DNA from: Candidatus Woesebacteria bacterium
Lineage (GTDB): Bacteria; Patescibacteriota; Microgenomatia; UBA1400; PJMF01
Assembly (NCBI GenBank): GCA_050123235.1
Contig: JASFHL010000004.1
Span: 40,558-104,557 of the forward strand
Reading direction: 5' to 3'
Length of the DNA: 64,000 nucleotides
Made by a program: the position numbers and the translations under genes. Under the pieces are notes generated by a model. That model had not been told where the DNA came from and did not search any database. It saw only the letters and a program-made list of their open reading frames with translations. Position 1 is the first letter of the stretch. Every line of letters begins with the position of its first letter. This document shows, one piece after another, positions 1 through 64,000 of this stretch.

Positions 1-1252
1 GGACAACTGTAGGAAAGACAGTCATCACTCCATTGGGAAAAAAACTATGTAAAGTGTATTCATTAGTGCCTACACCATAACCAAAACTAGGATTACGAAC
101 TAAAACATCTATTCCTTCTTCTAACAATCTTTTTCTAATAGGAATTCCTGCTCCTTCATAAAAAGCGTTAAAACTTAGCAATACTCTTGGAATAATGACA
201 TAAGAAAGTAAAATCAAAGATAAACTTAAATAGAGCAAAAATTTTTTTCTACTAAATTTATTAATCATGAGCAAAATTTCTTTAGCATATTTTTTGAAAA
301 TAAGCAAAAAAACTAAAAAACTAGCTATCCAAATAGAGCGGCTCTGTGTCAAAACAATAATTATCAAAGCCATTAACATTACTAAAACATCTTGTTTTCT
401 TTGCTTAATCAAAACAATTGGTAAATATAAACTAAGCAAAAACAGAGTTACTAAAGCTAATTGATTATGAAAAAGTAAAGTACCAGTAACTCTATGAACT
501 GCATTGTTTTCATCTAAACCCATAGCAAAACTACCACCATGAAGACTTTCTAAAGGAATTCCAATTCCAGATTGTAAAATAAACTGCCAAATGCTAATGC
601 AAAATTGAAAAACTATCACAGCAGCAATTACTACGAATAATAGGGGAAATTTTTTTCTTTTGGCAAAAAAGATATATAAAGTGATAAAAGATGCTAGTAA
701 AATTTGCATATATTGAGATAACCAAACCAAGGAAAAATCGAGAAATGGCGAAAACTTCAATGAAGAACCTAGCGCAATTATAAAGAAAATAAACAAAGAA
801 AGAAAAACAGGCGAAACTTTTTTAAATGAAGTCAATATTTGCCAATTATTATTTTTCCAAATATCTCTCAAAACCATTAGCAAAGATAAAACCCAAAAAA
901 CATTGGAAATATTGACCCCATATCCTTGCCAATAACCATCTTTATATTGTGGCAAAAGCATATCCCATCCTCTGATTATTTCCACAGCATAGTATTTATT
1001 AGGCGTAAAAAATTGAGATGAGAAAACAGCCATCAAAAAGCTAGTTATTGAGCAATCGCGAATTTTTAGATTTAGAAAAAAAGCAGCTATGGCGAATAAC
1101 AACACAATGACTTTGAAACTGGCAAAGCCACCAAAAACTAATAATAAAGATAAAACTATTAATAATAAAACTAAATAATTAGCATCGACTTTGATAAAAG
1201 ATAAAAAAGATTGGAATTTTTTATTTTTTATTGAAAAAAAAGATGTTATCAT
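1..1252 (-). CDS. O-antigen ligase/polymerase-family (Wzy_C-like) polytopic membrane protein, C-terminus outside window
   Basis: Continuous minus-strand reading frame from ATG at ~1250-1252 to window edge (not in ORF track because no stop in window); translation is highly hydrophobic with many TM helices and a 'GYGVGT...LHSFFPNG' segment resembling the conserved periplasmic loop of WaaL/Wzy_C proteins; sits in a glycosyltransferase locus. I did not verify every codon. Confidence 0.45.
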   Translation of the reverse strand, partial: MITSFFSIKNKKFQSFLSFIKVDANYLVLLLIVLSLLLVFGGFASFKVIVLLFAIAAFFLNLKIRDCSITSFLMAVFSSQFFTPNKYYAVEIIRGWDMLLPQYKDGYWQGYGVNISNVFWVLSLLMVLRDIWKNNNWQILTSFKKVSPVFLSLFIFFIIALGSSLKFSPFLDFSLVWLSQYMQILLASFITLYIFFAKRKKFPLLFVVIAAVIVFQFCISIWQFILQSGIGIPLESLHGGSFAMGLDENNAVHRVTGTLLFHNQLALVTLFLLSLYLPIVLIKQRKQDVLVMLMALIIIVLTQSRSIWIASFLVFLLIFKKYAKEILLMINKFSRKKFLLYLSLSLILLSYVIIPRVLLSFNAFYEGAGIPIRKRLLEEGIDVLVRNPSFGYGVGTNEYTLHSFFPNGVMTVFPTVV

Positions 1253-1286
1253 GTTTTGCAATTGTATTATATTTGTATTATTTTAA

Positions 1287-1471
1287 CAGTTAGGCTTTGT
1301 TCTTGTTAAAAAGTAGAACTTATGTTCAGTAAACTAATATTCTAAAAGTGAACCCTTGACGTTAGCCAGAGTTTCTGCGAAGCAGAAGAACATTCTGGCG
1401 AGAGTGGGTGAGTCTTTAGAATATTAGTTTACCAAACATATAAATAATTTAATCAACAAGAATAAAGCCTA
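1287..1471. repeat. ~185-bp nested palindromic element (outer 23-bp IR, inner 18-bp IR, GC-richer ~70-bp core) in divergent promoter region; distant relative of the MITE-like family
   Basis: aacagttaggctttgttcttgtt/aacaagaataaagcctaactgtt and gtaaactaatattctaaa/tttagaatattagtttac; core contains internal hairpins (gccagag..attctggc; ttctgc gaa gcagaa) and 'ttagccagag', '...gtgagtcttta' resembling family core. Confidence 0.6.
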
Positions 1472-1480
1472 ACTGTTAGA

Positions 1481-2680
1481 ATGAAAGCAAATAAAAAAAC
1501 AATTATCATCCCCTTCCAGATGCCTTGGGATTGGTCAGCGGATTATCAAAAGCAAACTTGTTTTGTCTTAGCGAAAAAACATCAGGTAATTGCATTCATG
1601 TATCTTGATGCTGTTTTTTTTCTAAAAAAATTTTTTCAGAAAGAAAAAAAATATCCTCAGCTTCCAAACATCAACTTTTATCAACCCTCATATTTTTTAC
1701 CCTTTCGCCGCCTTGCTCTCATAAACAAAATTAATCAAATTATCAATCTCAAAATTATTGCCTGGAAATACAATCAGGCTCAAAACCTGCTCCACTCATG
1801 GCTCAAAAATATTTTTAGCTTTGAGCAAAAACGAAAAAACGGAAAAGAAAAAAACTTGATTCTCTGGATTTTTGACCCTTCATTTTACTTTTATCCAAAA
1901 ACTCTCAAAGCTACTTCTATCTATGACTGTGTGGACTATCAATGGCGCATCAATGAAGCTGAAAAAAAACAAGTTCAAGCAATGGAAAAAAAATTAATTG
2001 ACAATGTTGACTATTTTCTTGTTAATTCCAAAGCCCTGCAAAAAATCCATCAAAAACAACGAGTAGCTGACTTACTAGTACCACAGGGTTTTCGTTCTGA
2101 TGATTTTCAAAAAGCAAAAGCCGCTAAATCGCTCCCAAAGAACAAACCATTAATAGGCTTTGTAGGAGCCTTAGGCTATCGCCTAGATTATCCGCTACTT
2201 TTTTCTCTCATTGAGAACAACCCCCAGTGGAACTTTGTACTTTGGGGGCCAAAACAAATTGAAAAAAATCTCAAAGCAGATGAGACAGCCAAAAACTTAA
2301 AAAAATTACTTCAGTATGAAAATGTAATCTCTGGCGAAAATAAAAACAGAAAAAAAATTCCTAGTATTATCAAACAATTTGACGTTTGTATGATTCCTTA
2401 CAATCCAAATTATGATTTCAATCGCTACTGCTATCCGATGAAGTTATTTGAATACTTTTACTTAGGCAAGCCAGTAATCTCTACAGAAATTGAAGAACTT
2501 AAATATTTTCCTAAATATGTGAAAATTAGCAATCAAGCTGCTGAATGGGAAAAGCATATTTGTCAGCTACTAAAAAAACCTTGGCAAAAAAAATATCAAC
2601 AGGAACAAAAACAGCTAGCAATAGAAAACAGTTGGGAGAAAAAGGTTGAGATGATTTTAAAATTAATTGCTCGCAGATAA
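1481..2680 (+). CDS. glycosyltransferase, GT1/GT4-like (C-terminal E-x7-E type motif 'PMKLFEYFYLGKPVIS')
   Basis: ORF track protein; C-terminal Rossmann-type GT-B motifs; genomic context. Confidence 0.55.
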   Translation: MKANKKTIIIPFQMPWDWSADYQKQTCFVLAKKHQVIAFMYLDAVFFLKKFFQKEKKYPQLPNINFYQPSYFLPFRRLALINKINQIINLKIIAWKYNQAQNLLHSWLKNIFSFEQKRKNGKEKNLILWIFDPSFYFYPKTLKATSIYDCVDYQWRINEAEKKQVQAMEKKLIDNVDYFLVNSKALQKIHQKQRVADLLVPQGFRSDDFQKAKAAKSLPKNKPLIGFVGALGYRLDYPLLFSLIENNPQWNFVLWGPKQIEKNLKADETAKNLKKLLQYENVISGENKNRKKIPSIIKQFDVCMIPYNPNYDFNRYCYPMKLFEYFYLGKPVISTEIEELKYFPKYVKISNQAAEWEKHICQLLKKPWQKKYQQEQKQLAIENSWEKKVEMILKLIARR

Positions 2681-2734
2681 GCACTGTATAATTAAGCCAG
2701 AAAAAACTATTAAAGCCTGTTAAAATCAATTTTC

Positions 2735-3712
2735 ATGAACTCAAAAATATTTATCGTTATCCCTACCATCCGCAATCTTGATTTTTTGAAAAAATGGAAG
2801 CAGCAATTCCAAAATGTCTCTATTATTATCTGTGAGGATCGTCCTCAAAAAACTATTAAAATTCCTAAAGTAGGAAAAAAAACTTATCATTATTCATGGC
2901 AAGAAATAGACAATGACTTAGGCAAAGATTCATGGATTGTACCCAGAAAAGTCTCTGGCATTCGTAATTATGGTTTTCTTAAAGCTTATCAAATGGGAGC
3001 TAAGATCATCATCACTATTGACGATGATTGTTATCCTGTTAAAGGGCACAAGTTGGTGGATCTGCACTCTCAAAATCTCCAACTTAAAGCTCCAGCAAAA
3101 TGGACCAATACTTACCCAGATGCCCGCCATCTCTATACCCGTGGCATGCCCTACCTAAATAGAGATGAACAGCCAGTGATGCTCAGTCATGGCTTATGGA
3201 CTCGTGTTTTAGATCATGATGGAGCTACTCATTTACAAAACTTAAAATTCAGAGCTAAATTTGCTGAACACTTCTTACAAATTATTCCCAGTGGGGCTTA
3301 TTTCCCAATGTGTTCTATGAATCTAGCTTTTAGAAGAGAAATAACAGCCTTGATGTATTTTCCCTTGATGGCTGAGGATAAAGAAGGTAAACAATGGGGA
3401 TATAATCGCTTTGATGATATTTGGGCAGGCATTTTTGCCAAAAAAATCATGGATCATTTAGGCTATGCTGTTGTCAATGGAGCGCCTTTTGTTAAACATA
3501 AAAAAGCATCTGATCCTTTTAAAAATCTGCAAAAAGAAGCCAAAGGTATTGAAACGAATGAGAAATTATGGAGAGCAGTAGATGAAGTAAAATTGACTAA
3601 AAAAACTACAGCAAGCTGTTATATTGAGCTGGCAAAAAAAACAAAATTCCCTAAGGAAAGATATTTTGAAAAACTAAGAGAGGCAATGCTGATTTGGGGA
3701 GAAATCTTATAA
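2735..3712 (+). CDS. reversibly glycosylated polypeptide / UDP-L-arabinopyranose mutase homolog (GT75 family)
   Basis: Near-diagnostic motif series shared with plant RGP/UAM: 'IVIPTIRNLDFL', 'DDDCY', 'FPMCSMNLAF', 'FDDIWAG', 'HKKASDPFKNLQKEAKGI' (recalled from plant RGP1, which has IVIPTIRNLDFL, DDDCF, FPMCGMNLAF, YDDMWAG, HSKASNPFVNLKKEYKGI). Confidence 0.75.
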   Translation: MNSKIFIVIPTIRNLDFLKKWKQQFQNVSIIICEDRPQKTIKIPKVGKKTYHYSWQEIDNDLGKDSWIVPRKVSGIRNYGFLKAYQMGAKIIITIDDDCYPVKGHKLVDLHSQNLQLKAPAKWTNTYPDARHLYTRGMPYLNRDEQPVMLSHGLWTRVLDHDGATHLQNLKFRAKFAEHFLQIIPSGAYFPMCSMNLAFRREITALMYFPLMAEDKEGKQWGYNRFDDIWAGIFAKKIMDHLGYAVVNGAPFVKHKKASDPFKNLQKEAKGIETNEKLWRAVDEVKLTKKTTASCYIELAKKTKFPKERYFEKLREAMLIWGEIL

Positions 3713-4933
3713 ATATTTTGTCAAAGATTTCAAAAAAGCTTTCTGGCTGTAACTCTTCTTTAATAAAGCACAATTTTTTTTAATCAATTGTTTTTTCTTA
3801 TTAGTGAGCATGGTATACCATTTGATTTTTTTAGCTAATGACTTAATTGATAAGCTATTAACAATCAAATCATCATTTACTCTTCCTAACAATTCAGGGG
3901 TTGCACCAGATCTAAAACCTAATACAGGAGTATTCAAAATCAAAGATTCTAGAGTAGTAAGTCCCAAGGTTTCATATTGAGCTGAAGGAAGAATTGTTAA
4001 ATCAGCAAGTTTAAAATACTTTAAGACATCATCATGTTTAATAGCGCCTAAAAAGAATACATTTTTATATAAAGAATGTCTGAAATAATAATCCCACAGA
4101 GAAAAATAATATTCTATTCTATCACTTGGACCTAGAATAAAGACTTTTATGTTAATCGTATTTTTAATCTCATTAAAAAACTTGATCGCCTTTAATAATA
4201 GATGGACTCCCTTCCTCGGCTCTAATCTAGAACCAATCACAATTAAAAAATCTTTATTAGATACAGAAATATCTTTTCTAGTAATGCTTTTTAATTTATC
4301 CTCATCTATAAAAATAGGGGGATTAATTTTTTCTATATTGTGACTTGAAAGTTTGAAATAATTTATCAGTATTTGTTTAGAAAAATCACTAAAGACAAAA
4401 ATTAAATCTACCTTTTTTAAAATAATTTTTTGCAAATGAAAGAAAAACACATTAGCAAGCTTAAATCTGATTCTTGCAAGCAATTTCCATTGTCTTAAAT
4501 CTTTTTTGGAATACAGGCTTTCTCTCTCTAAAGTTAAGGCGCCATGGAAAAAAAACATTACTTTAAGTTTTTTACTAATAGAACTAAGCAAAAAACCCAA
4601 ACCTGAAGACGTTAAGTTGAGGAAAATATAATCAATTTCATGCTTTGACAGAATTTTTGTTATTAATTTCTTTGTGTTTAGAGCTATAGTAAAACATGTT
4701 TTCAAATAAGATTTGCTTGGCTTTAAATTGTAAAAATAAACTTTTTCACAGGAATTTCTAGCCTGTTTTAGTAAAGGTCGATTTAAACTACTTTTAAAAA
4801 TTCCTGTTAATAAAAAAACATTAGCTTCATGGGACAATGCCTTCAGCATATTAAGATTAACTCTAGTCCCGCCTCCTAACTCCAAAAAATCAAAAATAAT
4901 TAGTATGTTTTTTCCTTGCAATGATTTTTTCAT
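3707..4933 (-). CDS. glycosyltransferase family 4 (GT-B, retaining)
   Basis: 'EPRKGVHLLLKA...LTILPSAQYETLGLTTLESLILNTPVLG' typical GT4 C-terminal domain. Confidence 0.7.
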   Translation of the reverse strand: MKKSLQGKNILIIFDFLELGGGTRVNLNMLKALSHEANVFLLTGIFKSSLNRPLLKQARNSCEKVYFYNLKPSKSYLKTCFTIALNTKKLITKILSKHEIDYIFLNLTSSGLGFLLSSISKKLKVMFFFHGALTLERESLYSKKDLRQWKLLARIRFKLANVFFFHLQKIILKKVDLIFVFSDFSKQILINYFKLSSHNIEKINPPIFIDEDKLKSITRKDISVSNKDFLIVIGSRLEPRKGVHLLLKAIKFFNEIKNTINIKVFILGPSDRIEYYFSLWDYYFRHSLYKNVFFLGAIKHDDVLKYFKLADLTILPSAQYETLGLTTLESLILNTPVLGFRSGATPELLGRVNDDLIVNSLSIKSLAKKIKWYTMLTNKKKQLIKKNCALLKKSYSQKAFLKSLTKYL

Positions 4934-6092
4934 AAAACTCTATACTTTTTTGAGCTGTTTCTTTTAAATTATATCTAGATGAAACAGTTTGAAAAGCGGC
5001 TTCTCCTATTTTTTTACGTAACTCACTACTTGATAATAAAAGACTAATTTTATCAACTGAATCCTTGATATCGTTTTTTTTAATTAACAAACCTGTTTTT
5101 TTGTGTTCAATAATATTTGCTATACCACCCACTTTACTAGCAACTACAGCCTTCTTAAGACTCATAGCTTCAATAATAGTTAAACCAAAGGATTCATATA
5201 ATGATGGAAAAATACAGACATCAGCTAATCGGTATAGTTTTTCCAAAAGATTTCGATCGCCAACATATCCCAGAAAGTGAACCTTCAATAAATCTTCAAC
5301 AGAGAAATGCTGATGTACAAAGTTCTTAAGTCCCAAGTTATCTTCACCAACAATTATAAAATTGGTGAAAGGATGTTTTTTTAGAATATATTTGATTGAT
5401 TTTAAAAAAACAAATATCCCTTTTCTCTTTTCCAATCTACCAAGAAAGAGAACATTTAAATTTTTTTCCTCAGAGGATGCGAGAATTGAATGCTGCTGTT
5501 TTTCCTTTGGTATCTTAATACCTATAGGAAGAATTTTAATTTTTTTATTTTTTAATTTATATATCCTTTTGCAAAAGCTGGCATGTTTGATGGTACTGCT
5601 TGTTAAGACAGTATCTTTACAAGAAACAAAAATTTTTTCCATTGTTGATATTAATCTGGCTGATAAACTATCGTCTTCTTCTATTTGGTATAAGGTTTTA
5701 CTAACAGTATGCAATCTGACCACAATAGGGATATTTAAGAAACCGTTAAAAAATAAAGTAAATATCGAACCTTCAGCCTCCCAATTAGGAAACTCTATCA
5801 GTGAAATTCCTTGTTGTAAATGAATGTAGATTAAATAAAAAGCGATCTGAAAATTATGTATAAAAAATTTTAAAAATCTTTTATTTAGAAAACCAGATTT
5901 AGGAAGCCACCCAAGCGAGTAAATAAAAATATTCCCCCTTTGAAAATGACCCTTCTGTTGCGATCTGGTTAGAATTATAATTTTATTCTTTTTGCTAATT
6001 TCTTTTGCCAGATTTTCAATATAAATTCCTATACCTGAATTTTTTTTATTAGTTAAAATAGGGTAATTCTTATAAACAAAACAAATATTCAT
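4890..6092 (-). CDS. glycosyltransferase family 4
   Basis: 'LGRLEKRKGIFVFL...CIFPSLYESFGLTIIEAMSLKKAVVASKVGG' GT4 motifs; overlaps the downstream GT4 by 44 nt (operon). Confidence 0.7.
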   Translation of the reverse strand: MNICFVYKNYPILTNKKNSGIGIYIENLAKEISKKNKIIILTRSQQKGHFQRGNIFIYSLGWLPKSGFLNKRFLKFFIHNFQIAFYLIYIHLQQGISLIEFPNWEAEGSIFTLFFNGFLNIPIVVRLHTVSKTLYQIEEDDSLSARLISTMEKIFVSCKDTVLTSSTIKHASFCKRIYKLKNKKIKILPIGIKIPKEKQQHSILASSEEKNLNVLFLGRLEKRKGIFVFLKSIKYILKKHPFTNFIIVGEDNLGLKNFVHQHFSVEDLLKVHFLGYVGDRNLLEKLYRLADVCIFPSLYESFGLTIIEAMSLKKAVVASKVGGIANIIEHKKTGLLIKKNDIKDSVDKISLLLSSSELRKKIGEAAFQTVSSRYNLKETAQKSIEFYEKIIARKKHTNYF

Positions 6093-6134
6093 ATCTTGAT
6101 GCTATATAAAAAATATCATATATAATAAGACCTC

Positions 6135-7058
6135 ATGGCTAAAATCTCTGTCGTCGTCTGCACGTATAATAGGAGCCCCCAAATTAATTTCTTCCTAAAA
6201 TACTTTTTACAACAAAAATTCACAAACTATGAATTGCTTATTATAGACCAAAGTACTAATAATAAAACAAAAAAAACTATAAAAAAATATCAAAATAGAC
6301 TAACAATTATTTATCATAGACTAAAGAAAAAAGGAATATCACTAGCTCGTAATTTTGCTATCAAAAAGGCTAAAGGCGAAATCATAGCTTTTACTGATGA
6401 CGATTGTATTGCTGATAAAAATTGGTTAAAGCAGATAAATCAGTCTTTCAAAAAATATAAAAACATCAACCTTATTTTTGGACAAACCTTACCTTTTCGG
6501 CCAGAAAAAAATAAAGGTTTAATCTGTCCTAGTATATTTACAAAAAAAACTATAAAAATTATCCAGCAACCTTGTGTTCATTATAAAAATATTGGCTTTG
6601 GTAACAATATGGCCTTCAGAAAAAAAATTTTTAATCAGATAGGAGTTTTTAAAACATGGTTAGGAATTGGAAGTATTGGTAAATCCGCAGATGATGCAGA
6701 GCTTGCTATCCGAGCATTAATTAAAGGCAACAAAATTTTGTACAAGCCAGATATTAAAATTTACCACAACCGTTGGCTAACAATAAAACAATATAAAAAT
6801 TTAGAACTGACTTATAACTGCGGAGAAATGGCATGCTATGGATACTTTGCTTTTCAAAAATACAATTTTGCTAATAAATTAGTCAAAGACAATTTGATGC
6901 ATTTTTTAAGAAACTGCCAACAAACTGTTATTTCAGTATTCAAATTTAAAAAAAATAGCTTTGTTAATTTCAGGGATCTGACAAAAGAATTTATATTTAA
7001 ATTAAAAGGTATAATAATAGCTTTTTATTTTTATCAATTTGATCCTTTAGTGAGATGA
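6135..7058 (+). CDS. glycosyltransferase family 2
   Basis: 'ISVVVCTYNR...' N-terminal GT-A fold, DxD-like 'FTDDDCIADKNWL'. Confidence 0.7.
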   Translation: MAKISVVVCTYNRSPQINFFLKYFLQQKFTNYELLIIDQSTNNKTKKTIKKYQNRLTIIYHRLKKKGISLARNFAIKKAKGEIIAFTDDDCIADKNWLKQINQSFKKYKNINLIFGQTLPFRPEKNKGLICPSIFTKKTIKIIQQPCVHYKNIGFGNNMAFRKKIFNQIGVFKTWLGIGSIGKSADDAELAIRALIKGNKILYKPDIKIYHNRWLTIKQYKNLELTYNCGEMACYGYFAFQKYNFANKLVKDNLMHFLRNCQQTVISVFKFKKNSFVNFRDLTKEFIFKLKGIIIAFYFYQFDPLVR

Positions 7059-7108
7059 AAAAATTAACAAAATTTATTCAATTAAGGAATCTAGATATAT
7101 CCTTCAAA

Positions 7109-7834
7109 CTATTTTAAATAATAACTCTTCAAAATATCTTTCTTACCATCTCTCTTCACCTTCCCCTTTTCCAACCACAAAATCCGTTCACAATTCTTTT
7201 TTAAAAACTCCAACCAGTGACTGACGATCACAATTGTCTTTTTCTTCTCAAAAAACTCATCGATTTTTTCTTCTGTTTTTATTCTGAATCTTTCATCACC
7301 TACAGCTACATTTTCATCTAAGACTAGAATATCAGGATCAGAATGCACTGCCACTGCAAATCCCAACCTCAAAGTCATGCCCGCAGAATAAGTATATAGC
7401 GGAGCATCGATAAACTGACCAATGTCTGCGAACTCAACAATTTTTTTAAACTTCTGTTTAATTTCTTTTTTGCTCATCCCTATTACCAGGCCATTCAAAA
7501 AAATATTTTCCTCACCTGTTAAATCAGGATGAAAGCCAGCTGATAAATCTATGAGTGATACGATTTTACCATTGGTTTTAACTTTACCTCTGCTTGGGGT
7601 AGTAATGCCAGTAATAATTTTTAGTAATGTAGTTTTACCAGAGCCATTTGCTCCAATGATACCAACTTTCTCTCCTTGATAAATTTTTAGATCAATTTTA
7701 TTTAGAGCTTTAAATTTTTCTTTACGACGACGACGGATAATGTTTTCAGCAAAGGTGGGTTTCTCATGGTGAAGAGTATAAATTTTAGTAATTTTTTGAA
7801 GTGAAACTGCCAATTTTCTTTTTTTCATGCACAT
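7109..7834 (-). CDS. ABC transporter ATP-binding protein, polysaccharide/teichoic-acid export type (Wzt/TagH/KpsT-like)
   Basis: Walker A 'GANGSGKTT', signature 'YSAGMTLRLGF', Walker B 'ILVLDE'; paired with ABC-2 permease. Confidence 0.8.
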   Translation of the reverse strand: MCMKKRKLAVSLQKITKIYTLHHEKPTFAENIIRRRRKEKFKALNKIDLKIYQGEKVGIIGANGSGKTTLLKIITGITTPSRGKVKTNGKIVSLIDLSAGFHPDLTGEENIFLNGLVIGMSKKEIKQKFKKIVEFADIGQFIDAPLYTYSAGMTLRLGFAVAVHSDPDILVLDENVAVGDERFRIKTEEKIDEFFEKKKTIVIVSHWLEFLKKNCERILWLEKGKVKRDGKKDILKSYYLK

Positions 7835-7876
7835 TGGATGGTAAATCAGGAGAGATAATCTGACAAGACGAGAACT

Positions 7877-8656
7877 TTACAACCAATCATCAAAATTAGG
7901 ACTTTCTCTGCGAAAAACAAAAATTGCTAACATCGCTAAAATTAGCGTACTCAACAAGCTGATCATTAAATAAAAAGTCTGCGGGGCAGGCAAAGCTAGA
8001 ATTGAAAAACGGCTAGCCTCGATTAAGGCTGTCATTGGATTAAGGTAAAACAAGAAGTGTAATGATTTTGGAATTAAATCAAGAGTATAAACCACTGGAG
8101 TGGCATAAAACCACAGCGGCATGATTGCTTTGACTACAAAATTAACATCCCGGAATCGAACATTTAAACTAGAGAAAAAAAGCGACAAAGCACTAGTTAA
8201 AACAATTAGCCAAATTAAAATTAGAGGCAAGAAAATTAATCGCGAAAAATTCATTTTTCCTAAAATTAAGACTACTATTAATAATAGTACAAGAGAAATT
8301 AAAAGATGAAATAAATTGGAAAGAACTATTGATAAAGTAATTGCTTCCCGAGGCAGCTTAGCTTTTTGAATTAAAGTTCTTTCAAAAACATAAATTGGGG
8401 TGCTTTTCATCACTGTCATCGAGAAAAAGTTCCAGGGCAGTAGGCCAACAAATAAAAATAAAAAGTAATTATCAATTTTGACTGGTATAAAAAATTGAAA
8501 CACAAAACCAATTACTAACATTTGCAAAAGTGGATTCAAAATTACCCATAAAAAGCCTAAAATTGCATGCTTGTAACGAGCTTTGATTTCTTTTTCAGTG
8601 AGGCTTAATAAAAACTCTAACCAATAATGAAAGTATCTTTTTGAAATTATTTTCAC
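7877..8656 (-). CDS. ABC-2 type transporter permease (Wzm/TagG-like)
   Basis: ~260 aa, 6 predicted TM helices, immediately upstream of Wzt-like ATPase. Confidence 0.7.
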   Translation of the reverse strand: MKIISKRYFHYWLEFLLSLTEKEIKARYKHAILGFLWVILNPLLQMLVIGFVFQFFIPVKIDNYFLFLFVGLLPWNFFSMTVMKSTPIYVFERTLIQKAKLPREAITLSIVLSNLFHLLISLVLLLIVVLILGKMNFSRLIFLPLILIWLIVLTSALSLFFSSLNVRFRDVNFVVKAIMPLWFYATPVVYTLDLIPKSLHFLFYLNPMTALIEASRFSILALPAPQTFYLMISLLSTLILAMLAIFVFRRESPNFDDWL

Positions 8657-8731
8657 AGCACTGAGCAGTATACCTCAAAACTCCCTATTGACGCCTATTA
8701 AAAAATATCTGTATTCTAGATATGTACTATT

Positions 8732-10870
8732 ATGATTAATGTTGTTGGTACTTCACCAATCCCGACCAGTTCTCAAACCCCTGCTGGACAAGCTGCCCCA
8801 CAGACTACTCCTCAAGCTGCCGCTCCAACACCTCCTCCGGCTGCAGCTCAAAAAGCTGGTGGTGCTGGAGTAACTCCTCCCCCTAGTGCTAAACCACCAG
8901 GTAATAAATCTGCTATGAGTCCTCAACTGCAAAATTTATTTAAACAGAAAAAATTATCACCCAAGATGATTATAGCTATTTTGCTATTGGTGTTATTAGT
9001 GGTGGGAGTAATCGTAGGTTTTATTCTCAGTCAACAAAAACAAGAAATTAGGCAGAAAGCTGCAGTAGGTGATTATTGCTTAACTGATGCACAATGCAAC
9101 GTTGCTGGTGGGGAATACTGTGCTCCAAATCATTACTGTGCTATCAGACCTACTGGTGGTGGCTGTCCTAATAATGACCACACTGCCACTAGGTGGATAA
9201 GATTTACCTGCCCAGATGGTTGTACCATAACCCATGAGCCAGGTGATCCCCCAGAGGGCCGATATCGCTGTTATTCAAATCGAGAAGACTTCACAACTCC
9301 AGTTTCCTTAAATGGCGAATGTGGACAAGTAGATGTTTTGGATGAGAATGGAGATTTCTGTGGCTGGACTGAATATAATTGCGATGGCCCATGTGCTGGA
9401 GATGGTGAAGGAGGCACTCCTGTTCCTGGTGCTGCTACTAGTACGCCTGCTCCAACTGGTGTAGGTGGAGTTGAACCAACTCCAATCAGCTATAGTTGTA
9501 ACAGTAGCTGTACCAATACTAGCCAATGCCAAGGAGTCAATCCAAACTATCGCTGCTACACTAGAGCTGAGGGTGAACCAAACTGGAATTTGGCTGAATC
9601 ATGGAATAGCTTCAGTATCTCAGAGATGCCTTCAGCTTGTACCTCTGTTACTGCTTCTGGCGCTTACTATACACCAACTGAATTTAGACAATCAGTTTGG
9701 TGCAATGGAGGTACTGTTTACTTCCGCACTGTTCCTTTAGGTAGCAACGGTGAACCTAATTATGGGAGTGCTGGTAGCTGGAATACTAGCAGTATTAGTG
9801 CTGAGGGTCTACCATCATCCTGTACTAGTATTACTGCCTATGATGCTTATTCTACTCCAACTGAACTTAGACAAGCTTTATGGTGTGGTACTACTGTTTA
9901 TTTCCGCACTGTACCATTAAATAGTAGTGGTGAGCCTAATTTTAGTAATGTTGGCAGCTGGAATAGTAGTAGCATTAGTGCTGAAGGTCTACCATCATCC
10001 TGTACTACTATAACTGGCTATGGAGCTTACATGACCGACTCCAACCTAAGACAATCCCTTTTATGTAACGGTAATGTGAGTTATTACCATGATGTACCAT
10101 TGAACAGTAGCGGAGAGCCTAATTTTAGTAATGTTGGCAGCTGGAATAGCATGAGTTTATCTGAATTTGGATTAGCATCATCTTGTACTACTATAAGTGC
10201 TTATGCAACAAGTAATAATGGAAATACACTTAGACAGGTATTCTGGTGCAATGGCACTAATGGTTATTTCCGTGCCGTAGGTATTGGCAGTCGCTGCAGG
10301 TTGGAAAGCAATCCTAGCTCCATGACTTGTTCTGTGGCCACAGCAGCAGCCCCAACTGCTACTCCAGAACCAGGTGTCTGCGGTTCCTCAGGTTGTAGTC
10401 TTGACAATCCATGTAGCGGTCAACTGGTTTGTATTACAGCTAATGATGGCAACAACTACTGTTCTGAAGCTGATCAAAGCGTCCGAGATGCCTGTGCTAT
10501 CAATCCAAATACAACGACTTGCTGTACAGCACCAACCAGTGCTGTTGCTACTGCTACTCCAACTGATACTGTGGTCAATACCACTATCGATTGTAATGAT
10601 GCTTGTGTGCAGAATTCAGATTGCAGTAATGTCAGTCACATCTGCTGGAATGGTCAATGTCGCTTGTCAGAAAATCCTTCTGACGAACTATGCAGATTAC
10701 CTGGCGGGGGTACCACTACTACTGTCACTTACGAAACCATCCAACAGAGACAAATTCAACCAACCCTACCTTCTCAACTACCAAGCTCTGGTCCTGCTGA
10801 TTGGTTAAAATACCTCAAGGCTGGACTAGGTGTCCTAGGCTTTGGGCTACTACTCTTCTTATTACTCTAA
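8732..10870 (+). CDS. large Cys-rich surface protein: Pro/Ala-rich N-terminal tail, signal-anchor TM with 'GFILSQQKQEIRQKA' motif, 4 x ~60-aa Cys-containing repeats, Cys-rich C-terminal module, C-terminal 'LPSSGPADWLKYLK'+TM tail
   Basis: ORF track protein; internal repeats visible at DNA and protein level (~9572-10293); many N-x-S/T sequons; codon composition raises local GC. Confidence 0.7.
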   Translation: MINVVGTSPIPTSSQTPAGQAAPQTTPQAAAPTPPPAAAQKAGGAGVTPPPSAKPPGNKSAMSPQLQNLFKQKKLSPKMIIAILLLVLLVVGVIVGFILSQQKQEIRQKAAVGDYCLTDAQCNVAGGEYCAPNHYCAIRPTGGGCPNNDHTATRWIRFTCPDGCTITHEPGDPPEGRYRCYSNREDFTTPVSLNGECGQVDVLDENGDFCGWTEYNCDGPCAGDGEGGTPVPGAATSTPAPTGVGGVEPTPISYSCNSSCTNTSQCQGVNPNYRCYTRAEGEPNWNLAESWNSFSISEMPSACTSVTASGAYYTPTEFRQSVWCNGGTVYFRTVPLGSNGEPNYGSAGSWNTSSISAEGLPSSCTSITAYDAYSTPTELRQALWCGTTVYFRTVPLNSSGEPNFSNVGSWNSSSISAEGLPSSCTTITGYGAYMTDSNLRQSLLCNGNVSYYHDVPLNSSGEPNFSNVGSWNSMSLSEFGLASSCTTISAYATSNNGNTLRQVFWCNGTNGYFRAVGIGSRCRLESNPSSMTCSVATAAAPTATPEPGVCGSSGCSLDNPCSGQLVCITANDGNNYCSEADQSVRDACAINPNTTTCCTAPTSAVATATPTDTVVNTTIDCNDACVQNSDCSNVSHICWNGQCRLSENPSDELCRLPGGGTTTTVTYETIQQRQIQPTLPSQLPSSGPADWLKYLKAGLGVLGFGLLLFLLL
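9572..10293 (+). repeat. intragenic tandem repeats: 4 x ~177-183 bp (~60 aa) units inside the 8732-10870 CDS
   Basis: Units start GEPN(W/Y/F)...SWN.SS.S..GL.SSCT.I.AY...LRQ..WC; units 3 and 4 share ~40 identical nt at their 5' ends. Confidence 0.75.
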
Positions 10871-10940
10871 TCTTAGAATAAAATCAAAGAAGGAAAAATA
10901 TAGATTGCTAGATATATATTCTGAAGAAGTGAATAAGCTA

Positions 10941-11098
10941 AAATTTACTATAAATAAATATTGCAGTGTTAAAGCGAGGTCTGGCTAAGCTTAATCTAGC
11001 ACTACATTTACTACCGAGCTTTACTGAGTGAGCTTTATATCTTAAAAATTAATAAGAGGTTGTCGCGAACGACTGCAATATTTATTTATACTAAATTT
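10941..11098 (+). repeat. MITE-like palindromic repeat, full copy A (27-bp TIR, conserved core)
   Basis: TIR aaatttactataaataaatattgcagt / actgcaatatttatttatactaaattt; core gttaaagcgaggtctggctaag...ctaccgagctttactgagtgagc...gcgaacgactg. Confidence 0.8.
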
Positions 11099-11219
11099 GG
11101 ACTGTGTTTTTCGAGCTCAGGATATTTTTTCTTCTTTGACTTTGCTCTAGAAATTGTATTATGATGATTATTAGGCAATAATTTTTGTAAAATTTTAATT
11201 TAGTGAGCAACAAAGAAAT

Positions 11220-12773
11220 ATGACTGATTCCATGAATCCTATGAATCAACAAAGCTCTAATTCAACAGCTAGCAGTAAGCCTAATTCTCAAAACCTCTTC
11301 CAAGGGATAACTAAGAAGATGGCTCAGAATACTAATGTTCAACGCGCAGCATTAAGCCAATTGGGAGCAAGTTCACTAGATAAAGCAAATCCCAACCCAT
11401 CCAGTACAAACAGCCAAAATCTATTAGACTCAATGCCTAGTTCAATAGAGGCAAAACCAAGCCAAGCTCCTATTAAAACAGCATTAAAACAACCATTGCC
11501 TAACACTCCAGCAGATCAAGGTGCAACATTAAAGCAAGCAAGCCCTCCTCCAACTCAAGAAAGTCTTACTGCTCCCAAAACAAAGTCATCAAAAAAAATA
11601 TTTTTAAGTATTGCAGTACTTTTATTTCTTGTATTTGGAGCTGGCGCTGGCTTTATTCTAAGTCAACAGTCACAAGACATTAACCGTCAAGCTACCACTC
11701 CAGAAACTGCCAAACCAACCCTAGCTGTGCTACCTGCCCCTGTTGCCACGCTTTCTGAAAAAGATCAAATTGCTAAAAAGGTACTTACTTGTTTAGACGG
11801 GATGAAGGATAACTCAGGACTTTATCCATATAAACAAAATTGTGACGAAAAAGGTAATTGTGAATCTTTACCAGATAATAATTCTGGTCCACGCCCTATT
11901 TATGCTAGATTTCATTACTACCAAAAAACTAAGGATCCTCAAGAACTTGCTATTTTTAAAAAAGATTTATCAATTAATAATACAGCTGTTTCAGGCATTC
12001 AGAATAACTTCTACAACTGTAAATTAATCGCTGAGATTCAAGCTAGCATTGATGAAATGTGGAACAACAATTTCTTGATGAAGCAAGAAAGAAATCAAGC
12101 TAGAAATATTTGCCTTCTTAGTAAAAACAACCAGCAATTAGAGCAAATCGCAGATCAAAACTTGGACAGTGAATTGGCTAAAAAACCTGATTTTGATCAA
12201 GTATATGACGATCTATCAAGTACAAAGTCAAGTAGTCAAGAAATTTTGCTCAAAACTGACCTCGCTAGTGCTAGCTATTACAGTTCTGAATATGCAGGTC
12301 GTTATTCATTACTCACCCAGAATAGAGAGACTGAATTAAAAAGAGCGATATTCTTTTACAATCAAGCCTTGCTTATGCTCTTTCAAGAAAAACAAACAGC
12401 TAATTTTAAAGATATTTGTACTTTTGGAGAAAGTTCGCTTGATCTCTACAGAGTTACTCAGGATGAGGATTATCTTAAGCTAGCCAAATATCTTTGGAGC
12501 TGGGGTGCTGATCAAACTAGCCATGACTTTTCTACCAAAACAATCTGTGCCTATTTCACTAATAGCCTTTACCAAGAAACACAAGAAGAATCTTATCAAA
12601 CAGCCAGAAGTAATTTAATTAATGATTTGATTGAAAATAATCTTGATAAAACTGGACAAATGAGTTTTGTGACTGGAGATGGCTGTTTTAATTCTGATAA
12701 AGATGCAGCTGGAAAGGTTAGTAAATCAAGTATAGATAATAGCTTATTAGTGAAAGTATTGCTAGCTGAGTAA
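11220..12773 (+). CDS. membrane-anchored secreted protein: Ser/Asn/Pro-rich N-terminal region, TM with 'GFILSQQSQDINRQA' motif, ~370-aa extracytoplasmic domain; no C-terminal anchor motif
   Basis: ORF track protein; shares N-terminal signal-anchor motif with flanking genes. Confidence 0.6.
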   Translation: MTDSMNPMNQQSSNSTASSKPNSQNLFQGITKKMAQNTNVQRAALSQLGASSLDKANPNPSSTNSQNLLDSMPSSIEAKPSQAPIKTALKQPLPNTPADQGATLKQASPPPTQESLTAPKTKSSKKIFLSIAVLLFLVFGAGAGFILSQQSQDINRQATTPETAKPTLAVLPAPVATLSEKDQIAKKVLTCLDGMKDNSGLYPYKQNCDEKGNCESLPDNNSGPRPIYARFHYYQKTKDPQELAIFKKDLSINNTAVSGIQNNFYNCKLIAEIQASIDEMWNNNFLMKQERNQARNICLLSKNNQQLEQIADQNLDSELAKKPDFDQVYDDLSSTKSSSQEILLKTDLASASYYSSEYAGRYSLLTQNRETELKRAIFFYNQALLMLFQEKQTANFKDICTFGESSLDLYRVTQDEDYLKLAKYLWSWGADQTSHDFSTKTICAYFTNSLYQETQEESYQTARSNLINDLIENNLDKTGQMSFVTGDGCFNSDKDAAGKVSKSSIDNSLLVKVLLAE

Positions 12774-12781
12774 AACAAGTA

Positions 12782-13906
12782 ATGAACATTCAAAAAAGCA
12801 GAGCCACCATTAAACGAAGCAAAAAAACTAATCTCAAATTGGTAATAAGTTTATTGTTTATTTTAATGTCAGTGACTGGTTTTTTGGCTGGACTTTATTT
12901 GACTCAGCAAAGACAAGATATTAGACAACAGGCTTATCCTGGGCAAGAATGTGACTATACTTCCCAATGTGATGGCGAAAACGAAGTTTGCAATCCTAAT
13001 ACTCATCGTTGCGAAGGTGGAGTTATCCCAAGTAGCTGTGATTGTACTGCTGCACATACTTGCACCAGTAGCAACCCTAGCTGTGGTAGCTGTGTGCGAT
13101 CGTACTGCTATATTTCACCAGTCACTGGCAACTGTGAACAATGGTGTGAGCCAGTTTGCGGTGATGTCAGTGAAGCATGTGACTTTTATTGTCTAGAATG
13201 TACCAATGCTTCTGATACTTGCGGCCCTCAGCCAACACCTGGCGGCCCGACTCCAACTCCATTCCAACCACCTACAATTACGCCTTATCACACACCGGCT
13301 GTTAGTCCTACACCGACTCCAGCTCAACCAACATCAACTCCGCCCCCAATCTCGAGCCCAACTCCTACAGTGACTGGCGCCCCTAGTTCCACTCCCACAC
13401 CGACTGCCACTTTAAGCCCAACTCCAACCGTGACTGCTAGTCCAACGCCAACTAGTCCTCCTTGGGCCTCACCAACTCCGACTAGCCCACCATGGGCATC
13501 ACCTACCCCCACCAGTCCTCCTTGGGCTTCACCAACTCCGACCTCTCCACCTTGGGTACCAACTAATACTCCAGTGCCTTGGTCAAGTCCGACCCCGATC
13601 GCTTGGACAGTACCAACTAATACTCCTGCTCCATGGGTAGTAGTACCAACTATGATTGATTGTAACTCTATCTGCTACTCTGACTCTGAATGTGCTCAAA
13701 TCGGCTTGATTTGCTATCAAGGCCGCTGCCGCTTGGCTGCTAATCCAGAAGATCAATATTGCCGTCTCCCAGCTAGTGAAGTGATGGTAGAACAACCAGT
13801 TACTCCTGAAGCATTACCAGTTGCTGGCCCAGAAGATTGGCTTAAATACCTGAAGATTGGCCTCAGTGTGCTTGGCATTGGTGCTTTACTCTTCTTGTTA
13901 ATTTAA
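12782..13906 (+). CDS. Cys-rich / Pro-Thr-rich surface protein: TM with 'GLYLTQQRQDIRQQA', Cys-rich domain, PT linker with 4x 'PTPTSPPWAS', C-terminal Cys module 'IDCNSICYSDSECAQ..CRL..NPED..CRLP', 'LPVAGPEDWLKYLK'+TM tail
   Basis: ORF track protein; C-terminal 90 aa paralogous to C-terminus of the 8732-10870 product. Confidence 0.7.
   Translation: MNIQKSRATIKRSKKTNLKLVISLLFILMSVTGFLAGLYLTQQRQDIRQQAYPGQECDYTSQCDGENEVCNPNTHRCEGGVIPSSCDCTAAHTCTSSNPSCGSCVRSYCYISPVTGNCEQWCEPVCGDVSEACDFYCLECTNASDTCGPQPTPGGPTPTPFQPPTITPYHTPAVSPTPTPAQPTSTPPPISSPTPTVTGAPSSTPTPTATLSPTPTVTASPTPTSPPWASPTPTSPPWASPTPTSPPWASPTPTSPPWVPTNTPVPWSSPTPIAWTVPTNTPAPWVVVPTMIDCNSICYSDSECAQIGLICYQGRCRLAANPEDQYCRLPASEVMVEQPVTPEALPVAGPEDWLKYLKIGLSVLGIGALLFLLI
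13441..13560 (+). repeat. intragenic tandem repeats: 4 x 30 bp (PTPTSPPWAS) inside the 12782-13906 CDS
   Basis: ccaac(g/t)cc(a/g)ac(t/c)agtcctccttgggc(c/t)tca units. Confidence 0.75.
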
Positions 13907-13974
13907 GCGATTTTTGAATATCCCAAATAAATTATATTTAAATTATATTAGAGTTATTGTTAAAAGAAGGATTG

Positions 13975-14166
13975 TTGAAACTAACAGTTTAAAATTTACT
14001 ATAGATAAATATTAGAGCGTTGAAGCGAGGTCTGGCTAAAATCGAATTAGCACATAACTTACTACCGAGCTTCACCGAGTGAGCCTTGTATCTTTAAAAT
14101 AAATACAATGTTGCAGCGAACGACTCTAAGATTCATCTATAGTAAATGAGACTGTTTCTGAGTTTA
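13975..14166 (+). repeat. MITE-like palindromic repeat, full copy B (extended ~45-bp imperfect TIR)
   Basis: Same core as copy A, ~85% identical; between surface-protein gene and tRNA. Confidence 0.8.
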
Positions 14167-14230
14167 ATAAACGATAAGTTAATAAAAAAATTAGTTTAGC
14201 TGATATAATTTACTGGGTAAATTCAAAAAC

Positions 14231-14304
14231 GCGCGCGTAGCTCAATTGGTTAGAGCACCAAGCTTATACCTTGGTGGTTCCAGGTTCGAGTCCTGGCGCG
14301 CGCA
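14231..14304 (+). tRNA. tRNA-Ile, anticodon UAU (decodes AUA); no encoded CCA
   Basis: Manual cloverleaf fold: acceptor GCGCGCG/CGCGCGC, D-stem GCTC/GAGC, anticodon stem CCAAG/CTTGG with loop cTTATAc, T-arm CCAGG-TTCGAGT-CCTGG, discriminator A. Confidence 0.8.
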
Positions 14305-14362
14305 CAAAAACACTTAAAAAGATATTTCTTGACTTTTGTAATAGAATATATGTGTATTTATT

Positions 14363-15007
14363 ATGCAAGAAAGATTAGAAATTAATACAGGAGTAACAGG
14401 CGCGGACAACCTCCTCCCTGTTGTTGTGCTACAAACAGCAGCGGGAGCAGCTGAAAAAAATGAAGCAGTAGCATATGAAGAACTAGAAACAGCTCCTATC
14501 ATAGAGATAGACCCTACTGCTATGCTTCATTTGCCTAAGGATGCTAGAAGACCAACAAAAGATGAAGTTTCTCTAAGAGTTTTTTGTTTCCAAATTACTA
14601 TGCCTGGTACAATAATAGAAACGGAAAATGCTCCTCCAATCTTAACTTTAGAAGCTTTATTTGAACTAGAACCAGAATTAAAACAAAGAAAGTCAGAGAT
14701 TAGATACTGTTTTATCCATACTTTTAACAGGTGCTGGGAAACAATCCCTCAATTAGAAAGGAATAGTTGGTTTATAACAATCAGTGTTTCTGCTCAGCCT
14801 CAAGCCGCTGATGATAAAAGAACTAATGGTCCAGCTGAAGCATTATCAGAAACTGCGTTATTAGTAGCTCGAGTCAAAACTTTAAGAGAGGCATATTTTT
14901 CAGCCTTAAAAATGGCTATTACCACTAGCTCTGCTGAAGATGAAGTTGATGAGATAGACGAGCAACCAGCAAAAACTAGATCAAAATTATTGGCAAGGCT
15001 TAACTAA
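14363..15007 (+). CDS. hypothetical acidic protein (no TM), GC-richer than surroundings, immediately downstream of tRNA
   Basis: ORF track; no recognisable motifs. Confidence 0.45.
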   Translation: MQERLEINTGVTGADNLLPVVVLQTAAGAAEKNEAVAYEELETAPIIEIDPTAMLHLPKDARRPTKDEVSLRVFCFQITMPGTIIETENAPPILTLEALFELEPELKQRKSEIRYCFIHTFNRCWETIPQLERNSWFITISVSAQPQAADDKRTNGPAEALSETALLVARVKTLREAYFSALKMAITTSSAEDEVDEIDEQPAKTRSKLLARLN

Positions 15008-15107
15008 CAATATTCCACCAGAACTCCAAAAACCTCAAAGTTCTCCTCATTGTCAATCTTAAATAATCTTTCAAGAAAAAATATGAAAATATGTTAAGAT
15101 ATACATC

Positions 15108-16271
15108 TTGCTTTCAAAAAATGATCGTAAATCAAAAACAAATGTTTTTCAGCAAAATCTCAGCAAAAGTAGTGTAAAATATATCTTTTTGATTAAAGAA
15201 TTTATGAAAAAACTTAAACGAGCAGCTAAACGAATCAAAAACTTGCCCAAAAAAATTATTAAAACCATTAAAAAAAGGTGGAAGCTTTTGCTGGTCTTAA
15301 TTTTGATCATCTCAGCCCTTGCTTTTTTCTTATACAAAAGACAAGAAGCTAATAAAATTATCCTTACTTTTGAAAAACCTCAACGTGAAGATATCACTGA
15401 AACTCTTGAGGTTTCTGGCATTATTGATGCCAAAGAAAAGGCCACCCTTAGATTTATTGCTGGCGGCAAAGTCACTTACCTCGGAGTTCAAGAAGGTGAT
15501 TATGTGAAAAAATGGCAAACCATTGTCATCATTGACCAGCGTGATTTACAAAAAAAATTACAACAGGATTTGAATGATTATATGAAAGAACGTTGGGATT
15601 GGGATCAAGTGCTGGATGATACCAAAGATCGTTGGATTCCCAAATCAGAAGAAAGAGAAAAAGATAAATCTCAATGGGATCTTGATAATACTGTTCTAGA
15701 TGTAGAAATCAGAGATATCGCTATTTCCAACACTGTCATGTCTGCTCCTTTCTCTGGCATTATTGTTAAATCACCCACCAGCACTGCCAATGTACAACTA
15801 CTGGCGACTGACACTTTTGAACTAATTAACCCAGAGACTTTAGTTTTTAGAGCTCAAGTTGATGAGGCTGATATTGCAGCAGTTAGCTTAGATCAAATTG
15901 CCAAACTCACATTTGATGCTTATCCAGATGAAAATATAACTACTCAAGTAAATTATATTGCCTACAAAAGTAGTCAAGCTAGTAGTGGCACTGTCTTTGA
16001 AATTGAATTTCCTATTCTGGAAGAGAATGCTGCTACTAAATATCGTTTGGGCATGAATGGTGATGCTGAAATTAAGTTGAGAAGCAAAGAAAATGTTCTA
16101 ACAATCCCTTTGATAGCTACTAGAGAAAGAAATGGTGAAACTTTTGTTGATCTCAAAACCGGAGAAGAAACTTATGAAGAGAGAAAAATAGAGATTGGCC
16201 TAGAGACTGAAGATAAGGTTGAAGTAATTGATGGCTTAACAGAAAATGATGAGATTTTAATTCCAGAATAA
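15108..16271 (+). CDS. efflux/export periplasmic adaptor (HlyD/MFP family; MacA-like)
   Basis: N-terminal TM, biotinyl-lipoyl-like and beta-barrel segments ('ATLRFIAGGKVTYLGVQEGDYVKKWQTIVIID'); upstream of MacB-like ABC pair. Confidence 0.7.
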   Translation: MLSKNDRKSKTNVFQQNLSKSSVKYIFLIKEFMKKLKRAAKRIKNLPKKIIKTIKKRWKLLLVLILIISALAFFLYKRQEANKIILTFEKPQREDITETLEVSGIIDAKEKATLRFIAGGKVTYLGVQEGDYVKKWQTIVIIDQRDLQKKLQQDLNDYMKERWDWDQVLDDTKDRWIPKSEEREKDKSQWDLDNTVLDVEIRDIAISNTVMSAPFSGIIVKSPTSTANVQLLATDTFELINPETLVFRAQVDEADIAAVSLDQIAKLTFDAYPDENITTQVNYIAYKSSQASSGTVFEIEFPILEENAATKYRLGMNGDAEIKLRSKENVLTIPLIATRERNGETFVDLKTGEETYEERKIEIGLETEDKVEVIDGLTENDEILIPE

Positions 16272-16292
16272 AAAATAGTTAAAATTGCCAAA

Positions 16293-17093
16293 GTGAAATC
16301 ATCCAAAAAAAATAAAACACCAGTGTTACAACTTGTTAAAGTTTCTAAAACTTATCAAGTTGGCTCTCAAACCATCCGAGCGCTCAGAAAAGTTGATTTT
16401 ACTGTTAACAAAGGTGAATTCATCTCAATCATGGGTCCTTCTGGTAGTGGTAAATCTACCTTTTTGCAAGTAGCGAGCATCTTAGCTGAGGCAAGTAGTG
16501 GACAAATCTTCATCCAAGGCAAAGATGTCACTGAATATGATGAAGTAGAAAGAGCTAAACTCAGAAATAAAGAAATTGGTTTTGTGTTTCAAAAATTTAA
16601 TCTGCTATCCAAAACTTCGGCCTTGGATAATGTGGCTCTACCATTACTCTACGCTGGAATCAAAGAAAGTGAGAGAAAAAAAAGGGCTGCAGCAGTCTTA
16701 GAAAAACTAGGATTAGCTGATCGACTAAATAATACTCCTGCTCAGCTTTCTGGTGGTCAACAACAAAGAGTGGCTATTGCTAGAGCCTTAGTCAATGAAC
16801 CTTCGATAATCTTTGCAGACGAACCAACTGGTAACCTTGATTCCAAAAGTGGTGAAGAAGTGGAAAAAATTCTCAAAAAACTGAGCCGAGAGGGTAAAAC
16901 TATTATCATGGTTACTCATGAAGCTTATATCGCCGAGCTAGCCCAAAGACAAGTAGTTATTAAAGATGGAGAGATTATTTCAGACACCCTAAATGGCTCT
17001 CAAACAGAATACACTAGCGAAGCTGTTGAGGAAGAAGATTATCCCAAAAAAAAAATTAATTACACTAAAAGGAAACGTAAAAAGAAAAAATGA
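16293..17093 (+). CDS. ABC transporter ATP-binding protein, MacB/LolD/FtsE-like
   Basis: Walker A 'GPSGSGKST', '[15 protein letters not shown]', Walker B '[12 protein letters not shown]'. Confidence 0.85.
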
Positions 17094-18301
17094 ACCTGAC
17101 TAATACTTTTATCATCGCTATCAAAGCCATTCTTACCAACAAAGTGAGAAGCTTTCTCACCATGTTAGGCATTATCATTGGTGTTAGCTCAGTGGTCATG
17201 CTCACTTCCATTGGCACTGGTCTAGAAGCCTACATCACTGAACAATTTGAAAGCTTAGGTTCAAATAACATTCTTGTTTTTCCTGGCGATATTTTTGGAG
17301 AAGGTGGCGGTTTTAGTCGTGAAAGACAAGCAAGTGCTTTGCTCAATAACAAACTTAAATTATCAGATGTCAATGAAATTAAAAAGTTAAGAGAATTTGT
17401 AGAAACAGCTGTGCCTTTTAATACACATACGGACAAGGTGTCTTTCCAAACTGAAACCAAAACAGTGAGTTTGCTAGCCACCACTCATGAATATGATGAA
17501 GTATTTAATACTAAAATGGAAAAAGGAAGATTCTTTGACAAAGTGGAAGAACAAACTGGCAAACGAGTAGCTATTTTAGGTTTTTCTACTGCAGATGAAC
17601 TTTTTGGACAAGTTGATCCAATTGGTAAAAAAGTAAAAGTTGGCAATCATGTCTTTAAAGTTATTGGAGTGGCTGAAAAAAAAGGCGGTGGTTTTGGCGG
17701 GCCTTCTTTTGATACCTATGTTTATTTACCTTTAAAAACTTTTTCCAAAATTTATGACAAAAATGATATTGTAGAAATAGTAGCTAAAGCTAAGGACAAA
17801 GATAGTATTCCAGAAACCATTGAAGCGATTGAAAAAACAATGCTCAAAAGACTGAAAGATGATGAATTTAGTGTGCTTGATCAGTCTGAAATCTTGGAAA
17901 TGATCAATGAGATTTTAGGAATTTTAACTATTGGCTTGGGCGGCATTGCTGCAATTTCACTTCTAGTAGGCGGAATTGGCATCATGAATATCATGCTGGT
18001 TTCTGTGACTGAGCGAACTAATGAGATTGGCTTAAGAAAAGCATTAGGGGCGACACCCAATCAAATTTTATTACAATTTCTAATTGAAGCTGCGCTTTTG
18101 TCTATCTTGGGGGGCTTGATTGGTTTGGGCTTGGCCTTCTTGGGAGCACTGGTTATCCAAGCTTACTTTCCTGCTAAAGTAACCATGGGGGCGGTGATAT
18201 TGGCTTTTACTGTCTCAACTGCAGTAGGTTTAATTTTTGGGGCTGCCCCAGCTAGAAGAGCTTCAAAGTTGTCGCCAATTGAAGCGTTGAGATATGAGTA
18301 G
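17090..18301 (+). CDS. ABC transporter permease, FtsX/MacB family
   Basis: N-terminal TM, large periplasmic domain, C-terminal 3-TM FtsX-like block; 4-nt overlap with ATPase gene. Confidence 0.8.
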   Translation: MNLTNTFIIAIKAILTNKVRSFLTMLGIIIGVSSVVMLTSIGTGLEAYITEQFESLGSNNILVFPGDIFGEGGGFSRERQASALLNNKLKLSDVNEIKKLREFVETAVPFNTHTDKVSFQTETKTVSLLATTHEYDEVFNTKMEKGRFFDKVEEQTGKRVAILGFSTADELFGQVDPIGKKVKVGNHVFKVIGVAEKKGGGFGGPSFDTYVYLPLKTFSKIYDKNDIVEIVAKAKDKDSIPETIEAIEKTMLKRLKDDEFSVLDQSEILEMINEILGILTIGLGGIAAISLLVGGIGIMNIMLVSVTERTNEIGLRKALGATPNQILLQFLIEAALLSILGGLIGLGLAFLGALVIQAYFPAKVTMGAVILAFTVSTAVGLIFGAAPARRASKLSPIEALRYE

Positions 18302-18638
18302 GCTTATTTAAAAATACTTTTTTAAGCTCAACTTTCAGCTTTAAATGATCTTTTAGATGATGGATTTTTATTATCCACTTTCTCTTTTCCCCTTGCTTTG
18401 CTTCACATTCACTCACTCTGACAGTCACTTTAAGTGTTTTAGCTGTTTTTGTACTTGCATCTACAATTTCATCTACAAGGATTTCATTTACCCGTACTTT
18501 TACTAGCTCTCCACTTTTAGTTCTAATGCGTATTATTTCTCCTTCTATTAAAGTTGAGCCATCTGGTAAACCTAGTGGTTTCTCTTCAGGACCTTTTTCA
18601 GTAAGTACATAGCCTATTGCAACTTCTGATTCTGGCAT
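18252..18638 (-). CDS. hypothetical protein (128 aa); convergent with and overlapping the 3' end of the FtsX gene by 50 nt
   Basis: ORF track only; non-junk composition. Confidence 0.35.
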   Translation of the reverse strand: MPESEVAIGYVLTEKGPEEKPLGLPDGSTLIEGEIIRIRTKSGELVKVRVNEILVDEIVDASTKTAKTLKVTVRVSECEAKQGEKRKWIIKIHHLKDHLKLKVELKKVFLNKPTHISTLQLATTLKLF

Positions 18639-18715
18639 TGTTATCCTTTCTTAGATTCAAAAATCCAAATTATTAATTCGTAATTAATAAAAATTTATAC
18701 TAAAATATAAACAGG

Positions 18716-19051
18716 ATGACGCTAATCAAAAAACTACTCTTCTTGGTACTGATTCTAACCATCGCTGGTGCTGGAGTTTACTGGGCAGCTAATCAAGGTT
18801 ATCTTAAAGATACTCCTTTGGCTAATATCAGTGGCCAAGATCTGACAGAGTTTGCCCAAGACACATCAGAACAAACTAAAATTTTAGGTTCTAGAGCTAG
18901 TGAAACTGGCCAACACATTCAAACTGTATTGGGGGAAAGCATCCAGGCTAGTGATGAAAATCAGGCAATTCATGAAAAAGCTTTTGAATATGGACGTTAT
19001 TTATATTGCAAAGCAGTAGTAGAGGAATATGAGCAGGAGAATAAAAAATAA
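18716..19051 (+). CDS. hypothetical small protein with N-terminal TM helix
   Basis: ORF track. Confidence 0.4.
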   Translation: MTLIKKLLFLVLILTIAGAGVYWAANQGYLKDTPLANISGQDLTEFAQDTSEQTKILGSRASETGQHIQTVLGESIQASDENQAIHEKAFEYGRYLYCKAVVEEYEQENKK

Positions 19052-19087
19052 TATAGTTAGTAAAATAAAAATCTTGGGGTAAATAGT

Positions 19088-19247
19088 AAAACATTACTAT
19101 ACTAAATATAAGAGCGTTAAAGCGAGGTCTGGCTAAGTTCAAATCAGCAATAAATATACTACCGAGCTTTACCGAGTGAGCTTCGTAGATTAAAAAAAGA
19201 AGTAATGTAGCGGCGAACGACTCTTATATTTAGTATAGTAATGTTTT
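19088..19247 (+). repeat. MITE-like palindromic repeat, full copy C (26-bp perfect TIR)
   Basis: aaacattactatactaaatataagag ... ctcttatatttagtatagtaatgttt; same core. Confidence 0.8.
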
Positions 19248-19296
19248 AGGCAAATGACCCCAGTTTTTTATCTCATCACTAACTCTACTATTTTTA

Positions 19297-20034
19297 TCAA
19301 CCTCCAAACCTTCTCTGCCTTTTAGCAAACTCTGCCAAAGCCTTATCTAACTCATCCTTATCAAAATCTGGCATTAGAACTTCAGTGAAATAATACTCAG
19401 CATAAATACCAGACCAAGTTAAAAATCCAGACATTCTTTGCTCACCACCAGTGCGGATAATTAAATCAGGATCTGGCAAATCAGCAGTATCTAAATACTT
19501 GGCAAATAATTTTTCTGTAATTAAACGTTTTTTTTTGGAATAAGCAACCTGACTAGGTTTTAATTTAAGTTTTCCAGATTGCAGATCTTGCAATAAAGCA
19601 GCCACAGCTCTCACAATCTCATCTCTACCACCATAATTGAGAGCAAAGGTGACAGTGATCTTATTATTGTCTTTTGTTTTCTCTATCCAGTCTTTTGTTT
19701 GTCTTTGAATGTCCTCATCGAAACGACTTAAATCACCGATTGTCTTAATCCTCACTCCTTTTTCATGCAATTTTTGAGAACTTTTACTAAACGAGTCACG
19801 AAATAATTGCATCAAATAATTGATTTCTTTCTGATCGCGCTTCCAATTCTCTGTACTAAAAGCCCAAAAAGTTATATAAGGAATCTGATATTCAATGCAA
19901 GCTTCAACTAAGCTTTCAATTTTTTCATTGGCTACTAATTGATGGCCTTTAAAAATTGCCAATCCTTTCTTTCTCGCCCAACGGCGGTTGCCATCCATAA
20001 TAATGGCCAGGTGTTTAAGAGGGTTTTTTTTCAT
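19297..20034 (-). CDS. uppS: isoprenyl transferase / undecaprenyl diphosphate synthase
   Basis: 'HLAIIMDGNRRWA' and 'ITFWAFSTENWKR' cis-prenyltransferase signatures. Confidence 0.9.
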   Translation of the reverse strand: MKKNPLKHLAIIMDGNRRWARKKGLAIFKGHQLVANEKIESLVEACIEYQIPYITFWAFSTENWKRDQKEINYLMQLFRDSFSKSSQKLHEKGVRIKTIGDLSRFDEDIQRQTKDWIEKTKDNNKITVTFALNYGGRDEIVRAVAALLQDLQSGKLKLKPSQVAYSKKKRLITEKLFAKYLDTADLPDPDLIIRTGGEQRMSGFLTWSGIYAEYYFTEVLMPDFDKDELDKALAEFAKRQRRFGG

Positions 20035-20117
20035 AAGGAAATTTTAACACAGATCAAGTATTTTTCTGAGATGGATGTAAAATTCAACGGATTGAATCTT
20101 TAAACTTATCCAAGACT

Positions 20118-22451
20118 CTACAGTTTCGCCCTAATTTTCATCTCAGCCTCAACCACTTCTCTGTCCTTACCATATTTAAGTCTAGACAGCTGTTTGATCA
20201 TTTCAGCCATCTTTGGATTCATTCTGGCTTTGACAGCATCCATATCTTTTTCCAAAGACATACTAAAAGCTGTCACTGGCTCATTTTTAACAATTGTTTT
20301 CACGTAAACATGATATTTTTCAATATTGATTAAATCACTTTCATTAAAAGTTGGAGAAAATTCATGTTGCAAAAAGTTGGCATCAGACACACCTACTCTA
20401 AATGAAATCATAGTACCGACGTTACCAAAAACAGCATTTTTTACTTCCTCATCAATCTGACTAATAAACTGGTTAGCGACTGTTAAGTTGAGACGATACT
20501 TTCGCGCCTCAGACAAAATTACAGCAAAATCTTCAGTGGCATAGTTTTGGAACTCGTCAACATATAAAAAGAAATCTTTACGCTGATCCATAGGAATATC
20601 TTGACGACTCATGGCAGCAGTAAGTACTTTTGGCACTAAAATTAAACCTAAAAATTTAGCATCTTCCTCACCTAGCGTACCCTTAGAGAGATTGACTAAA
20701 ATAATTTTTTCTTCATCCATGGCTTTTCTAAAATTAAAAGAGCTCTGCGTTTGACCAATAATATTACGCATGGTTTTATTGGTCACAAAACGGCCAAATT
20801 TAGACACAATATAATCCAAAACTTCTGATTTGTGAAAATCACTAGTTTGTGCCATCTGGTCTGTCCAATATCTTTTCACCACCGGGTCTTTAACAAAAGG
20901 CAACATTTCTTCCACAAATTTCTGGTCTGTCAAAACTCTTACCATTTCGATAAAAGTGGAATTCTGTTTACTCATAATGGTTAACATCGCATTACGAATA
21001 GCGTGTTCAAAACGAGGGCCAATAATACCAGTGCGATGTGGATCGTAAAGCTTGTACATCAATCCAATTACTGAGCTAACCACAAAATGTTTTTGCTCTT
21101 CAGTATCAGCTTCCATAATGTTTAAACCCATTGGGCGCTCTAAATCAGAAGGATTAAAGTAAATTACATCTTCCGCTCTTTCTGGAGGCATCAGTTGCAA
21201 AATATCTTCCACAAACTCACCATGAGGATCAATTGCACAAACACCATGGCCAGCTTCAATATCCTGAAGAATCATTTCTTTAAGAAATTCTGACTTACCT
21301 GTACCAGTTTTACCAATGATATAAGTATGCCTTCTTCTATCATCTAGACCCATATACACTTCTCTGACTTCACCACGATACATTGATCTACCCATATAAA
21401 GACCTTCATTGGGAATTTTATTGGGAGCTGGGGCGTTTTTGGCAGTCAGCCATTTGATATGATGTGTTTCAACAGTTTTATTGGGGAAGTGAAGAATAGT
21501 AGCCAATTCTTCTGTATTTAAAATAGCTGTGCCTCGATTGAAAAGAGGCATATAGCGATAAATAAAATCAATCATAAAAAGGTGTTTGATGAAAACTCTA
21601 GCCTCGGTAAAACTATTGTAAGCTGATTTAAACTGAGCAAAAGCACCTTTAATATTACTCAAATGAGAATCAGCTACTACTTCACTGGGCGAAGAAACAA
21701 CCATTCTGATTGATACTCTAAAGCCTGGTTTTTCTGCCTTGGTATTGATTGCCTCTATCTCTTTAGGGTCATGACTGTAAGTAGCTTTATCAGGGTCAGC
21801 TTCACGCTTTTTTTGTTTTTGTACGTGAGAACGACTTTTTTTCTGCCATTTGTTGCTAACCGGCTGAATTAAGATCTGCAAAATGCCACCTTCACCTTCA
21901 CCCATTTTGGAAAAAGCACTAGTAATAAGGGATAGACCATCAGTTGGCAGATCTTTGTAAGTTTTAATAGGATTGAAATGCTTATCATCCAATTTTAAAG
22001 CTGCTAACGATACTTTACCCTTTTCATTAAAAATATTAATTTCATCAACTTCTTTTATATTTGCCTGAGGATAAGCACCATGGATTTGCTTTTCTACTAA
22101 ATCTTGAATTTTACGCGCGCAACTAAGATAAAAGGCAATCTCTTCTTTAAGACCCACTATTTCAAAACTGATAATGTCATCTGTTTTGAGAAAGCTAGTC
22201 ACTCCAGTTTGTTTTAAAGACGAAAGGCCGGCAAACATTTGCTCAGCGGCATCAACCTTTATTTCATTGTCTTTGGGTACTCTCACTAAAAGAGTGACAA
22301 AGCTTAAAGCATAGTCTTCTCGTTTGCGATGTTTCAGCCACTGGATAAACATATAAGCAAAAACACCTAAGATAAGCCATGTGAGCACAATGGCTATTAA
22401 TAAAACAATTACAGCAATAAACTGGTTGATTAATAAATCAATTTTTCCCAT
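20118..22451 (-). CDS. type IV secretion system ATPase VirB4/TrbE/TraC-like with fused VirB3-like N-terminal TM segment
   Basis: N-terminal 2 TM helices, Walker A 'GKTGTGKS', Walker B-like 'LYVDEFQNY', ~780 aa typical of VirB4. Confidence 0.8.
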   Translation of the reverse strand: MGKIDLLINQFIAVIVLLIAIVLTWLILGVFAYMFIQWLKHRKREDYALSFVTLLVRVPKDNEIKVDAAEQMFAGLSSLKQTGVTSFLKTDDIISFEIVGLKEEIAFYLSCARKIQDLVEKQIHGAYPQANIKEVDEINIFNEKGKVSLAALKLDDKHFNPIKTYKDLPTDGLSLITSAFSKMGEGEGGILQILIQPVSNKWQKKSRSHVQKQKKREADPDKATYSHDPKEIEAINTKAEKPGFRVSIRMVVSSPSEVVADSHLSNIKGAFAQFKSAYNSFTEARVFIKHLFMIDFIYRYMPLFNRGTAILNTEELATILHFPNKTVETHHIKWLTAKNAPAPNKIPNEGLYMGRSMYRGEVREVYMGLDDRRRHTYIIGKTGTGKSEFLKEMILQDIEAGHGVCAIDPHGEFVEDILQLMPPERAEDVIYFNPSDLERPMGLNIMEADTEEQKHFVVSSVIGLMYKLYDPHRTGIIGPRFEHAIRNAMLTIMSKQNSTFIEMVRVLTDQKFVEEMLPFVKDPVVKRYWTDQMAQTSDFHKSEVLDYIVSKFGRFVTNKTMRNIIGQTQSSFNFRKAMDEEKIILVNLSKGTLGEEDAKFLGLILVPKVLTAAMSRQDIPMDQRKDFFLYVDEFQNYATEDFAVILSEARKYRLNLTVANQFISQIDEEVKNAVFGNVGTMISFRVGVSDANFLQHEFSPTFNESDLINIEKYHVYVKTIVKNEPVTAFSMSLEKDMDAVKARMNPKMAEMIKQLSRLKYGKDREVVEAEMKIRAKL

Positions 22452-22452
22452 A

Positions 22453-23562
22453 TTAAGCTTTTTCTTCAGCTGTGCGGTAGATTACCATACCTTTAAACAT
22501 TTTCATAATTTTTCTGCTAAATTCCACTAACCAACGCACACTAAATTTTGGACCTTTCCATTTACCCTTTTTTTCAGTTTTAGTAGTAATTGGAATGACA
22601 ATCACCGGCTTAGATGGCATTTGTGCTGGAGCAGGTAACTCTTCAGTGCCATCAGCCAAAACGACTTCCTGTGGTGGTAAAGTCGATTCATCTTTCACTT
22701 CTTGTAAAAAAGCTTCAACTTCAGGAGTAATCTCTGGGCTAGGAACTGGAGGCTCAACTTCAACTTGGCCCAGACCCGTCCCGGCATCAACTAGAGCCTG
22801 ATCTGGGCTAACAGCAGCATCAACTTTTTCTTTAACGCTACGTCCTGCATAGGCAGTGGCCAGTTGATCGTCTGCCTGATCAGCAGCTTGAGTAACTGCT
22901 GTGGGCACGGCTTGAGCGATGGCAGCAGGAATTGGGCTAGTGCTTGTTGGAGTAGTACTAGGACTGACGGCTGCCTGCGGCTGACCAGGCCTTGCCTGGG
23001 CTTGTGCTAATGGAGGGACTTTAGCAGTGTTGACTGGCGGGGTTGTAGTTGCTGCGACTTTGCTGCCTGGAGCTTGTGCTGCTGCCAAACCAGTAGTTAT
23101 TGTAACTGGGGCAGGAGTTTTAAGTTTCGCTGTCAGTTTTTTATCTGCAGCAATTTTCTGTTTTTTCTTTTGTTTCACAGTGCTGAGTAATGACTCTAGG
23201 GCATCCAGAGGAGATTGAGCTGGTTTTTGCGTAGTGCTTTGCCGAACTTTTGTTAGTGCTTGACTAGGCGAAGTAGTGATATTTGCTTTTGGACTTGCAG
23301 TTTGGATTTTATCAGCCCGCTGACTTGCTACATCATCTAGAACTTCCTCTAGAATATCTAATTTTCTGGCTGTAGAAATCTGTAGCTTAGTAGTTTGTGT
23401 ATCTTGAGTAGTTTGCTTTAGCTGAGTGGCTTGAGCAGCTGGAACTTGAGGTGAAATCGTTGCTTGCTGGTCATTAGAAGCTAAGCGAGAAGAAGAAGCT
23501 TGCCCAATATTTTGAGAAGACTGATTGTTCAGCGTTGGTTGAAATAATGATTGGTCTGTCAC
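22453..23562 (-). CDS. Pro/Ala/Thr/Gln-rich low-complexity protein, translationally coupled to VirB4 (stop/start 1 nt apart); GTG start
   Basis: ORF track; conserved-looking basic C-terminal ~50 aa. Confidence 0.5.
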   Translation of the reverse strand: MTDQSLFQPTLNNQSSQNIGQASSSRLASNDQQATISPQVPAAQATQLKQTTQDTQTTKLQISTARKLDILEEVLDDVASQRADKIQTASPKANITTSPSQALTKVRQSTTQKPAQSPLDALESLLSTVKQKKKQKIAADKKLTAKLKTPAPVTITTGLAAAQAPGSKVAATTTPPVNTAKVPPLAQAQARPGQPQAAVSPSTTPTSTSPIPAAIAQAVPTAVTQAADQADDQLATAYAGRSVKEKVDAAVSPDQALVDAGTGLGQVEVEPPVPSPEITPEVEAFLQEVKDESTLPPQEVVLADGTEELPAPAQMPSKPVIVIPITTKTEKKGKWKGPKFSVRWLVEFSRKIMKMFKGMVIYRTAEEKA

Positions 23563-23743
23563 TTATCCATGATAACATTTTAGAGGAGTGGCAGACAACG
23601 AGTTTGGAAATTGTTCCTGCATCTAGATGACTGTTTGTCTGCTCTGATACCATAGTTTGCTCCCTTTCAAATTTGTTAAAAATATTAATCTTTAGTATTT
23701 ATTATATATTATACTCAATTTTATAAAAAAATTAGCAAAATCA

Positions 23744-24025
23744 TTAATGTTGCTCATTAGGCCACTTGCCCCAGTGCTTAAGATCTGCTAGAAAAAAAAT
23801 AACATTACTAACACTAGGTTCATGAAATAACGTTCCAGTTACAATAGATTTATCAACCAATGTTTTAACTCCCTCTAAAACTACAACAGCTTCTCCAGTA
23901 AAATAAGCTGTTTTCAGTCTTCCATTTTTATGTGTACATAATTCACAAAAATGTAGTTCATCCTCATACCTTTTTACCAGAGCCACACTAATTCCATTTA
24001 ATAAAAATTTTTCTCGTTCTGGCAT
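23744..24025 (-). CDS. hypothetical protein (93 aa)
   Basis: ORF track. Confidence 0.4.
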   Translation of the reverse strand: MPEREKFLLNGISVALVKRYEDELHFCELCTHKNGRLKTAYFTGEAVVVLEGVKTLVDKSIVTGTLFHEPSVSNVIFFLADLKHWGKWPNEQH

Positions 24026-24040
24026 AAATTTTACTAACTT

Positions 24041-24574
24041 TTAGCTCTCTTCCAGCCCTAAACTAGCAGCCTTACCAGCCTCAAGTTCTAAAACTATGTT
24101 CACAGGTACTTTAGGATTGTAGATAGATAAATCTGATAATTGCATATCTTTAGTTGGAGCTGGGACATTTGCTGTGATATCTACTATTTTATCATCATCC
24201 ATCCAGACTAAATCCAGATCAAATCTCATTTCTTTCATCCAAAATTTAACAATCTCTTTCTCAGGAAAAACAAAAAGCATGCCATCACTGCCAATTTTAT
24301 CTCGACCACTTAAACCTTGATTGATACTCTCAGCTGTATTTACCACTTCTACAGTCAAAATATGCTCAGCAATTTTTATCTTGATTAATTGATGATCCTC
24401 TAAAGCCAAAAGTTTTTCTGCGGAAATTTCCTCTACCAAAAAATCTTCTTTATTATTAAAAAATATTTTGCCCTCTTTAAGTTCTAGAGAAATATTTGAA
24501 CCAGACCAATTTAAAAATAAAATGGAAAAAATTAAAGCTATAATTAAAATAAAAAGGAAAAATAATTTTTTCAT
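24041..24574 (-). CDS. DUF192-family protein (COG1430) with N-terminal signal/TM
   Basis: 'GLSGR...GMLFVF...FWMKEMRFDLDLVWMDDD' pattern. Confidence 0.6.
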   Translation of the reverse strand: MKKLFFLFILIIALIFSILFLNWSGSNISLELKEGKIFFNNKEDFLVEEISAEKLLALEDHQLIKIKIAEHILTVEVVNTAESINQGLSGRDKIGSDGMLFVFPEKEIVKFWMKEMRFDLDLVWMDDDKIVDITANVPAPTKDMQLSDLSIYNPKVPVNIVLELEAGKAASLGLEES

Positions 24575-24646
24575 AAATTAAGTGCTAGATCAAAATCCTA
24601 GCCAGACCTCGCTTCAACGTTCTTATATTTATCTATAGTAATGTTC
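24570..24646 (-). repeat. truncated copy of the MITE-like repeat (TIR + 'gttgaagcgaggtctggcta...agcac' half); abuts start codon of DUF192 gene
   Basis: sequence alignment to family. Confidence 0.65.
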
Positions 24647-24657
24647 TAAATAACTCT

Positions 24658-25491
24658 TCAAAGTTTAGCACGTCTCTGTCTTATTTTAACAAAATGGTGA
24701 ATAAATAGCGCAATTAACAAAAACAAAAGAAATAATTGATTAATTCCCAATCCCACTACTGGCAAAATCTCTTTTTCCACTCTCAAAAAATCCAAAAGAA
24801 AACGAATGCTGGCATAATAAAAGAAATAGAGTTGGAAATAAAGTCCGCTGCCCAGCTGCCAGGTTTGAGAAAGTTGCTGGCGTTGTTTGTTAAGTGTTTT
24901 GCTGTTTCCTTTCTTAGAAAAATTCTTCTCTAACCCCCAAATTAAAAAAGCAAAAGCTAGCATCAGAATTGCTTCATAAGCAAATAAAGGATGATAATAG
25001 GACAAGTCTTCATAATCAGCGATTCTGTTTTCAGGTTTGATATAAATCGCCCAAGGTAAATTGCTAGGCAAACCGTATAATTCTTGATTAAAATAATTTG
25101 CTAATCTACCTACGGCCTGAGCAAAAGGTAAGGCAAAAGCAAAAATATCTAAAAGTAAAATTACTGATAAACGACTCTTTTTTTTTCGCCAACTTTTACT
25201 AGCCAATCTACTCAGCAGCAACAAAGCTAAAAACCCACCTAATAGTGCCCCAATAATACTTAAGCCTCCTTGCCAAACTTTAAAAATATCCAAAAGCCGA
25301 CCTGTATACAAAGTAAAATCTGTAAAAATATGCCAAGCTCTGGCTCCAATTAAAGCAGCAATCATTAAAAAAATAAAAATTTTGAAAAAATAGTTTTCAT
25401 CAATGCCAGCAGCTTTTGCCTTTTTTTCTGATAAAAGAAAAAAAATAATTAGAGAAACGCCAATAATGATTCCATAATAATTGATAGTCAT
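24658..25491 (-). CDS. lgt: prolipoprotein diacylglyceryl transferase
   Basis: Lgt signature 'GRLANYFNQELYGLP', multi-TM. Confidence 0.8.
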   Translation of the reverse strand: MTINYYGIIIGVSLIIFFLLSEKKAKAAGIDENYFFKIFIFLMIAALIGARAWHIFTDFTLYTGRLLDIFKVWQGGLSIIGALLGGFLALLLLSRLASKSWRKKKSRLSVILLLDIFAFALPFAQAVGRLANYFNQELYGLPSNLPWAIYIKPENRIADYEDLSYYHPLFAYEAILMLAFAFLIWGLEKNFSKKGNSKTLNKQRQQLSQTWQLGSGLYFQLYFFYYASIRFLLDFLRVEKEILPVVGLGINQLFLLFLLIALFIHHFVKIRQRRAKL

Positions 25492-25524
25492 AGTAATGCA
25501 GAATAGTATTTTGCTTCACCTTTT

Positions 25525-25998
25525 CTAAAGCACAAATAACAATAAATTAAAAATTAAAATTAAAGCAAAGCTTATTCCGATCATGAGATTAATACCATCT
25601 TGATCTAAGTTTACTTTTACTTGCCACAAAAATCTTTGTTTAAAAAATTCGGGCCTATTTTTCAACTGCAGCATTTCCAATAAAAGACTTAGTGCTAAAC
25701 CCATGACGACACCATGACCAATTGTTTTTCCTCCCGAGGTAATAAGAAAAAAAGCTAAAACAATCAGTGTTATTAAAAAAACAACTGATCTGCTAATAAG
25801 ATGATAACGCTGATGCTCTAATTTATCTGTGAAGTCACTGGCATAATATTTATAAAGCAGATATTCATCGAGCAGTAAAAAAGCTAAACCTAAAAAAAGT
25901 CCTAAAACAAAAAAAATAAAAGCATTAAGTGGAGAGATAATAAAATAAAAAGGAATGCTATAGAGAGCGAGTAGTAAAATTTGGTTTAAAATTAACAT
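25525..25998 (-). CDS. hypothetical integral membrane protein
   Basis: ORF track, 4 predicted TM. Confidence 0.4.
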   Translation of the reverse strand: MLILNQILLLALYSIPFYFIISPLNAFIFFVLGLFLGLAFLLLDEYLLYKYYASDFTDKLEHQRYHLISRSVVFLITLIVLAFFLITSGGKTIGHGVVMGLALSLLLEMLQLKNRPEFFKQRFLWQVKVNLDQDGINLMIGISFALILIFNLLLFVL

Positions 25999-26016
25999 AA
26001 ATAGTTACTATTAATT

Positions 26017-27312
26017 TTATTCACCCTTCATCTGTTTTAACTCCAGCACCTTTTTTAAACTCCAATTAACTTTTCTTTCAAATTCTTCATTGCTCTCATA
26101 CTCTGCCGCTAGATCATCAATCACTTGATAAATATCATCCGCCTTTACTCCTTTACCAAAGACAAGTACATCATTGCCAGCAAGCATGGCTTCCTTTGCC
26201 ACTTGAGTTAGACTTTTAAGTTCTGCATTAGAACTCTCAGCATTACGGTCAATCCTAGCTGCCAACATATCCAAGGCGTCAGTAAAAATCAACACTTCTG
26301 GCAAAGACGAAGGAAAGGCAGCTAAACAGGTCTTGCTTAAACTACAAACTTGATTATCTAATTTATCCTTTAGCGCTACATGAGCAGTCATCACTCCGAC
26401 ATTAGGATATTTTTCCAAAATTTTTTGAAAAATTTGCGAATCAGCAGGTTCCAAACTAATAACATGAGAAAGATGATGAGGATCCTTAGTAATCTTACCA
26501 ATTCCTGGAAAATGTTTCACTACTGGCAAAATACCTGCTTGCGCAAAAGCTAAAATATATTGTTCAGCTCTTTTGGCTGTTATTTCCGCATCAGCACAAA
26601 CTCTATTTTTTAAGACATTATTATTTTTACCAAAATCCAAAACTGGAGCAAAAACCACATTGATACCCGCTGTTGAAAGCTCAACAGCTGATTTTTTGAA
26701 AAGTTCATTAACTGCTTCATCTTCCTGCTGGCAAACAGCTTGCCAACTAGGCAAAACAGTAAAATCCTCACCTGTTAAACGCTGAACAGCACCACCTTCG
26801 TGATCAACTGCAAAAAGAGGGAATAAAGCCTCTGCTTGATATTGATCCAAAATCACTGAAATTTCTTTTTGGGCTAAAGCAAAATTTATTTCTTGGCCAA
26901 AAATAAGGATGAAGCCAGGATTATTATTTTTAATCCAATCAATAGTAGTTGTGCCAGGAAGATTAGCTGCCTTATCAGAATATTCTTGAATAAGCACTCC
27001 AACGCCCGTGCTATCTTTAGCTTGCTCACTCTCTTCAGTTTTGCTCTCAGCTTCAGCTGAACTTTCAATTTCAGAATCTGATAGAGTCAAAGGAAAGGCG
27101 ATTAATTGACTAATTTTTTCTTTGACGCTCATCTCACCCAGAACTACAGCTACAGGATCTGGCGTAGCAGTAACTGCTGCCGGACTCGCTTCCTGTGCTG
27201 AATCCATTCTACTCAAAAATATATTATGAAAAGGTTTATAAAAATAATTTAAAGCTAGTAAAACAGTGACTACTAATAATAAGAATACAAAAAAAAACGT
27301 TGATTTTTTCAT
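26017..27312 (-). CDS. glycoside hydrolase family 3 (beta-N-acetylhexosaminidase NagZ-like) with N-terminal TM
   Basis: 'LFAVDHEGGAVQRL', 'KHFPGIGKITKDPH' GH3 motifs. Confidence 0.8.
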   Translation of the reverse strand: MKKSTFFFVFLLLVVTVLLALNYFYKPFHNIFLSRMDSAQEASPAAVTATPDPVAVVLGEMSVKEKISQLIAFPLTLSDSEIESSAEAESKTEESEQAKDSTGVGVLIQEYSDKAANLPGTTTIDWIKNNNPGFILIFGQEINFALAQKEISVILDQYQAEALFPLFAVDHEGGAVQRLTGEDFTVLPSWQAVCQQEDEAVNELFKKSAVELSTAGINVVFAPVLDFGKNNNVLKNRVCADAEITAKRAEQYILAFAQAGILPVVKHFPGIGKITKDPHHLSHVISLEPADSQIFQKILEKYPNVGVMTAHVALKDKLDNQVCSLSKTCLAAFPSSLPEVLIFTDALDMLAARIDRNAESSNAELKSLTQVAKEAMLAGNDVLVFGKGVKADDIYQVIDDLAAEYESNEEFERKVNWSLKKVLELKQMKGE

Positions 27313-27368
27313 TTTAGTTTTATAAAAATTGATTCTTTTGTTAAAAAAACTTTGGATCCAAAATTAGT

Positions 27369-27674
27369 TTAGTTTGCAGCTGCAGCTTTCCTCTTTTCTT
27401 CTCTAAGCTGCTTGACCTTCCACATAAACAATTTAGCTTTACTTTTAGCATTAGAATCTTTGACAAAAGATAAAGCTTGCTCCAAAATTGCCCGATCAAT
27501 CTCCTTTGCCATTTTAATATATAAACTCTTATGTTTCATATCATCTAATTCAAGAGCTAAACGATAGCCGAAATCCTGAAATTCTTGGGTGATATAGCCA
27601 CCTTTATCCTGAACTTGATAATTGGTGAATAAAGATTTGGCAGAAGTGAAGCCTTTGTTTTTTACTTTTGTCAT
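27369..27674 (-). CDS. hypothetical protein (101 aa)
   Basis: ORF track. Confidence 0.4.
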   Translation of the reverse strand: MTKVKNKGFTSAKSLFTNYQVQDKGGYITQEFQDFGYRLALELDDMKHKSLYIKMAKEIDRAILEQALSFVKDSNAKSKAKLFMWKVKQLREEKRKAAAAN

Positions 27675-27721
27675 TTAAAACAATTATTGTTGATGCTAGC
27701 ACAATATCCTAATTAACGTTA

Positions 27722-28948
27722 CTATAACTCTTTTTTCTCTTTAATCAATAAGCTGAGCATTACCCCTACACTAGCTATCACAAATAGAGCTTTCCAAGCA
27801 TCAGTAAAAAAGACAAAAACCGCTGCAAAGAGTAACCAAAAAATAATTGCTGCAATAGCTACCACCATTTCTCTATAAACAAAATATGATAAAGGCTCCC
27901 GGCCTTTAGCTCTAATCAACCAAAGTCTATCAAAAAACATCCAATGGAAATTACTAGTCAGTCTTCCCAAACTATCAACTACAGCGATACTCCAAACATT
28001 GGCAATTTGGGTACGCAGAAACCAAAGTAGTGACAAAACTCCCCCTGAAACAAAAAATGGTTTTTTATTTTTGTGCTGATCAATAAAAGAACCAATAAAA
28101 TAGCTTACTATCATGGCAATAAGCAAAGAAATACTATAAAGAAAACCAACTTTATCTACCGCTCCTAAGATCACAAACACGTATAGTGGCCAAATAGCTA
28201 AAACTGAATCATTAATGTAACGACCTGCAAAAGACAAGGATAATCTACGAAAAGTTCTTTCCTTTACCCAAGATAAAAACTCACTTAAATTAATCTCATC
28301 TTTCACCTTTTTGAAATTAATCAACATCGAGAAAATTAAAGAAAATAAAACTATCAATAAACCCATTAAAAATAAAACCGGATAACCAAAGTTTACAATC
28401 ACAAAACCACCAATTGCTGGAGAAATCATAGTTGCTAAACTCAAAAAAAATTGGATTACACCTAGATCTTTACCTAAACGACTCTGCCTAGCGTGTTTAC
28501 TTAAAATAGTATGATATGAATTCCAAAAAAAATTGATCTGAATACCATTTATCAAAGCTGCAAAAAAAATAAGGCAGCAATGTTCGCTGGCAAAAAACAT
28601 TGAAACCAGATACAAAGTATAAAGCAAATTAGCTATCACAAAAGACTTATCTAAACCAAGTTTCATCACGATCTGAGCTATAGGAATCCCTATTATCAAC
28701 GTAGTAAAACGCGTAATAATATAAAAAATCGCGATCATAAGCACTGCTTTTTGCAAATGGCTAAAAGACTGGAAAAAGAAAAAGTTCATTTCCGCACTGA
28801 GCTTAAATAAAAAAAGTGGAATAAAAAATAAAACCAATTTGTTGCTCAAAGCTCGGCTGACTCGAATTGCATAAAGTAAATTTAAGTCTCGACTTTTATC
28901 AAAAGTTAAATGTGGTAGGTGAAAGTGGTGAGATCCTATCCTAGGCAT
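27722..28948 (-). CDS. polytopic membrane transporter (MFS-like, ~12 TM)
   Basis: ORF track; hydrophobicity pattern. Confidence 0.5.
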   Translation of the reverse strand: MPRIGSHHFHLPHLTFDKSRDLNLLYAIRVSRALSNKLVLFFIPLFLFKLSAEMNFFFFQSFSHLQKAVLMIAIFYIITRFTTLIIGIPIAQIVMKLGLDKSFVIANLLYTLYLVSMFFASEHCCLIFFAALINGIQINFFWNSYHTILSKHARQSRLGKDLGVIQFFLSLATMISPAIGGFVIVNFGYPVLFLMGLLIVLFSLIFSMLINFKKVKDEINLSEFLSWVKERTFRRLSLSFAGRYINDSVLAIWPLYVFVILGAVDKVGFLYSISLLIAMIVSYFIGSFIDQHKNKKPFFVSGGVLSLLWFLRTQIANVWSIAVVDSLGRLTSNFHWMFFDRLWLIRAKGREPLSYFVYREMVVAIAAIIFWLLFAAVFVFFTDAWKALFVIASVGVMLSLLIKEKKEL

Positions 28949-28991
28949 TTTTTTAAGTTTAGCATTTTTTAGATAAGGAGAGTAGCTACAG

Positions 28992-29585
28992 CTAAGTGCT
29001 CAATAATTCCTCAGCTATCTCTTTTATCAGCATATCTAAACTTTTCCTTTCTTCCTCCTTAAAATCAGTCAGAACATAGCTGCTACCAGTCATACTGCGG
29101 TCGCCAGCCCTATTATCTACACCCACCCTAACATGCCAAAACTGCTCTGTTTTAAGATGCTGGTAAATAGATAAAAGTCCATTATGGATTCTTGGCCCTT
29201 TGCCAAATTGAATTTTATAGCGACCAGTCTCTAAATCAAGGTCATCGTGAATCACAAAAAGATTTGAATAAACTTTAGCTACTTTGTTATAAATTTGCCT
29301 TTGATTATCCTGACTTAACTTCTTTCTATCTTCAAGGGAATCACCTGCCTTAATATCAAAATATTTAAGCACTGCCTGTACTGCTTTACCTGATTCGTTC
29401 ATAAAGGTCTGAGGTTTGACTAAAAAGAAATCTTCACTTTTGCTAATTTCTGAGTGAATTTTTTTAAAACTTTGAAAATTTAGTCCCAAGCATCCAGCTA
29501 AATAATCTACTAACATAAAACCAATATTATGTCTGTTATTTTGATACTTCTGGCCAGGATTACCAAGACCGATGATTACTTTCAT
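28992..29585 (-). CDS. pth: peptidyl-tRNA hydrolase
   Basis: 'IIGLGNPGQKYQNNRHNIGF' Pth signature. Confidence 0.9.
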   Translation of the reverse strand: MKVIIGLGNPGQKYQNNRHNIGFMLVDYLAGCLGLNFQSFKKIHSEISKSEDFFLVKPQTFMNESGKAVQAVLKYFDIKAGDSLEDRKKLSQDNQRQIYNKVAKVYSNLFVIHDDLDLETGRYKIQFGKGPRIHNGLLSIYQHLKTEQFWHVRVGVDNRAGDRSMTGSSYVLTDFKEEERKSLDMLIKEIAEELLST

Positions 29586-29631
29586 ATTTACATTATAACC
29601 TTAAAAAAAATTTAAAGTTATAATAACAAGC

Positions 29632-30375
29632 ATGACAAAAAAACCTTTCTTTTCTATCATTATTCCTACCCTCAATGAGGAAAGATATCTCCCTAGATTG
29701 TTAAAAAATCTAGCTGAACAAACTTTTAAAAACTTTGAAGTGATTCATGTTGATGGTAACTCTGATGATCAAACAGTTAGCAAAGCAAAAGCATTTGCCA
29801 AAAAACTTTCAATCAAAACATTTGTTGTTAAAAAAAGAAGTGTCAGTTTTCAAAGAAACACTGGTGCCAAAAAAGCAAAAGCTAAATGGATTATTTTCAT
29901 GGATGCAGACATTGAATTACCAGCATCTTTTCTTGAAAAGATTGAAAAAAAACTTACTAAACTTAAAAAAAAGGTAGATTTCTTTACCTGTTATCAAGAA
30001 AGTAAAAACTATCCACTAAAATTTAAATTATTAGCGCACAGCAGTAATCTCATCAGCACAATCATGAAAAAATTTAGATCTTTAGCTCCAGGAGCATTAC
30101 TTGGTATTAGAAAAATTTATACAACTAAAATTTCTTTTAATCAAAAATTTGACGGCTATGAAGATTACGATTATTGTAATCAGGCTAGCAAAAAAGGATA
30201 TCAGTTCCAACTTTTTAAAAATCCAAAATTTACTTACTCAATGAGAAGAGTAAAAAAAGAAGGATTAATTAAAATTTTGTTTGAACAATTTAAGCTCAAT
30301 CTAGAATTAACTAGAAAAAAACAATTAGTTAATAAGTCAAAACGTAAAATGTTGGGTGGGGCTTCTTATAATTAA
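29632..30375 (+). CDS. glycosyltransferase family 2
   Basis: 'FSIIIPTLNEERYL', 'FMDADIE' GT-A motifs. Confidence 0.7.
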   Translation: MTKKPFFSIIIPTLNEERYLPRLLKNLAEQTFKNFEVIHVDGNSDDQTVSKAKAFAKKLSIKTFVVKKRSVSFQRNTGAKKAKAKWIIFMDADIELPASFLEKIEKKLTKLKKKVDFFTCYQESKNYPLKFKLLAHSSNLISTIMKKFRSLAPGALLGIRKIYTTKISFNQKFDGYEDYDYCNQASKKGYQFQLFKNPKFTYSMRRVKKEGLIKILFEQFKLNLELTRKKQLVNKSKRKMLGGASYN

Positions 30376-30401
30376 AGCTAATATAAAATAACTTGACTAA
30401 A

Positions 30402-31367
30402 CTATTTTTTAATTGTTTTTTCTAGTAAAAGCTTTCTTAATTCCTCTACATTCATCTTTTTTATCTTGTCTTTTAAAGCTTTGGTGGATAAAAGTTGTTT
30501 CAGTTTCACCAACAATTCATAATCATCAGCTAATAAAGATTTAGGATTTTTAACTCCTTTGACTAAATCAATTAAAGGGAAAATGTTCATCAGACGATTG
30601 ATAAACTTATAATCCTCTAGAGAAAGAGTTTTTTGGCGAGCAATTTCTCTTAAAATTTCAGCATATTCATTCAAATATTCTTTGATACCCCATAAATAAC
30701 CACCTTTGGCTGTCTTTAAAAGAGTGTCCAGACCTTTGAGGGAAATCCTGACTGTTTTTTTATCTTTAAGTGCATCATTGAGTAGCAACTCCACGCCAAA
30801 GCGACTTTTTGCCATTGCTCTAAGATAAGGCAAAAGATCTTTTTTATAATAAACCCTTTCTCCGGTAAAAGATGACCAACCGTGTTTCAGATAATTGTGA
30901 CAACCCAAAACAATATCTGCTTTTTTTTGCAGAATTGGACTTAATAGTTTTTCAATATGCTCATCAGTGAGATGAAGTAAATCAGCATCCATGAAAAGAA
31001 TAATCTCTCCTCTAGCTTTTTTAATCCCCTTAGCCATAGCATTACCTTTACCTTTATTTTTTTTAAGATTGATTAAAGTAATGTTTTTACCCAGTTGCTT
31101 GAGCTCAGCTAAACTAGCATCAGTAGAAGCATCGTTGATACAAATTACCTCTGTAATTAGAGGGTTATTGAATAGAGTTTCAGCCACTATCTTGACTGTT
31201 TTCTCTTCGTTGTAAACAGGAACAATAGCTGAGATCAAAAGGCGTTTGGAGCTAGAATCTTTTTTGTGAATCATCTTTCTTATTATAACCTCAATCATTA
31301 AGGTTATAATACACATATGAATTTTATTAAAAGCTTTGACGATAAAAAAATCGTTTACACTTGGCAA
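30402..31367 (-). CDS. glycosyltransferase family 2 (polyprenol-phosphate glycosyltransferase-like)
   Basis: 'ISAIVPVYNEEKTV', 'INDASTDAS', 'FMDADLLHL'; true start may be an internal Met. Confidence 0.75.
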   Translation of the reverse strand: MPSVNDFFIVKAFNKIHMCIITLMIEVIIRKMIHKKDSSSKRLLISAIVPVYNEEKTVKIVAETLFNNPLITEVICINDASTDASLAELKQLGKNITLINLKKNKGKGNAMAKGIKKARGEIILFMDADLLHLTDEHIEKLLSPILQKKADIVLGCHNYLKHGWSSFTGERVYYKKDLLPYLRAMAKSRFGVELLLNDALKDKKTVRISLKGLDTLLKTAKGGYLWGIKEYLNEYAEILREIARQKTLSLEDYKFINRLMNIFPLIDLVKGVKNPKSLLADDYELLVKLKQLLSTKALKDKIKKMNVEELRKLLLEKTIKK

Positions 31368-32141
31368 AGTAAAGACACCAACTCAAAAAATCAAAAAACC
31401 TTGGTTTTTATTCATGGTTTGGGTGGTAGTCCTAATGCGCTTATTCCGCTAATTAAAAAGGTCAGTGCTTTATTACCTAATTATCAAATAATTTTTTATG
31501 AATTAAGAGGACACGGCCGATCAAGCAAGACTTTTCCAAAAGATGCAAAGGATTTTGTTAGTACCCATGCCAGAGACCTGCAGCAATTATGTTTGAATCT
31601 AAAGCTAAATTCACCAATCTTCCTTGGTCACAGTCTGGGAGGTCTGGTTATTCAAGAATACTTAAATCAGCAACTTAATCCTTTGCCACAAAAAAAAGTC
31701 TTGATTTGCACAATGACTAAAACACCAAACTTATCAATTTCCAATAAATTCTGGTTCTCTTTACTCAAAAAACTACCTCAGCTGCAAAAAGAAATCACCA
31801 GCAGGCCAGTAGATTTTTATTTACAATTCCAAAATGGCCATGACATAAATCTAAAAAGACTATATGCTGATACAAAAGTGGTAGGAGGTCTTAAAAGGTG
31901 GCTGATTTTACTTGCCTCTTTATTTGGCTATGAAAATAGCAATTTAGAGAACCTTGACCAAGAAGATACACTTTTTATCATAGGCAAAAAAGACTGGTTC
32001 GTAGATGAACGAGGAGAACTAAAAAGATTAAAAAAATTAGAAAAGATCAATTTAGAATTTATCAACTCCAATCATATTAGTCCGCTCACCAATACAGAAA
32101 ATCTAGCTCAAGTAATAAACAATTTTATTATTAAAAATTAA
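31317..32141 (+). CDS. alpha/beta hydrolase
   Basis: 'LVFIHGLGGS' and nucleophile elbow 'GHSLGG'. Confidence 0.7.
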   Translation: MNFIKSFDDKKIVYTWQSKDTNSKNQKTLVFIHGLGGSPNALIPLIKKVSALLPNYQIIFYELRGHGRSSKTFPKDAKDFVSTHARDLQQLCLNLKLNSPIFLGHSLGGLVIQEYLNQQLNPLPQKKVLICTMTKTPNLSISNKFWFSLLKKLPQLQKEITSRPVDFYLQFQNGHDINLKRLYADTKVVGGLKRWLILLASLFGYENSNLENLDQEDTLFIIGKKDWFVDERGELKRLKKLEKINLEFINSNHISPLTNTENLAQVINNFIIKN

Positions 32142-32173
32142 TTAAATTTATCACAAAATTCCGCAGTAAGGTC

Positions 32174-33406
32174 TTGCCTTTAGGTAAAACCAGTCTCAAA
32201 ATCATGAAAAAGAAAATCCTTATCTTCTCTACTGTTCAAGGGCATGCCAGCATTGCTGAAGCTATTAGTGAATACCTAAATAAAAAAAACTTTGCTTGTC
32301 AAATTTATAGTTATCGGGAAAAATTTATAAGTTTTTATTGTCTTATTTATCAGTATAATCCCAGCATATTTGTTCATTTTTATCAATTGGGTGATAAAAA
32401 AAAATTTAACAAAATTTTTCGCCAATTGACAATTAAAAGATATAAGAGAATTTTATTAAAATCAATTCTAGAAACAAAACCAGACCTGATCATCAGCACC
32501 TATTTTGTTTTTAATCCAGCTCTCGAAAAAATTGCCAAAGAATTAAAAATTCCTTTTATTAATATCGTCTGTAATCCTTGGACTATTTCTCCTCTGGAAA
32601 TATCAAAACCTGCTCTAGTGAACTGCATTTTTGACAAGAATTCTCAAGAAGAAATTAAAAAAAGAGCCTTTCCAAGCAAAAACGATCAAAACCAAGCCAA
32701 GTTGCAAATAACAGGCTGGTTTGTGCGTAAACAATATCAAGAAAAATATAATGAAAAACAAGTAAAAAAATCACTAGGGCTCGATCCTGATCAACTCATT
32801 TTTCTTTTTGTCACTGGTTATGAAGGCACTAATGTTATTCTGGAGAATCTTAAAAACCTAATCAATGAAGATAGTGAGCAAGTTAAAAATAAAGCTGTAC
32901 AAATCCTTGTGGCTTGTGGCAAAAATAAAAAATTACTAAAAAAAGTGAAGGCACTAGTTAAACAAAAATTTCAAAAAGCAAAATTGGCTGATCAAGAAAA
33001 AAACAAAACTTCCAAGGGATCATATCTTATTCAAGAACATTTTCACTTAATCCCCATTGGCTTTACTGACAAACTTTATCAATACATGCAAGCTGCTGAT
33101 TTGGTGATTGGTAAAGCTGGCCCCAACACTTTATTTGAATCAGTGGCAACCCTTACTCCATTTTTTGCTACTACCCATATCGCTGGTCAAGAAACTGGTA
33201 ATTTGGATTTAATTAGAAAACATAACTTAGGCTTTGTGGAAGAAAATCCTGAACAGGCCCAAAAAAAACTTCTGGAAATTATTGATCAACCAGAAATGCT
33301 AAATAAATTTAAGCCTCATTTGAAAAAAATGGCGGAGTATAACTGCGAGGCAAAAAAAAAGTTGATGGAACTGATTGGGAGCTTAGAAGTGGAAAATAAT
33401 ATCTGA
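32174..33406 (+). CDS. GT28-family glycosyltransferase (MGDG synthase / UgtP / MurG-like)
   Basis: C-terminal 'GKAGPNTLFES...IAGQETGN' motif typical of GT28 diacylglycerol glycosyltransferases. Confidence 0.6.
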   Translation: MPLGKTSLKIMKKKILIFSTVQGHASIAEAISEYLNKKNFACQIYSYREKFISFYCLIYQYNPSIFVHFYQLGDKKKFNKIFRQLTIKRYKRILLKSILETKPDLIISTYFVFNPALEKIAKELKIPFINIVCNPWTISPLEISKPALVNCIFDKNSQEEIKKRAFPSKNDQNQAKLQITGWFVRKQYQEKYNEKQVKKSLGLDPDQLIFLFVTGYEGTNVILENLKNLINEDSEQVKNKAVQILVACGKNKKLLKKVKALVKQKFQKAKLADQEKNKTSKGSYLIQEHFHLIPIGFTDKLYQYMQAADLVIGKAGPNTLFESVATLTPFFATTHIAGQETGNLDLIRKHNLGFVEENPEQAQKKLLEIIDQPEMLNKFKPHLKKMAEYNCEAKKKLMELIGSLEVENNI

Positions 33407-33434
33407 TGAGCAATCAACTATATTGAACCAACCT

Positions 33435-35339
33435 CTACCCTCTAATCCTCTCAATCTCCTCCGCCGTAGTCACATCTTCCCAACCTTTATCTTTTCTAAA
33501 CTTCACCAATCTTGGAAAACGCAAAGCCACGCCCGCACTGTGAGCTGGAGATTTAGTAATAGCGTCAGCTGCTATTTCCACTACAATTTTGGGAGCGACC
33601 CAGACATCAGGTTTTAAATTCTTATTTACCTGATATGCTGCTGGTTTTTTTCCCACTTTAGCTTCATCGCAACGTTTTTTCATTTGTCGCAATTGCTCAT
33701 CAGTGAGCCCAGTGCCTATTTTAGCAATGGTAGTAATTTTTTCCTCTTTATCCAAAATCCCAGCCAAAAAAGCACCCATTCCAAAACTAGCTCTTTTACC
33801 ACGACCACGATAATAACCCATCACTAGTAAATCAAGCGTATCTCGCAATTGACCGTGCTTACCTTCTTCTTCTTTAATTTTGACCCAACGCCAACCCTTT
33901 CGCCCACTACGATAAACACTGTCGATGCGCTTGATTACTGCCCCTTCTAATCCTAAAGCCAATTGCTCTTCATGAAATTTTCTAAGTTTTTCTGCATCAG
34001 TAGTTTTTAAAAATGGAGTTTGTTGTAAAACTTGATTATTTTTAAAAAGTTTTTTAAGTATTTTTTTTCTTGATAACAAATCTTTGTTCAATAAGGATTT
34101 ATCATCAACTGCCAAAACATCAAATACATAAAAACGAATTGGTAATGTTTCAGCCTTCTTACCTACATGATGCTTACGTTTACGAGTGATAGTTTCTTGA
34201 AAAGATAAAATCTTAGCTGTTTTTTTATCTATCCCTACTGCCTCAGCATCTAAAATACAGGACGAACAATTAATTTTATCCAAAATCCTGCTTAACTCCG
34301 GAAACATGTGTGAAGCATTATCCAAGTTGCGAGTAAAAACTGCCACAGACAAAGACTTAGATTGCGTGGATTTTTTTTGATCTGACTCTAATGCTGCTGC
34401 AGCTAAATTTCTCTTTTTATTAATATGGATTTGCACTCGCAAGCCATCATATTTTGGTTCAGCCAGGACTTCATGCATTTTTTCAATGATCTCAGCTGCA
34501 GAATTTAAACGCTGACAAAGTGCTGGCATCACTGGCACACCCACTTCAATTGCATAACTAGCCAAAAATTTTTCAATTTCTTTTTGAGTAGCCTTTTTGC
34601 CTAACTGAACTAAAAGATAGCCTTTAGCTAATTTACCAATATCAGCTTTTTTTTGATAAGCTTCATCTAAAACTTGATTATCAGATTTATTGCCATGTTT
34701 AGCCCATGATAAAGCATCAATCATAGTCATGGTGGAAAAACCTAAACGCAATTTGCCAATAATAATTCTAATCACAAATTTGGCGGAAATTGCATCAAGC
34801 TTAGCTAAAAGTTCCACAGTGCCTTTAATTTTTCGTTCCTGTGAGCCTGTACCAGCTTCTTTGGCAATTAAAAGCAGCTCTTGGTAAACTTGATTTAAAG
34901 AAGTCTTAGCTTTTAAAGATAATTTTGCTGATTCCACAATTTTCTCACCCACCAAACCTAAATCCCCCATTTTCTTATATTGCTTCCAGACTTTTGTTTC
35001 ATAAAAACTAAAGTCTGATTCATTAAAAAGATTAACAGTATTAGCTGAAGCAGGAGAAGCTTGTGAACGATGTTTAGCTGAATCTTTTTTGAGTCTTGCC
35101 TCTAATCTGGCTAAAACTCTAATCAACATTTTTACAGATAAATTAAATTCTAAAGACTCATACTTAGGGACTAATTTCCCTTGCATTAAATAACAAGCTG
35201 CTTCTATTTCTGACTGTTCAAGTTTCTTAAATAAGTCTGCCAATTGTACTGTCATGGTGAGGCGAGAAGAGGTTTTTTCTAGTTTTTGTAGGTAAGAGGC
35301 GAATTCTTTAAAAGTCATAGTTTCAGATATAAAGCTCAA
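33435..35339 (-). CDS. ATP-dependent DNA ligase
   Basis: Adenylation motif I 'KYDGLRVQIH', OB-fold region; size 634 aa. Confidence 0.85.
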   Translation of the reverse strand: MSFISETMTFKEFASYLQKLEKTSSRLTMTVQLADLFKKLEQSEIEAACYLMQGKLVPKYESLEFNLSVKMLIRVLARLEARLKKDSAKHRSQASPASANTVNLFNESDFSFYETKVWKQYKKMGDLGLVGEKIVESAKLSLKAKTSLNQVYQELLLIAKEAGTGSQERKIKGTVELLAKLDAISAKFVIRIIIGKLRLGFSTMTMIDALSWAKHGNKSDNQVLDEAYQKKADIGKLAKGYLLVQLGKKATQKEIEKFLASYAIEVGVPVMPALCQRLNSAAEIIEKMHEVLAEPKYDGLRVQIHINKKRNLAAAALESDQKKSTQSKSLSVAVFTRNLDNASHMFPELSRILDKINCSSCILDAEAVGIDKKTAKILSFQETITRKRKHHVGKKAETLPIRFYVFDVLAVDDKSLLNKDLLSRKKILKKLFKNNQVLQQTPFLKTTDAEKLRKFHEEQLALGLEGAVIKRIDSVYRSGRKGWRWVKIKEEEGKHGQLRDTLDLLVMGYYRGRGKRASFGMGAFLAGILDKEEKITTIAKIGTGLTDEQLRQMKKRCDEAKVGKKPAAYQVNKNLKPDVWVAPKIVVEIAADAITKSPAHSAGVALRFPRLVKFRKDKGWEDVTTAEEIERIRG

Positions 35340-35404
35340 TTACAAAATAAATCTTGAGATAATTGTAATATATTTTAGCATTTAATACTTTAGACAGTAT
35401 TTTA

Positions 35405-35803
35405 TTAGAATAATTTGGATAACCATATTATGTGGTATTTTTTTGGAATTCGGTGATTAGATAAAGTTCTAGCTATTTGCTGAGCTGACTGAATAGGCAC
35501 GAATATAACTGAGGGTAAGCCAATTCTAAGCTTAGGATCAACGAATTGTAAATAGCTATGATCTAATAAATAAAATTGTCGACTGTTAGGAACTCTAAGT
35601 TTCATAAATTCGTGGCGAATTGACCCTAGAGCATAGCCAATTCTTTCAACTCTAATACCTGCTCGTTCCAAAATCTCAGCTAATTCTGGACCAATCATAA
35701 AACACATTCTGTCTAATGAATGAAGATTTTCTAGATTTAATTTTTTGGCGACATTTTTTCTAGATTGGTTTGTTGCTTGAGAAATAATCTTCTTATACTC
35801 CAT
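35405..35803 (-). CDS. hypothetical protein (132 aa)
   Basis: ORF track. Confidence 0.4.
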   Translation of the reverse strand: MEYKKIISQATNQSRKNVAKKLNLENLHSLDRMCFMIGPELAEILERAGIRVERIGYALGSIRHEFMKLRVPNSRQFYLLDHSYLQFVDPKLRIGLPSVIFVPIQSAQQIARTLSNHRIPKKYHIIWLSKLF

Positions 35804-35933
35804 AACTTAATTTTACTTGATTAACAGCCTCTTAGTTAAAGCAAAAATCATTAAAACAAACATTAATCACTAGACAAATCAATTATAATTAAAGTTAATA
35901 TCTAAAATATATCAAACTATTTCAAAAAAATAT

Positions 35934-37076
35934 ATGCCAAGCGCAAGAATAGAGCAACTAAGAAAGAGATTTAGCCCACTTGAGATAAGAAGGCGAAGAC
36001 ATGAACACGCTGAAGCTGCAGCTCAAGAAGAAGAAAGAGACTGGCAGTCTAAAAAAGCGCAGGCAGAATCTGCTTTATCAGATCTAGAGCGAGAAAAAAG
36101 GGGAATTACGCAAAAAATCCAAGCATTAGAAACAAGAAGAGACTTAATCAATTCAGATGAATATGAATTACAATCTCTTCACTTAAAATGCGAAAGATTA
36201 CAAAATTCTCTAGAAGAGAGACGTCGAAAACAAAATGTTGAAAAAGCAAAGATTAGACTTGGTGAGGAAGTCAGGCCCGATGAAAAATACTCTCCATATT
36301 ATTTAGAACAAGAAATAGCGAAGAAAAAAGTAGAATTAAGAGAATCAGTAGCAAGCTTAAAAGCAAGGAATGAAGAGATTGAGGATCTTAAAACTTTGTT
36401 GATGGCAGCTACAGAAGCAGATGAATTCGATAAAAGAATACAAGCCATAGCTGAACAAATAGAAATACTTAATGCAGCAAGACCATGGCTTAAAAAACTT
36501 TTAGGAACAGTGACTGAAGAGCAGGTTCAACTTTTAGCTAAGCTTGAAAAACTGAGAACGGCTCAAGTCAATGTGTCAACAATGGCAGCAGATCAAAGAG
36601 TAACACTCATCAATCAATGGCAAAAAACATTATTGAAAGCGAAAAAAGAAGCATTGGAAAATAAATGTGGAATTATAGATCTTCAAGCTGATCTTACTTT
36701 TCTAAAAAACTGTCCAGAAACTAATCTCCTACCAGACGATCTTGATAAAATAACTAAGCGCTGGCTCAAAAGATTAAGTAGAGAAGTTGCAGAGCTGGGA
36801 CTAAGTATTGCTGCTCCTGATGCTTTGTTTTCTCTACTAGCAATCATAGCTCAAGCAATTATTCTAAGCCAACAAGGCTATGATTATCTAAAACTACCTC
36901 CTCAAATATATCGAGAAGCTATTAATCATCTTACGCTGGTACTTGCATCTAATACTATCTTAGGAGCTACTCTTATCTATGGCTCAATAAGAATAAGTTC
37001 TAAACTTGAAACTTGGCCTTCTGATGTCTATTTAGGTCCTCTAAAAAGAAGAATGAAATCTCATCGCTCACGTTAA
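35934..37076 (+). CDS. coiled-coil protein with C-terminal TM helices, hypothetical; locally elevated GC
   Basis: ORF track; long heptad-like charged region. Confidence 0.5.
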   Translation: MPSARIEQLRKRFSPLEIRRRRHEHAEAAAQEEERDWQSKKAQAESALSDLEREKRGITQKIQALETRRDLINSDEYELQSLHLKCERLQNSLEERRRKQNVEKAKIRLGEEVRPDEKYSPYYLEQEIAKKKVELRESVASLKARNEEIEDLKTLLMAATEADEFDKRIQAIAEQIEILNAARPWLKKLLGTVTEEQVQLLAKLEKLRTAQVNVSTMAADQRVTLINQWQKTLLKAKKEALENKCGIIDLQADLTFLKNCPETNLLPDDLDKITKRWLKRLSREVAELGLSIAAPDALFSLLAIIAQAIILSQQGYDYLKLPPQIYREAINHLTLVLASNTILGATLIYGSIRISSKLETWPSDVYLGPLKRRMKSHRSR

Positions 37077-37095
37077 ATCTTAAGGTGTTGTTTAG

Positions 37096-37170
37096 AACAT
37101 TATTACCCATCAATCTAAAAGCCGTTCACTGCAACGTTTTATATTCTTTTAAAATACAAGGCTCACTTAG
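37096..37170 (-). repeat. truncated copy of the MITE-like repeat ('gcgaacg'-side half)
   Basis: gaacattatta...ccgttcactgcaacg...aaaatacaaggctcacttag aligns to copy E. Confidence 0.55.
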
Positions 37171-37469
37171 TTTAATTAAGATAGTTAATGAATAAAATAT
37201 CTTTCTGTCAATCCAACTTGAATCCATAAATAAACATACAGTAAACTAAACAATAAATTTATAAAAATCGGAATGCGAGGTTAAAATAAAAGCTAAGTTT
37301 AAAAGCTCCATTAACTTTAAAGACTCCGTGTGTCAAGCGAACAAGGAATAAAAGAAAGCTAATAATAAGAAAAAATAGAATCAATTTGGCGCTAAAAAAA
37401 AATTTGCAATTTAAATAGCAAACTAAGCTCCATTTTGGGATAAGTCTTTATTCAGCTACTGATAGAAAA

Positions 37470-38561
37470 TCAACTTTTTAACTGATATCTAACTCCTTTA
37501 GTCACACCCAGTTTCTCGATTACTCCTTTTTTAATCAAATCTTTCATATCTCTCAAAATGGTATCTACCGAAACATTGGGCAAAACCTTTTGCGCATCTT
37601 CTGAAGTCACCTCACCTTGGTTTTGGAAAAGTTCTAGCAAAATAATCTGTCTCTCAGATAAAGCAACCTGTTTGCCCAACTCTTTTTTCATTTTTAGATC
37701 TTTGGAAAGCTTCATTACTTGTTGTTTAATTTTCTCAATTTCAATAGCTAAACCATAACAAAAATACTCCAGCCAATAAGTCATATCTTTATTTGAATTC
37801 TGTTGCACAGATAATAAAGCCTGATAATACTGCTCCACATCATTATCAAAATATTGCTCTAATGAAAAAAACTTTTTAAAATCATAGCCTCCTGCATATA
37901 AAACTAAAGTTGCCAAAGCCCTAGCAGTACGGCCATTCCCTTCTATAAAAGGATGAATGTAGACCAATTGATAATGGGTAATTGCTGCTCGAAAAATAGG
38001 ATGAGCAGTTTTAGCGGTATCACTTTTCAACCAAGAAAAAAAATCTTTAAGTAAAAAAGGTACTTCCACTGACACTGGTGGCCTAAAAACCACCTCACCA
38101 CTGCTAGCTCCCCTGACGATCACTTGTTTTTTTCTAAAATCACCCACATCAGCATCATCTAACAATTTATACATTGTCAAGGAATGCAAAGTTTTAAGTG
38201 TTTCAATGGAAAAAAGATTGGCAAAATTGGCAATTTCCTGACTATCAATCCAGACAATCACATTACGATAATTAATTACCTCTTGGATATCACGCTCCCG
38301 GGCAATGATGCCTGTTTTTTTAATCACGTCTTTTGAGGTTTTAGCAGTATTCAAACGAACTATTTGTTTGGCCTGCTCTTCAGTAAGGTCATTGCCTTCA
38401 ATTTTAGTTCCAAAGTGAACAGTTCTGCTCATTGCATCATCACGAAACTTAGCTTCCCAGGCAGGAACCAATGGTGAATGATCAATCAAAGCCTTAGCTG
38501 ACTCAATACTAGCTACATAGGTAAGAAGATTATTGGTAATACGGAATTTAGGTTGGAACAT
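37470..38561 (-). CDS. Fic-family protein (AMPylase/Fido) with C-terminal winged-helix
   Basis: Canonical Fic motif 'HPFIEGNGRTAR'. Confidence 0.85.
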   Translation of the reverse strand: MFQPKFRITNNLLTYVASIESAKALIDHSPLVPAWEAKFRDDAMSRTVHFGTKIEGNDLTEEQAKQIVRLNTAKTSKDVIKKTGIIARERDIQEVINYRNVIVWIDSQEIANFANLFSIETLKTLHSLTMYKLLDDADVGDFRKKQVIVRGASSGEVVFRPPVSVEVPFLLKDFFSWLKSDTAKTAHPIFRAAITHYQLVYIHPFIEGNGRTARALATLVLYAGGYDFKKFFSLEQYFDNDVEQYYQALLSVQQNSNKDMTYWLEYFCYGLAIEIEKIKQQVMKLSKDLKMKKELGKQVALSERQIILLELFQNQGEVTSEDAQKVLPNVSVDTILRDMKDLIKKGVIEKLGVTKGVRYQLKS

Positions 38562-38638
38562 GGTAGAAACTTATTCTACCTTAATTTTTGCAAAAATTGC
38601 AGTAATATTTTTTGATATAAATCTATTACAATAAAATA

Positions 38639-39211
38639 ATGATCAAAATCATTGGCTTAGTTGGCACCTTGGCTAGCGGCAAGACTTCAGCCGCCAACTA
38701 CTTCAAAAAAAAGGGCTTTCATATTTATAAACTCTCAGACGTAATTAGAGACGAACTTAGACAAAGAAAAATGCCCATTACCAGGAAAAATCTCCAAGAT
38801 ATAGGTAATGAATTAAGAGAAAACTTTGGAGGTGACGTTCTAGTCAAAAGAGTAATTGCTAAAGCCAAAACTAATGGTGAAAACATGGTCTTTGATGGCA
38901 TTCGAAATCCTCAAGAAATTAAATATATCAAGAAAAAATATCAAGTGCCAATTTTAGGCATTACTGCTTTGGAACAAACCAGAATGAAAAGATTTATAGC
39001 TAGAACTAAAGATAGAAGAGATGAAGATGGCAAAACCAGTGAAGAATTCCAAATTGCCAATGATCGTGACTTAGGCAAAGGAGAAAATAATAATGGCCAG
39101 CAAGTAAGCAGGTGTCTGAAATTATGTGATTATTTAATTTTAAATGAAAAAAAAATTGCTGATTTGTATCGTAGTTGTGATTGTTTTTTGGAAGAATATA
39201 ACTTGGATTAA
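38639..39211 (+). CDS. P-loop nucleoside/nucleotide kinase (dephospho-CoA kinase-like)
   Basis: 'IGLVGTLASGKTS' Walker A at N-terminus, 190 aa. Confidence 0.5.
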   Translation: MIKIIGLVGTLASGKTSAANYFKKKGFHIYKLSDVIRDELRQRKMPITRKNLQDIGNELRENFGGDVLVKRVIAKAKTNGENMVFDGIRNPQEIKYIKKKYQVPILGITALEQTRMKRFIARTKDRRDEDGKTSEEFQIANDRDLGKGENNNGQQVSRCLKLCDYLILNEKKIADLYRSCDCFLEEYNLD

Positions 39212-39285
39212 AAATTTATAAAACACCATCCTCTCTTTTTTACTTTTGATAGAATATACAATAAATTTATAAGTTACACTAAAAA

Positions 39286-39609
39286 ATGATAACTATGGCA
39301 AAAATTCAAACACCCAAAGACATTCAAGACATGCCCTTATCTCTAGTCAAAAACATGATCACTCTGGCCACTAGTGGTTTTGGACTGGTGGTAGCACTAG
39401 CGTGGAATGAATTTATCAAAACAGCAGTGGCCGAATTTATTGATCCTATCTTAGGAAAAAGTGGCGGCTTAATTTCTTTATTTATTTATGCTGTAATCAT
39501 GACTTTTCTAGCAGTAGTGGTCACAATGCAGTTAGCTAGTTTACAAAAAAAGTTTGAAGAAATTCAAAGTATAGTCAATGGCAAAGACAAAAAAACAAAA
39601 AATGAATAA
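39286..39609 (+). CDS. small membrane protein, hypothetical
   Basis: ORF track; 2 TM. Confidence 0.4.
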   Translation: MITMAKIQTPKDIQDMPLSLVKNMITLATSGFGLVVALAWNEFIKTAVAEFIDPILGKSGGLISLFIYAVIMTFLAVVVTMQLASLQKKFEEIQSIVNGKDKKTKNE

Positions 39610-40684
39610 ACAAAGCTCAAATTCTGACGAAACTATTAAAAATTACCTTAAAAAAATCAAGTTAGCTCATCCCAATTCTCATAAGGGCCAAAATGGCAAA
39701 TTAATGATCATTGGTGGCTCTAAATTATTCCATGCTGCTAGCAAATGGAGCCTGGATATTGCGTCTAAATTTGTTGACATGGTTTTTTATTCTTCAATTC
39801 CAAGTAACAACCAGCTTATCCAGGAAGCTAAAAAAAATTTTTGGAATGGGATTGTGGTAGCTCGTCAAGACATTGAAAATTATATCCAAGAAGCAGATTG
39901 TGTTTTGATTGGTCCTGGAATGGAGCGAGCTGATGAATCAAAATCTAATAAAAAAATACTCGAAAAAGTTAATCTCCAAAGTGAAACTCAACGACTTCAA
40001 ATTCAAAAAAATAATCAGCATACTAGCCAAGAGCGACTATCTCAAGAAGAATGGCAAAACGATACGCAAAAAATTGTCAATTATCTACTTAACAAATACC
40101 CTCAAAAAAAATGGGTTCTTGATGCAGGCGCTTTGCAAATGATGAACCCTAATCTACTTAATAAAAATTGCATTATTACCCCACATAAAAAAGAATTAGA
40201 ACTTATCTTGGGAAAAATAAAAATTGACAAAAATGGAAGCAGCTCTTTTGGCCAAAATAAAAATTATTCTAGCCAGCAAATCTCAACACAGGAATTTCAA
40301 CAAGTAAGTGAACTTCTAAACAAAAGCACTATCTTACTTAAAGGCCCAGTGGACTATGTAATTAGCCCACAAGGACAAAAAAAAACAATTCTGGGAAAAT
40401 TAAAAACTGATATCAAGCAGCCAGATAGCCAAACAAAAATCATTCCAATTAAAGGCGGCAATGCTGGCATGACTAAAGGCGGCACCGGGGATGTTTTGGC
40501 TGGCCTGCTGGCTGCTCTCTATTGCCAACATGACGCTATCACCAGTGCTGTAGTAGCTAGTTACATTAACAAAAAAGCTGGCGACAAATTATATGAAAAA
40601 GTTGGACCATATTTTAATGCTAGTGATTTAGTAGAAGTAATTCCAGAAGTGATTTGGGAAGAAATAAGAAGTTGTGTATTATAA
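39578..40684 (+). CDS. ADP-dependent NAD(P)H-hydrate dehydratase (YjeF C-terminal / Nnr family) with long Lys/Gln-rich insert
   Basis: 'KGQNGKLMIIGGS' and 'GGTGDVLAGLLAAL' signatures. Confidence 0.75.
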   Translation: MAKTKKQKMNKQSSNSDETIKNYLKKIKLAHPNSHKGQNGKLMIIGGSKLFHAASKWSLDIASKFVDMVFYSSIPSNNQLIQEAKKNFWNGIVVARQDIENYIQEADCVLIGPGMERADESKSNKKILEKVNLQSETQRLQIQKNNQHTSQERLSQEEWQNDTQKIVNYLLNKYPQKKWVLDAGALQMMNPNLLNKNCIITPHKKELELILGKIKIDKNGSSSFGQNKNYSSQQISTQEFQQVSELLNKSTILLKGPVDYVISPQGQKKTILGKLKTDIKQPDSQTKIIPIKGGNAGMTKGGTGDVLAGLLAALYCQHDAITSAVVASYINKKAGDKLYEKVGPYFNASDLVEVIPEVIWEEIRSCVL

Positions 40685-40796
40685 TTACATATTAAAAAAA
40701 CTAAAACATAACGGGAATCTGAAAAATATCAAAACATTGTTGCTGCATTAGAAAAAGCAGAAATAACTTTTACTGATACTGATATTTCTGATTAAT

Positions 40797-41057
40797 TTGA
40801 AAAATAAAAAAATGACGGAGAATGAAAAAACACCAAACTATACAAGAGTAATCATCATTTCTGCATCAGCGGTAAGAGAAACTCTTCCAAAACTCATAAA
40901 TGCAGGTTATTTAATAGCAGGAGATGATGAAAAAAACAATCGTGCCCAAACCAAAGGATTACGATTCACTGTTCAAAATCAGCAAGAAGAAAGAACCATT
41001 ATGAGTTTTCTTCAATCAATTGGACAAATTCCAGTATCAAGACCTCGATCAAAATGA
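40797..41057 (+). CDS. hypothetical protein (86 aa)
   Basis: ORF track. Confidence 0.3.
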   Translation: MKNKKMTENEKTPNYTRVIIISASAVRETLPKLINAGYLIAGDDEKNNRAQTKGLRFTVQNQQEERTIMSFLQSIGQIPVSRPRSK

Positions 41058-41086
41058 AACTTTAGCAATAAAGAAATCTCGAACTT

Positions 41087-42238
41087 CTATTTACTTTTAT
41101 TCTCCAGTTCAATTTTTCCTAAATCTCCCACCACTTTTTCTATTCGCCCAGTCAATGAGGGATCTGTAGTGCTCACTACTGCCTGTCGCCTTCCCAACAA
41201 CCCCAAAGTCATCTCCCTACTCTCTTCATCCAATTCTGACAAAATATCATCAAGTAGCAAAACTGGTTCTTGCCTTGCCTTATTTCTAATGAAAAGCAAT
41301 TCCGCTAATTTTAGCCATAGAACTGCCATTCGCTGCTGTCCCCTAGAACCAAAACTCGCAATTGAGCGATGATCAACTTTTTTATATCCAATTTCAAAAT
41401 CATCTTTATGGGGCCCAATCAGTGTGTGCCCTGCCATGACTTCTTTATAAGCATATTGCTTTAATCTTTCTTCAGAAATTAAAGAAGGTAAATATTTAAT
41501 TGAAAAAGCTAGCGGGAAATCAACAGTTTGGATAAAGTCAATCAATCCTTGTCTCTTTTCTTGTAAAATTTGGCCATGTTTCAAAATTGTTAAATCCCAA
41601 TATTTCAAAATAGAACGATTAAACTCTCCTTCTCTGATCCCTAGTAAAAGCTTGTTTCTTTTTCTTAAAGCATTTTCATAAGTTTTCAAAGAAGCTGCAT
41701 ATTGAGGATCTAAGATTGAAAGCTGATGATCTAGGTAAGAACGTCTTCTTCCAGGAGAGCCTTCTATCAGTCTTAAATCTTCCGGACGAAAAACTACGCT
41801 ATAAAAATTGCCCAAAAATTTTTTCTTTTGCCTTCTTACGCCATTAACAGAATAAAGGGTTCTTAAAGTTCTTTTGCCTTGAACTATCCCTCTGGTAAGG
41901 ACAAGCTCTAAGTCAATTTCTTCCAAATCGTGGAACTTTGTTTCAGAATCTGCGCTAGAACTAGCAACACCTCTTTTTACAGACTCACCTCTATCCTTCC
42001 CTTCTTGCTCCACCATCACCTTCCCTTTCACCCGAGCTAATTCTTGCTCAAAGCGAATCATTTCTTCTACCTTTTGTGCGCGAAAACTAATCCCGGCAGA
42101 TAATAGATCAATAGCTTCAATAACTGAAGTCTTGCCACTGCCATTAGGACCAAGAATTAGAGTAGTTTTTTTAGAAAATTTAAAAACAGCAGTTTTGTGA
42201 TTACGAAAATTTTGTAAAGCAATTGATTGCAAGATCAT
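41087..42238 (-). CDS. recF: DNA replication and repair protein RecF
   Basis: 'LQNFRNH...LILGPNGSGKTSVIEAI' N-terminal Walker A, SMC-like C-terminal 'LLLDDILSELD'. Confidence 0.85.
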   Translation of the reverse strand: MILQSIALQNFRNHKTAVFKFSKKTTLILGPNGSGKTSVIEAIDLLSAGISFRAQKVEEMIRFEQELARVKGKVMVEQEGKDRGESVKRGVASSSADSETKFHDLEEIDLELVLTRGIVQGKRTLRTLYSVNGVRRQKKKFLGNFYSVVFRPEDLRLIEGSPGRRRSYLDHQLSILDPQYAASLKTYENALRKRNKLLLGIREGEFNRSILKYWDLTILKHGQILQEKRQGLIDFIQTVDFPLAFSIKYLPSLISEERLKQYAYKEVMAGHTLIGPHKDDFEIGYKKVDHRSIASFGSRGQQRMAVLWLKLAELLFIRNKARQEPVLLLDDILSELDEESREMTLGLLGRRQAVVSTTDPSLTGRIEKVVGDLGKIELENKSK

Positions 42239-42251
42239 AGCTAGCTTTTTT

Positions 42252-42638
42252 TTACTTTAAAAACACTCTCGAAAACCTAAACAACAAATATAGTAAAATT
42301 AATTGCCAATAAATGCAAAAAAAAGTTAAAAAATTAGACAAAAAAGGCAATGAATGACAAACAAGAGCCAAAGGGTTCTGGCTTAAAATGCTAAAAAGCG
42401 TTTGCTCAGTCGGCCAGCTAAAAGCAGGACAAGAAAAAACCAAATGCACAGTTGGGACAATCAAAAACTTCCATAAGACAGTAACAATCGCTAAAAAAAC
42501 AGTGGGCAACAAAGTCATCCATACAAATACTTTTTCTTTAACCAACGACTGCATGGTCTGATAAGGATGTAATAACAAACCTTGTGTGATCTGAAAAATT
42601 GAATAAAGTAAAGAGTTAAAAAGCTGAATTTTTTCCAT
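42252..42638 (-). CDS. hypothetical membrane protein
   Basis: ORF track. Confidence 0.35.
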   Translation of the reverse strand: MEKIQLFNSLLYSIFQITQGLLLHPYQTMQSLVKEKVFVWMTLLPTVFLAIVTVLWKFLIVPTVHLVFSCPAFSWPTEQTLFSILSQNPLALVCHSLPFLSNFLTFFCIYWQLILLYLLFRFSRVFLK

Positions 42639-42665
42639 AATTTTTTATTTTTTAAATTGCTTAAC

Positions 42666-42848
42666 TTAAAAAAAAGAAAACAAAGCTGCTGTTAACAGAG
42701 CTAAAATTGAGATTACCTGCCAAGGATGAGTCGCTATCAAACTGGCAACGCCATCTAACTGCTTAGGCAAAAGCTTTTCTTGCTCCAACTTAGCCTGGAG
42801 TCGTGCTTCTTCTTGTAACTTTTTTAAAAAATCTTTATTTTTTGGCAT
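42666..42848 (-). CDS. small single-TM protein downstream of ECF sigma (possible anti-sigma-like partner)
   Basis: ORF track; position. Confidence 0.3.
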   Translation of the reverse strand: MPKNKDFLKKLQEEARLQAKLEQEKLLPKQLDGVASLIATHPWQVISILALLTAALFSFF

Positions 42849-42862
42849 TAGTAAAATTAAAA

Positions 42863-43411
42863 TTATTTTTCTAATAACAAATATAACTCCCTAAATTCTT
42901 TTCTTGCCCTAAATAAATCTGACTCCACTGACTTTGTAGTTCTGCCTAGCCTTTTGGCAATCTCTTTAACTTTTTTCTTATCTACATACTTAAGTAAAAG
43001 AAGCTCTCTTTTTTCTTTCATCATCTTTTTTAGAACTTCTTTAACTTTATTTGAAGTCTCATGAGAATCATTAACCGGAGACTTCAATAATAATTCACCA
43101 AGTGGTAAAGTTCTAATCGCTTTTTTAGCATAAAGCTTACGATAATAGTCTGCAATTTCATGTCTCAAGATAGCAATCATCCAACTCTGTAAACTAGATT
43201 TTTCTTGAAAAAGAGTCGCGTTTTTCAAACAACTAATAAAGGTTTCTTGAACTAGCTCCTCCGCATCTTCCGTTGTTTTTACTTTTTTCAGAGCTATATT
43301 CAATAAAATTGGCTGATAAGACAGAAACCATTGTTTAATGGCAGCAGCATTTCCTCTTTTTATTTGGGAAATTAACTTTAAATCATTAAGCTGCTTATTT
43401 TTCTTAGACAT
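42863..43411 (-). CDS. RNA polymerase sigma factor, sigma-70 ECF subfamily
   Basis: Region 2 'LVQETFISCLKN...SWMIAILRHEIADYYR' and region 4 HTH 'VKEIAKRLGRTTKSVESDLFRARK'. Confidence 0.8.
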   Translation of the reverse strand: MSKKNKQLNDLKLISQIKRGNAAAIKQWFLSYQPILLNIALKKVKTTEDAEELVQETFISCLKNATLFQEKSSLQSWMIAILRHEIADYYRKLYAKKAIRTLPLGELLLKSPVNDSHETSNKVKEVLKKMMKEKRELLLLKYVDKKKVKEIAKRLGRTTKSVESDLFRARKEFRELYLLLEK

Positions 43412-43433
43412 AAAAATTGTATAATACTATTAT

Positions 43434-43781
43434 ATGCTATTAAACTTAATTTCCAAAGTTTATGCTCAAAATACTGGTGTTTCCGAACTTGACCTAAGTA
43501 AACAGCTTAAGCTTAATACGACAGAAGCTGTAGCTGATAAATATGATAATCCAATGACTTTAATTAACTTGCTTGTTCCCACCGTCTTTGTAATTGCAGG
43601 AATTATCTTTTTTATTCTCATTATTGTGGCTGGCTACAAATACATTGCCAAAGGTCAAAAAGGAATTGATGAAGCCAAAAGCCTTATTGGGGCAGCTGTA
43701 GCCGGTTTCATGCTGATGTTTGCAGCTTACTGGATTATTCAAATTATCAAAGGAATAACTGGGGCAGATATTCCTATTTAA
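43434..43781 (+). CDS. VirB2/TrbC-like small two-TM protein (T4SS pilin candidate), paralog 1
   Basis: TM1 - short basic loop ('KGQKGIDEAKS') - TM2; tandem paralog family. Confidence 0.5.
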   Translation: MLLNLISKVYAQNTGVSELDLSKQLKLNTTEAVADKYDNPMTLINLLVPTVFVIAGIIFFILIIVAGYKYIAKGQKGIDEAKSLIGAAVAGFMLMFAAYWIIQIIKGITGADIPI

Positions 43782-43884
43782 AGTTTTGATACCCTACAGA
43801 TTTAAGTTTCGAAATTAAAAAAGAGCCTTGCCCCCTGAAAAATAAATTTTTGTTATAATAGCTTGATTGACAAACTGACTGAAG

Positions 43885-44340
43885 ATGAAAAAAACTTTTT
43901 TAAATAAAACTCTGCAAAAAAAAACTTTTCCAAAAATCATAAGTTTATTTATATTTATTAATTTATTAATTAGTTCAATTTTCCCGGACGCAGCTTTGGC
44001 AGCAGATGATGTTTTAGGAGGAAAAATTAAACCTCCACCGGGAGTAGAAAAATATAACGTAGGAGGAAGAATTGGTATTATTGTTTTTATTTCCAATTTA
44101 ATTAAAGTGGCAACTGTAGTTGCTGGCATCTGGGTATTAATCAATGTTATTTTAGCTGGCTGGAAATACATCACTTCAAGTGGTGACTCTAAAGCTCACG
44201 GAGAAGTAAGTAGCAAAATTACTTACAGTATCATTGGCCTCGTTATTATTGTGCTAGCCTATACTATTACAGCTTTAATTAGTTTAATTATTTTTGGTGA
44301 TGCAGGCTTTATTTTGAATCCACAAATAGAAGGTATTTAA
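43885..44340 (+). CDS. VirB2/TrbC-like pilin candidate, paralog 2 (signal peptide ...ALA|A)
   Basis: signal peptide + 2 TM, loop 'SSGDSKAHGE'. Confidence 0.5.
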   Translation: MKKTFLNKTLQKKTFPKIISLFIFINLLISSIFPDAALAADDVLGGKIKPPPGVEKYNVGGRIGIIVFISNLIKVATVVAGIWVLINVILAGWKYITSSGDSKAHGEVSSKITYSIIGLVIIVLAYTITALISLIIFGDAGFILNPQIEGI

Positions 44341-44344
44341 AAAC

Positions 44345-44731
44345 ATGTTAATTAATCTTTATACTTTAGTTGCAAATAACCTTGATTTTGGCACAGGCTT
44401 TGAACCCCCTTCTACTGCCTATAGTGAAGGATCAACAACTCAAGAAGGTGCTATTAAAAACTTAGAATTATTTCTTTCCAATTTAATTGGTTTTTTGACT
44501 ATTTTAGCTAGTCTTTTCTTTTTAGTTTATTTTTTTGTTGCTTCTTTTCAGTGGGTTACTTCTGGAGGTGACAGTGGTAAAGCTCAAAAAGCTAGAGACC
44601 GCATGCTCCAAGGAGCTCTAGGACTAATTATTATAATAGCGGCTTATTCCATCATCGGCCTGATTGGTAAAATCGTTGGCTTAGACATTCTTAACCCAAG
44701 AGAAGCAATTGAAAGAATTATTCCAACATAA
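44345..44731 (+). CDS. VirB2/TrbC-like pilin candidate, paralog 3
   Basis: 'FQWVTSGGDSGKAQKARDRMLQGALGLIII' family motif. Confidence 0.55.
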   Translation: MLINLYTLVANNLDFGTGFEPPSTAYSEGSTTQEGAIKNLELFLSNLIGFLTILASLFFLVYFFVASFQWVTSGGDSGKAQKARDRMLQGALGLIIIIAAYSIIGLIGKIVGLDILNPREAIERIIPT

Positions 44732-44764
44732 AGTTTTAAAGTTAGCGAAAAATTCAAAAAAAAT

Positions 44765-45220
44765 ATGAAAAAAAACAACAATAGATTAAACACAAAAACT
44801 AAAAAACTAGGCATTGCATTAATCGCTGGTCTAGTTGGTTTGAAAAAATTAATCAGCGCCAAGCTAACTCAAGCTCAGATCACTAATCCAGCCTTAAAAG
44901 AAGATTCCGTGATTAATAAATATGAAAGTGCTGAATCGGGAGAAGCTTTTTTTGACTATTTTGCCATGCTCTGGCGTTCAGCTCTTAGCATGGGAATTTT
45001 AGTTGTTTTAGTTTTTTTTCTTTGGGGTGCTTTTGAATGGATGACAGCTGGCGGCGATAGTGCTAAAGTCCAAAAAGCCAGAGATAGGATTATAAATGCC
45101 ACTATTGGTCTAATTATCATGGCTAGTATTTTTGCCATTGTTGGCTTCTTTGGAGAGCTATTCTTTGGCGAAGACTTTAATATTTTAGAATTTACTTTCC
45201 CAACTCCATCAGGAACCTAA
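44765..45220 (+). CDS. VirB2/TrbC-like pilin candidate, paralog 4
   Basis: 'FEWMTAGGDSAKVQKARDRIINATIGLIIM'. Confidence 0.55.
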   Translation: MKKNNNRLNTKTKKLGIALIAGLVGLKKLISAKLTQAQITNPALKEDSVINKYESAESGEAFFDYFAMLWRSALSMGILVVLVFFLWGAFEWMTAGGDSAKVQKARDRIINATIGLIIMASIFAIVGFFGELFFGEDFNILEFTFPTPSGT

Positions 45221-45224
45221 AACT

Positions 45225-45557
45225 ATGATCACAACAATTGCGCAAGTCACCATTGATTTACAAGAAAAGGTAGCCAAGGAAGGAGTGCCTTTCGCAGAAG
45301 AAGAAGGCGGCGAAGGCATGGCTGTTTTGATTAGTAGAATGATGACCCTTGCCATGGTTGCTGCTACTATTCTTGTTTTACTTTATTTAATCTGGGGAGC
45401 CATAGAATGGATCACCTCTGGAGGTGACAGTGGTAAAGTCCAAAAAGCCAGAGATAAAATCATTCAAGCAATAATTGGGCTTTTGGTTCTATCTGCTAGC
45501 GGAGCTTTAATTATGTTAATTCAAAACTTTTTGGGCATTGAAGTGTTAGAATTTTAG
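45225..45557 (+). CDS. VirB2/TrbC-like pilin candidate, paralog 5
   Basis: 'IEWITSGGDSGKVQKARDKIIQAIIGLLVL'. Confidence 0.55.
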   Translation: MITTIAQVTIDLQEKVAKEGVPFAEEEGGEGMAVLISRMMTLAMVAATILVLLYLIWGAIEWITSGGDSGKVQKARDKIIQAIIGLLVLSASGALIMLIQNFLGIEVLEF

Positions 45558-45677
45558 CGACTCTTAAATAAAAACCAAATAATAAGAGTGAACTGATTGA
45601 CAGACGAAAAAAAATCTTGATATGATATAATTTAGAAAAAGAATTTTGATTTTAAAAACAATTAAAAAGGAGAAACA

Positions 45678-46082
45678 ATGAAAAGAATCCAAAAACTTGC
45701 TATTTCAGCTGGGTCTGTTTTAACAACTTTACAAATGACAGCTGTCTCCGCGCACGCAGCCATTACTGCTAAAAAAATCAGTCCAGGAACTGGTTATTCA
45801 ACTGATATTGGAGCAATGATCAATGGTTTGCTTAGAATCGTGATGGTCATAGCCGCTTTGCTTGTTTTTGCTTATTTAATTTGGGGTGGTATTGAATGGA
45901 TTACATCAGGTGGTGACAAAGGCAAAACCGAAAATGCTAGAAACAAGATTACTCAAGCAGTAATTGGTTTAGTTGTGATCGCTGCTTCTTATGCTATCTT
46001 AACTCTAGTGTTGAACTTCCTTGGCTTTGAAGAAGGCCTAGACACTGTTTTCCAACAAGATATTAATCTTTCCGGAGAATAA
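45678..46082 (+). CDS. VirB2/TrbC-like pilin candidate, paralog 6 (signal peptide ...AHA|A)
   Basis: 'IEWITSGGDKGKTENARNKITQAVIGLVVI'. Confidence 0.55.
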   Translation: MKRIQKLAISAGSVLTTLQMTAVSAHAAITAKKISPGTGYSTDIGAMINGLLRIVMVIAALLVFAYLIWGGIEWITSGGDKGKTENARNKITQAVIGLVVIAASYAILTLVLNFLGFEEGLDTVFQQDINLSGE

Positions 46083-46100
46083 AAATTATTTAGAAATTAG

Positions 46101-46127
46101 AAAAAGCCTCCGTATGGAGGCTTTTTT
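46101..46127 (+). terminator. rho-independent terminator (bidirectional A-tract/stem/T-tract)
   Basis: aaaaaGCCTCCgtatGGAGGCtttttt directly after paralog 6 stop. Confidence 0.75.
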
Positions 46128-46272
46128 GGTTTTATTGATATCTAAGACTTATAGAAATTTTAAAAAAAAGTTGTTTGAAATATTACTAAAACTAAAAAAA
46201 CCACCACAGAAGATTTATTCTATAATTGAGGTTATAATAAAATTGTTTTAAAATCCCAATTATTAGATCAAT

Positions 46273-46716
46273 ATGAAAAAAAAGCTTAAATCATTACAAA
46301 CTTTTATCTTTAGTCTCAGCTTATTGTTCATCCCTTTTTTCCTTCCTTCTCAATCTTACGCGCAAACTAGCACTTGGGAGGGCGTCTGTGTGGGACCCAC
46401 TGAAAAATCAAGTGATGTAGCTACCATCCAAGGAGCCCAATGTCTAATCGCTAATATTTTTTCCGTGGCTATTACCTTAATTGGCTTAGTCGGCTTTATA
46501 ATGTTAATTTTTGCTTCTTTAAAATGGATGCTAGCGGGCACTAATGCTCAAAACAAAGATAAAGCTCGAAATATGGCTGTTTATGCTTTTGTTGGTTTAA
46601 TTGTAGCTCTCTGTTCATTTATGATTTTGAAGTTAGTTTCAGACTTCACCGGAGTAAAAACAATTCTTAACTTCAGCATTCCCAGTTCTGATATTAATTG
46701 GGAAGAAAGACTTTAA
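46273..46716 (+). CDS. VirB2/TrbC-like pilin candidate, divergent paralog 7 (signal peptide, 2 Cys)
   Basis: 'LKWMLAGTNAQNKDKARNMAVYAFVGLIVAL'. Confidence 0.45.
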   Translation: MKKKLKSLQTFIFSLSLLFIPFFLPSQSYAQTSTWEGVCVGPTEKSSDVATIQGAQCLIANIFSVAITLIGLVGFIMLIFASLKWMLAGTNAQNKDKARNMAVYAFVGLIVALCSFMILKLVSDFTGVKTILNFSIPSSDINWEERL

Positions 46717-46748
46717 GTATTTTGAAGAATCAAAATCGAACGCAAAAA

Positions 46749-47732
46749 CTAAAATAAATGTTCTTCAATAAACTGAGGCTTTTCCCCTACCTTAGCTGTA
46801 ATTACTTTTTTAACCAAATCTAAATTCTTCAAACGCTTTTCAACAATTGCTTCAAATTTGGGTAAAGTCATCACGTGAACATTAAAACCTGTATTAATTG
46901 TAAAATAAGCTTCAATCCCCTCTTTCCTCATTTTTTGCACTTCATGCATTACTTGAAGCGTACCGGGATACCAGAAAATTAAAGGTGGCTGACTAGTTAG
47001 TAAGATACTGTGAAACTCCAAAGCTTCTGCCTCAATTAATTCCCCCAATTTTCTAAAATCTCTATCTTTAATAGCATCTTTAATTTGAAATATTTTCTTT
47101 TTTATATTTTGTAACCTCGCTGGATAAAAAAGACTTGTACCAGCTTTTTTGTGTCCTGCTGTGCTCGAAACTTCTTTTCTACTAGTGCTCACTACCGCCA
47201 CCATATCTCTCAAATCCCAATGATTGGCTAGAAAAATTGTTTCTGAAAAAGATGTCTTAGAAGTGTTGCCATCTTTCCACTCAACAAAGCCAGCACAAGC
47301 GCAACGACAAGCAGTTCCAGAGGCTTGTCGCCCCAGAATACTTAATTCCTTTTCTGATAAATTTAAATCTAAAGCTTTACTAGCAGCATAAGTCAAAGCC
47401 GCCATCCCTGAGCCAGAACTTGATAAACCCGTGCTTCTCGGGAAGTTGTTTTCAGAAATAACTTTAGCAAAAATATTTTTATTAGCCAGTTTCCTAATTC
47501 TATTTAGTTGCTTGACCACTCTGGCTGCTTCTCTACCTTCTGCCTTTTTCCCTGCTATTTTAATTTCATCTGCTTTTAACTTGGAATCAAAATCTACAGT
47601 GGTAGTTGTTTCCAGACCAGCCAAAACCATGGAAATACTACCATTTTCTGGCAAACGCAAAATTTCATTTTTTTTCCCCCAATATTTGATAAAGGCAATA
47701 TCAGGAGATGCTTTGACTGTTGTTTTATGCAT
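46749..47732 (-). CDS. mvaD: diphosphomevalonate (or phosphomevalonate) decarboxylase, GHMP kinase family
   Basis: 'DIAFIKYWGKKNEILRLPENGSISMVL' N-terminal signature. Confidence 0.8.
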   Translation of the reverse strand: MHKTTVKASPDIAFIKYWGKKNEILRLPENGSISMVLAGLETTTTVDFDSKLKADEIKIAGKKAEGREAARVVKQLNRIRKLANKNIFAKVISENNFPRSTGLSSSGSGMAALTYAASKALDLNLSEKELSILGRQASGTACRCACAGFVEWKDGNTSKTSFSETIFLANHWDLRDMVAVVSTSRKEVSSTAGHKKAGTSLFYPARLQNIKKKIFQIKDAIKDRDFRKLGELIEAEALEFHSILLTSQPPLIFWYPGTLQVMHEVQKMRKEGIEAYFTINTGFNVHVMTLPKFEAIVEKRLKNLDLVKKVITAKVGEKPQFIEEHLF

Positions 47733-47773
47733 ATTCTTTTATTAAGCGATGTAAGAGTAATGAAGTTAGAGTT

Positions 47774-47910
47774 ATATTAAAAACAGAATACGTTCGCTGT
47801 AACATTTTTTTATTTTTAAAAAACTAGGCTCACTTGGTGAAGCTCGGCAGTATACAAAGTGCTAACTTAAATCTAGCTAGACCTCGCTTCAACACTCTGT
47901 TTTTAATATA
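47774..47910 (-). repeat. MITE-like palindromic repeat, full copy D (reverse orientation)
   Basis: Reverse complement aligns to core; TIR tatattaaaaacagaatacg / actctgtttttaatata. Confidence 0.75.
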
Positions 47911-47913
47911 ATT

Positions 47914-48921
47914 CTAATTCTCTAGCCTTACTCCCTCAACATCTAAATTTACTTTAATTAGTTTACCACCGGCGTTTTTCAGGCTAGCAGCAACTTTTTC
48001 AATCTTGGATTCTTCTGCTACAGCAATCATACAATCCCCTCCTCCAGCTCCAGACAATTTAGCTCCTGTTGCTCCAGCTTTTTCTGCTGCCCTAATCAGT
48101 TTTTCTAACTCTAAACTGCTTACTTCCAATTTTCTTAACAAAGTCTGATTTGCTTTCATTAAATCTCCTAGTTTTTTTATGTCGTTGCTTGCCAAAACTT
48201 TCTTAGCCTGTTCTACAATCCTATCAATTTCTTCAAAAACCTCCCCTATTTTCACTGGATTTTTATCTTTTAAGTTAGCAACCATTCTAATCAAAGTTGG
48301 AGTGTCAGCTTTAACGCCAGTATAGCCTACTAATAATGGCAAGTTCTTGATTTGAATTGTTTCCACCTTATCAGCTGGGGGCACATAATAGATTGTGCCT
48401 CCCCAAATTGCGGCTGCGAGATCAAAACCAGATCCTACGCCTTGTACCTCCAAAACAGCTTGATAACAAAGATCAAATAGCTCTTTTTTGCTTAAATTAA
48501 AACCATATAAAGTAGTTAATGCCTTAGCAAAGGCCACAGTCACAGCACTACTAGAACCAAAACCAAAAGAGCTGGAGAAATCACTCTTTGTAATCACATG
48601 AACACCCTTCTTCTGAGGATATTTTTCCAAAAAGCGTTTATACAAAGTTTCTACAAAACGCACAGACTTCGGAGGTTTTTTGCCCAAATCTGCTATTGTC
48701 TTAGAATAAATCTTTAAACCCAAATCAGGAGCTTCCAAAGAAAAAACATCATTTCCATTTTGTTTTACAGTCACAAATAGATGCTGATCTACAGCTGTCA
48801 CAATACAGGGATGGCCATGAACGACACTATGTTCGCCAAAAAGCATTAATTTTCCTGGAGCTGAAGCAGTGACTGCTTTCATAAGACATATATTATAGTC
48901 GTAAAAATTGGAGAAAATCAT
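47914..48921 (-). CDS. mvk: mevalonate kinase (GHMP kinase)
   Basis: 'SAPGKLMLFGEHSVVHG', GHMP motif 'GFGSSSAVTVAF'. Confidence 0.8.
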   Translation of the reverse strand: MIFSNFYDYNICLMKAVTASAPGKLMLFGEHSVVHGHPCIVTAVDQHLFVTVKQNGNDVFSLEAPDLGLKIYSKTIADLGKKPPKSVRFVETLYKRFLEKYPQKKGVHVITKSDFSSSFGFGSSSAVTVAFAKALTTLYGFNLSKKELFDLCYQAVLEVQGVGSGFDLAAAIWGGTIYYVPPADKVETIQIKNLPLLVGYTGVKADTPTLIRMVANLKDKNPVKIGEVFEEIDRIVEQAKKVLASNDIKKLGDLMKANQTLLRKLEVSSLELEKLIRAAEKAGATGAKLSGAGGGDCMIAVAEESKIEKVAASLKNAGGKLIKVNLDVEGVRLEN

Positions 48922-48966
48922 GCAAGTAAATTTTTAGCCGACGGCTCTCAAACTACTTGATTAATT

Positions 48967-49173
48967 TTAGTTTTTCTCATCACTCTTTCTCTGACCATTT
49001 CTCAAAACCTTATAAACAACTTGGACTCCCAGTTGTGTGGCAGCATCAAACACTCCTCTAACAATGATAACGTCTTTCCCTTTTCCATTTAAAATAACAG
49101 TCTGCTTATCTGGGCGCAAAGCATAGCGCCAAGCTTGTCCTCTCCAGTTTGAAATATGTTCCGAATTTCCCAC
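48967..49173 (-). CDS. hypothetical small protein (68 aa), possibly spurious or a remnant
   Basis: ORF track only. Confidence 0.2.
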   Translation of the reverse strand: MGNSEHISNWRGQAWRYALRPDKQTVILNGKGKDVIIVRGVFDAATQLGVQVVYKVLRNGQRKSDEKN

Positions 49174-49366
49174 AATACTCCTCTCTAAAGCTGGCCAGCA
49201 AAAATTGCTAAGTTAAAATTTTTAAAATATTAATTTTTTCCAAAGACAACAATTTAGTCGCTAAAAATTAAGAAAAACATTCAAAGTAATAAAGAAGCTT
49301 TGTCCTGTAAAGAGACAAGTTTATGCTTAATCTAAGTTTCTCAGACTGAAAAATTATCTTTTCTAT

Positions 49367-50173
49367 TTAAGAAAGAAGCTCCTTCAAATTCTTTTCCAAA
49401 CGCCCATCTTGCGCCATCATAATTGTCCACGGAACCAGCTCGATGGTTTTTTCCGATATATCAACTGTTTTGCCGCCAACCCTCTTTCTTAACTGAGTTA
49501 AGTTCATGGTTAGACTGTCTTTTGGATCAGGCATTTCAACTAGTCGCATTTTTGCTAATAATTCATTTAAATTAAACCAAGCTACTTCAGAAACCTCATC
49601 AGGATTAATCTTTACTTTGCCGTTGTATTTACCAATAAAAACTTTATCAATTTCATGTTCGGAGTATTGCTCATTACCATAAGCTTTATAAGAAAAAGTG
49701 TAAATAGGTTTTAATTGCAGCAATTTCTTTTTTGCTGTCTTCTCACTAAGGCCCTCTCTATCTTTTTGCCCATACACCGGTTTTTTTCCACCGCGCTTGC
49801 ATCCGCCATCAGCACTGTTATCCTTTTTACTATTTTCCCCCATCAAAACTTTTTCCATTCCCAATTCTTCTTTTAATCTTCTGAAAGCACAAGCTTTATA
49901 GCTCTCCCCCAAGCGAACATTGCCACAAATAGTATTAGCCCATAAACCAGCCCCTACAATTTTCTTCTTACTTCTTTTTTGAAATAAAACCTCTCCGTTA
50001 TCATTAATCAACCACACAGAAACAGCGCGATGCAATTTGGGAGGATTTTCATGTACTTGATATTTCTCCATTACTCCAATTTCACGATCATCCTGATCAA
50101 CCAGAGCTAGTTTTTCTTGAATTTTTGATTTCATAATCTGAATAATTGTAATATATTTGGATAATTTTAGCAT
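49367..50173 (-). CDS. idi: isopentenyl-diphosphate delta-isomerase type 1 (Nudix) with ~40-aa Gly/Lys-rich insertion
   Basis: 'LHRAVSVWLINDNGEVLFQKRS', Nudix box 'GESYKACAFRRLKEELGM'. Confidence 0.75.
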   Translation of the reverse strand: MLKLSKYITIIQIMKSKIQEKLALVDQDDREIGVMEKYQVHENPPKLHRAVSVWLINDNGEVLFQKRSKKKIVGAGLWANTICGNVRLGESYKACAFRRLKEELGMEKVLMGENSKKDNSADGGCKRGGKKPVYGQKDREGLSEKTAKKKLLQLKPIYTFSYKAYGNEQYSEHEIDKVFIGKYNGKVKINPDEVSEVAWFNLNELLAKMRLVEMPDPKDSLTMNLTQLRKRVGGKTVDISEKTIELVPWTIMMAQDGRLEKNLKELLS

Positions 50174-50274
50174 TGTAATAATTCATTTCTTATGGGGGTA
50201 AAGAAAAAATATATAAACTAGGGCATTGAGCTGTGCCCTGGTTTAATAAGATACTAGGTGAAACAAAAAACTAT

Positions 50275-50316
50275 TTTGCAGCGAACGACCCTAATTCTTA
50301 TATATTGTGAGAATGA
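50275..50316 (+). repeat. solo right-end fragment of the MITE-like repeat (ttgcagcgaacgaccctaa...)
   Basis: alignment to right end of copy B. Confidence 0.5.
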
Positions 50317-50365
50317 ATTAAAATTCTTCGCGATGTTTAAAGCAATTATGATAAAATAACCAGAT

Positions 50366-52720
50366 ATGGACAAACGCTACAACCATCTCCAGTTTGAAAA
50401 AAAAATCTATCAACTTTGGGAAAAAAACAATTGTTTTAACCCTGACTATTCCAAAAAAAAACAAGGCGACTCCGCCACTACAAAAAAAAACAAAAAAACT
50501 TTTACCATCATCATGCCCCCTCCCAACGCTAATGATCCTTTGCACATCGGTCATGCCATGTTTGTTAGCCTTGAAGACATTATGATCCGTTATCATCGAA
50601 TGCTCGGAGAAGATACTTTGTGGCTACCAGGAACAGATCACGCTGGAATTGAAACTCAATTTGTATTTGAAAAAAAATTAAAAAAACAGGGCAAGAGCCG
50701 TTTTCAATATGATCGAGAAACTCTTTATCAAAAAATTTGGGACTATGTCCAAGAGAACTCTGATGTAGCTGTTGATCAAATTAAAAAACTGGGAGCCAGT
50801 GCTGATTGGAGTAGATTTAAATTTACGCTTGACGAAGACGTAGTTGATTCCGTACTTGATTCTTTTGAAAAACTAAAGAAAGGAAAACTGATTTATCGTT
50901 CTAATAACTTAGTTAATTATTGTACCAATTGCGGAACTGCTTTTAGTAATCTTGAGGTCAAACAGCAAGAACAACAATCCCCACTCTACTATTTAAAATA
51001 TGGGCCCTTAACAGTTGCTACCACCAGACCAGAAACTAAATTTGCAGATATTGCTTTGGCTGTTAATCCTCAAGATAAACGCTATCAAAAATATGTTGGT
51101 CAGGAAATTAAAATTAACTGCCTGGCAGACGAAAAAGAAGCTCTTCAAAATGATCAAGTTCTCAAACTAAAAGTGATTGCTGATGAATTTGTTGATCCAG
51201 AGTTCGGAACTGGAGTAGTAAAAATTACTCCTTTCCATGATTTTAATGATTTTGAATTCTGGACTAAATATCAAAAACAACTGCCAAAGCCAGCCACAGC
51301 AATTGATTTCAATGGTCGTTTAACAGCGTTAGCCGGCAAATATGCTGGCCTTAAAGTACATATAGCCAGAGAACAAATCGTTAAAGACTTAAAAGAAAAA
51401 AAATTATTAATTAAAGTTAATGAAAAATATCAAAACAAGGTGGGCACTTGCTATCGCTGTGGCAAAGCCATTGAGCCTCTTCCCCTCCCTCAATTTTATA
51501 TCAAAGTTAAACCTTTGGTAAAAGCTGTCTTAAAAGCAATAGCTCAAGGAGAACTTGAGGTTTTAGGAGCTGGGCATGATAAGATTCTAAGACATTGGTT
51601 GGAAATTCTTGATGATTGGAATATTAGCCGACAGATTGTTTGGGGTATCAGAATGCCAGTTTGGTATGACATCAGCGAAAACTCAAACATTCAAATTAGT
51701 TTTATTGATAAAAATGGTCAAAAAGTTAGTGGCACAATTGGCGATTTACTAAAAGAAAGAACTACATCTACTACCACTAAAAGCTCTCAAGTAAATTTAA
51801 AAAATTCAAAAAAAACAATCTCCAGCAATAAACAAGGCTATTCTCTAACAGAAATCAATGCCGGACTTCAAGAATTGATGGCTCCAATTACTGCCGCTTA
51901 TAAAATTTCTAAAAAATCACCTGGTAAAAACTATATTCAAGAGACAGACACTTTTGACACCTGGTTTTCATCTAGCCAATGGCCTTTTGTAACTCTAAAA
52001 AATACTCAGGCTGGGGACTTTGAACGTTTCTACCCCACTCAAGTTATGGAAACAGCTTATGACATTTTAATGTTTTGGGTGATGAGAATGTTGATGATGG
52101 GAAAATTTATTACTGGTAAACTTCCTTTTAATCAAGTTTACTTACACGGCCTAATTAGAGATGCCAAAGGCCAAAAGATGAGCAAAAGTAAAGGCAATGT
52201 AGTTAATCCTTTGGAAATAAGCGAAAAATATAGCGCTGACGCGCTCAGAATGGCATTAGTAATTCGCTCATCACCTGGTTTAGACAAAGCTGTGGGAATG
52301 CCTGATTTTAAAGCAGCCAGAAATTTGAACAATAAACTTTGGAATGCTAGTAGGTTTGTGCTTTTGATACTAGAAAACAAGCAAGAAGCTGCAAAAAAGA
52401 ATGAAAAACAAGAAGAAGCTTTTGATAAAAAGCTGAAAAAACTGATCATCCAGATAAACCAACAACTTAAAAAACAAAAAATTGGTCTGGCAGCAGAGAC
52501 TCTTTATAATGAGTTTTGGCACTGGTATTGTGACCAAGTAATTGAAGAATGTAAAAAAGGGCAAATTTCTCAAGCAGCACTACTTAAAGGTTTGATTACT
52601 TTTCTCAAGCTCTTTCATCCTTTTTTACCTTTTATCACCGAAGCTATTTGGCAGGAATTAAAAAAGAAGAAATTAGTTAATGAAAAATTTTTAATTAGAG
52701 CTTCTTGGCCAGGGGTGTAA
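50366..52720 (+). CDS. valS: valine--tRNA ligase (compact, 784 aa)
   Basis: 'PPPNANDPLHIGHA' HIGH region followed by 'LWLPGTDHAGIETQ', 'KMSKSKGNVVNP' KMSKS. Confidence 0.9.
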   Translation: MDKRYNHLQFEKKIYQLWEKNNCFNPDYSKKKQGDSATTKKNKKTFTIIMPPPNANDPLHIGHAMFVSLEDIMIRYHRMLGEDTLWLPGTDHAGIETQFVFEKKLKKQGKSRFQYDRETLYQKIWDYVQENSDVAVDQIKKLGASADWSRFKFTLDEDVVDSVLDSFEKLKKGKLIYRSNNLVNYCTNCGTAFSNLEVKQQEQQSPLYYLKYGPLTVATTRPETKFADIALAVNPQDKRYQKYVGQEIKINCLADEKEALQNDQVLKLKVIADEFVDPEFGTGVVKITPFHDFNDFEFWTKYQKQLPKPATAIDFNGRLTALAGKYAGLKVHIAREQIVKDLKEKKLLIKVNEKYQNKVGTCYRCGKAIEPLPLPQFYIKVKPLVKAVLKAIAQGELEVLGAGHDKILRHWLEILDDWNISRQIVWGIRMPVWYDISENSNIQISFIDKNGQKVSGTIGDLLKERTTSTTTKSSQVNLKNSKKTISSNKQGYSLTEINAGLQELMAPITAAYKISKKSPGKNYIQETDTFDTWFSSSQWPFVTLKNTQAGDFERFYPTQVMETAYDILMFWVMRMLMMGKFITGKLPFNQVYLHGLIRDAKGQKMSKSKGNVVNPLEISEKYSADALRMALVIRSSPGLDKAVGMPDFKAARNLNNKLWNASRFVLLILENKQEAAKKNEKQEEAFDKKLKKLIIQINQQLKKQKIGLAAETLYNEFWHWYCDQVIEECKKGQISQAALLKGLITFLKLFHPFLPFITEAIWQELKKKKLVNEKFLIRASWPGV

Positions 52721-52756
52721 ATTAAGGTTATAATGCCTTTTAGAATTCTCAATTAA

Positions 52757-53224
52757 TTGTTTGGAATAAGTCATCTTATGAATCACCTGCTCTTCTCTAT
52801 TTTTATTTTTAGATTGGCAGTATCACTTAAAGTTTTTCTTTTCCGGCTCTTTCTAATTAAAATTCAACATCTTAAAATATTTTTTTTAACTCTTTTTCTA
52901 CTCTCTTCTCAGATCCTTTTATTACTCAATCAAGTAAAAACAAAAACAATTATCCCTTCAATAAATATACCAAAACAAAGAGAATCATTACTAAAACTCA
53001 ACTCTGTCTATAATTACCAGATAGAAAATAAAAAACAAACACTTAAATTAGAACTTGAGAAATATCAGGCTGCATTAGAAAAACAAGCAAATCATCGTGA
53101 TGTCTTGCTTAATCTGGCTATAATTAACTTAGAATTGGAAAACAAAGAAGAATCACAATCCTATTTGGAAAAAGCCAGGCAGCTTGATCCAAATAACGAG
53201 CTTTTCAAAAAAATAAAAGAATAA
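52757..53224 (+). CDS. hypothetical protein with N-terminal hydrophobic segment and TPR-like C-terminus
   Basis: ORF track. Confidence 0.4.
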   Translation: MFGISHLMNHLLFSIFIFRLAVSLKVFLFRLFLIKIQHLKIFFLTLFLLSSQILLLLNQVKTKTIIPSINIPKQRESLLKLNSVYNYQIENKKQTLKLELEKYQAALEKQANHRDVLLNLAIINLELENKEESQSYLEKARQLDPNNELFKKIKE

Positions 53225-53228
53225 CTTA

Positions 53229-53945
53229 CTATTTACCCTCTTTTTTCTCCTCTACAGCTTCTTTTTCTGTAGCTTTTTCTTCTGTTTTTTCTGCACTTGG
53301 TTCTTCTGTTTCAGCTTTAGCTTCTTTATCAGTCTCTTCCCCTTCTCCCTCTAATTCTTCTTCAACTTCCACAGGCTCCTCTTCTTCTTCTTTAACCTCT
53401 TGGACTAAAACCACGGGTGCTTCCATCCCCTCTTCTCCAATCACAATCTCAACTTTTTCTTTATCATACTCAAGATCAGCCAGAGTCACTGACTGCCCAA
53501 TTTCACTTAGTTTCTCTACATTTATTTCAAACTTTTCTGGTAAATCTGTAGGAAGAGCTTCTACTTCAATACTGTCTCTAACAGTTACTAAGACAGCATC
53601 TTTTACCTCAAATTCCCCTACTAGCTCTACAGGCACTTCTGCTTTTAATTTGTCTTTAAGATCAACTTGTTTAAAAACAACATGAATTAATCTACCCTTT
53701 ACAGGAGAAAGCTGTACATCATCTATCAAGACAGGAATTTGTTTTTTATCAGCAATTTGTAAATACACCAATCCTGTTTCACCCACTTTATCACTTAATT
53801 TTTCAAAAGCTAGAGTTTTAGCTTGGATTGCTTGAGATTTTTTACCAGGTCCATAAACATTAGCTGGGATTATCCCCTCTTCTCTGAGTTGCTTGTTTTT
53901 TTTAGCAGAGTCGCGCAAATCAACTTTAAAAACTACTTTATCCAT
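53229..53945 (-). CDS. rplY: 50S ribosomal protein L25 / general stress protein Ctc with acidic C-terminal extension
   Basis: 'MDKVVFKVDLRDSAKKNKQLREEGIIPANVYG' L25 N-terminus. Confidence 0.85.
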   Translation of the reverse strand: MDKVVFKVDLRDSAKKNKQLREEGIIPANVYGPGKKSQAIQAKTLAFEKLSDKVGETGLVYLQIADKKQIPVLIDDVQLSPVKGRLIHVVFKQVDLKDKLKAEVPVELVGEFEVKDAVLVTVRDSIEVEALPTDLPEKFEINVEKLSEIGQSVTLADLEYDKEKVEIVIGEEGMEAPVVLVQEVKEEEEEPVEVEEELEGEGEETDKEAKAETEEPSAEKTEEKATEKEAVEEKKEGK

Positions 53946-54356
53946 AAAACTTTCCTTTAAAATAAATAAAGATTCCTTAATTCATAATCAAGTTGTATTT
54001 AAACTTAAGAGTTAAGTTTGTCTTTGAAAAAAAGACACATGCAATTGTATCATATTTTTTCAAATAAAAATTTTAAAAACTAAGTGTTTTTTTAAAAAAG
54101 CTAATTAGCTCTATTTAAGGGTCTTTTTAAAGTGGAAGTTTCTTTTTAAAACTCTAATTTAATAATCAGATAAAAATGGCTTTTATTACACACTGGATAC
54201 TCATTTTTTTCACGTGCTGAAAAAACTTTGTTAAAAAAAAGGCTCATGGGTCAAGTAAAAACTTATGTTTCTCCAACTTACTTAAAAAAGGGCCTTTGTT
54301 ATAGAAAGATATGGTGGTTATTGAAAACCAAAACATTCTATTAACAGCTACAAATC

Positions 54357-57284
54357 TTATTCAAAACTCACACCAAAAAAAGCATGAGTTTTCTGATCAT
54401 CTTCAAATTCTATTACTTGACCATTTACCTGTGCTTTGGGAGCAATTAAACTTGGCTTTAGAGTCAATGGGTAAATTAAGAGGACAGGATGGCTTTTTTC
54501 TACTAAACCAGCTTGTTTCTGGCTAAAAAATAAATAGGAAAAGGGTTTTTCCAGACTTTTATTAATGCTATAAGAAATTTCTAGATCAGCTTCTTCTTGA
54601 GAGGGGACTTCTATTAAAACTCCAAAAACTTGTCTGCCCTTATCTTGATAACTTAGTATTTCTTGACTACTTAACTTGCTTTGATTAAAACTAATCTCTG
54701 CCAACTTAGCTCCTGAAGGAACAAAGAATCTTAAATAAGTTTTATAATCTCCTAAAGGCCACAAATTTGATCTAGAATTATTCTTAAACTTAATTTGACG
54801 TTTATGAACTATTCCTTGTTCATTCAATTTAATAATGTGTTTTGTTTCTCGATCAATATAATTATTTACCTGTTTGATATTTACATTTGCTTCCACTTGA
54901 TAAAAAGTGTCAATAAAACAATTGCTGCTAGCAAAATAAACTGGGCACTCTGGATCTACAAAAGCCCCAGACCAGGCAATATTATCAACTACCGATAATT
55001 CATTTTTATCTGAAAAATTAAGATAGCTTTGTTTTGAATCTAAAGAATCTCTAAAAATTTTCATTAAGATTAAAATCTTATCTTCTGCTGCATTTTGAAT
55101 TTGATAAATTACCCTTTTTAAAAGTAGAGTAGAGTAATCGCGATCTTTGGCATGAAACTCCAATCTCTCAAATAAATTTTTATCAGTAATTGTTTCATTG
55201 TTTTCTGGAATATTAATCGGCCCTAATTCCTTAATTAAATCCCTAATCAAAAAATAATTGACAGCCACAACACCATCAACTTCCTTTCCCAGAGATTCTT
55301 TTAAAAACCACTTACTATGTGAGGCTGTATTTATAAAATTCGGATCCCAATTGCTATCTCTGAAATAAAAGTTTTTCTCTCCTAAAAAATTAACAATTTC
55401 CACTGGGGGAGAGATAAAACCAGCCAATCTATTATCCACCTCATAGGAACTTAAAACTTGACTGTCAATTAAAACCCCTTGGTCAAAAGTTATTAATGCA
55501 ACCGCTTGAATAAAACCTCCAGTGGGTCTTAACTCTAAATTGTTTTGCAATAAAACGGCATAGGTTCTTTTACTTTTACCAGCAAAAACATTTAACAAAA
55601 TTGATTTTAATTGCTCAAAAGCAGCTGCTCTTTTTTTGTTTTCAGTTACTTTCTCTTGATAATCTTCAATCGTTTTTTGATTTTCAAGAGAAAAACTCTC
55701 AACGTTAATCTCTTTCATTTCTGCCTGCAAAAGAGAAAGCCCTTCATAATACTTTTTAGACAAGGCGGAAATATCATTAAAATTTTTATTTAAGTTGCCA
55801 TCTTTACGTCCCAAAACATACAAAGCCATTTCTTTTTTTGCTTGATTTAAGCTTTTTAAAGCCTCACCAAGTTCTATAATCTTATTAGAGATATTTACAA
55901 TCTTTGAAGACTCTTCTAAAGCTTCTGCGCTTAAAAAGGATTGGTAAAACCCAAGTTGTTTTTCTTGAAAACTTGTAAATTTAGATTTTTCTAATTCTTG
56001 CTCAACAACTTGATTTATGAGAAAAGAATCTGTTAGTAAGCCTATTAATGTTTTTTTTGTCTGGTAATTAGAAAAGTTAAAAGTAAATAATAAAAACAAA
56101 GGTAAAATACCTAGAAAAATAAAGGCAATTCCTCCCCAAAATAAGAATTTTTTTCTTTTACTTTTTTTGGTAATTTTCTTAATCTTTTGAAAATTACTAA
56201 CTGTTCTTTCTATCTTTTCTTCTAAACGATTTTCTTTAAAAATGTTTTTTAACTCATGATCAAGAGGATCAACAGCTTTGTCTTTGCTTATTGTTTCTTT
56301 TGCCTTGGACTTGATTATTTTAAGCTTATCTTTTCTCAAGATATCTTTTTTAGCTGCTCTACTAGAGCCTGTCTTTTTATTTACTGACAAAGCTAAGTCT
56401 AGCTCTTCTGGTTTTAAAACCTGTTTTAATTTGCTAGTAACTTGGAATATTTCTTGATTATTAAGATGAGAAAGCAAATCTAATTCATCAACTAAAGCAG
56501 GTAGTAAGCGAAGCTTTCCGTCAAGTAAACGGTTGATGTCTTCTTCTATTTTACAAATGATCATTGTCGATTTATCAAAGCTTTTTCTTTTAGCAAAAAG
56601 TTTCACAATTTTAAATTTTTGATCAAAGTATTGATAATAAAGTTCAGCTAAATCTTGACAGAGTTTAGTGCTAGACACAGCTTGCCCTTTAACTAAAATA
56701 TTTTTAGATTCATGAGGTTTTAAGATTTGATTTTTTATAGCTTTAAAAAACTCCTGATCTGAGTGCAAGTAAAAATCTATTTGAGGATTAAGCAAAATTC
56801 CTTTTTTAATTCCAGAAAATAAAAATCTTAAAGGATAAGAAATCTTTTCGTTACTTTCAACTAAATCTTGAGCTGTAATAATTAAAGCGTCCTTAAGTTG
56901 TTCTTGGCAGGTTTCTAAAAAAAACAACTCATCTTTGTATTTATCCTGCCAGTCTTTAAAAATTTTTTCACTTTGTTTTACTGTAGAACAAATTTTTGTT
57001 AGAATTATTTTTGCTTCATCTCTTGTCTTTAGAAACTCAATTATCTTGTTATAGAGTAGAGAATCGTAATCTGAAAATCCATAAATAAAAATAATTTTAT
57101 AAAAGTTTAAGTTTTTAAATTTTTGAAAATCTGACAAGTTTTTAAAAGTTTGTGGGGAAAGATAGCTTGCTTCAATTTCTTGTTCTTGCAAAAAACTTTT
57201 CAAGAATTCACTCAAAGCACAAGTTTCGGAAATTAACAGTATTTTTAAATTTTCTTCAGTAGATTGGGTAAGCAAAGAAGCCAT
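54357..57284 (-). CDS. large membrane-anchored protein (975 aa), DUF4012-like C-terminal domain
   Basis: single mid-protein TM 'FLFWGGIAFIFLGILPLFLLF'; C-terminal 'RPTGGFIQAV...FRDSNWDPNF' resembles DUF4012 as I remember it. Confidence 0.5.
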   Translation of the reverse strand: MASLLTQSTEENLKILLISETCALSEFLKSFLQEQEIEASYLSPQTFKNLSDFQKFKNLNFYKIIFIYGFSDYDSLLYNKIIEFLKTRDEAKIILTKICSTVKQSEKIFKDWQDKYKDELFFLETCQEQLKDALIITAQDLVESNEKISYPLRFLFSGIKKGILLNPQIDFYLHSDQEFFKAIKNQILKPHESKNILVKGQAVSSTKLCQDLAELYYQYFDQKFKIVKLFAKRKSFDKSTMIICKIEEDINRLLDGKLRLLPALVDELDLLSHLNNQEIFQVTSKLKQVLKPEELDLALSVNKKTGSSRAAKKDILRKDKLKIIKSKAKETISKDKAVDPLDHELKNIFKENRLEEKIERTVSNFQKIKKITKKSKRKKFLFWGGIAFIFLGILPLFLLFTFNFSNYQTKKTLIGLLTDSFLINQVVEQELEKSKFTSFQEKQLGFYQSFLSAEALEESSKIVNISNKIIELGEALKSLNQAKKEMALYVLGRKDGNLNKNFNDISALSKKYYEGLSLLQAEMKEINVESFSLENQKTIEDYQEKVTENKKRAAAFEQLKSILLNVFAGKSKRTYAVLLQNNLELRPTGGFIQAVALITFDQGVLIDSQVLSSYEVDNRLAGFISPPVEIVNFLGEKNFYFRDSNWDPNFINTASHSKWFLKESLGKEVDGVVAVNYFLIRDLIKELGPINIPENNETITDKNLFERLEFHAKDRDYSTLLLKRVIYQIQNAAEDKILILMKIFRDSLDSKQSYLNFSDKNELSVVDNIAWSGAFVDPECPVYFASSNCFIDTFYQVEANVNIKQVNNYIDRETKHIIKLNEQGIVHKRQIKFKNNSRSNLWPLGDYKTYLRFFVPSGAKLAEISFNQSKLSSQEILSYQDKGRQVFGVLIEVPSQEEADLEISYSINKSLEKPFSYLFFSQKQAGLVEKSHPVLLIYPLTLKPSLIAPKAQVNGQVIEFEDDQKTHAFFGVSFE

Positions 57285-57365
57285 AAGCAGTATTAATTAT
57301 AAAGCGAGTTCCAAATTAAAGCAGGATTGAAATAGTGATTTAAACTAGATATTATTTTTAGAAAG

Positions 57366-57412
57366 GAACATTGTTTTATAGCGAACGACTCTAAATTAAA
57401 GTATTATGAGTT
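57366..57412 (+). repeat. deleted/solo fragment of the MITE-like repeat (gaacattg...tttatagcgaacgactctaa)
   Basis: alignment to family ends. Confidence 0.45.
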
Positions 57413-57424
57413 TTAAATAACTCT

Positions 57425-57883
57425 CTAAAGCAATTCTGAGTCACTATTATCAATCGCTTCATTAGCTAAGCGATCAGCTTCTTTGTTTTTTTCACGAGAG
57501 ATGTATGTTACTTTTGTAGGGTAGGGGAGCAATGCTAATTTTTGCCAAGCCTCCTTAACAAAAACTTTTAATCTATCTTCTTTTACTTTCCAATTTTTAT
57601 TTATCTGTTCCACCACTAGCTTTGAGTCTAAATGCCACTTAGCAGCATCAATCTCGTGTTTTTGACTATAATTACTTATCCAAACTAAAGATTTTAAAAA
57701 AGCTAGATATTCTGCTTCATTATTAGTTTTTTTTCCCAAAAATAAAGATTGCTGAAAAACTTCATCTTTATCTTGATCAATAACATAGATTCCAGCTCCA
57801 GCCAAGCCGGGATTTCCACGAGAAGCTCCGTCTGTAAAAATTATTAATTGTTTTTTATTTTTAAAATGATGATTAGCAGACAT
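57425..57883 (-). CDS. rnhA: ribonuclease HI
   Basis: 'IFTDGASRGNPGLAGAGIYV...NNEAEYLAFLKSL'. Confidence 0.85.
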   Translation of the reverse strand: MSANHHFKNKKQLIIFTDGASRGNPGLAGAGIYVIDQDKDEVFQQSLFLGKKTNNEAEYLAFLKSLVWISNYSQKHEIDAAKWHLDSKLVVEQINKNWKVKEDRLKVFVKEAWQKLALLPYPTKVTYISREKNKEADRLANEAIDNSDSELL

Positions 57884-57897
57884 TTTTATTTTTAAAA

Positions 57898-58356
57898 CTA
57901 TTCTTCTTTTAATCTAATTGTCAAAACTCTTCCTTCTGGGGTGTCTTCTGAAACAGTTTCCAATGAATCAGCAGATTCACTTTCAGCAATCACCGTATGA
58001 ATCAAATGCCTTTCATAAGAATTTAAATCAAAAAACAAATAAGGCTTAGCTGTATCTAAAACAAGCTGAGCCTTTCTTAAAGCTCTATCTTTTACTTTTT
58101 CATCTTTATCAGCTTTATAATGATTAATATCAACTACTATTTTCTTTTCTTCTTTATCTTGGAAGATAGTTCTTAATAAATGCTCTATTGATTTAAGAGT
58201 TTCTCCGTTTTTCCCAATAAATAGGCTTGATTGGTTTTTATCTAAATCTAATGAAAATTCAATCCTTGAGTCTGTTTCATTAATTTTAATATCAAATTCA
58301 TCTTCAGCTAAATCTAAATAAGCAAAAAATTTTTTTAAATACGATTTAATTGTCAT
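57898..58356 (-). CDS. Jag/KhpB-like RNA-binding protein (KH + R3H)
   Basis: 'LFIGKNGETLKSIEHLL' KH-like, C-terminal R3H-like; conserved position after yidC. Confidence 0.7.
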   Translation of the reverse strand: MTIKSYLKKFFAYLDLAEDEFDIKINETDSRIEFSLDLDKNQSSLFIGKNGETLKSIEHLLRTIFQDKEEKKIVVDINHYKADKDEKVKDRALRKAQLVLDTAKPYLFFDLNSYERHLIHTVIAESESADSLETVSEDTPEGRVLTIRLKEE

Positions 58357-58382
58357 AAATTTTTTATTTTTATTAAAATTTT

Positions 58383-59150
58383 TTAGTCTGTTTTTCTAGC
58401 AAGCAGTCTTTGAGTATATAGCTTTAAGCCTCCCAAACCAGAAACAAAATATTGTTGGATAATACTAAAAACAGTGGTTGTAATCCAATACAAAGCCATA
58501 CCTGAAGGAAATCTTAAAGCAATTAAAGCCGTCATCACTGGCATCACAAAAATCATTTGCTTTTGCATCATGGCAGCCATTTCAGCCATGTCTTCTTCTT
58601 TTTCATTAGCTTTTTTAACTTTTTTTGATCTACTTTTATTAGGCACAATATCTGGAACTTCTCCTCCTGGAGAAATCATCAAGGCCAAAAACAATTGACT
58701 TATTCCTGCAAAAATAGGCAAGAAGTATCGCTGATCAGGCTGAGTTAAATCAAGCCATAAAAAACTATTGTTGATTACCTGACCATCAATTTCAACAGCT
58801 CCATTGTTAATAAAAGACATCAAAGCCTTATACAAAACAATTAAGATAAGCAATTGCAAAATTTGAGGCAAGCAGCCGGCCACTGGATTTACATTATATT
58901 TTTTATAAAGTTCGAGTTGAGCCATCTGTAAAGCTTTTTTATCATTTTTATGTTTTTTCTTAAGTTTGTCGAGTTCTGGCTTCATCTTTGTCATTTTTTT
59001 TCTTGATTTTAAAGAAGGTAGAGTTAGGGGAATCAATAAAGATCTGATTGCTATTGTAAAAACAATAATAGCAATGCCCATATTTCCTACAAGAGAGTAG
59101 AGCATTAACAATAAATTAGAAAAAAGTTCGACTAAAGTTGACATAATCAA
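58383..59150 (-). CDS. yidC: membrane protein insertase YidC (short form)
   Basis: 5-TM 60 kDa-IMP core, 'QQKQMIFVMPVMTALIALRFPSGMALYWITTTVFSIIQQYF' conserved C-terminal region. Confidence 0.85.
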   Translation of the reverse strand: MIMSTLVELFSNLLLMLYSLVGNMGIAIIVFTIAIRSLLIPLTLPSLKSRKKMTKMKPELDKLKKKHKNDKKALQMAQLELYKKYNVNPVAGCLPQILQLLILIVLYKALMSFINNGAVEIDGQVINNSFLWLDLTQPDQRYFLPIFAGISQLFLALMISPGGEVPDIVPNKSRSKKVKKANEKEEDMAEMAAMMQKQMIFVMPVMTALIALRFPSGMALYWITTTVFSIIQQYFVSGLGGLKLYTQRLLARKTD

Positions 59151-59175
59151 TAAATCCTTTTAATTAATGAAAAAA

Positions 59176-59367
59176 CTACCAGCAACTGATAATTCTCCAT
59201 AAAGCTCTAATTAACCCAACAATTGTACCATGTTTTTTGATTTCTACTATCGCATATTGACTACAGCTAGGATTATGCTTACAAACACTAACATAACCAA
59301 AAACAGAAAATAAAATTTGTTCTTTTATTTTTGCTAAGTGCTGGTAAAATTTAATTATTAAAAACAT
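59176..59367 (-). CDS. yidD: membrane protein insertion efficiency factor YidD
   Basis: 'CKHNPSCSQYAIVEIKKHGTIVG' YidD signature. Confidence 0.75.
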   Translation of the reverse strand: MFLIIKFYQHLAKIKEQILFSVFGYVSVCKHNPSCSQYAIVEIKKHGTIVGLIRALWRIISCW

Positions 59368-59447
59368 ATTTTCAAATTTTTATTTAATAATGTATTATAT
59401 ACTTTTGTTTTACTTATAAAATTAAAATAAAAAAAGAAAAATAGATT

Positions 59448-59714
59448 ATGAAATGGAGAAGGAAAGACGATGAACCAATTTCTGAAGGACCACCCTGTCC
59501 AAGGTGTTACAGCACTATGTATGCTAAAAGTTCCCAGTGGTTCTGCCCCAACCCGAAGTGTGATTTCAGCGAGGGCGGGTCTTTATCCAATTATCCAAAA
59601 TACTTTGGATCCATTGATGATGATGTCCAAAAAGCAAGATTACTAGCTGCTGCTAGAAGACGCAGAGAAAAAGCTGAAAAGAAAAAGAAAAAACGAGGAA
59701 AAAAGAGAAGATAA
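59448..59714 (+). CDS. small zinc-ribbon protein (CPRC...CPNPKC) with Lys/Arg-rich C-terminal tail, antisense to the rnpA-yidD operon
   Basis: ORF track; fills a 356-bp gap between rnpA and yidD; GC slightly elevated. Confidence 0.4.
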   Translation: MKWRRKDDEPISEGPPCPRCYSTMYAKSSQWFCPNPKCDFSEGGSLSNYPKYFGSIDDDVQKARLLAAARRRREKAEKKKKKRGKKRR

Positions 59715-59723
59715 TCCTTCTCT

Positions 59724-60092
59724 CTAAAATATTTTTTTTAAACTCTTAAACAACTCTTTTCTCAATCCCTCAAAACTTAGATCTTTCAACTTAGACTTTG
59801 CCATCAGAATCATTTTTAAGCTATTTTTCCTTTTGTTTTCAAGAGATAAAGCTTTATCTTTTAAATAAAATTCTTTTATTAGCTGATAAAGCTGTCGCTT
59901 TAATTTATTTCTAAGCACTGCTTTATTAGCAATTTTTTTGGGAATAACAACTGCAAACTGATCAAAGTTTTCTTTTTGATCTTCTAAAAGATAAAAAATA
60001 GTAAAATAGGGAGAGAATATCTTCTTTGCTTTTTTAAAAAAGATAGAGTTTACTTGAAGTCTTAAGTTTAAGCGATTTTTTTTAGCAAGCAT
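59724..60092 (-). CDS. rnpA: ribonuclease P protein component
   Basis: basic 122-aa protein, 'KKIANKAVLRNKLKRQL' RnpA motif; follows rpmH. Confidence 0.8.
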   Translation of the reverse strand: MLAKKNRLNLRLQVNSIFFKKAKKIFSPYFTIFYLLEDQKENFDQFAVVIPKKIANKAVLRNKLKRQLYQLIKEFYLKDKALSLENKRKNSLKMILMAKSKLKDLSFEGLRKELFKSLKKIF

Positions 60093-60131
60093 TATCTTAT
60101 TTTAAACCTCAATTATAAAAAGGCAAAACTA

Positions 60132-60281
60132 CTAGACTTTCTTTTTAACAGTTAGCTTTTTTCTGCCTTTTTTTCTTCGTCTCTTAAGCACTAATCTACC
60201 AGTTAAGCTTTTCATTCTCTTTAAAAAGCCATGCTTTCTCATTCTTTTTTTCTTTTTGGGATTCCAGGTTCTCTTTGGCAT
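60132..60281 (-). CDS. rpmH: 50S ribosomal protein L34
   Basis: Manual translation of the minus strand (not in ORF track, below its length cut-off): [49 protein letters not shown]. Confidence 0.85.
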
Positions 60282-60350
60282 AAGTGGCAATTATATCAAT
60301 AAAATTAAATAATTAAAACTACTGATATCTTAAAAATGAGTAGATCTGTT

Positions 60351-60509
60351 GAACATTAATTTAGATAAATTTTGGACACGTTCGCTGCAGCATTAGTCTT
60401 ATTTTTAAGATACAAGGCTCACTCGGTGAAGCTCGGTAGTGAATAAATTGCTTATTCAAGTCTAACCAGACCTCGCTTCAACGGTCAAAATTTATCTAAA
60501 TTAATATTC
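60351..60509 (-). repeat. MITE-like palindromic repeat, full copy E (reverse orientation, ~28-bp TIR) between dnaN and rpmH
   Basis: gaacattaatttagataaattttggacacg ... cggtcaaaatttatctaaattaatattc; same core. Confidence 0.8.
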
Positions 60510-60526
60510 TAACTAATCTATTATTT

Positions 60527-61642
60527 TTAATTATTAACCCTAAACGGCATAATTATATGTTTATATCCTTCAAGCTCCTCTGGCTTAAACATAGCTGGTT
60601 TTAAGCTTTCATTTATTCCTATCCAAACTGTCTCGGCTTTAGTGTTATTTAAAAAATCTAATAAATACCTAGCATTAAAAGCAATTTCTTCTTCAAAATC
60701 ACTTTTATTTTTCTTCAGCAACTCAATTGTTCCTTGATAATTACCAAAACTGGGCGAGGAAGAATTAACACAAATTTTTTCATTGTTAATTTTAAGTTTA
60801 ATAATATTAGAAACATCTTTAGCTAAAATATAAGCTCTTTTAATCTCTGCTAAAAGTAAATCAGCACTTAGCACCACTTGATAGTTATAAGAATCAGGAA
60901 TTATTTTTTCATAAGGTGGGAAATCACCTTCAATTAATCTAACAAATAATTCATAGCCATTAATAATAAATTTTATTTGTTTTAACTCTTCAGAAACCTC
61001 CAAAATAGTTTTTTCAGACTGAGACTGATTCATCATTCTAAAAACTTCTGATATAGCCTTTACAGGGACTAAAAAAGTTCTTTCTCGTTTAAATTTAAGA
61101 CTATCTTCTAATAAAACACTTAATCTAAAACCATCTGTAGCAACTACTTCTAAACCATTATTACTTAATTTTAATAAAATTGAAGTTAAGATCGGTCGAG
61201 TTTGGTCTGTGCTGGTACTAAAACTAACCAATTTTTCAATTTTCTCTAAAACTTCCTTTGAAAGTTCATATTTTTCTCCTTTAATTTTAGGAAAATCAGG
61301 ATATTCACTTGCATCTTGAAATGGTAATTTAACTTTGCTCTGATTTGATTTTACATTGATAGCTGATTTTTTTTGTTCAAAGGAAATTTTACCTGGATTA
61401 AATGAATAGATCATTTGTTTAAACACATCTCCTGGAATCACTATTGAACCTGGCTTTTCAACTTCTGCCAAAATTTTACCTTTGATCCCTAAATAAAGGT
61501 CTGTAGCTGAAAAAACAACTTCATTATCTTTGGCTTCCATTAAAATAGAAGAGAGAATAGGTAAGTTTGGCTTGTTAGGAATTGCTTTTTGTAAAAAGTT
61601 TAAACATTGTTTTAAGTTTTCTTGTAAACAGTTGAATTTCAT
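60527..61642 (-). CDS. dnaN: DNA polymerase III subunit beta (sliding clamp)
   Basis: 371 aa, three-domain clamp pattern, directly downstream of dnaA. Confidence 0.9.
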   Translation of the reverse strand: MKFNCLQENLKQCLNFLQKAIPNKPNLPILSSILMEAKDNEVVFSATDLYLGIKGKILAEVEKPGSIVIPGDVFKQMIYSFNPGKISFEQKKSAINVKSNQSKVKLPFQDASEYPDFPKIKGEKYELSKEVLEKIEKLVSFSTSTDQTRPILTSILLKLSNNGLEVVATDGFRLSVLLEDSLKFKRERTFLVPVKAISEVFRMMNQSQSEKTILEVSEELKQIKFIINGYELFVRLIEGDFPPYEKIIPDSYNYQVVLSADLLLAEIKRAYILAKDVSNIIKLKINNEKICVNSSSPSFGNYQGTIELLKKNKSDFEEEIAFNARYLLDFLNNTKAETVWIGINESLKPAMFKPEELEGYKHIIMPFRVNN

Positions 61643-61981
61643 AAAATTGATTATACTTTACTTTAATATCTAATAAATTAATAAATTTAGTTGTAGTAAT
61701 AGTAAGCGTTGTTGAAAAGTTAATAACTTTTATTTTTTTATCTAAAAAACGAATAAATAAAGTTGTGAAAAAAACGCTTTTTTTCCTTAATAAAGTTCTT
61801 AGTAAAATTGGTAAATATTTTTTAGAACTCTTATTTTTTTCACTTTTAAGATTTTTTTTTAACAATAATTCACGATTAATTAAGTATGTTTTTTACATAG
61901 TTTTCCACAAAAGTGGAAAAGTTATTGGTAAAAGATATTTTTTTAATTCAACTTGTTTTAAAAAAAGACTTATAGATAAGT
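61643..61981. promoter_or_regulatory. dnaA-dnaN intergenic AT-rich region with DnaA-box palindrome (candidate oriC / DUE)
   Basis: 'TTTTCCACA aa AGTGGAAAA' at ~61901-61920 (TTWTNCACA consensus and an inverted near-copy); >85% AT. Confidence 0.5.
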
Positions 61982-63550
61982 TTAAAAAGAGTTTTTTATC
62001 AACTTTCTTCTTAGTTCACTAATATCTTGTTTTAGAAAACTATCTTGATCAATTAAAGCAGTTATTTTTCTAAAAGCATGCATAACACTAGTATGATCTC
62101 TGTTGGAAAACCACTTACCAATCTCTACAAATGAAATATGAAGCTCAGTTTTGAGTAAGAACATTGCTACATGTCTGGCTTTTACTAGATCTTTGTTTCT
62201 TCTTTTGCCTTTGATAGATATTTGTTTAAAGTTGTAAAACTTGGCAACTTCTTTAATCACTGTATCAGGTCTAATTCTGATTCTGGGTTTATTTTTACTT
62301 TCTTCCTTGGCAAGGATTGAGTCTATTAATTCGCTTGATAAGGGCTGTTGTTTAAGTTCTATAGCAGATCTAACAGAAGTAATAACACCTTCAATTTTTC
62401 TAGCACTGTCAACTTTTTCAGCAATCTGTTGAGCTAGATCAATAGCTAGGTTTAGATTATTTGCTTGCGCTTTAATTAAGACAATGGCTGCTCTAAGTTC
62501 AAGAGAGGGTTGTTGAATGTCTATCATTAAACCTGCTTGAAAGCGAGAGCGAAGTCTATCTTCCATGAGATTAATTTCATGAGGTGGTCGGTCTGAAGTT
62601 AAGATGATTTGTGATTGTAAGCTAATCAAGGCATTAAAGGTATGAAAAAATTCTTCTTGGACAGCGTTTTTACCAGCAATAAATTGAACATCATCAAGCA
62701 ATAAAATTTGAATGTTTCTAAATTTTTGTTTAAAGCGAAGTGCTTTTTTGGTTTGAATAGCACTGATGATTTCATTGGTAAATTCTTCACCAGTGCAATA
62801 AATGATTCTGGTTTCTGGGTTGCTTTTTAAAATATTATGACCAATAGCGTGCATTAGATGAGTTTTGCCAACTCCTACACCGCCGTATAAAAAAAGAGGG
62901 TTGTAGGCAGTGCCAGGTTTTTTTGAGACAGCAACAGCAGCAGCATGAGCCATTTCATTGGTGGTGGAGACAGCAAAGTTTTTAAAAGTATGATTTGGTC
63001 TAAGACCAATTCGTCTAGCAGCATTAATGGCTCTATCTTGAAGAGTTTGCTGGATAGTTTGTTTAGAAAAAAGATCTTCTACTCGTGGAGAAATATTACT
63101 GCTAGCATTAGTAATTGAAGCAAAGTTGAGTTTGGGGTTAAGATTAGGTTTATGTTGATTTGTTGAGGATTGAAGATTTTGAGAAGCTTGGTTAGGATTT
63201 ATTTTTCGAAAACCTTGTTTTTGTTTAAAATTTGATTGTTTTTTTGTAGCAGAATCTATTTGTTGAGGATCTCTTACTTGAAATTCTAAGTCAATTGTTT
63301 TTTTTAAAATCCTTTCAATTGAGTTTTTTAGTTGAGTGTAAAGATTTTTTTTAAGATTTGCTGCATGAAAGGCAGTTGGGGTACTAATTACTCCAGAAGC
63401 CCTGTTCTGATCTGTGTTTTTAATTTCTGTTAAAGGATTTGTAAGAATCCAAGTGTTAAAAGCCGCTGGAGTAAGTTGGCTTTTTAGATCTTCGCAAACC
63501 AGTTGCCAAATGTTTTTTACTTCTTCTGGAGGGAGAGCTTGATCAATCAT
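61982..63550 (-). CDS. dnaA: chromosomal replication initiator protein DnaA
   Basis: AAA+ 'GGVGVGKTHLMHAIG', C-terminal DNA-binding signature 'FSNRDHTSVMHAFRKI'. Confidence 0.95.
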   Translation of the reverse strand: MIDQALPPEEVKNIWQLVCEDLKSQLTPAAFNTWILTNPLTEIKNTDQNRASGVISTPTAFHAANLKKNLYTQLKNSIERILKKTIDLEFQVRDPQQIDSATKKQSNFKQKQGFRKINPNQASQNLQSSTNQHKPNLNPKLNFASITNASSNISPRVEDLFSKQTIQQTLQDRAINAARRIGLRPNHTFKNFAVSTTNEMAHAAAVAVSKKPGTAYNPLFLYGGVGVGKTHLMHAIGHNILKSNPETRIIYCTGEEFTNEIISAIQTKKALRFKQKFRNIQILLLDDVQFIAGKNAVQEEFFHTFNALISLQSQIILTSDRPPHEINLMEDRLRSRFQAGLMIDIQQPSLELRAAIVLIKAQANNLNLAIDLAQQIAEKVDSARKIEGVITSVRSAIELKQQPLSSELIDSILAKEESKNKPRIRIRPDTVIKEVAKFYNFKQISIKGKRRNKDLVKARHVAMFLLKTELHISFVEIGKWFSNRDHTSVMHAFRKITALIDQDSFLKQDISELRRKLIKNSF

Positions 63551-63745
63551 ATCTTTAGTGGGCTAAAGTATAGTTAATTATTAATTTTTAGGCAGGAAAA
63601 ATAAAGTGAGTTTATTCTATTGATCTTTTATACACAGATTTATCCACAGTTGGCAAGAAGGGATTTTTATTAAAAAAAACATTAAAGAAATAAAAATTTT
63701 TTTTGATATTATTAAACTTGAAGTTATTTTTTTTAAAAGAAGTAA
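63551..63745. promoter_or_regulatory. dnaA upstream region with two direct DnaA boxes (candidate oriC / dnaA promoter autoregulation)
   Basis: 'TTATACACA gat TTATCCACA' at ~63628-63648 (second is a perfect consensus box). Confidence 0.55.
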
Positions 63746-64000
63746 ATGGAAAAAAAAGATTTTTCTAGAAGAGAATTATTGAATTTAGCTGCCTGGTTTA
63801 CTGCTTTAACAGCTGGTGGATATGTGATTTCTCAGTTACCAAGAGTGCCTCAATTAATAATGATTAAAGAAAGAAGAGAAGGTTTAAGACAACTACAGCA
63901 ACTTGCTCTTTTTATAGATTTTCCAGAAGATGCTAATTTCGATCCAGTTTTAAGAAGGCTTTTAGGGGCATTATATAAATCAAGAAAAGATTTGTTTATG
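63746..64000 (+). CDS. hypothetical protein, N-terminal fragment (Tat-like 'SRRELLNLAA' motif), continues beyond window
   Basis: Open frame from ATG to window end. Confidence 0.35.
   Translation, partial: MEKKDFSRRELLNLAAWFTALTAGGYVISQLPRVPQLIMIKERREGLRQLQQLALFIDFPEDANFDPVLRRLLGALYKSRKDLFM

Follow-up and report, generated by a model that had tools for sequence, protein, structure and literature searches.

What is the palindromic repeat that recurs between the genes of this genome, and in which form does it act? The window, the whole 64,000-nt stretch of DNA analysed here, belongs to a Woesebacteria-like CPR bacterium (a MAG) with a tiny genome of 34% GC. A sequence-only reading of it had described a dense family of MITE-like elements with divergent but complementary ends, likened to the Correia elements of Neisseria.

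Copies and remnants of one repeat family

One repeat family accounts for five full copies in the 64-kb window, together with one 5′ half, one 3′ half and two short remnants of the 3′ end. An nhmmer profile made from the five full copies matched them with E values of 1e-41 to 1e-49 (13987-14147+, 60348-60514-, 10936-11103+, 19086-19250+ and 47764-47921-) and also matched the two halves (24574-24648-, E 2e-15; 37101-37171-, E 5e-10); a covariance model (CM) recovers the same seven. The core motif AAGCGAGGTCTGGCTA, with three or fewer mismatches, has six matches in the window against 0.28 expected, and the core 23-mer CTACCGAGCTTYACCRAGTGAGC has five against 0.00. The two smallest remnants (50278 and 57378), which the profile search of the window did not recover, match the 17-mer GCAGCGAACGACTCTAA with one or two mismatches (chance 0.04), and each bears a homologous right arm of ~20-35 nt. 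By these measures the full and truncated copies of the sequence-only reading form one family; as described there, it is dense, palindromic and non-coding, and includes decayed fragments as well as multiple full copies. The copies, with P1 denoting the outer stem, are as follows.

10941..11098, plus strand: full copy; P1 arms 10941-10967 / 11072-11098 (27 nt, 96% complementary), core 10967-11071; nhmmer E 5.6e-46, CM 153.8 bits; 70 nt past the stop of ORF 8732-10870, same orientation
13987..14147, plus strand: full copy; P1 arms 13994-14017 / 14124-14147 (24 nt, 92% complementary), weaker pairing to about 13985-14156, core 14018-14122; nhmmer E 7.6e-49, CM 161.1 bits; downstream of ORF 12782-13906, upstream of tRNA-Ile(UAU) 14231-14305
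19087..19248, plus strand: full copy (nhmmer and CM); P1 arms 19087-19114 / 19221-19248, perfect complements, core 19115-19219; between convergent 18716-19051(+) and uppS 19297-20034(-)
24574..24648, minus strand: 5′ half copy with left arm, 5′ strand of P2 and P3; nhmmer E 2e-15, profile 5-77; cut off exactly at the start codon of DUF192 ORF 24041-24574
37101..37171, minus strand: 3′ half copy with P5, P4 and right arm; nhmmer E 4.8e-10, profile 90-160; CM 43.3 bits
47766..47917, minus strand: full copy (nhmmer and CM); P1 arms 47766-47787 / 47896-47917, core 47791-47894; in the mvk-mvaD spacer, arm overlapping the mvk stop codon
50275..50316, plus strand: 3′-terminal remnant with GCAGCGAACGAC and a partial right arm; 17-mer with one mismatch; CM 19.7 bits, E 0.017; in a divergent promoter region
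57366..57420, plus strand: 3′-terminal remnant with AGCGAACGACTCTAA and a right arm of ~35 nt (AGAGTTATTTAAAAC..., a match to the 24574 copy's arm); 17-mer with two mismatches; antisense to both flanking genes
60351..60509, minus strand: full copy (nhmmer and CM); P1 arms 60351-60374 / 60486-60509, pairing to 60330-60530, core 60379-60483; between the dnaN stop and the rpmH promoter

The copies diverge from one another by 15-26%. Copies c10941 and c13975 follow paralogous surface-protein genes, with similarity running from the coding 3′ ends into the spacer, so that the pair may go back to an old duplication instead of two separate insertions; the flanks of all other copies are mutually unrelated, and with this possible exception the copies are not segments of a single duplicated region. 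All lie between genes, as had been claimed, save that two stop codons, those of mvk (47914-47916) and dnaN (60527-60529), fall within the outer pairing. Short-read assemblies of the same organism are interrupted within the element, where L001 and L115 both end at model position ~92. Positions 1287-1471, previously taken for a divergent relative, were rejected as a family member: they form a separate, single-copy, near-perfect 200-nt hairpin with no HMM or CM match.

Structure of the core and the outer stem

The core folds as a three-way junction in which helices covary and non-canonical pairs are conserved on one strand. It measures 104-105 nt in six of seven full copies, one copy of a related genome included, and 110 nt in that relative's second copy. 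The consensus fold (RNAalifold on a MAFFT alignment of the seven copies from two genomes) comprises P2, which pairs YG(U)URAAGC-GA-GGU with ACC-GA-GCUUYA(C)YR and carries hairpin P3 at its tip, and P5, which pairs GY-GA-GC with GC-GA-RC and carries a variable AT hairpin. In this seven-copy alignment two-sided changes occur in 12 of 25 pairs, 89.7% of cells are paired against 33-44% with slid partners, and none of 500 shuffles matched the observed covariation; these counts are inflated to some degree because the copies share ancestry and the fold was derived from the same seven sequences. Examples are the P5 pair that changes from U-A to C-G in L119 5008-5158 and the P2 series G-C/A-U and C-G/U-G/U-A; the P2 tip is rearranged in the relative.

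Several features distinguish the two strands. The sense strand carries both tandem G·A/A·G motifs, which on the opposite strand would read U·C/C·U; the P5 motif is present in all eight sequences that cover the site, and the conserved P2 U·C mismatch is 'corrected' in no copy. G·U outnumbers A·C by 11:5, and the sense strand has the lower minimum free energy in 7/7 cores. The core alone is thermodynamically unexceptional (z-scores -1.7 to +1.1). The sequence-only reading had seen no obvious match of the core to a known bacterial RNA family; an Rfam search likewise matched no family to the element, and phage and plasmid sequence searches gave no match.

P1 behaves differently. Its AT-rich arms (22-28 nt in full copies) are 92-100% complementary, and pairing can be extended to ~45 bp; the element as a whole measures ~165-200 bp. 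Between copies, however, arm identity is 0.53-0.67 against 0.78 for the core, and the arms of the relative's copies match those of the window at a near-random 0.47-0.50 while blocks of the core are identical. In the 19087 copy a one-base deletion is mirrored in both arms. The earlier claims of a conserved core between stems that vary yet stay complementary through two-sided changes are thus borne out.

Some copies sit inside larger dyads. When each left flank was locally aligned to the reverse complement of right flanks, cognate pairs scored 14, 20 and 19 in three of seven copies, above every non-cognate score (maximum 13). Two of these are:

10874..11149: outer inverted repeat, 10874-10901 / 11122-11149, 28 nt, 86% complementary, enclosing the 10941-11098 copy; cognate score 14
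19052..19287: copy-specific outer palindrome including AAAAATCTTGGGGT ... ACCCCAGTTTTTT, enclosing the 19087-19248 copy; cognate score 20 against a non-cognate mean of 8.5

By its sequence, the second resembles a bidirectional terminator whose loop contains the element. Such dyads, one of them terminator-like, suggest that the element may insert into hairpin loops, where a self-closing unit would do little harm.

Gene context and related genomes

Six of the seven full copies are oriented as the upstream gene, and copies lie 4-70 nt past a stop codon in the gene's orientation. Between co-directional genes five full copies are sense and one antisense, a bias that is not significant (p about 0.11); the antisense cases are the relative's second copy and the 57366 remnant. 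The downstream genes belong to no consistent class. The TGATATAAT boxes of rpmH and tRNA-Ile lie downstream of the element. T-runs after the stem are not enriched (4/7 against a background of 0.34, P = 0.19), and a terminator scan flagged no full element, its sole call being hairpin P3 (24584-24602) in the truncated 24574 copy. Up to ~60 kb the GC skew is negative, and perfect DnaA boxes occur in the window only at 61901 and 63640; with three copies on the plus and four on the minus strand of one replichore, there is no replication-strand bias.

One related genome holds two copies, L119 11254-11399 and L119 5008-5158. By colinear blastn and alignment the first is orthologous to the 60351..60509 copy: 60131-60533 is colinear with L119 11617-11226 at 68% identity (mostly coding blastn matches lie at 58-77%), and the DnaN proteins of the genomes with the orthologous site are 56% identical. 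The dnaN-rpmH spacer is filled in the window genome and the P0002 genome and measures 20, 47 and 54 nt in three other relatives. Among the genomes compared, only the window genome has a filled mvk-mvaD spacer (181 nt with the element); four relatives have 81, 36 or 16 nt or overlapping genes, all without the element. The search for empty sites thus found them at both loci. In ~75 kb sampled from five other relatives the element was not found.

Explanations and known repeats

The family has multiplied in the window genome and left decayed fragments there. It occupies spacers that in relatives are empty, and a second genome retains it at one orthologous site. The helices covary, but specific non-canonical pairs do not change and are confined to one strand. 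The explanation we favour, with about even confidence, is a proliferating, co-transcribed, structured intergenic repeat akin in kind to ERIC, BOX and Correia elements, with selection acting on its single-strand fold, probably that of the RNA. Because the copies lie shortly past a stop codon in the gene's orientation, and hence would be co-transcribed, the sense-strand RNA fold is probably the form that matters; that RNA rather than single-stranded DNA acts is our inference from the sequence. The P1 duplex could be an RNase III-type processing site, or a hairpin that protects or terminates 3′ ends between cistrons, and selection at each locus for a closed hairpin would explain why arms drift yet stay complementary. 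Alternatively, selection for mobility of 'master' copies, rather than for per-locus function, could account for the covariation and the conserved blocks, and hairpin-templated repair rather than selection could maintain arm complementarity.

An ordinary DNA-transposon-derived MITE, its terminal inverted repeats (TIRs) bound by a transposase encoded elsewhere and its core a passenger conserved through recent spread, is rather unlikely. The element is multi-copy, AT-rich, non-coding and under 200 bp, with inverted ends, truncated remnants and filled and empty sites, and so fits most general properties given for bacterial MITE-like repeats (PMC2229807). As the earlier reading had noted, no transposase was found in the window, either by Pfam or NCBIfam scans of 44 of the 65 ORFs that reach 100 aa or among precomputed Pfam labels, which cover the genes in the first ~9 kb; on this evidence the mobilising activity is not encoded in the window, though this search covered the window only and the rest of the genome could encode it. 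The termini, however, are the least conserved part; no conserved or TA-bounded ends can be defined, and the flanks form inverted repeats, with no direct target-site duplication seen at the ends of copies. The hallmarks of a Correia-type MITE are therefore absent. Divergence of 15-26% argues against recent spread, the arms nevertheless remain paired, and covariation and conserved mismatches sit inside the supposed passenger. Both the covarying core, with its non-canonical pairs on one strand, and the orthologous copy in a second genome speak for the earlier reading's secondary idea, a transcribed structured RNA, rather than for a simple TIR transposon.

Action as DNA is unlikely: a palindrome in single-stranded or cruciform DNA, either a substrate for an HUH/RAYT-type transposase or a selfish palindrome whose arms are homogenised and extended by intrastrand template switching at replication, with no RNA selection. 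Symmetric changes in both arms, including the matching deletion in the 19087 copy, find their simplest explanation if one arm is copied from the other; in three of seven copies the palindromy extends into flanks specific to the copy, and long hairpins that move as single-stranded DNA have a precedent in REPINs. Template switching should, however, perfect the palindrome, whereas the tandem G·A/A·G pairs, like the U·C mismatch, persist wherever their helix is present. A conserved centre with variable arms is the reverse of REP/REPIN, replication-strand bias is lacking, and no Y1/HUH transposase match was found in the window. It is quite unlikely that the core is a new functional RNA, such as a ribozyme that cleaves itself or a specific signal for processing or protein binding, with a founder downstream of dnaN that multiplied secondarily in the window genome. 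Its compact three-way junction of constant length, with invariant junction and internal-loop nucleotides, covarying stems and variable loops, would suit such a role, as would the empty Rfam search and a site kept between genomes with such divergent DnaN; small self-cleaving ribozymes are often multi-copy and intergenic. Yet the invariant bases are mostly helical and suit a young or narrow family equally well, and the rearranged P2 tip, inconsistent downstream genes, absence from the ~75 kb sampled of five other relatives and unexceptional stability weigh against it. A hammerhead was rejected despite hammerhead-like topology, because its catalytic core is lacking: CCGAGUGA or CCAAGUGA replaces CUGANGA and C-G replaces A15.1-U16.1.

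The favoured co-transcribed repeat is a new family of a known general kind, that of ERIC, BOX and Correia elements. Like ERIC/IRU (127 bp), it is an imperfect palindrome in intergenic regions, probably co-transcribed with its neighbours as ERIC is, with filled and empty sites, no known transposase and a conserved central region; ERIC is described as modulating mRNA stability in an orientation-dependent way (PMC2229807). We see no sequence relationship, however, and the present element, in a CPR host of 34% GC, has a far longer outer stem (22-45 bp), no TA ends or target-site duplication seen, and a three-way junction with tandem G·A pairs where ERIC is a single long imperfect hairpin. Correia/NEMIS elements (Neisseria MITEs of about 105-155 bp) share its size, density, intergenic location and long TIRs, and RNase III is described as acting on the stem of their transcript, with effects on neighbouring mRNAs (PMC2229807). 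Their TIRs (about 24-26 bp) are conserved between copies and end in TA with a TA duplication, and many copies carry an IHF site, whereas here the ends are most variable, no duplication was found and the conserved part is a structured centre. YPAL/RU-2 (Yersinia, 168 bp) likewise has termini without a TA motif, and we draw a parallel to it for the outer palindromes around three of seven copies; it differs in its 3-26 bp target duplications, not seen here, and in not being AT-rich. REP/REPIN sequences are also hairpin-forming repeats whose stems keep pairing by compensatory change, but REPs are 20-40 nt, require a RAYT gene and are marked by a GTAG/CTAC motif and by arms that are conserved; no RAYT was found in the present window, and its repeat joins unconserved arms to a large structured centre. 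BOX of Streptococcus pneumoniae is a modular repeat with multiple intergenic copies, and a stable stem is predicted between its complementary end modules; it is transcribed with its neighbours, and no mobilising enzyme is known for it. The present repeat shares these features, co-transcription probably included, but in BOX the end modules boxA and boxC are conserved and the number of boxB varies, whereas here the ends vary around a middle of fixed length.

Members of the repeat family and their setting

Nine copies or fragments of a small (<200–250 bp), non-coding palindromic repeat lie within the 64-kb window, and the dense multi-copy family proposed in the sequence-only reading is thus real. 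Five are full copies (starting at 10941, 13987, 19087, 47766 and 60351), two are halves (24574 and 37101) and two are remnants (50275 and 57366). The two longest motifs of the core, the centre of the element, occur 6 and 5 times, where 0.28 and 0.00 occurrences are expected. An HMM trained on the full copies matches all five of them together with both halves (E from 1e-49 down to 5e-10), and a covariance model scores the full copies at 144–161 bits, the halves at 43 and 22 bits, and the 50.2-kb remnant at 19.7 bits. The two smallest fragments each combine the common 17-mer with 1–2 mismatches (chance 0.04) and 20–35 nt of homologous right arm. ORFs within the three elements checked do not exceed 33 aa, so a hidden peptide was rejected; one 64-aa ORF enters the 19087 copy from the upstream coding region.

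Self-BLAST restricts similarity to the elements, with the loci at 10.9 and 14.0 kb as the sole exception. There the likeness extends into the 3′ ends of paralogous surface-protein genes, whose C-termini are 48% identical, so the two copies may be one old duplication. The concern, voiced along with the original observation, that the copies are segments of a single duplicated region is thereby confined to this pair. Short-read (Logan) contigs of the same organism terminate within the element, at a shared model position, which is what a genome-wide repeat should produce; the practical consequence is that short-read assemblies of this organism break exactly within it.

The hairpin at 1287–1471, originally counted as a divergent relative, proved to be a separate, single-copy structure without HMM or covariance-model similarity to the family. 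The whole hairpin (1267–1496) is near-perfect over 200 nt (−96.7 kcal/mol), with nested arms at 1280–1307/1455–1482 and 1321–1346/1415–1440, and its right arm reaches the start codon of a glycosyltransferase ORF (1481–2680). Two paralogous proteins encoded at 8732–10870 and 12782–13906 (+) match nothing in Pfam or NCBIfam and are rich in Pro and Thr; they carry Cys-rich repeats, with internal DNA repeats at 9629–10272 and 13355–13636, and their shared C-terminal motif, LP..GP.DWLKYLK.GL.VLG.G.LLFLL, resembles a sorting or anchor signal. At 43434–46716, small paralogous ORFs form a cluster that is syntenic with T4SS_pilin (PF18895) genes in relatives and contains two further pairs of internal DNA repeats (44507–44598 versus 45363–45454, and 45003–45111 versus 45373–45481).

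The window is AT-rich (33.6% GC) and encodes dnaA, dnaN, rpmH, rnpA, yidC, a mevalonate-pathway cluster, uppS, type-IV-secretion-like pilins and glycosyltransferases. A protein recorded as 'MAG: Candidatus Woesebacteria bacterium' has exactly the sequence of the window's DnaN, and the next relatives reach only 56–57% identity, which places the host in the CPR/Patescibacteria without a close sequenced sibling in the collections searched. Genomes of this group are ~1 Mb and highly streamlined, and to our knowledge almost nothing is known of their gene regulation. The GC skew switches sign at about 60 kb, and dnaA is flanked by two perfect DnaA boxes, the only ones in the window, indicating that the window ends at the replication origin. 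The flanking regions, 61643–61981 (TTTTCCACA at 61901, paired with an inverted near-box at 61912) and 63551–63700 (TTATCCACA at 63640), are probably oriC. No DnaA box lies within the repeat element.

A gathering-threshold Rfam 15 scan of the window finds tRNA only, in agreement with the initial impression that the core matches no known bacterial RNA family, and permissive Rfam scans of three copies gave unrelated matches only (E 0.06–8), none recurring. The 16-mer AAGCGAGGTCTRGYTA, too short a query, hit 113 stretches in genome contigs (596 Gb), all by chance and none with the second core motif. Among metagenome contigs, a 28-base gapped pattern that matches 5/5 full window copies gave 0 matches, and the 20-mer CCGAGCTTYACYRAGTGAGC gave 3 chance matches, including one on a 68%-GC contig, with no likeness beyond the 20-mer. 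A viral scan gave 0 matches, and blastn with the element found no match in plasmids and phages. The literature searched, whose coverage is incomplete and does not prove absence, gives no account of MITE-like or REP-like repeats in Patescibacteria. The family is genuine, well-defined and, by the measure of Rfam 15 and the accessible literature, new.

Core fold, covariation and orientation

The arms of the outer helix, P1, are 22–28 nt long and 92–100% complementary in the full copies, and whole-element folds reach −44 to −57 kcal/mol. Between copies the arms are homologous over ~36 nt (consensus ..AGTTnTTTAGAACATTACTATAGATAAATATTAGAG) at an identity of 0.53–0.67, versus 0.78 for the core, whose conservation had been recognized in the sequence-only reading. 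From YGTT to AACG the core measures 104–105 nt in all but one of the seven full copies; the exception, at 110 nt, is one of two copies in a related genome. As first proposed, the stems differ between copies yet stay complementary through changes in both arms together: GCAG/CTGC versus AGAG/CTCT, T-to-A on both sides, and, in the 19087 copy, a one-base deletion matched between the arms. The family illustrates cleanly, in a natural setting, how stems evolve by compensation while the core stays fixed.

RNAalifold, run on a plain MAFFT alignment of the seven copies, predicts a three-way junction with P1 as the outer helix. P2 pairs YG(U)URAAGC-GA-GGU with ACC-GA-GCUUYA(C)YR and is capped by hairpin P3, while P5 pairs GY-GA-GC with GC-GA-RC and is extended by a variable AT hairpin. 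In this alignment 12 of 25 pairs are altered on both sides, paired cells make up 89.7% versus 33–44% when partners are slid by 1–3 columns, and 0/500 shuffles attain the observed covariation, values that derive from only seven sequences related by descent and from a structure drawn from the same sequences.

On the sense strand, each of the two internal 2x2 loops is a G·A/A·G tandem, where the complement would give U·C/C·U. The tandem is present in P5 in 8/8 sequences covering it and in P2 in 5/5 full window copies, and P2 has a fixed U·C mismatch as well. The sense strand shows 11 G·U against 5 A·C, and the core folds better as sense than antisense in 7/7 copies, which is in part base composition; the core's thermodynamic z-scores are unremarkable. 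Each full window copy and each half has its sense strand on that of the gene immediately upstream, with the upstream stop codon at 4–70 nt in six of these seven. Three are plus and four minus within a single replichore, so orientation tracks transcription rather than replication, in a sample too small for significance.

Orthologous copies, empty sites and flanks

A relative (JGI Ga0309788_100001; contigs L119 and L126) with a 56% identical DnaN carries two family copies:

L119 11254–11399, plus strand: relative copy 1, between dnaN and rpmH; 106.6 bits
L119 5008–5158, minus strand: relative copy 2, upstream of dnaA on the opposite strand; 57.7 bits, E about 1e-13

Copy 1 is orthologous to the window copy at 60351–60509, with rpmH, the TGnTATAAT promoter, spacer and element colinear at 68%, a value inside the 58–77% range of mostly coding matches between window and relative. 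The relative's copies keep CCGAG(T/C)GAGC and GCGA(A/G)CG; their P5 shows a clean U-A to C-G exchange, and their P2 keeps GAAG/CTTC with the distal part rebuilt. Their arms are only 0.47–0.50 identical to the window arms, complementary nonetheless. Copies cluster by genome, at 0.74–0.85 within the window and 0.50–0.65 across genomes. No copy was found in ~75 kb sampled from five other relatives. The dnaN–rpmH spacers of relatives without the element measure 20–54 nt, and the mvk–mvaD spacer is filled in the window genome only, among the genomes compared; both spacers thus present the filled and empty sites expected of MITEs. Together with the fragments and the orthologous copy, these sites indicate that the family inserts or multiplies, decays, and can persist long.

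Adjoining the orthologous copy, between dnaN and rpmH, the relative has an unrelated 115-nt long-stem element (L119 11105–11220; arms TAGAGAAAATAAGATAATACCTTT / AAAGGTATTATCTTATTTTCTCTA), a 31-nt piece of which recurs at L126 8886–8916. This hairpin, the 1287–1471 hairpin of the window and the repeat family are mutually unrelated, and these genomes seem to hold several hairpin-repeat families. Between dnaA and dnaN, the relative also has an insert of AAA ATPase (DUF4143) and PIN/MazE toxin–antitoxin genes (L119 6773–9983), bracketed by the inverted copies at 5008–5158 (minus) and 11254–11399 (plus). The window genome is without this insert and without the dnaA-proximal copy.

Intrinsic terminators are GC-rich stems followed by a U-tract. 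T5 runs follow 4/7 copies against a background of 0.34 (P = 0.19), no significant U-tract enrichment, and a terminator scan picks out no full element, just the P3 hairpin (24584–24602) in the truncated 24574 copy. A candidate internal outward promoter in the P4 region (TTYACY-17/18-TAAAAT, at 14071–14100) was set aside because promoter-like matches are at chance (37 versus 41 expected) and because rpmH and tRNA-Ile have their own TGATATAAT boxes. The start codon of the DUF192 ORF at 24041–24574 abuts the exact truncation point of the 5′ half copy at 24574, so the half element is the whole upstream region of this gene.

TGnTATAAT, an extended −10, occurs at 14201, 43851 and 45623 (+) and at 60290 (−), a count at chance (4 versus 4.5 expected), and all four sites are gene-oriented and just upstream of genes: tRNA-Ile, two pilin-like ORFs and rpmH. 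The rpmH box ends 9 nt before the ATG, which suggests a leaderless mRNA or one with a very short leader. The tRNA-Ile(UAU) gene at 14231–14305 (+; ARAGORN, Rfam tRNA 74.5 bits) lies 84 nt downstream of a repeat copy, with its TGATATAAT box at 14201–14209; this anticodon is a rare route to AUA reading without lysidine (tilS).

Beyond the shared 36-nt arms, the flanks are complementary to each other in three of seven copies, with cognate scores of 14, 20 and 19 versus a non-cognate mean of 8.5 ± 2.1 (maximum 13). The clearest case of dyad symmetry is the 19087 copy, which lies between convergent genes in the loop of a hairpin, AAAAATCTTGGGGT...ACCCCAGTTTTTT, that resembles a bidirectional terminator; with the T run set apart it is CTTGGGGT...ACCCCAG+TTTTTT. 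Around the 10941 copy lies a separate inverted repeat of 28 nt.

Candidate mechanisms and known element classes

REP/REPIN–RAYT systems combine a 20–40-nt REP, conserved arms, a GTAG/CTAC motif and an associated RAYT (Y1 transposase) gene. The family does not match this pattern: the conserved part here is the 104-nt centre, not the arms, and no Y1_Tnp match occurs among the ORFs scanned. Integron attC sites have 5′-RYYYAAC ... GTTRRRY-3′ boxes, an integrase and a cassette array; this class was rejected on the reversed box order of the element (5′-YGTTRAAG ... GCGAACG-3′), the break of the final Y by GTTRAAG and the lack of an integrase in the window, and the neighbours are housekeeping genes (dnaN, rpmH, mvk, mvaD, uppS). 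The type III hammerhead, a three-way junction defined by the invariant bases C3-U4-G5-A6-N7-G8-A9 and G12-A13-A14 plus the pair A15.1-U16.1, was rejected as well. The topological likeness to it is superficial: the junction strand CCGAGUGA (CUGAGUGA in one copy, CCAAGUGA in another) is one base too long, U4 and G5 are unconserved, C-G replaces A15.1-U16.1, and no Rfam hammerhead match was found. A covarying Y-R pair further places the GA tandem inside P5, not at the junction, which counts against this assignment. A k-turn reading was rejected on its defining motif.

From the sequence patterns we infer that the element is most likely a self-closing RNA module that would form the transcribed 3′ end of the gene upstream or lie between cistrons in the transcript. 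The 22–45-bp duplex would be an RNase III-type substrate, and also the kind of 3′ hairpin that blocks exonucleases or aids termination. Because such an element would close on itself, its insertion into a terminator loop or spacer would be tolerated; after fixation, loss of pairing would be deleterious, and compensatory evolution at single loci, including the orthologous pair, would follow. The conserved junction may imply a specific partner or activity that serves propagation, function, or both. Since the genome is streamlined, the family occupies roughly 1.6% of the 64-kb stretch and a copy is kept at an orthologous site in a second genome, pure junk is unlikely. The repeat is a candidate RNA-level processing or stability signal in CPR/Patescibacteria.

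MITEs carry terminal inverted repeats that are conserved between copies and match IS ends, with direct target-site duplications, typically TA. Here the arms pair within each copy, yet reach only 0.53–0.67 identity between copies and 0.47–0.50 against the relative. With ends placed where copy homology stops (~36–38 nt from the core, near AGTT...), the exact termini being uncertain, the flanks are inverted repeats and show no direct target-site duplication. The absence of a transposase from the 64-kb window, noted at the outset, holds among the scanned ORFs; no IS, transposase, integrase or reverse transcriptase gene was found there, and the sole RVT_3 match is an RNase HI-type ORF (57425–57883). 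Among the MITE hallmarks listed by Delihas (PMC2229807), size, AT-richness, multiplicity and filled/empty sites are present, and conserved termini, TA ends and direct target duplications are absent, so that the Correia-type reading stands in part. An ordinary MITE with its transposase encoded outside the window is therefore fairly unlikely.

The complementary flanks bear on another alternative. Either the element prefers dyad-symmetry sites, a preference reported for YPAL (PMC2229807), or palindromy grows outward via template switching. Purely DNA-level palindrome dynamics are nevertheless an unlikely account, as a palindrome-perfecting process alone should have erased the G·A/A·G tandems and the U·C mismatch, which persist. 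A new autonomous RNA function is quite improbable. Similarly doubtful is a specific version, in which the core, with its two fixed tandem G·A motifs and invariant CCGAG(U/C)GAGC / GCGA(A/G)CG junction, would be an undescribed functional RNA class in Patescibacteria. Such an RNA might serve intercistronic processing through self-cleavage or protein recruitment; its ancestral copy would sit after dnaN, and in this lineage it would have turned into a mobile 3′-UTR cassette. A catalytic or protein-binding core would constitute a new RNA class.

Enterobacteria and Vibrio host ERIC elements, which have a 127-bp consensus; the host here is a CPR bacterium, and likeness to ERIC/IRU is claimed in behaviour only. 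The family belongs to a known kind, the small structured intergenic repeats such as ERIC, BOX, Correia and YPAL, within which its centre is unusually well structured and conserved.

Follow-up and report, generated by a model that had tools for sequence, protein, structure and literature searches.

In a 64,000-nucleotide stretch of Candidatus Woesebacteria DNA (the window), a large membrane-anchored ATPase and a low-complexity protein are encoded side by side, which raises the question of what machinery, if any, this ATPase drives. The earlier note, made from the sequence alone, proposed a VirB3-VirB4 fusion within a dispersed, minimal type IV secretion system (T4SS). Our preferred reading, to which we assign a probability of roughly 60%, is that of an orphan coupling-type ATPase in a two-gene chromosomal module that would serve a chromosomal, non-conjugative T4SS, with the neighboring gene encoding an adaptor or regulator and with SEML1_0141/0142 of Southlakia epibionticum as the counterpart.

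The Gene Pair and the Partner Protein

The features of the pair and its surroundings are as follows:

19297–20034, (−) strand: uppS (Pfam Prenyltransf, E 1.4e-76), 83 nt downstream of the ATPase gene
20118..22451, (−) strand: ATPase gene, 777-aa ORF with an ATG start
22453..23562, (−) strand: partner gene as called, 369 aa, GTG start; P/A/T/Q-rich low-complexity region, then a conserved C-terminal block
22456..22800, (−) strand: conserved C-terminal block of the partner, ~aa 255–369, ...PE(I/L)xPEVExFL...EIV(I/V)ADG...PV(I/V)V(I/L)PIT...S(V/I)RWLVE(W/F)SxKxMKMF (from alignments)
22483..22539, (−) strand: candidate basic amphipathic helix VRWLVEFSRKIMKMFKGMV, partner aa 342–360 (top hydrophobic moment)
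23474..23653, (−) strand: 59-aa ORF, AAAGGGAG-N7-ATG, overlapping the partner 5' end in another frame (sequence, ORF list and comparison of homologue N-termini)

The claim of two ORFs, of 777 and 369 aa and 1 nt apart, is borne out by the ORF calls and by the junction, GCT TAA T ATG, as is the presence of uppS downstream. The order of the pair, however, has to be corrected, as the low-complexity gene lies not downstream but upstream (5') of the ATPase gene, on the same strand. The 1-nt stop-to-start gap behind the proposed translational coupling is present here, but the tight spacing is not kept in relatives, where this gap ranges from −4 to about +135 nt.

The partner agrees with its earlier description as a Pro/Ala/Thr/Gln-rich protein with a basic C-terminal stretch of ~50 aa: these four residues make up 44% of it, and its last 52 aa contain 14 K/R against 4 D/E. 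A hydrophobicity scan found no transmembrane (TM) segment in the partner, and the candidate helix VRWLVEFSRKIMKMFKGMV has the highest hydrophobic moment of the protein (0.71), at a mean hydrophobicity of about 0. The GTG start, as called, is doubtful because the overlapping 59-aa ORF begins at an ATG preceded by AAAGGGAG-N7; this overlap points to a start that was set wrongly or to a frameshift. The short ORF may mark where the partner truly begins, given a frameshift, or it may be a leader ORF.

Partner homologues (P0122–P0127) were found. BLASTP gives the partner 46–50% identity to its counterparts at loci L001, L004, L005 and L006 and 36% to that at L007, over 110–166 aa only. By HMM (E ≤ 0.01), a partner of this type (type A) lies directly 5' of the ATPase in 14 entries, the window included, and inspection by eye shows its C-terminal motif at additional loci of Microgenomates. 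Most loci have a small co-oriented upstream ORF, with four class-specific types of C-terminal motif, such that the presence of the gene is widely conserved but its sequence is kept within classes only. As no homology is detectable among the four types (hhalign probability below 1%), a common partner function is an assumption.

Distribution, Conservation, and T4SS Context

A word-index search yielded 7,894 homologues of the ATPase, with 5,863 clusters at 50% identity at E < 1e-30. The family is present in every sampled major Patescibacteria lineage, with loci recovered from Microgenomates, Dojkabacteria, WWE3, Saccharibacteria, Berkelbacteria, Parcubacteria and Peribacteria, and is core to the group. 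A neighbor-joining tree of 83 ATPases broadly tracks Patescibacteria taxonomy, the GH3/LGT/DUF192/partner/ATPase/MacB neighborhood is kept among close relatives, and the ATPase is 78–83% identical between genomes where Pth is 42%, LGT 37–42% and an ABC ATPase 68–73% identical. These data show vertical inheritance, conserved synteny and purifying selection of unusual strength. Across classes, the sole conserved neighbor is the partner gene.

In the loci examined, the ATPase never clusters with T4SS genes. A Pfam scan of ~44 ORFs of the window gave no match to VirB4, VirB6, VirB8, TrsD or PrgI; five larger ORFs have no Pfam family, and are therefore uncharacterized rather than excluded as T4SS genes. 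The earlier view of a gene isolated from the T4SS stands to this extent, but its point that no VirD4 is adjacent is moot because the 777-aa protein is itself VirD4-like (see below). One T4SS-related array does lie elsewhere in the window:

43434..46716, (+) strand: array of VirB2-like pilin paralogues, 21 kb from the ATPase; eight ORFs scanned against Pfam

Six of these eight ORFs score above the PF18895 T4SS_pilin cut-off of 26.6 bits (those at 43434–43781 and 43885–44340 fall below it), confirming the array proposed at 43.4–46.7 kb, and the dispersed arrangement agrees with the published picture of Patescibacteria (PMC12102498). We note that the 21 kb between ATPase and array, together with the lack of a recognized VirB4, VirB6 or TrsD among the scanned window ORFs, speaks against a T4SS role. 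In Woesebacteria genomes, similar pilin arrays lie 5–13 genes from TrsD and VirB4, a separate VirB4 (PF19044) adjoins TrsD, and the single T4CP-profile match is distant from virB4 (PMC12102498). The same survey counted 5,713 VirD4-profile (T4CP) matches, mostly distant from virB4, in 2,918 of 3,035 genomes, and VirB4 in 2,417 only (PMC12102498); this excess could stem from incomplete genomes or from an ATPase that can do without a T4SS. These Patescibacteria "T4CP homologues" are the same kind of gene as the window ATPase.

A translocase independent of any T4SS, in which the ring ATPase and its partner move host DNA, RNA or another polymer in the manner of archaeal Ced/Ted import ATPases or the FtsK-like TraB, is a possibility to be taken seriously, albeit an unlikely one. 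It would fit a near-universal family that is conserved above housekeeping enzymes, is never found in clusters with T4SS genes and has T4CP-profile matches in more genomes than have VirB4; weak matches to CedD (30 of 34 diverse family members) and CedB (7/34) point the same way, as does the dispensability of comEC in Southlakia, where the uptake route for host RNA or nucleotides is unresolved. However, the Ced matches cover the P-loop region only, no channel component is encoded alongside the ATPase, a pore is unlikely to be built from one TM helix per subunit, and, among homologues whose gene context is informative, the nearest occupy the coupling position on conjugative plasmids that carry full T4SS modules.

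Architecture and Family Assignment of the ATPase

Protein P0001, identical to the 777-aa ATPase, carries PF26449, PF10412 and PF01935. The ATPase, for which the full-length AlphaFold2 model has a mean pLDDT of 83.9, comprises four parts, namely a TM anchor, DUF8128 (PF26449), a P-loop domain with an all-α insertion and a helical tail:

22335..22436, (−) strand: single N-terminal TM anchor, ~aa 6–39, then KHRKRE (Kyte-Doolittle scan; one AlphaFold2 helix, 3–41)
21417..22319, (−) strand: DUF8128 domain, ~aa 45–345, α/β, predicted VirB4-N-terminal-domain-like fold (domain model and Foldseek)
20247..21404, (−) strand: P-loop ATPase domain, ~aa 350–735, of coupling-protein (TrwB/TraD/VirD4) type (Pfam, NCBIfam, Foldseek)
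21291..21314, (−) strand: Walker A, GKTGTGKS, aa 380–387; G380, G383, G385 and K386 invariant in alignment A1
20712..21101, (−) strand: all-helical insertion in the P-loop core, ~aa 451–580; eight helices between strands E429–432 and E583–587 (model DSSP)
20541..20564, (−) strand: Walker B region, YVDEFQNY, aa 630–637; Y630, D632, E633 and F634 invariant in alignment A1
20124..20243, (−) strand: C-terminal helical tail with LSRLKYG, aa 737–776 (model helices 737–743, 746–760 and 764–776); L755, S756, G761 and R774 invariant in alignment A2

Both motifs named in the earlier note are present (GKTGTGKS as listed, DEFQNY at aa 632–637). Its two N-terminal TM helices are not, as a single hydrophobic stretch is found, with about 22–23 hydrophobic residues at this position in the Saccharibacteria relatives; nor does the suggested VirB3 likeness hold, since Pfam and NCBIfam scans of the ATPase gave no match to VirB3 or PrgI families. 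The helical insertion sits where the all-α domain of coupling proteins sits in the model, a position that suggests the two are equivalent.

Sequence profiles side with coupling proteins. Pfam matches to the window ATPase are DUF87 (5.6e-9, the top match), TrwB_AAD_bind (1e-7) and TraG-D_C (7e-4), found in 34, 33 and 32 of 34 diverse members, respectively, with T4SS-DNA_transf in 16; NCBIfam gives TraD (1.1e-14) and VirD4-like CD1115 (1.3e-10) versus VirB4_CagE (1.8e-6), and across the same members TraD models match 34/34 and CD1115 31/34 (best about 6e-17), VirB4-type models only 10–17. All of these scores are far below the cut-offs of the named coupling-protein families (53.8 bits for the window ATPase versus a curated 366 bits). 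A family-profile search of PDB sequences recovered TrwB (8e-7) and DotL (5.7e-6), with no VirB4 chain among its matches, and Foldseek with the full-length model gave target TM-scores of 0.54–0.63 to TrwB at 14–16% identity.

By tblastn, near-full-length homologues lie on Bacillus, Streptomyces and haloarchaeal plasmids. On two B. subtilis plasmids, the homologue is immediately 5' of a Replic_Relax relaxase, followed by TcpC, TcpE and a separate AAA_10 VirB4-type ATPase; the family profile aligns to the relaxase-adjacent ATPase with an hhalign probability of 100% (E 3.8e-53, 669 columns including the N-domain, 25% identity) versus 2.6% (E 0.017) for the VirB4-type ATPase encoded on that plasmid. 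The Bacillus DUF87 ATPases WP_345805471.1 (NZ_CP154917.1) and WP_213380696.1 (NZ_OX419568.1) are homologous to the window ATPase near full length, including a DUF8128-like N-domain and the P-loop, and share with it the motifs SFEIV, PIKTY, TEELA, Walker A/B and RKY; the Bacillus protein carries a low-complexity tail, too. Unlike the window ATPase, the annotated products lack an N-terminal TM helix, and they belong to a conjugation cluster, whereas the window gene lies on the chromosome, with neither relaxase nor T4SS neighbors and with a small partner gene of its own upstream. To our knowledge, there is no experimental work on these plasmid ATPases.

By sequence, these comparisons show the 777-aa protein to be a distinct lineage within the VirB4/VirD4 ATPase group, on the side of VirD4 and the coupling proteins, such that its description as a membrane-anchored ATPase of the T4SS branch is upheld, while its assignment as VirB4/TraC-type is not. 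It has the N-terminal membrane anchor and the P-loop with inserted helical domain of TrwB (R388), TraD, VirD4, DotL and Cagβ, but these usually have two TM helices and no 300-aa N-domain, whereas here an extra 300-aa VirB4-like domain lies between a single TM helix and the P-loop, in a core chromosomal gene product with no relaxase partner.

A VirB4 motor, that is, a VirB3-VirB4 fusion assembling the 43–47 kb pilins of a minimal dispersed T4SS, is a reading that we regard as quite improbable. The two-domain layout (about 780 aa, N-domain, Walker A near residue 380) is that of VirB4/TrwK/TraC, full-length Foldseek ranks TrwK/VirB4 first (E 1.4e-15), and the modeled DUF8128 domain (pLDDT 88.6, pTM 0.88) resembles the VirB4 N-domain fold, with its top 14 PDB matches all R388 TrwK/VirB4 chains (E 3.3e-7 to 4.4e-5, query TM about 0.5), followed by unrelated oxidases at E 3e-4. 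The TIGR00929 alignment also spans the whole P-loop domain (E 1.8e-6), but at 26.5 bits versus a cut-off of 643. Against this stand the preference of the profiles for coupling proteins, the single TM helix with no VirB3 signature, fusion or partner, the separate VirB4 that Patescibacteria, Woesebacteria included, encode by TrsD, and a survey of 3,035 Patescibacteria genomes in which no VirB3-VirB4 fusion turned up (PMC12102498).

A role like that of FtsK or HerA, pumping DNA during chromosome segregation or repair, is highly improbable: the top Pfam match is indeed the HerA central domain (DUF87), and HerA structures are matched in Foldseek (E 1.4e-12), but HerA family models match 8 of 34 members only, FtsK_SpoIIIE scores 16.4 bits against a 24-bit cut-off, neither a HAS-barrel nor FtsK α/γ domains were found in the ATPase, and Southlakia already has an essential canonical FtsK (SEML1_0096). 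That the gene is a coupling-protein gene left over from an integrated conjugative element, decaying or domesticated and without a core role at present, is scarcely credible despite the Firmicutes, Actinobacteria and archaeal plasmid homologues and the proposed origin of Patescibacteria T4SS in monoderm conjugative systems (PMC12102498), given an intact frame and catalytic motifs, the high identity across divergent genomes, the kept chromosomal synteny and taxonomy-like tree, no relaxase or integrase detected among scanned genes within about 10 kb, and a locus GC of 0.36–0.40 that is not atypical of the window (0.27–0.41).

A Probable Southlakia Counterpart and a Proposed Role

In Southlakia, the one species studied genetically, SEML1_0141 (139 aa) and SEML1_0142 (1019 aa, P-loop 381–800) lie 12 nt apart and are both essential in Tn-seq, which is absent from the main-text discussion (PMC10633639). 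As in the window, a small gene precedes a large ATPase gene, and all 16 loci of the Saccharibacteria clade (type-B partner) have a partner of about 110–190 aa followed by an ATPase of 812–1556 aa (most 935–1108). The three Saccharibacteria ATPases scanned all share the weak Pfam signal of SEML1_0142; where NCBI gives a name, it is "ATP-binding protein". The window module thus probably corresponds to the essential pair SEML1_0141/0142, on the basis of layout, sizes, domain boundaries and names rather than of sequence. The non-essential SEML1_0293 shares its NCBI name and Pfam pattern with the window ATPase, and the non-essential homologue alone has been cited as "the" t4cp of ML1 (PMC12102498). 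Neither the DUF8128/VirB4-like N-domain nor the conserved upstream partner is described in the published work (PMC12102498, PMC10633639), and the Southlakia T4SS cluster has, in its published context, no recognizable coupling protein.

Small adaptor or regulator proteins often assist coupling proteins, for instance CagZ in the case of Cagβ and DotM/N/IcmSW in that of DotL. By analogy with TrwB, VirD4 and VirB4, the ATPase would form a membrane-bound ring that probably spends ATP to feed or energize macromolecule transport across the cytoplasmic membrane, with its VirB4-like N-domain docking it to a membrane platform. The upstream protein, a putatively disordered chain rich in P/A/T/Q with a candidate basic amphipathic helix at its end, may be a class-specific adaptor or regulator, held by this helix at the membrane or on the ATPase. 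The ATPase would then most likely fill the place of the coupling-type ATPase, which is otherwise missing from the relaxase-less chromosomal T4SS and VirB2-like pilus system of Patescibacteria.

The Gene Pair and Its Genomic Setting

ORF calling recovers two adjacent reverse-strand genes as claimed in the earlier note, encoding an ATPase and a low-complexity protein referred to here as the partner. The features of the window that bear on this pair are as follows.

Features of the window (coordinates, strand, description)
20118–22451 (–), 777-aa ATPase, ATG start
22453–23562 (–), 369-aa P/A/T/Q-rich partner protein, GTG start
23474–23653 (–), 59-aa ORF, ATG start with a strong Shine-Dalgarno-like sequence (AAAGGGAG) 7 nt upstream, in a different frame and overlapping the 5′ end of the partner gene
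41087–42238, RecF/SMC_N-like gene adjoining the pilin array region
42863–43411 (–), ECF-type sigma factor gene, divergent from and directly adjoining the pilin array
43434–46716 (+), VirB2-like pilin array
58383–63550, yidC, dnaN and dnaA

The Walker A (GKTGTGKS, aa 380–387) and Walker B (DEFQNY, aa 632–637) motifs of the ATPase, the composition of the partner (P, A, T and Q account for 44% of its 369 residues), its basic C-terminus (14 K/R vs 4 D/E in the last 52 residues), and the presence of uppS downstream of the ATPase gene (83 nt away; Prenyltransf, E = 1.4e-76) were all reproduced. As to gene order, the low-complexity gene lies upstream of the ATPase gene and does not follow it. The 1-nt spacing between stop and start, read previously as translational coupling, is present in the window (GCT TAA T ATG) but is not conserved, with gaps in relatives ranging from –4 to about +135 nt. 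Similarly, while an ORF is indeed called from the GTG, this start is doubtful given the overlapping ATG-started ORF in another frame, and an N-terminal basic motif present in partner homologues is absent from the GTG-started product. The 59-aa ORF may thus reflect a frameshift or assembly error that masks the true N-terminus of the partner, or may be a leader ORF. A promoter scan was uninformative, returning 15 promoter-like sites (16.8 expected), and a terminator scan returned none between the partner and ATPase genes.

The genome belongs to the Microgenomates (Woesebacteria/Pacebacteria group), and the window lies beside the replication origin, as indicated by the yidC/dnaN/dnaA genes and a sign change in GC skew in this region, at about 62 kb. 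The proposed pilin array is real, with 6 of the 8 ORFs scanned exceeding the PF18895 cut-off and 2 falling below it. The isolation of the ATPase from other T4SS genes also holds: VirB4, TrsD, VirB6 and VirB8 are unmatched among the ~44 window ORFs scanned against Pfam, and no VirB3/PrgI, TrsD, VirB6 or VirB8 was recognized beside the ATPase either in the window or in related loci. The same ~44 ORFs gave no match to a relaxase or integrase, and five larger ORFs have no Pfam family. The window holds the pilin array with no VirB4 or TrsD found within it; as VirB4/TrsD are reported near dnaA/dnaN in Microgenomatia (PMC12102498), those of this genome may lie just past the window end.

Elsewhere in the window, three large ORFs in a row (of 712, 517 and 374 aa; 8732–13906, +) lack a Pfam match and lie in a region of raised GC (0.39–0.41, vs 0.27–0.36 for most of the window). 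A gene among glycosyltransferase genes (2735–3712, +) gives a strong match (E = 3.8e-56) to PF03214, “reversibly glycosylated polypeptide”, a family best known from plants. We also note an ATP-dependent DNA ligase in which all three domains are present (33435–35339, –), an HTH-containing Fic/DOC protein (37470–38561, –), mevalonate-pathway kinase and decarboxylase genes (46749–48921, –), and a 975-aa protein whose sole match is DUF4012 (E = 1.8e-24; 54357–57284, –).

Sequence Profiles Favor a Coupling-Protein Identity

The ATPase matches the Pfam families DUF87 (E = 5.6e-9), TrwB_AAD_bind (E = 1e-7) and TraG-D_C (E = 7e-4), as well as the NCBIfam models TraD (the best, E = 1.1e-14), VirD4-like CD1115 (E = 1.3e-10) and VirB4_CagE (E = 1.8e-6). 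The Pfam cut-off for PF10412 is exceeded (31.6 bits vs 20.5), but all NCBIfam scores are far under the curated cut-offs, both for coupling proteins (T4CPs; TIGR03743, 53.8 vs 366; NF045973, 40.7 vs 250; TIGR03754, 33.9 vs 647) and for VirB4 (TIGR00929 VirB4_CagE, 26.5 vs 643.1 bits). Across 34 diverse family members, 32–33 carry T4CP-type Pfam families and 16 carry T4SS-DNA_transf, while TraD-type NCBIfam models match all 34, TraD and VirD4-like models 31–34, VirB4-type models 10–17, and TIGR00929 at E ≤ 0.001 only 10. A family-profile search of PDB sequences was topped by TrwB (8e-7) and DotL (5.7e-6), with HerA weaker and no VirB4 chain matched. The conserved residues R650, K651 and Q661, together with the Walker A and B residues, are intact. 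PF26449 (DUF8128) is among the precomputed domains of P0001, a database protein 100% identical to the window ATPase, and of all listed homologues, while it was not reported for the window ATPase by our local Pfam scan.

An FtsK/HerA identity is very unlikely, as the FtsK_SpoIIIE score is below its cut-off (16.4 vs 24 bits), HerA models match at most 8 of the 34 family members, and neither the FtsK alpha/gamma domains nor a HAS-barrel was matched in the window ATPase. The assignment to the T4SS family stands.

A Single Membrane Helix and a VirB4-like N-Domain

The earlier note described two N-terminal TM helices and, from these, a VirB3-VirB4 fusion. There is, however, a single hydrophobic stretch (about aa 6–39), which AlphaFold2 models as one helix (3–41) and which is short in Saccharibacteria relatives (about 22–23 hydrophobic residues), so that the second helix is unsupported; with no VirB3/PrgI family match and only one helix of ~40 residues before the N-domain, the fusion falls with it. 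In the full-length model, which is confident (pLDDT 83.9), this helix is followed by an alpha/beta domain (51–320), a P-loop core (about 350–735) and C-terminal helices (737–776). An all-helical insertion (aa 451–580) lies where the all-alpha domain of a T4CP would be expected and may be its counterpart.

Full-length Foldseek comparison with the PDB placed R388 TrwK/VirB4 first (E = 1.4e-15, about 870 columns, TM about 0.3), followed by HerA (1.4e-12) and TrwB (1.2e-11, target TM 0.54–0.63, 14–16% identity). For a domain-only model of aa 42–345 (pLDDT 88.6, pTM 0.88), TrwK/VirB4 chains fill the first 14 places (query TM about 0.5, E from 3.3e-7 to 4.4e-5), with no comparable match below them. 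According to these predicted structures, DUF8128 is a VirB4-N-domain-like fold set on a P-loop domain that is coupling-protein-like by sequence, which accounts for the VirB4 label given previously. The predicted model thus shares with VirB4 both the two-domain layout and the N-domain type. In contrast, the membrane domain of T4CPs usually comprises two TM helices directly before the nucleotide-binding domain, whereas the window ATPase has one TM helix, then the 300-aa DUF8128 domain, and then the P-loop domain.

Plasmid Homologues Separate the Family from VirB4

A tblastn search against plasmids returned 435 records, with matches spanning almost the whole protein (aa 45–763) on plasmids of Bacillus, Streptomyces and haloarchaea, and with Sulfolobus plasmids also represented. 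Two B. subtilis plasmids each encode a homologue (885 aa on one, 913 aa on the other; annotation “DUF87 domain-containing”) immediately upstream of a Replic_Relax relaxase. Next come TcpC, TcpE and the VirB4-type motor, a distinct AAA_10 ATPase of 847 aa. This allows both candidate identities to be compared within one plasmid. In hhalign, A1, the profile built from homologues of the window ATPase, aligns with the relaxase-adjacent ATPase at 100% probability (E = 3.8e-53) over 669 columns that include the N-domain, vs 2.6% (E = 0.017) for the AAA_10 ATPase, which groups the family with proteins in the coupling position and not with VirB4. Together with the profile results, this speaks against the reading of the window protein as a VirB4-type ATPase. 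The hhalign comparison further indicates that the VirB4-like N-domain of the DUF8128 lineage is common to the Bacillus plasmid homologues. Linkage to a relaxase and conjugative T4SS, as expected of a T4CP, is present for these plasmid homologues but missing in the window and the Patescibacteria loci. The Bacillus homologues are not of the pLS20 family, where the order differs (T4CP, gene 48; relaxase, gene 58).

Two further groups of homologues deserve mention. The annotation around the homologue on Halorubrum salinarum plasmid pHAR01 (7854–15077) is without T4SS or relaxase genes. Chloroflexi-type proteins of about 1,440–1,510 aa (P0188, P0192 and P0291, the last named Anaerolineae) have a long TPR-like N-terminal region, no N-terminal TM helix, and a C-terminal ATPase module about 50% identical to window aa 335–775.

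Distribution and Constraint

A word-index search returned 7,894 homologues, with the best 120 clusters 76–83% identical to the window ATPase, and an exhaustive search returned 5,863 50%-identity clusters at E < 1e-30. Loci from the genome scan come from Microgenomates, Dojkabacteria, WWE3, Saccharibacteria, Berkelbacteria, Parcubacteria and Peribacteria, and one lies on a complete Woesebacteria chromosome. A neighbor-joining tree of 83 ATPases (MAFFT alignment, faster settings) broadly tracks lineage taxonomy. In close relatives, the gene order is GH3 / LGT / DUF192 / partner / ATPase / MacB-type ABC, and identity to the window differs strongly between these and other local genes:

Identity between the window and close relatives
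ATPase of this study, 78–83%
ABC ATPase, 68–73%
MacB permease, 57–59%
Peptidyl-tRNA hydrolase, 42%
LGT, 37–42%
GH3, 33–47%

The ATPase gene is thus core, vertically inherited and unusually strongly constrained, and is not a mobile-element remnant. DUF192 is a neighbor in close relatives only and is not considered part of the module. The same applies to VirB2-like pilin genes, which are neighbors only in L001/L002, the closest long contig, where a pair of genes with T4SS_pilin domains, one coding for 1,076 aa, is found some 5 kb away from the ATPase gene; such closeness was not seen at other loci.

A Conserved Partner Slot with Class-Specific Sequence

In most loci, a co-oriented ORF lies directly upstream of the ATPase gene. 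Its C-terminal sequence is kept within classes only:

C-terminal motifs of the partner types
Type A, Microgenomates, ...PV(I/V)V(I/L)PIT...S(V/I)RWLVE(W/F)SxKxMKMF
Type B, Saccharibacteria, DLIEKEWVxKAKxIV..T.DDPY...KADYxKKRY
Type C, Parcubacteria, KGVxxAVxVAKxMNDPYILDxFHD
Type D, Parcubacteria, ...LIxxWLKxIPGVNxFFLEQEAKIK

Comparison of the four types by hhalign gave probabilities below 1%, and common ancestry is therefore unsupported; what is conserved is the position and the design, in which the N-terminal part is of low complexity and a short stretch at the C-terminal end is conserved. Searching with the whole 369-aa partner yielded no more than 7 homologues, a low number that probably reflects the dominance of low-complexity words among the candidates, and an HMM built locally from the C-terminal block added matches within Microgenomates only. 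The window partner has no TM segment, and its most amphipathic helix candidate is aa 342–360 (VRWLVEFSRKIMKMFKGMV; hydrophobic moment 0.71).

Low-complexity P/A/S/Q tracts recur in the module. In Saccharibacteria, the tract is found in the ATPase, the C-terminal tail of which is P/A/S/Q-rich and up to about 1,200 aa long (L053, L054, L058, L074, L076 and L085 among the loci; P0146 and P0153 among database homologues), with a conserved SFLDEWLAKRK and a terminal (I/V)Y(I/V)D..GN(L/V) motif, whereas in Microgenomates it is found in the partner.

Published Surveys and a Probable Counterpart in Southlakia

A survey of 3,035 Patescibacteria genomes described a dedicated VirB4 clade in 2,417 of them, no VirB3-VirB4 fusions, T4SS genes near dnaA/dnaN, and abundant VirB2 arrays in Microgenomatia, as well as 5,713 VirD4-profile “T4CP homologues” in 2,918 genomes, only 148 of which are near virB4 (PMC12102498). 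In the part of its Table S3 considered here, Woesebacteria have a single T4CP-profile match, far from virB4, and pilin arrays 5–13 genes from TrsD + VirB4 (PMC12102498); the single match would most simply be the window ATPase.

Tn-seq in Southlakia epibionticum revealed an essential T4SS cluster without a recognizable coupling protein (PMC10633639), its VirB4 (SEML1_0008) being scored GD/ES/ES. In the same genome, SEML1_0141, a 139-aa hypothetical protein (GD/ES/ES), is followed 12 nt downstream by SEML1_0142 (ES/ES/ES), a core, Patescibacteria-enriched, “TraM recognition domain-containing” protein of 1019 aa with its P-loop domain at 381–800; neither is discussed in the main text (PMC10633639). 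The 921-aa SEML1_0293, with a strong PF10412 match and no small upstream gene, is scored NE/NE/NE (PMC10633639). In all 16 Saccharibacteria-clade loci of our set, a type-B partner of about 110–190 aa lies directly upstream of an 812–1556-aa ATPase (most are 935–1108 aa), and the three of these ATPases that were scanned gave weak Pfam signals as SEML1_0142 does; where NCBI gives a name, it is “ATP-binding protein”. As gene layout, sizes and weak Pfam signals all agree, SEML1_0141/0142 are quite likely the counterpart of the partner/ATPase pair. The ATPase is not an FtsK substitute, since Southlakia retains a canonical FtsK that is itself essential.

Our literature search found no paper on DUF8128, nor on the Candidate Phyla Radiation with DUF87. 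To our knowledge, and within the literature searched, neither the VirB4-like nature of the N-domain nor the conserved slot of the partner has been described, nor has a link to the essential SEML1_0141/0142 pair.

Possible Function

The ATPase of the pair belongs to the VirB4/VirD4 group, has an intact P-loop domain and a membrane anchor, is core and comes with a dedicated upstream gene. It would form a putative ring at the cytoplasmic membrane face, with ATP powering the delivery or movement of a macromolecular substrate, while the disordered partner may act as an adaptor or regulator attached via its candidate amphipathic helix. The most economical role would be that of the missing coupling-type ATPase of a chromosomal, relaxase-less T4SS and pilus system, which fits the essentiality both of the T4SS and of the probable Southlakia counterpart.

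The main alternative is a T4SS-independent translocase, possibly for host nucleic acid. This would be consistent with an ATPase that has no linked T4SS gene, with T4CP-profile matches more widespread than VirB4 (PMC12102498), with weak matches to CedD/CedB, and with the still unresolved route of nucleotide/RNA acquisition in these episymbionts. We put at about one in five the chance that the DUF8128 ATPase and its partner are an essential, phylum-wide machine missed by T4SS surveys, be it a T4SS coupling/energizing ATPase or a stand-alone importer of host nucleic acid.

The earlier picture of a dispersed, minimal T4SS keeps its T4SS family, its isolation from T4SS genes and its dispersed layout, but loses the VirB3-VirB4 fusion, an attractive label that was wrong and is now corrected. 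The window ATPase fits best as a variant of the coupling-protein type, within the catalogued but uncharacterized DUF8128 family, whose members have been counted as “T4CP homologues”.

Conclusions

Patescibacteria, which account for much of bacterial diversity, are dependent on host cells, and the module may bear on how they extract macromolecules and on what cargo their essential T4SS carries. The module described here is phylum-wide, membrane-anchored and more conserved than adjoining housekeeping enzymes, and its probable counterpart is essential in the sole Tn-seq data set, yet undiscussed in published analyses. The VirB4-like N-domain, the dedicated partner and the kinship of this coupling-type ATPase with relaxase-adjacent ATPases of Gram-positive plasmids provide concrete hypotheses for Southlakia genetics and for structural work. 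Should the ATPase and partner prove to be such an essential machine, SEML1_0141/0142 would offer a genetically tractable entry point, whether it serves the T4SS or imports host nucleic acid on its own.

Follow-up and report, generated by a model that had tools for sequence, protein, structure and literature searches.

Seven tandem VirB2-like genes of a Woesebacteria bacterium, a probable structural-gene cluster of a Patescibacteria-type secretion system

Seven tandem genes for small pilin-like membrane proteins, some sharing stretches of identical DNA, lie in a 64,000-nucleotide piece (the window) of the genome of a 'Woesebacteria' bacterium, an ultrasmall member of the Microgenomates group of the Patescibacteria. 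Do these copies form a stock from which one pilin is varied, as an earlier note on this DNA proposed, or are they separate parts of one apparatus? The explanation that we think probable is that they are the VirB2-like cluster of a Patescibacteria-type type IV secretion system (T4SS), composed of seven ancient and distinct subunits with p6 as the major one.

Architecture and family of the seven proteins

The open reading frames span 43434-46716, all on the + strand and coding for 110-151 residues, just as the earlier note had them (Table 1). Hydropathy analysis likewise bears out the shared architecture it described, of a leader or signal peptide, a first transmembrane segment (TM1), a loop and a second segment: all seven proteins have two strong hydrophobic segments with a short polar loop between them, preceded by an N-terminal Sec-type signal in p2, p4, p6 and p7 and by short leaders only in p1, p3 and p5. 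The loop motif, W[IVM]T[SA]GGD[SK][GA]K..[KN]AR[DN], is strict in p3-p6 but degenerate in p1, p2 and p7. Two invariant cysteines precede TM1 of p7 (WxGVCV...IQGxQC). In the AF2 model of p6 the helices span 44-76 and 81-114, the pLDDT of the hairpin being above 90, and the fold of these pilin-like proteins is a generic transmembrane hairpin. From the positive-inside loop, the acidic C-terminal tails and the extracytoplasmic cysteine pair of p7 we infer that each protein would be inserted as VirB2 is, its basic SGGDxGKxxKAR loop facing the cytoplasm and both termini lying outside.

When compared with Pfam family PF18895 (T4SS_pilin, gathering threshold 26.6 bits), five of the seven pass (p3-p7, 29-41 bits), and p1 and p2 fail alone. 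Profiles built from the orthologues of the latter two matched the p6 family in hhalign with probabilities of 96.7% (p1, E 3e-10) and 96.9% (p2, E 1.5e-10), and the hhalign probability for p7 was 98.7%. The reading of all seven as VirB2-like members of the T4SS_pilin family, which the earlier note had put forward, is thus supported at the sequence level, p1 and p2 being joined through profile-profile comparison. The TrbC/VirB2 model suggested at the time, PF04956, gave only 17.6-18.2 bits for p1, p3, p6 and p7, below its threshold of 27.9, and no match for p2, p4 and p5; a few database homologues of p6 match both Pfam families. The top NCBIfam match for all seven is NF045849, a pilin-like family of Mycoplasma integrative and conjugative elements (ICEs), with p6 at 34.4 bits (E 1e-8) against a cut-off of 40.

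Table 1. Features of the locus and its surroundings, numbered from the first nucleotide of the window
Feature	Position	Strand	Description	Matches
VirD4/TraD-like coupling-protein ATPase	20118..22451	-		best: TraD and VirD4-like CD1115 (NCBIfam), DotL and TrwB (PDB)
tm118	42252..42638	-	conserved polytopic membrane protein, third gene of sigma module; HPYQTMQ motif, conserved Cys
small tail-anchored protein	42666..42848	-	60 aa; N-terminal amphipathic helix, then C-terminal TM
ECF-type (group 4) sigma factor	42863..43411	-		Sigma70_r2 + r4_2; TIGR02937
back-to-back -10 boxes	43420..43434		between p1 and sigma gene
p1	43434..43781	+	pilin-like, short leader	PF18895 17.3 bits, below threshold
extended -10	43851..43859	+	TGtTATAAT, 25 nt upstream of p2	consensus match only
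p2	43885..44340	+	pilin-like, Sec-type signal peptide	PF18895 23.2 bits, below threshold
p3	44345..44731	+	pilin-like, short leader	PF18895 32.1 bits
p4	44765..45220	+	pilin-like, signal peptide	PF18895 32.1 bits
p5	45225..45557	+	pilin-like, short acidic leader	PF18895 29.0 bits
sigma-70-type promoter of p6, strong	45597..45631	+	TTGACA-N18-TATGAT, overlapping TGaTATAAT	11/12 matches
p6	45678..46082	+	pilin-like, N-terminal Sec-type signal	PF18895 40.8 bits, best of seven
intrinsic terminator after p6	46100..46127	+	12-bp GC-rich hairpin, then T run
p7	46273..46716	+	pilin-like, signal peptide	PF18895 30.3 bits
dnaA	61982..63550	-	context; array about 15 kb away
VirB4	65139-67286 (window-equivalent)	-	just past right end of window	NF045971 379.5 bits, cut-off 325

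Conservation between genomes and conversion within the array

Best cross-genome matches fall at the same array position in 135 of 140 cases, and the order p1-p7 is kept in 80 species representatives. Species differ mainly through duplication of p2 and p6, with 7-12 copies per array; p6 is duplicated in many relatives. Within a genome the paralogues are very divergent (about 33% local identity). Between genomes, orthologues of p6 share 62% identity, the highest of the array, and those of the other pilin-like genes 47-54%, compared to 53-58% for recF, sigma and uppS; on these figures the pace at which the array genes diverge does not exceed that of recF or uppS, and they evolve like the housekeeping genes around them. 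Across 25 contigs of a well-sampled relative the array hardly changes at all, its population variants differing by 2 SNPs in 10.4 kb. All seven copies are intact, none resembles a silent cassette, and conserved promoter-like elements stand ahead of the gene-initial copies p1, p6 and p7. We would accordingly describe p1-p7 as anciently diverged positional orthologues, probably under purifying selection, and not as interchangeable copies.

The perfect identity of 22-24 nucleotides reported among p3, p4 and p5 is real for two blocks, one of 22 nt (p3 44561-44582, p5 45417-45438) and one of 23 nt (p4 45064-45086, p5 45434-45456), but the 24-mer as typed is mismatched at its first base. The stretch 45417-45456 of p5 is a mosaic, matching p3 first and then p4. 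Among 5000 simulations that resampled codons but preserved the protein sequences, 1.2-2.2% gave a run of 22 nt or longer in any pair, and none gave one in two pairs. Of 83 genomes, 13 carry tracts of 22-52 nt at this loop segment, each genome with a nucleotide sequence of its own. The blocks exceed chance and look like the footprints of short-tract gene conversion between paralogues. Such conversion would homogenise, since it touches the conserved loop only, and may be tolerated just in this shared coding segment. Though the earlier note called the blocks ideal substrates for conversion, 22 nt of identity within DNA that is about 65% identical is a conversion product and a poor substrate for further recombination.

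Transcription signals, the sigma module and the secretion ATPases

Promoters were called as consensus matches. In 41 of 60 loci p6 is preceded by a TTGAC-N16-19-TAnAAT element, compared to none in shuffles, similar hairpins stand 3' of p6 in most related loci, and p6 has the sole strong Shine-Dalgarno site of the array (aaggag). The strong sigma-70-type promoter, this ribosome-binding site, the terminator and the highest conservation together make p6 the likely candidate for the major subunit, which would be abundant and made from a monocistronic message with a housekeeping-type promoter. The tightly packed p1-p5, together with p7 and its cysteine pair, would then be low-abundance accessory or minor subunits. 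The mRNA of p1 appears to be leaderless, as a TATAAT (43420-43425, +) stands only 8 nt ahead of its ATG; in 39 of 45 loci the exact hexamer precedes an in-frame start of p1 by 4-14 nt. Owing to the extended -10 ahead of p2, p2-p5 may be a unit apart from p1 in this genome, and p7 has its own -10-like promoter. The pilin promoters look to be of the housekeeping type.

The divergent ECF sigma factor and small membrane partner described in the earlier note are both present. The sigma factor has regions 2 and 4 only (Sigma70_r2 52.8 bits, r4_2 43.7 bits; TIGR02937 82.2 bits against a cut-off of 42.9), and 22 bp separate its start codon from the p1 ATG. The partner, a candidate anti-sigma factor, is a tail-anchored protein of 58-105 residues across loci, conserved directly downstream of sigma and often overlapping its stop codon; it has no anti-sigma domain of Pfam or NCBIfam and no HxxxCxxC (ZAS) motif. 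The third gene, tm118, has no match in Pfam or NCBIfam; 51 such ORFs adjoin sigma across loci, and the three genes travel together. Sigma adjoins p1 in 43 of 61 complete arrays, at a start-to-start distance of 3-244 bp, and is absent beside the other 18; the adjacency is kept while the outer flanks switch among recF, uppS and others. On the sigma side a second TATAAT (43434-43429, -) lies 17 nt ahead of the ATG, and the corresponding motif is TGgTATTAT in many loci. The -10 of the sigma module abuts or overlaps that of p1, which suggests coupled or mutually exclusive initiation of the two.

The ATPase that the earlier note called VirB4, 21 kb away, is best matched by coupling proteins and is VirD4-like, and the link of the array to it is uncertain. 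A VirB4 is nonetheless encoded just upstream of dnaA, so that a T4SS core component does exist elsewhere in the genome, as that note had proposed to check; it also matches NF045975 (265 bits, cut-off 590). It is some 16-17 coding sequences from p7, in a separate operon, and thus falls within the 20 coding sequences that Quiñonero-Coronel et al. (2025, PMC12102498) allow between a VirB2-like pilin and a VirB4 ATPase of the same genome. Since just one locus of about 85 has T4SS core genes at a distance of 9 kb or less, the link between array and T4SS would be one of homology and shared chromosomal neighbourhood, without a common operon.

Alternative readings and comparison with known systems

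The idea that the paralogues are a reservoir from which gene conversion makes mosaic pilins, for immune or host-range evasion, has also been floated for other arrays (PMC12102498), and identical tracts above chance, reaching 52 nt in other genomes, the changing copy number and the low identity of the paralogues would all suit it. However, the divergence is ancient and follows array position, the pace is that of recF and uppS, the tracts lie on the conserved loop rather than the variable termini, the copies are intact and preceded at p1, p6 and p7 by promoter-like elements, and the arrays of the well-sampled relative are nearly identical. Neither mosaic exchange in variable regions nor silent donor cassettes were found in the cross-species comparison or among population variants of one related species, and we consider this use of the array very improbable. 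A different proposal concerns control: the adjacent sigma factor would activate the array directly, held inactive by the small tail-anchored protein until a signal from the envelope or from host contact. The divergent adjacency, which survives rearrangement of the outer flanks, and the joint travel of the module's genes speak for it. The earlier note had suggested looking for an ECF-dependent promoter, but the conserved elements before p1, p6 and p7 take the canonical form TATAAT or TTGAC-N17-TATAAT. In the regions preceding sigma, p1, p6 and p7 (48-80 loci), motifs of the AAC...CGT type are no commoner than shuffling predicts and those of the sigma-70 type are strongly enriched, though the ECF-type motif tested may not be that of this CPR sigma, for which a TATAAT-like specificity is possible. 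With 18 arrays also lacking the neighbour, direct activation seems rather unlikely.

It could also be that the seven hairpins build no pilus but join in a heteromeric complex of the inner membrane, which might be a channel, handle lipids or serve as an assembly platform, with or without the T4SS. A fixed set of distinct subunits is not what homopolymeric VirB2 pili have, no VirB5-like tip protein accompanies them, the T4SS core is rarely close by, uppS is often adjacent, and the fold is a generic hairpin. To our knowledge, moreover, no Patescibacterium has been observed to bear a pilus. We nevertheless hold this reading to be unlikely, given the PF18895 family with its sub-threshold links to TrbC/VirB2 and NF045849, the expression signals of p6, which are those of an abundant structural protein, and the homologous series of Saccharibacteria, which lies inside a T4SS cluster and is essential (PMC10633639). 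In the reading that we favour, the locus would be an origin-proximal chromosomal cluster of structural genes for VirB2-like (PF18895) proteins, which the VirB4/TrsD machinery, with its genes next to dnaA, would build into a conduit or a structure resembling a pilus.

The conjugative pilins VirB2, TrbC and TraA of diderm T4SSs (PF04956) resemble these proteins in small size, two-helix hairpin, short basic loop and predicted topology with both termini outside, the long signal peptide being found on four of the seven here. They differ in that PF04956 scores only about 18 bits here (cut-off 27.9), that a classical pilus is a homopolymer of a single VirB2, tipped by VirB5, whereas seven obligate paralogues and no VirB5 are found here, and that the present host is a monoderm-type cell. 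The Mycoplasma ICE family Mbov_0395/MMCAP2_0565 (NF045849), the top though sub-cut-off match of all seven, accompanies a VirB4 of family NF045975, also matched here, but is single-copy and on a mobile element, in contrast to a chromosomal set of seven. Tandem pilin-family paralogues with evidence of conversion between copies are known from the VirB2 clusters of Bartonella and Anaplasma and from pilE/pilS of Neisseria. Diversification of surface-exposed regions has been proposed for the former and shown for the latter; here conversion appears only in the conserved, predicted cytoplasmic loop, and each paralogue keeps its orthologues from species to species. A single major subunit at high expression, together with a conserved, ordered minor set of the same fold, recalls type IV pili and type II secretion pseudopili, though solely as a functional analogy, since fold and assembly machinery (N-terminal class III signal, PilD, PilB) are unrelated and no homology is implied.

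The closest systems are the arrays of other Patescibacteria, so the cluster is not the first of its kind. VirB2-like arrays of 2-11 genes are known as 441 arrays in 383 Patescibacteria assemblies, enriched in Microgenomatia, and the T4SS is often near dnaA (PMC12102498); in Southlakia epibionticum the pilin series is essential (PMC10633639, PMC12857230). Those arrays, including the SEML1_0006-0019 region of S. epibionticum ML1 (Wang et al. 2023, PMC10633639), share with ours PF18895, tandem divergent paralogues and a chromosomal place near dnaA in a genome with an MPF-FATA-type VirB4, and differ in that our array lies outside any T4SS gene cluster. A text search of PMC12102498 returned no occurrence of 'sigma', 'ortholog' or 'promoter', and orthology by array position, a transcription layout centred on p6, a divergent sigma module and conversion restricted to the loop go undescribed in that published work. 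What is added to the known arrays is incremental, namely the positional orthology, the linkage to sigma (43 of 61 arrays) and the transcription layout. The cluster itself is best seen as seven distinct subunits, fixed as a set since ancient times, and not as a device for pilin variation.

Seven pilin-like proteins and a divergent sigma module

The seven plus-strand ORFs of the array (p1–p7) lie exactly where the earlier note placed them, in a window of about 33% GC, and the sequencing run SRR11698124 contains an identical 9.8-kb contig. The two-TM architecture claimed for them is found in all seven proteins, each with two strong hydrophobic segments and a short polar loop between. Sec-type signal peptides precede this core in p2, p4, p6 and p7, and the leaders of p1, p3 and p5 are short and uncharged. 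Assignment to the T4SS pilin family is likewise right: PF18895 (T4SS_pilin) matches five of the seven above its gathering score (29–41 bits vs 26.6), with p2 (23.2) and p1 (17.3) below it, and hhalign comparison of the orthologue profiles of p1, p2 and p7 with the p6 family gives 96.7–98.7% probability across the TM1-loop-TM2 core, so that p1–p7 form one superfamily. Matches to PF04956 (TrbC/VirB2) and NF045849 (Mycoplasma ICE pilin-like) are consistent and sub-threshold. The AlphaFold2 model of p6 has a signal helix followed by a confident helical hairpin (residues 44–76 and 81–114) about the SGGD turn; fold searches gave non-specific matches. Locus L001 has a further gene call of 45 aa between p6 and p7, which overlaps the terminator and was not counted as a gene, and an Rfam scan of the region found no RNA family.

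The leaders of p1, p3 and p5 end in [IVY]AQ, for instance MLLNLISKVYAQ and MITTIAQ (window 43434–45557, and the arrays of relatives L002–L005), and the long Sec-type signals of the other four mostly also terminate right before Q. The T-pilin of Agrobacterium has a mature N-terminal Gln, of which these putative processing sites are reminiscent. Between its signal peptide and TM1, p7 carries two invariant cysteines in a conserved WxGVCV...ATIQGxQCLxAN segment, which may form a disulfide outside the cytoplasm and hint at a specialised function, for instance as tip or adaptor.

A divergent ECF-type sigma factor, as claimed, starts 22 bp from the start codon of p1. Downstream of it come a tail-anchored protein of 60 aa and a polytopic one of 128 aa, the latter carrying a highly conserved HPYQTMQ motif; neither matched a known family in Pfam or NCBIfam. 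Members of the polytopic family (51 ORFs in related loci) share a GLLLHPYQTMQSLV motif that hardly varies, as well as conserved cysteines, and always form the third gene of the module.

Features of the window and its right-hand extension
Feature	Position	Strand	Remark
PF03214 'reversibly glycosylated polypeptide'	2735–3712	+	strong match, 191 bits
Three large Cys-, Pro-, Thr-rich surface proteins	8732–10870, 11220–12773, 12782–13906	+	no Pfam match
tRNA-Ile, anticodon TAT (UAU)	14231–14305	+	only tRNA in 64 kb
777-aa ATPase	20118–22451	-	N-terminal TM region
777-aa ATPase with adjoining 369-aa protein	20118–23562	-	1 nt gap
DNA ligase and mevalonate-pathway genes (locus flanks)	33435–35339, 46749–50173	-	
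Polytopic protein	42252–42638	-	
Tail-anchored protein	42666–42848	-	
ECF-type sigma factor	42863–43411	-	
Inverted repeat, 18 nt	43364–43381 / 43440–43457		
Back-to-back TATAAT boxes	43420–43425, 43434–43429	+, -	
p1–p7	43434–46716	+	
p7	46273–46716	+	
dnaA-to-VirB4 stretch	window-equivalent 63746–67286 (L086 265–3805)		
VirB4	window-equivalent 65139–67286		beside dnaA, ~16–17 genes from p7; NF045971

Secretion genes and other features of the window

The ATPase 21 kb from the array, which the earlier note called VirB4, is instead VirD4-like: its best matches are the coupling proteins TraD, VirD4-like CD1115, DotL and TrwB, with VirB4 models far lower. It adjoins a low-complexity Q/A/P/T-rich protein on the same strand, beside uppS. 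In most relatives uppS abuts the pilin array, whereas here it sits by the coupling ATPase, which suggests a rearrangement in this genome. No VirB4 was found within the 64-kb window. The contig bearing the window's dnaA extends beyond the right edge (3590-nt overlap, identical) and carries a gene for a 715-aa protein scoring above the cut-off of NF045971, the VirB4-like CD1110 family (379.5 bits vs 325). Between dnaA and this gene, contig L086 encodes a protein of 444 aa that looks subtilase-like, having a twin-arginine-like signal and a GTSxA motif. VirB4 is preceded by the C-terminal end of a low-complexity protein, which may be the TrsD-like partner. The closest relative (L002) has TrsD-like and PrgI-like genes and a large M23 peptidase just beyond recF; tblastn with TrsD-like, PrgI-like and T4CP sequences found none within 9 kb of the array at any locus but L002. 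T4SS genes adjoining the array were sought by Pfam scans of the window from 29.6 to 40.7 kb, which gave housekeeping genes only (Carb_kinase, Fic, DNA ligase, glycosyltransferases).

The 712-, 517- and 374-aa ORFs at 8.7–13.9 kb were rejected as VirB4/VirB6, being Cys-rich surface proteins without a P-loop. Their stretch is locally GC-richer (0.39–0.41 vs ~0.33); two of the three proteins end in LP[SV][SA]GP[AE]DWLKYLK and a hydrophobic tail, resembling a sortase-type sorting signal, and the third gene has four SPTPTSPPWA repeats. With its UAU anticodon, the tRNA-Ile would decode AUA itself, so that no lysidine-modified CAU tRNA would be needed. The PF03214 gene, of a family best known from plants, lies inside a glycosyltransferase-rich cluster (1.5–7 kb), and the flanks of the locus encode an ATP-dependent (archaeal/eukaryotic-type) DNA ligase, diphosphomevalonate decarboxylase, mevalonate kinase and IPP isomerase.

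Conservation, identical DNA blocks and transcription layout

The neighbourhoods of four sigma homologues (54–69% identity) share one layout throughout: recF, a TM protein of ~118 aa, the small protein and sigma, from which seven pilin-like genes run divergently in an unchanged order of sizes, with uppS last. The small protein is in the gene calls of three of the four and was recovered in the fourth by HMM search. In an all-against-all comparison, 135 of 140 best cross-genome matches join the same array position, the only exceptions being p5/p6 swaps. Scanning one genome per GTDB species with the p6 profile gave 80 loci, titled Pacebacteria, Woesebacteria, Microgenomates or Patescibacteria group; many of the GTDB representative MAGs (L006–L085) with this Patescibacteria-specific array bear titles such as 'uncultured Pseudomonadales bacterium', 'Vitreimonas sp.' or 'Limisphaerales bacterium', which are evidently mislabelled. 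HMMs built per position recover the p1–p7 order throughout. The 61 complete arrays hold 7–12 genes, differing mainly by duplication of p2 and p6 (1234567, n=17; 122345667, n=11; 12345667, n=6; 12234567, n=5). At canonical loci the orthologues of p6 are 62% identical and those of the other pilin-like genes 47–54%, compared with 53.5% for recF, 54.9% for sigma and 57.9% for uppS. A well-sampled related species has the same neighbourhood in 23 of the 25 contigs read, with 2 SNPs in 10.4 kb between the two full-length variants shown.

A second claim, that paralogues share identical DNA blocks, is real: p3/p5 have 22 and p4/p5 23 identical nucleotides, and the two tracts overlap within p5, making 45417–45456 a p3/p4 mosaic. 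Outside the tracts, paralogues share synonymous codons about as often as codon usage predicts. When codons were resampled with amino acids fixed (n=5000), 22-nt identity arose in one pair in 1.2–2.2% of simulations and in two pairs in none; the observed blocks exceed chance. Once physical overlaps are removed, 13 of 83 genomes have tracts of perfect identity, 22 nt or longer, between paralogues of different classes; the longest reach 47–52 nt, and nearly all lie on the segment encoding EWITSGGDKGKxExARN. Constraint on the nucleotides themselves is ruled out as their source, since tract DNA varies from genome to genome and the encoded peptide is the same; the tracts bear the signature of recurrent short-tract conversion within genomes. 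Such conversion homogenises, being limited to the part that the paralogues already have in common, and the positional orthology indicates that exchanges outside the loop are not retained. The orthology, the fixed order and the near-invariance of the well-sampled relative are the kind of outcome that the earlier note itself named as refuting a generator of pilin variation, and its view of the array as such a generator is not supported.

The transcription layout was deduced from consensus matches. In the window p6 is preceded by TTGACA-N18-TATGAT and an AAGGAG Shine-Dalgarno site and followed by a perfect hairpin terminator; TTGAC-N16-19-TAnAAT occurs upstream of p6 in 41 of 60 loci vs 0 in shuffles, and the terminator in most loci. 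Genes p1–p5 are tightly spaced (median gaps 5–18 nt). In 39 of 45 loci an exact TATAAT stands 4–14 nt (mode 8–9) before a p1 start that is in frame, implying a leaderless p1 mRNA. On the opposite strand this element reads TGgTATTAT and closely precedes the start of sigma. An ECF-dependent promoter, which the earlier note suggested testing for, is unsupported by the sequence: motifs of the canonical ECF type (AAC...CGT) show no enrichment upstream of sigma, p1, p6 or p7. Sigma divergently adjoins p1 in 43 of the 61 complete arrays, and this adjacency is kept while the outer flank varies (recF, uppS, other genes), which argues for functional coupling of the two, not necessarily by direct activation. 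The 18-nt inverted repeat (89% complementary) lies symmetrically around the two divergent start codons and gives both proteins a beginning of the form ...L(K/N)LIS(Q/K)...; conservation is lacking in 45 related loci, whose best repeats equal random controls (means 11.16 vs 11.15 matches out of 16), and is probably fortuitous, by chance or lineage-specific.

A fixed set of subunits or a source of variation

The locus is a further example of an array type already described, and the advance is incremental. In Southlakia epibionticum a series of predicted pilins, located inside the T4SS cluster, is reported to be essential (Wang et al. 2023, PMC10633639). Using PF18895 and PF04956, Quiñonero-Coronel et al. 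2025 (PMC12102498) found 441 arrays of 2–11 pilin genes among 383 assemblies, above all those of Microgenomatia and Saccharimonadia, with within-array identity averaging 25% and the T4SS often close to dnaA; they proposed antigenic variation or host adaptation, and a 2025 review regards such proteins as possible pili of monoderm T4SS. The words 'sigma', 'ortholog', 'promoter' and 'recF' are absent from the text of PMC12102498, as is 'sigma' from the Patescibacteria perspective PMC11665869, and our literature search found no paper tying sigma factors to these arrays.

For the essential T4SS of Patescibacteria and its pilin series, published speculation leans to antigenic or host-range variation. 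The evidence from this locus and from its ~80 relatives runs the other way: the paralogues are ancient, keep their order and are each conserved, implying a heteromeric assembly with one major subunit. Pilus formation and subunit roles are inferred, and we consider a fixed heteromeric set serving the Patescibacteria T4SS, with p6 as major subunit, the likeliest reading and a fairly probable one. Rather unlikely, in our judgement, is the fuller scheme in which a fixed, non-redundant set of VirB2-like subunits, p6 as the major one and six specialised ones, would form a T4SS filament or conduit, with array expression coupled to the ECF-sigma/tail-anchored/polytopic module through back-to-back, mutually exclusive -10 elements; sigma versus pilin transcription might then be a toggle tied to attached-versus-free lifestyle. 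For work in cultivable relatives the locus singles out p6, p7 with its Cys pair, and the sigma module as concrete targets. To our knowledge, known VirB2-type pili are homopolymers, so a seven-subunit VirB2-like architecture would, if true, be unprecedented.
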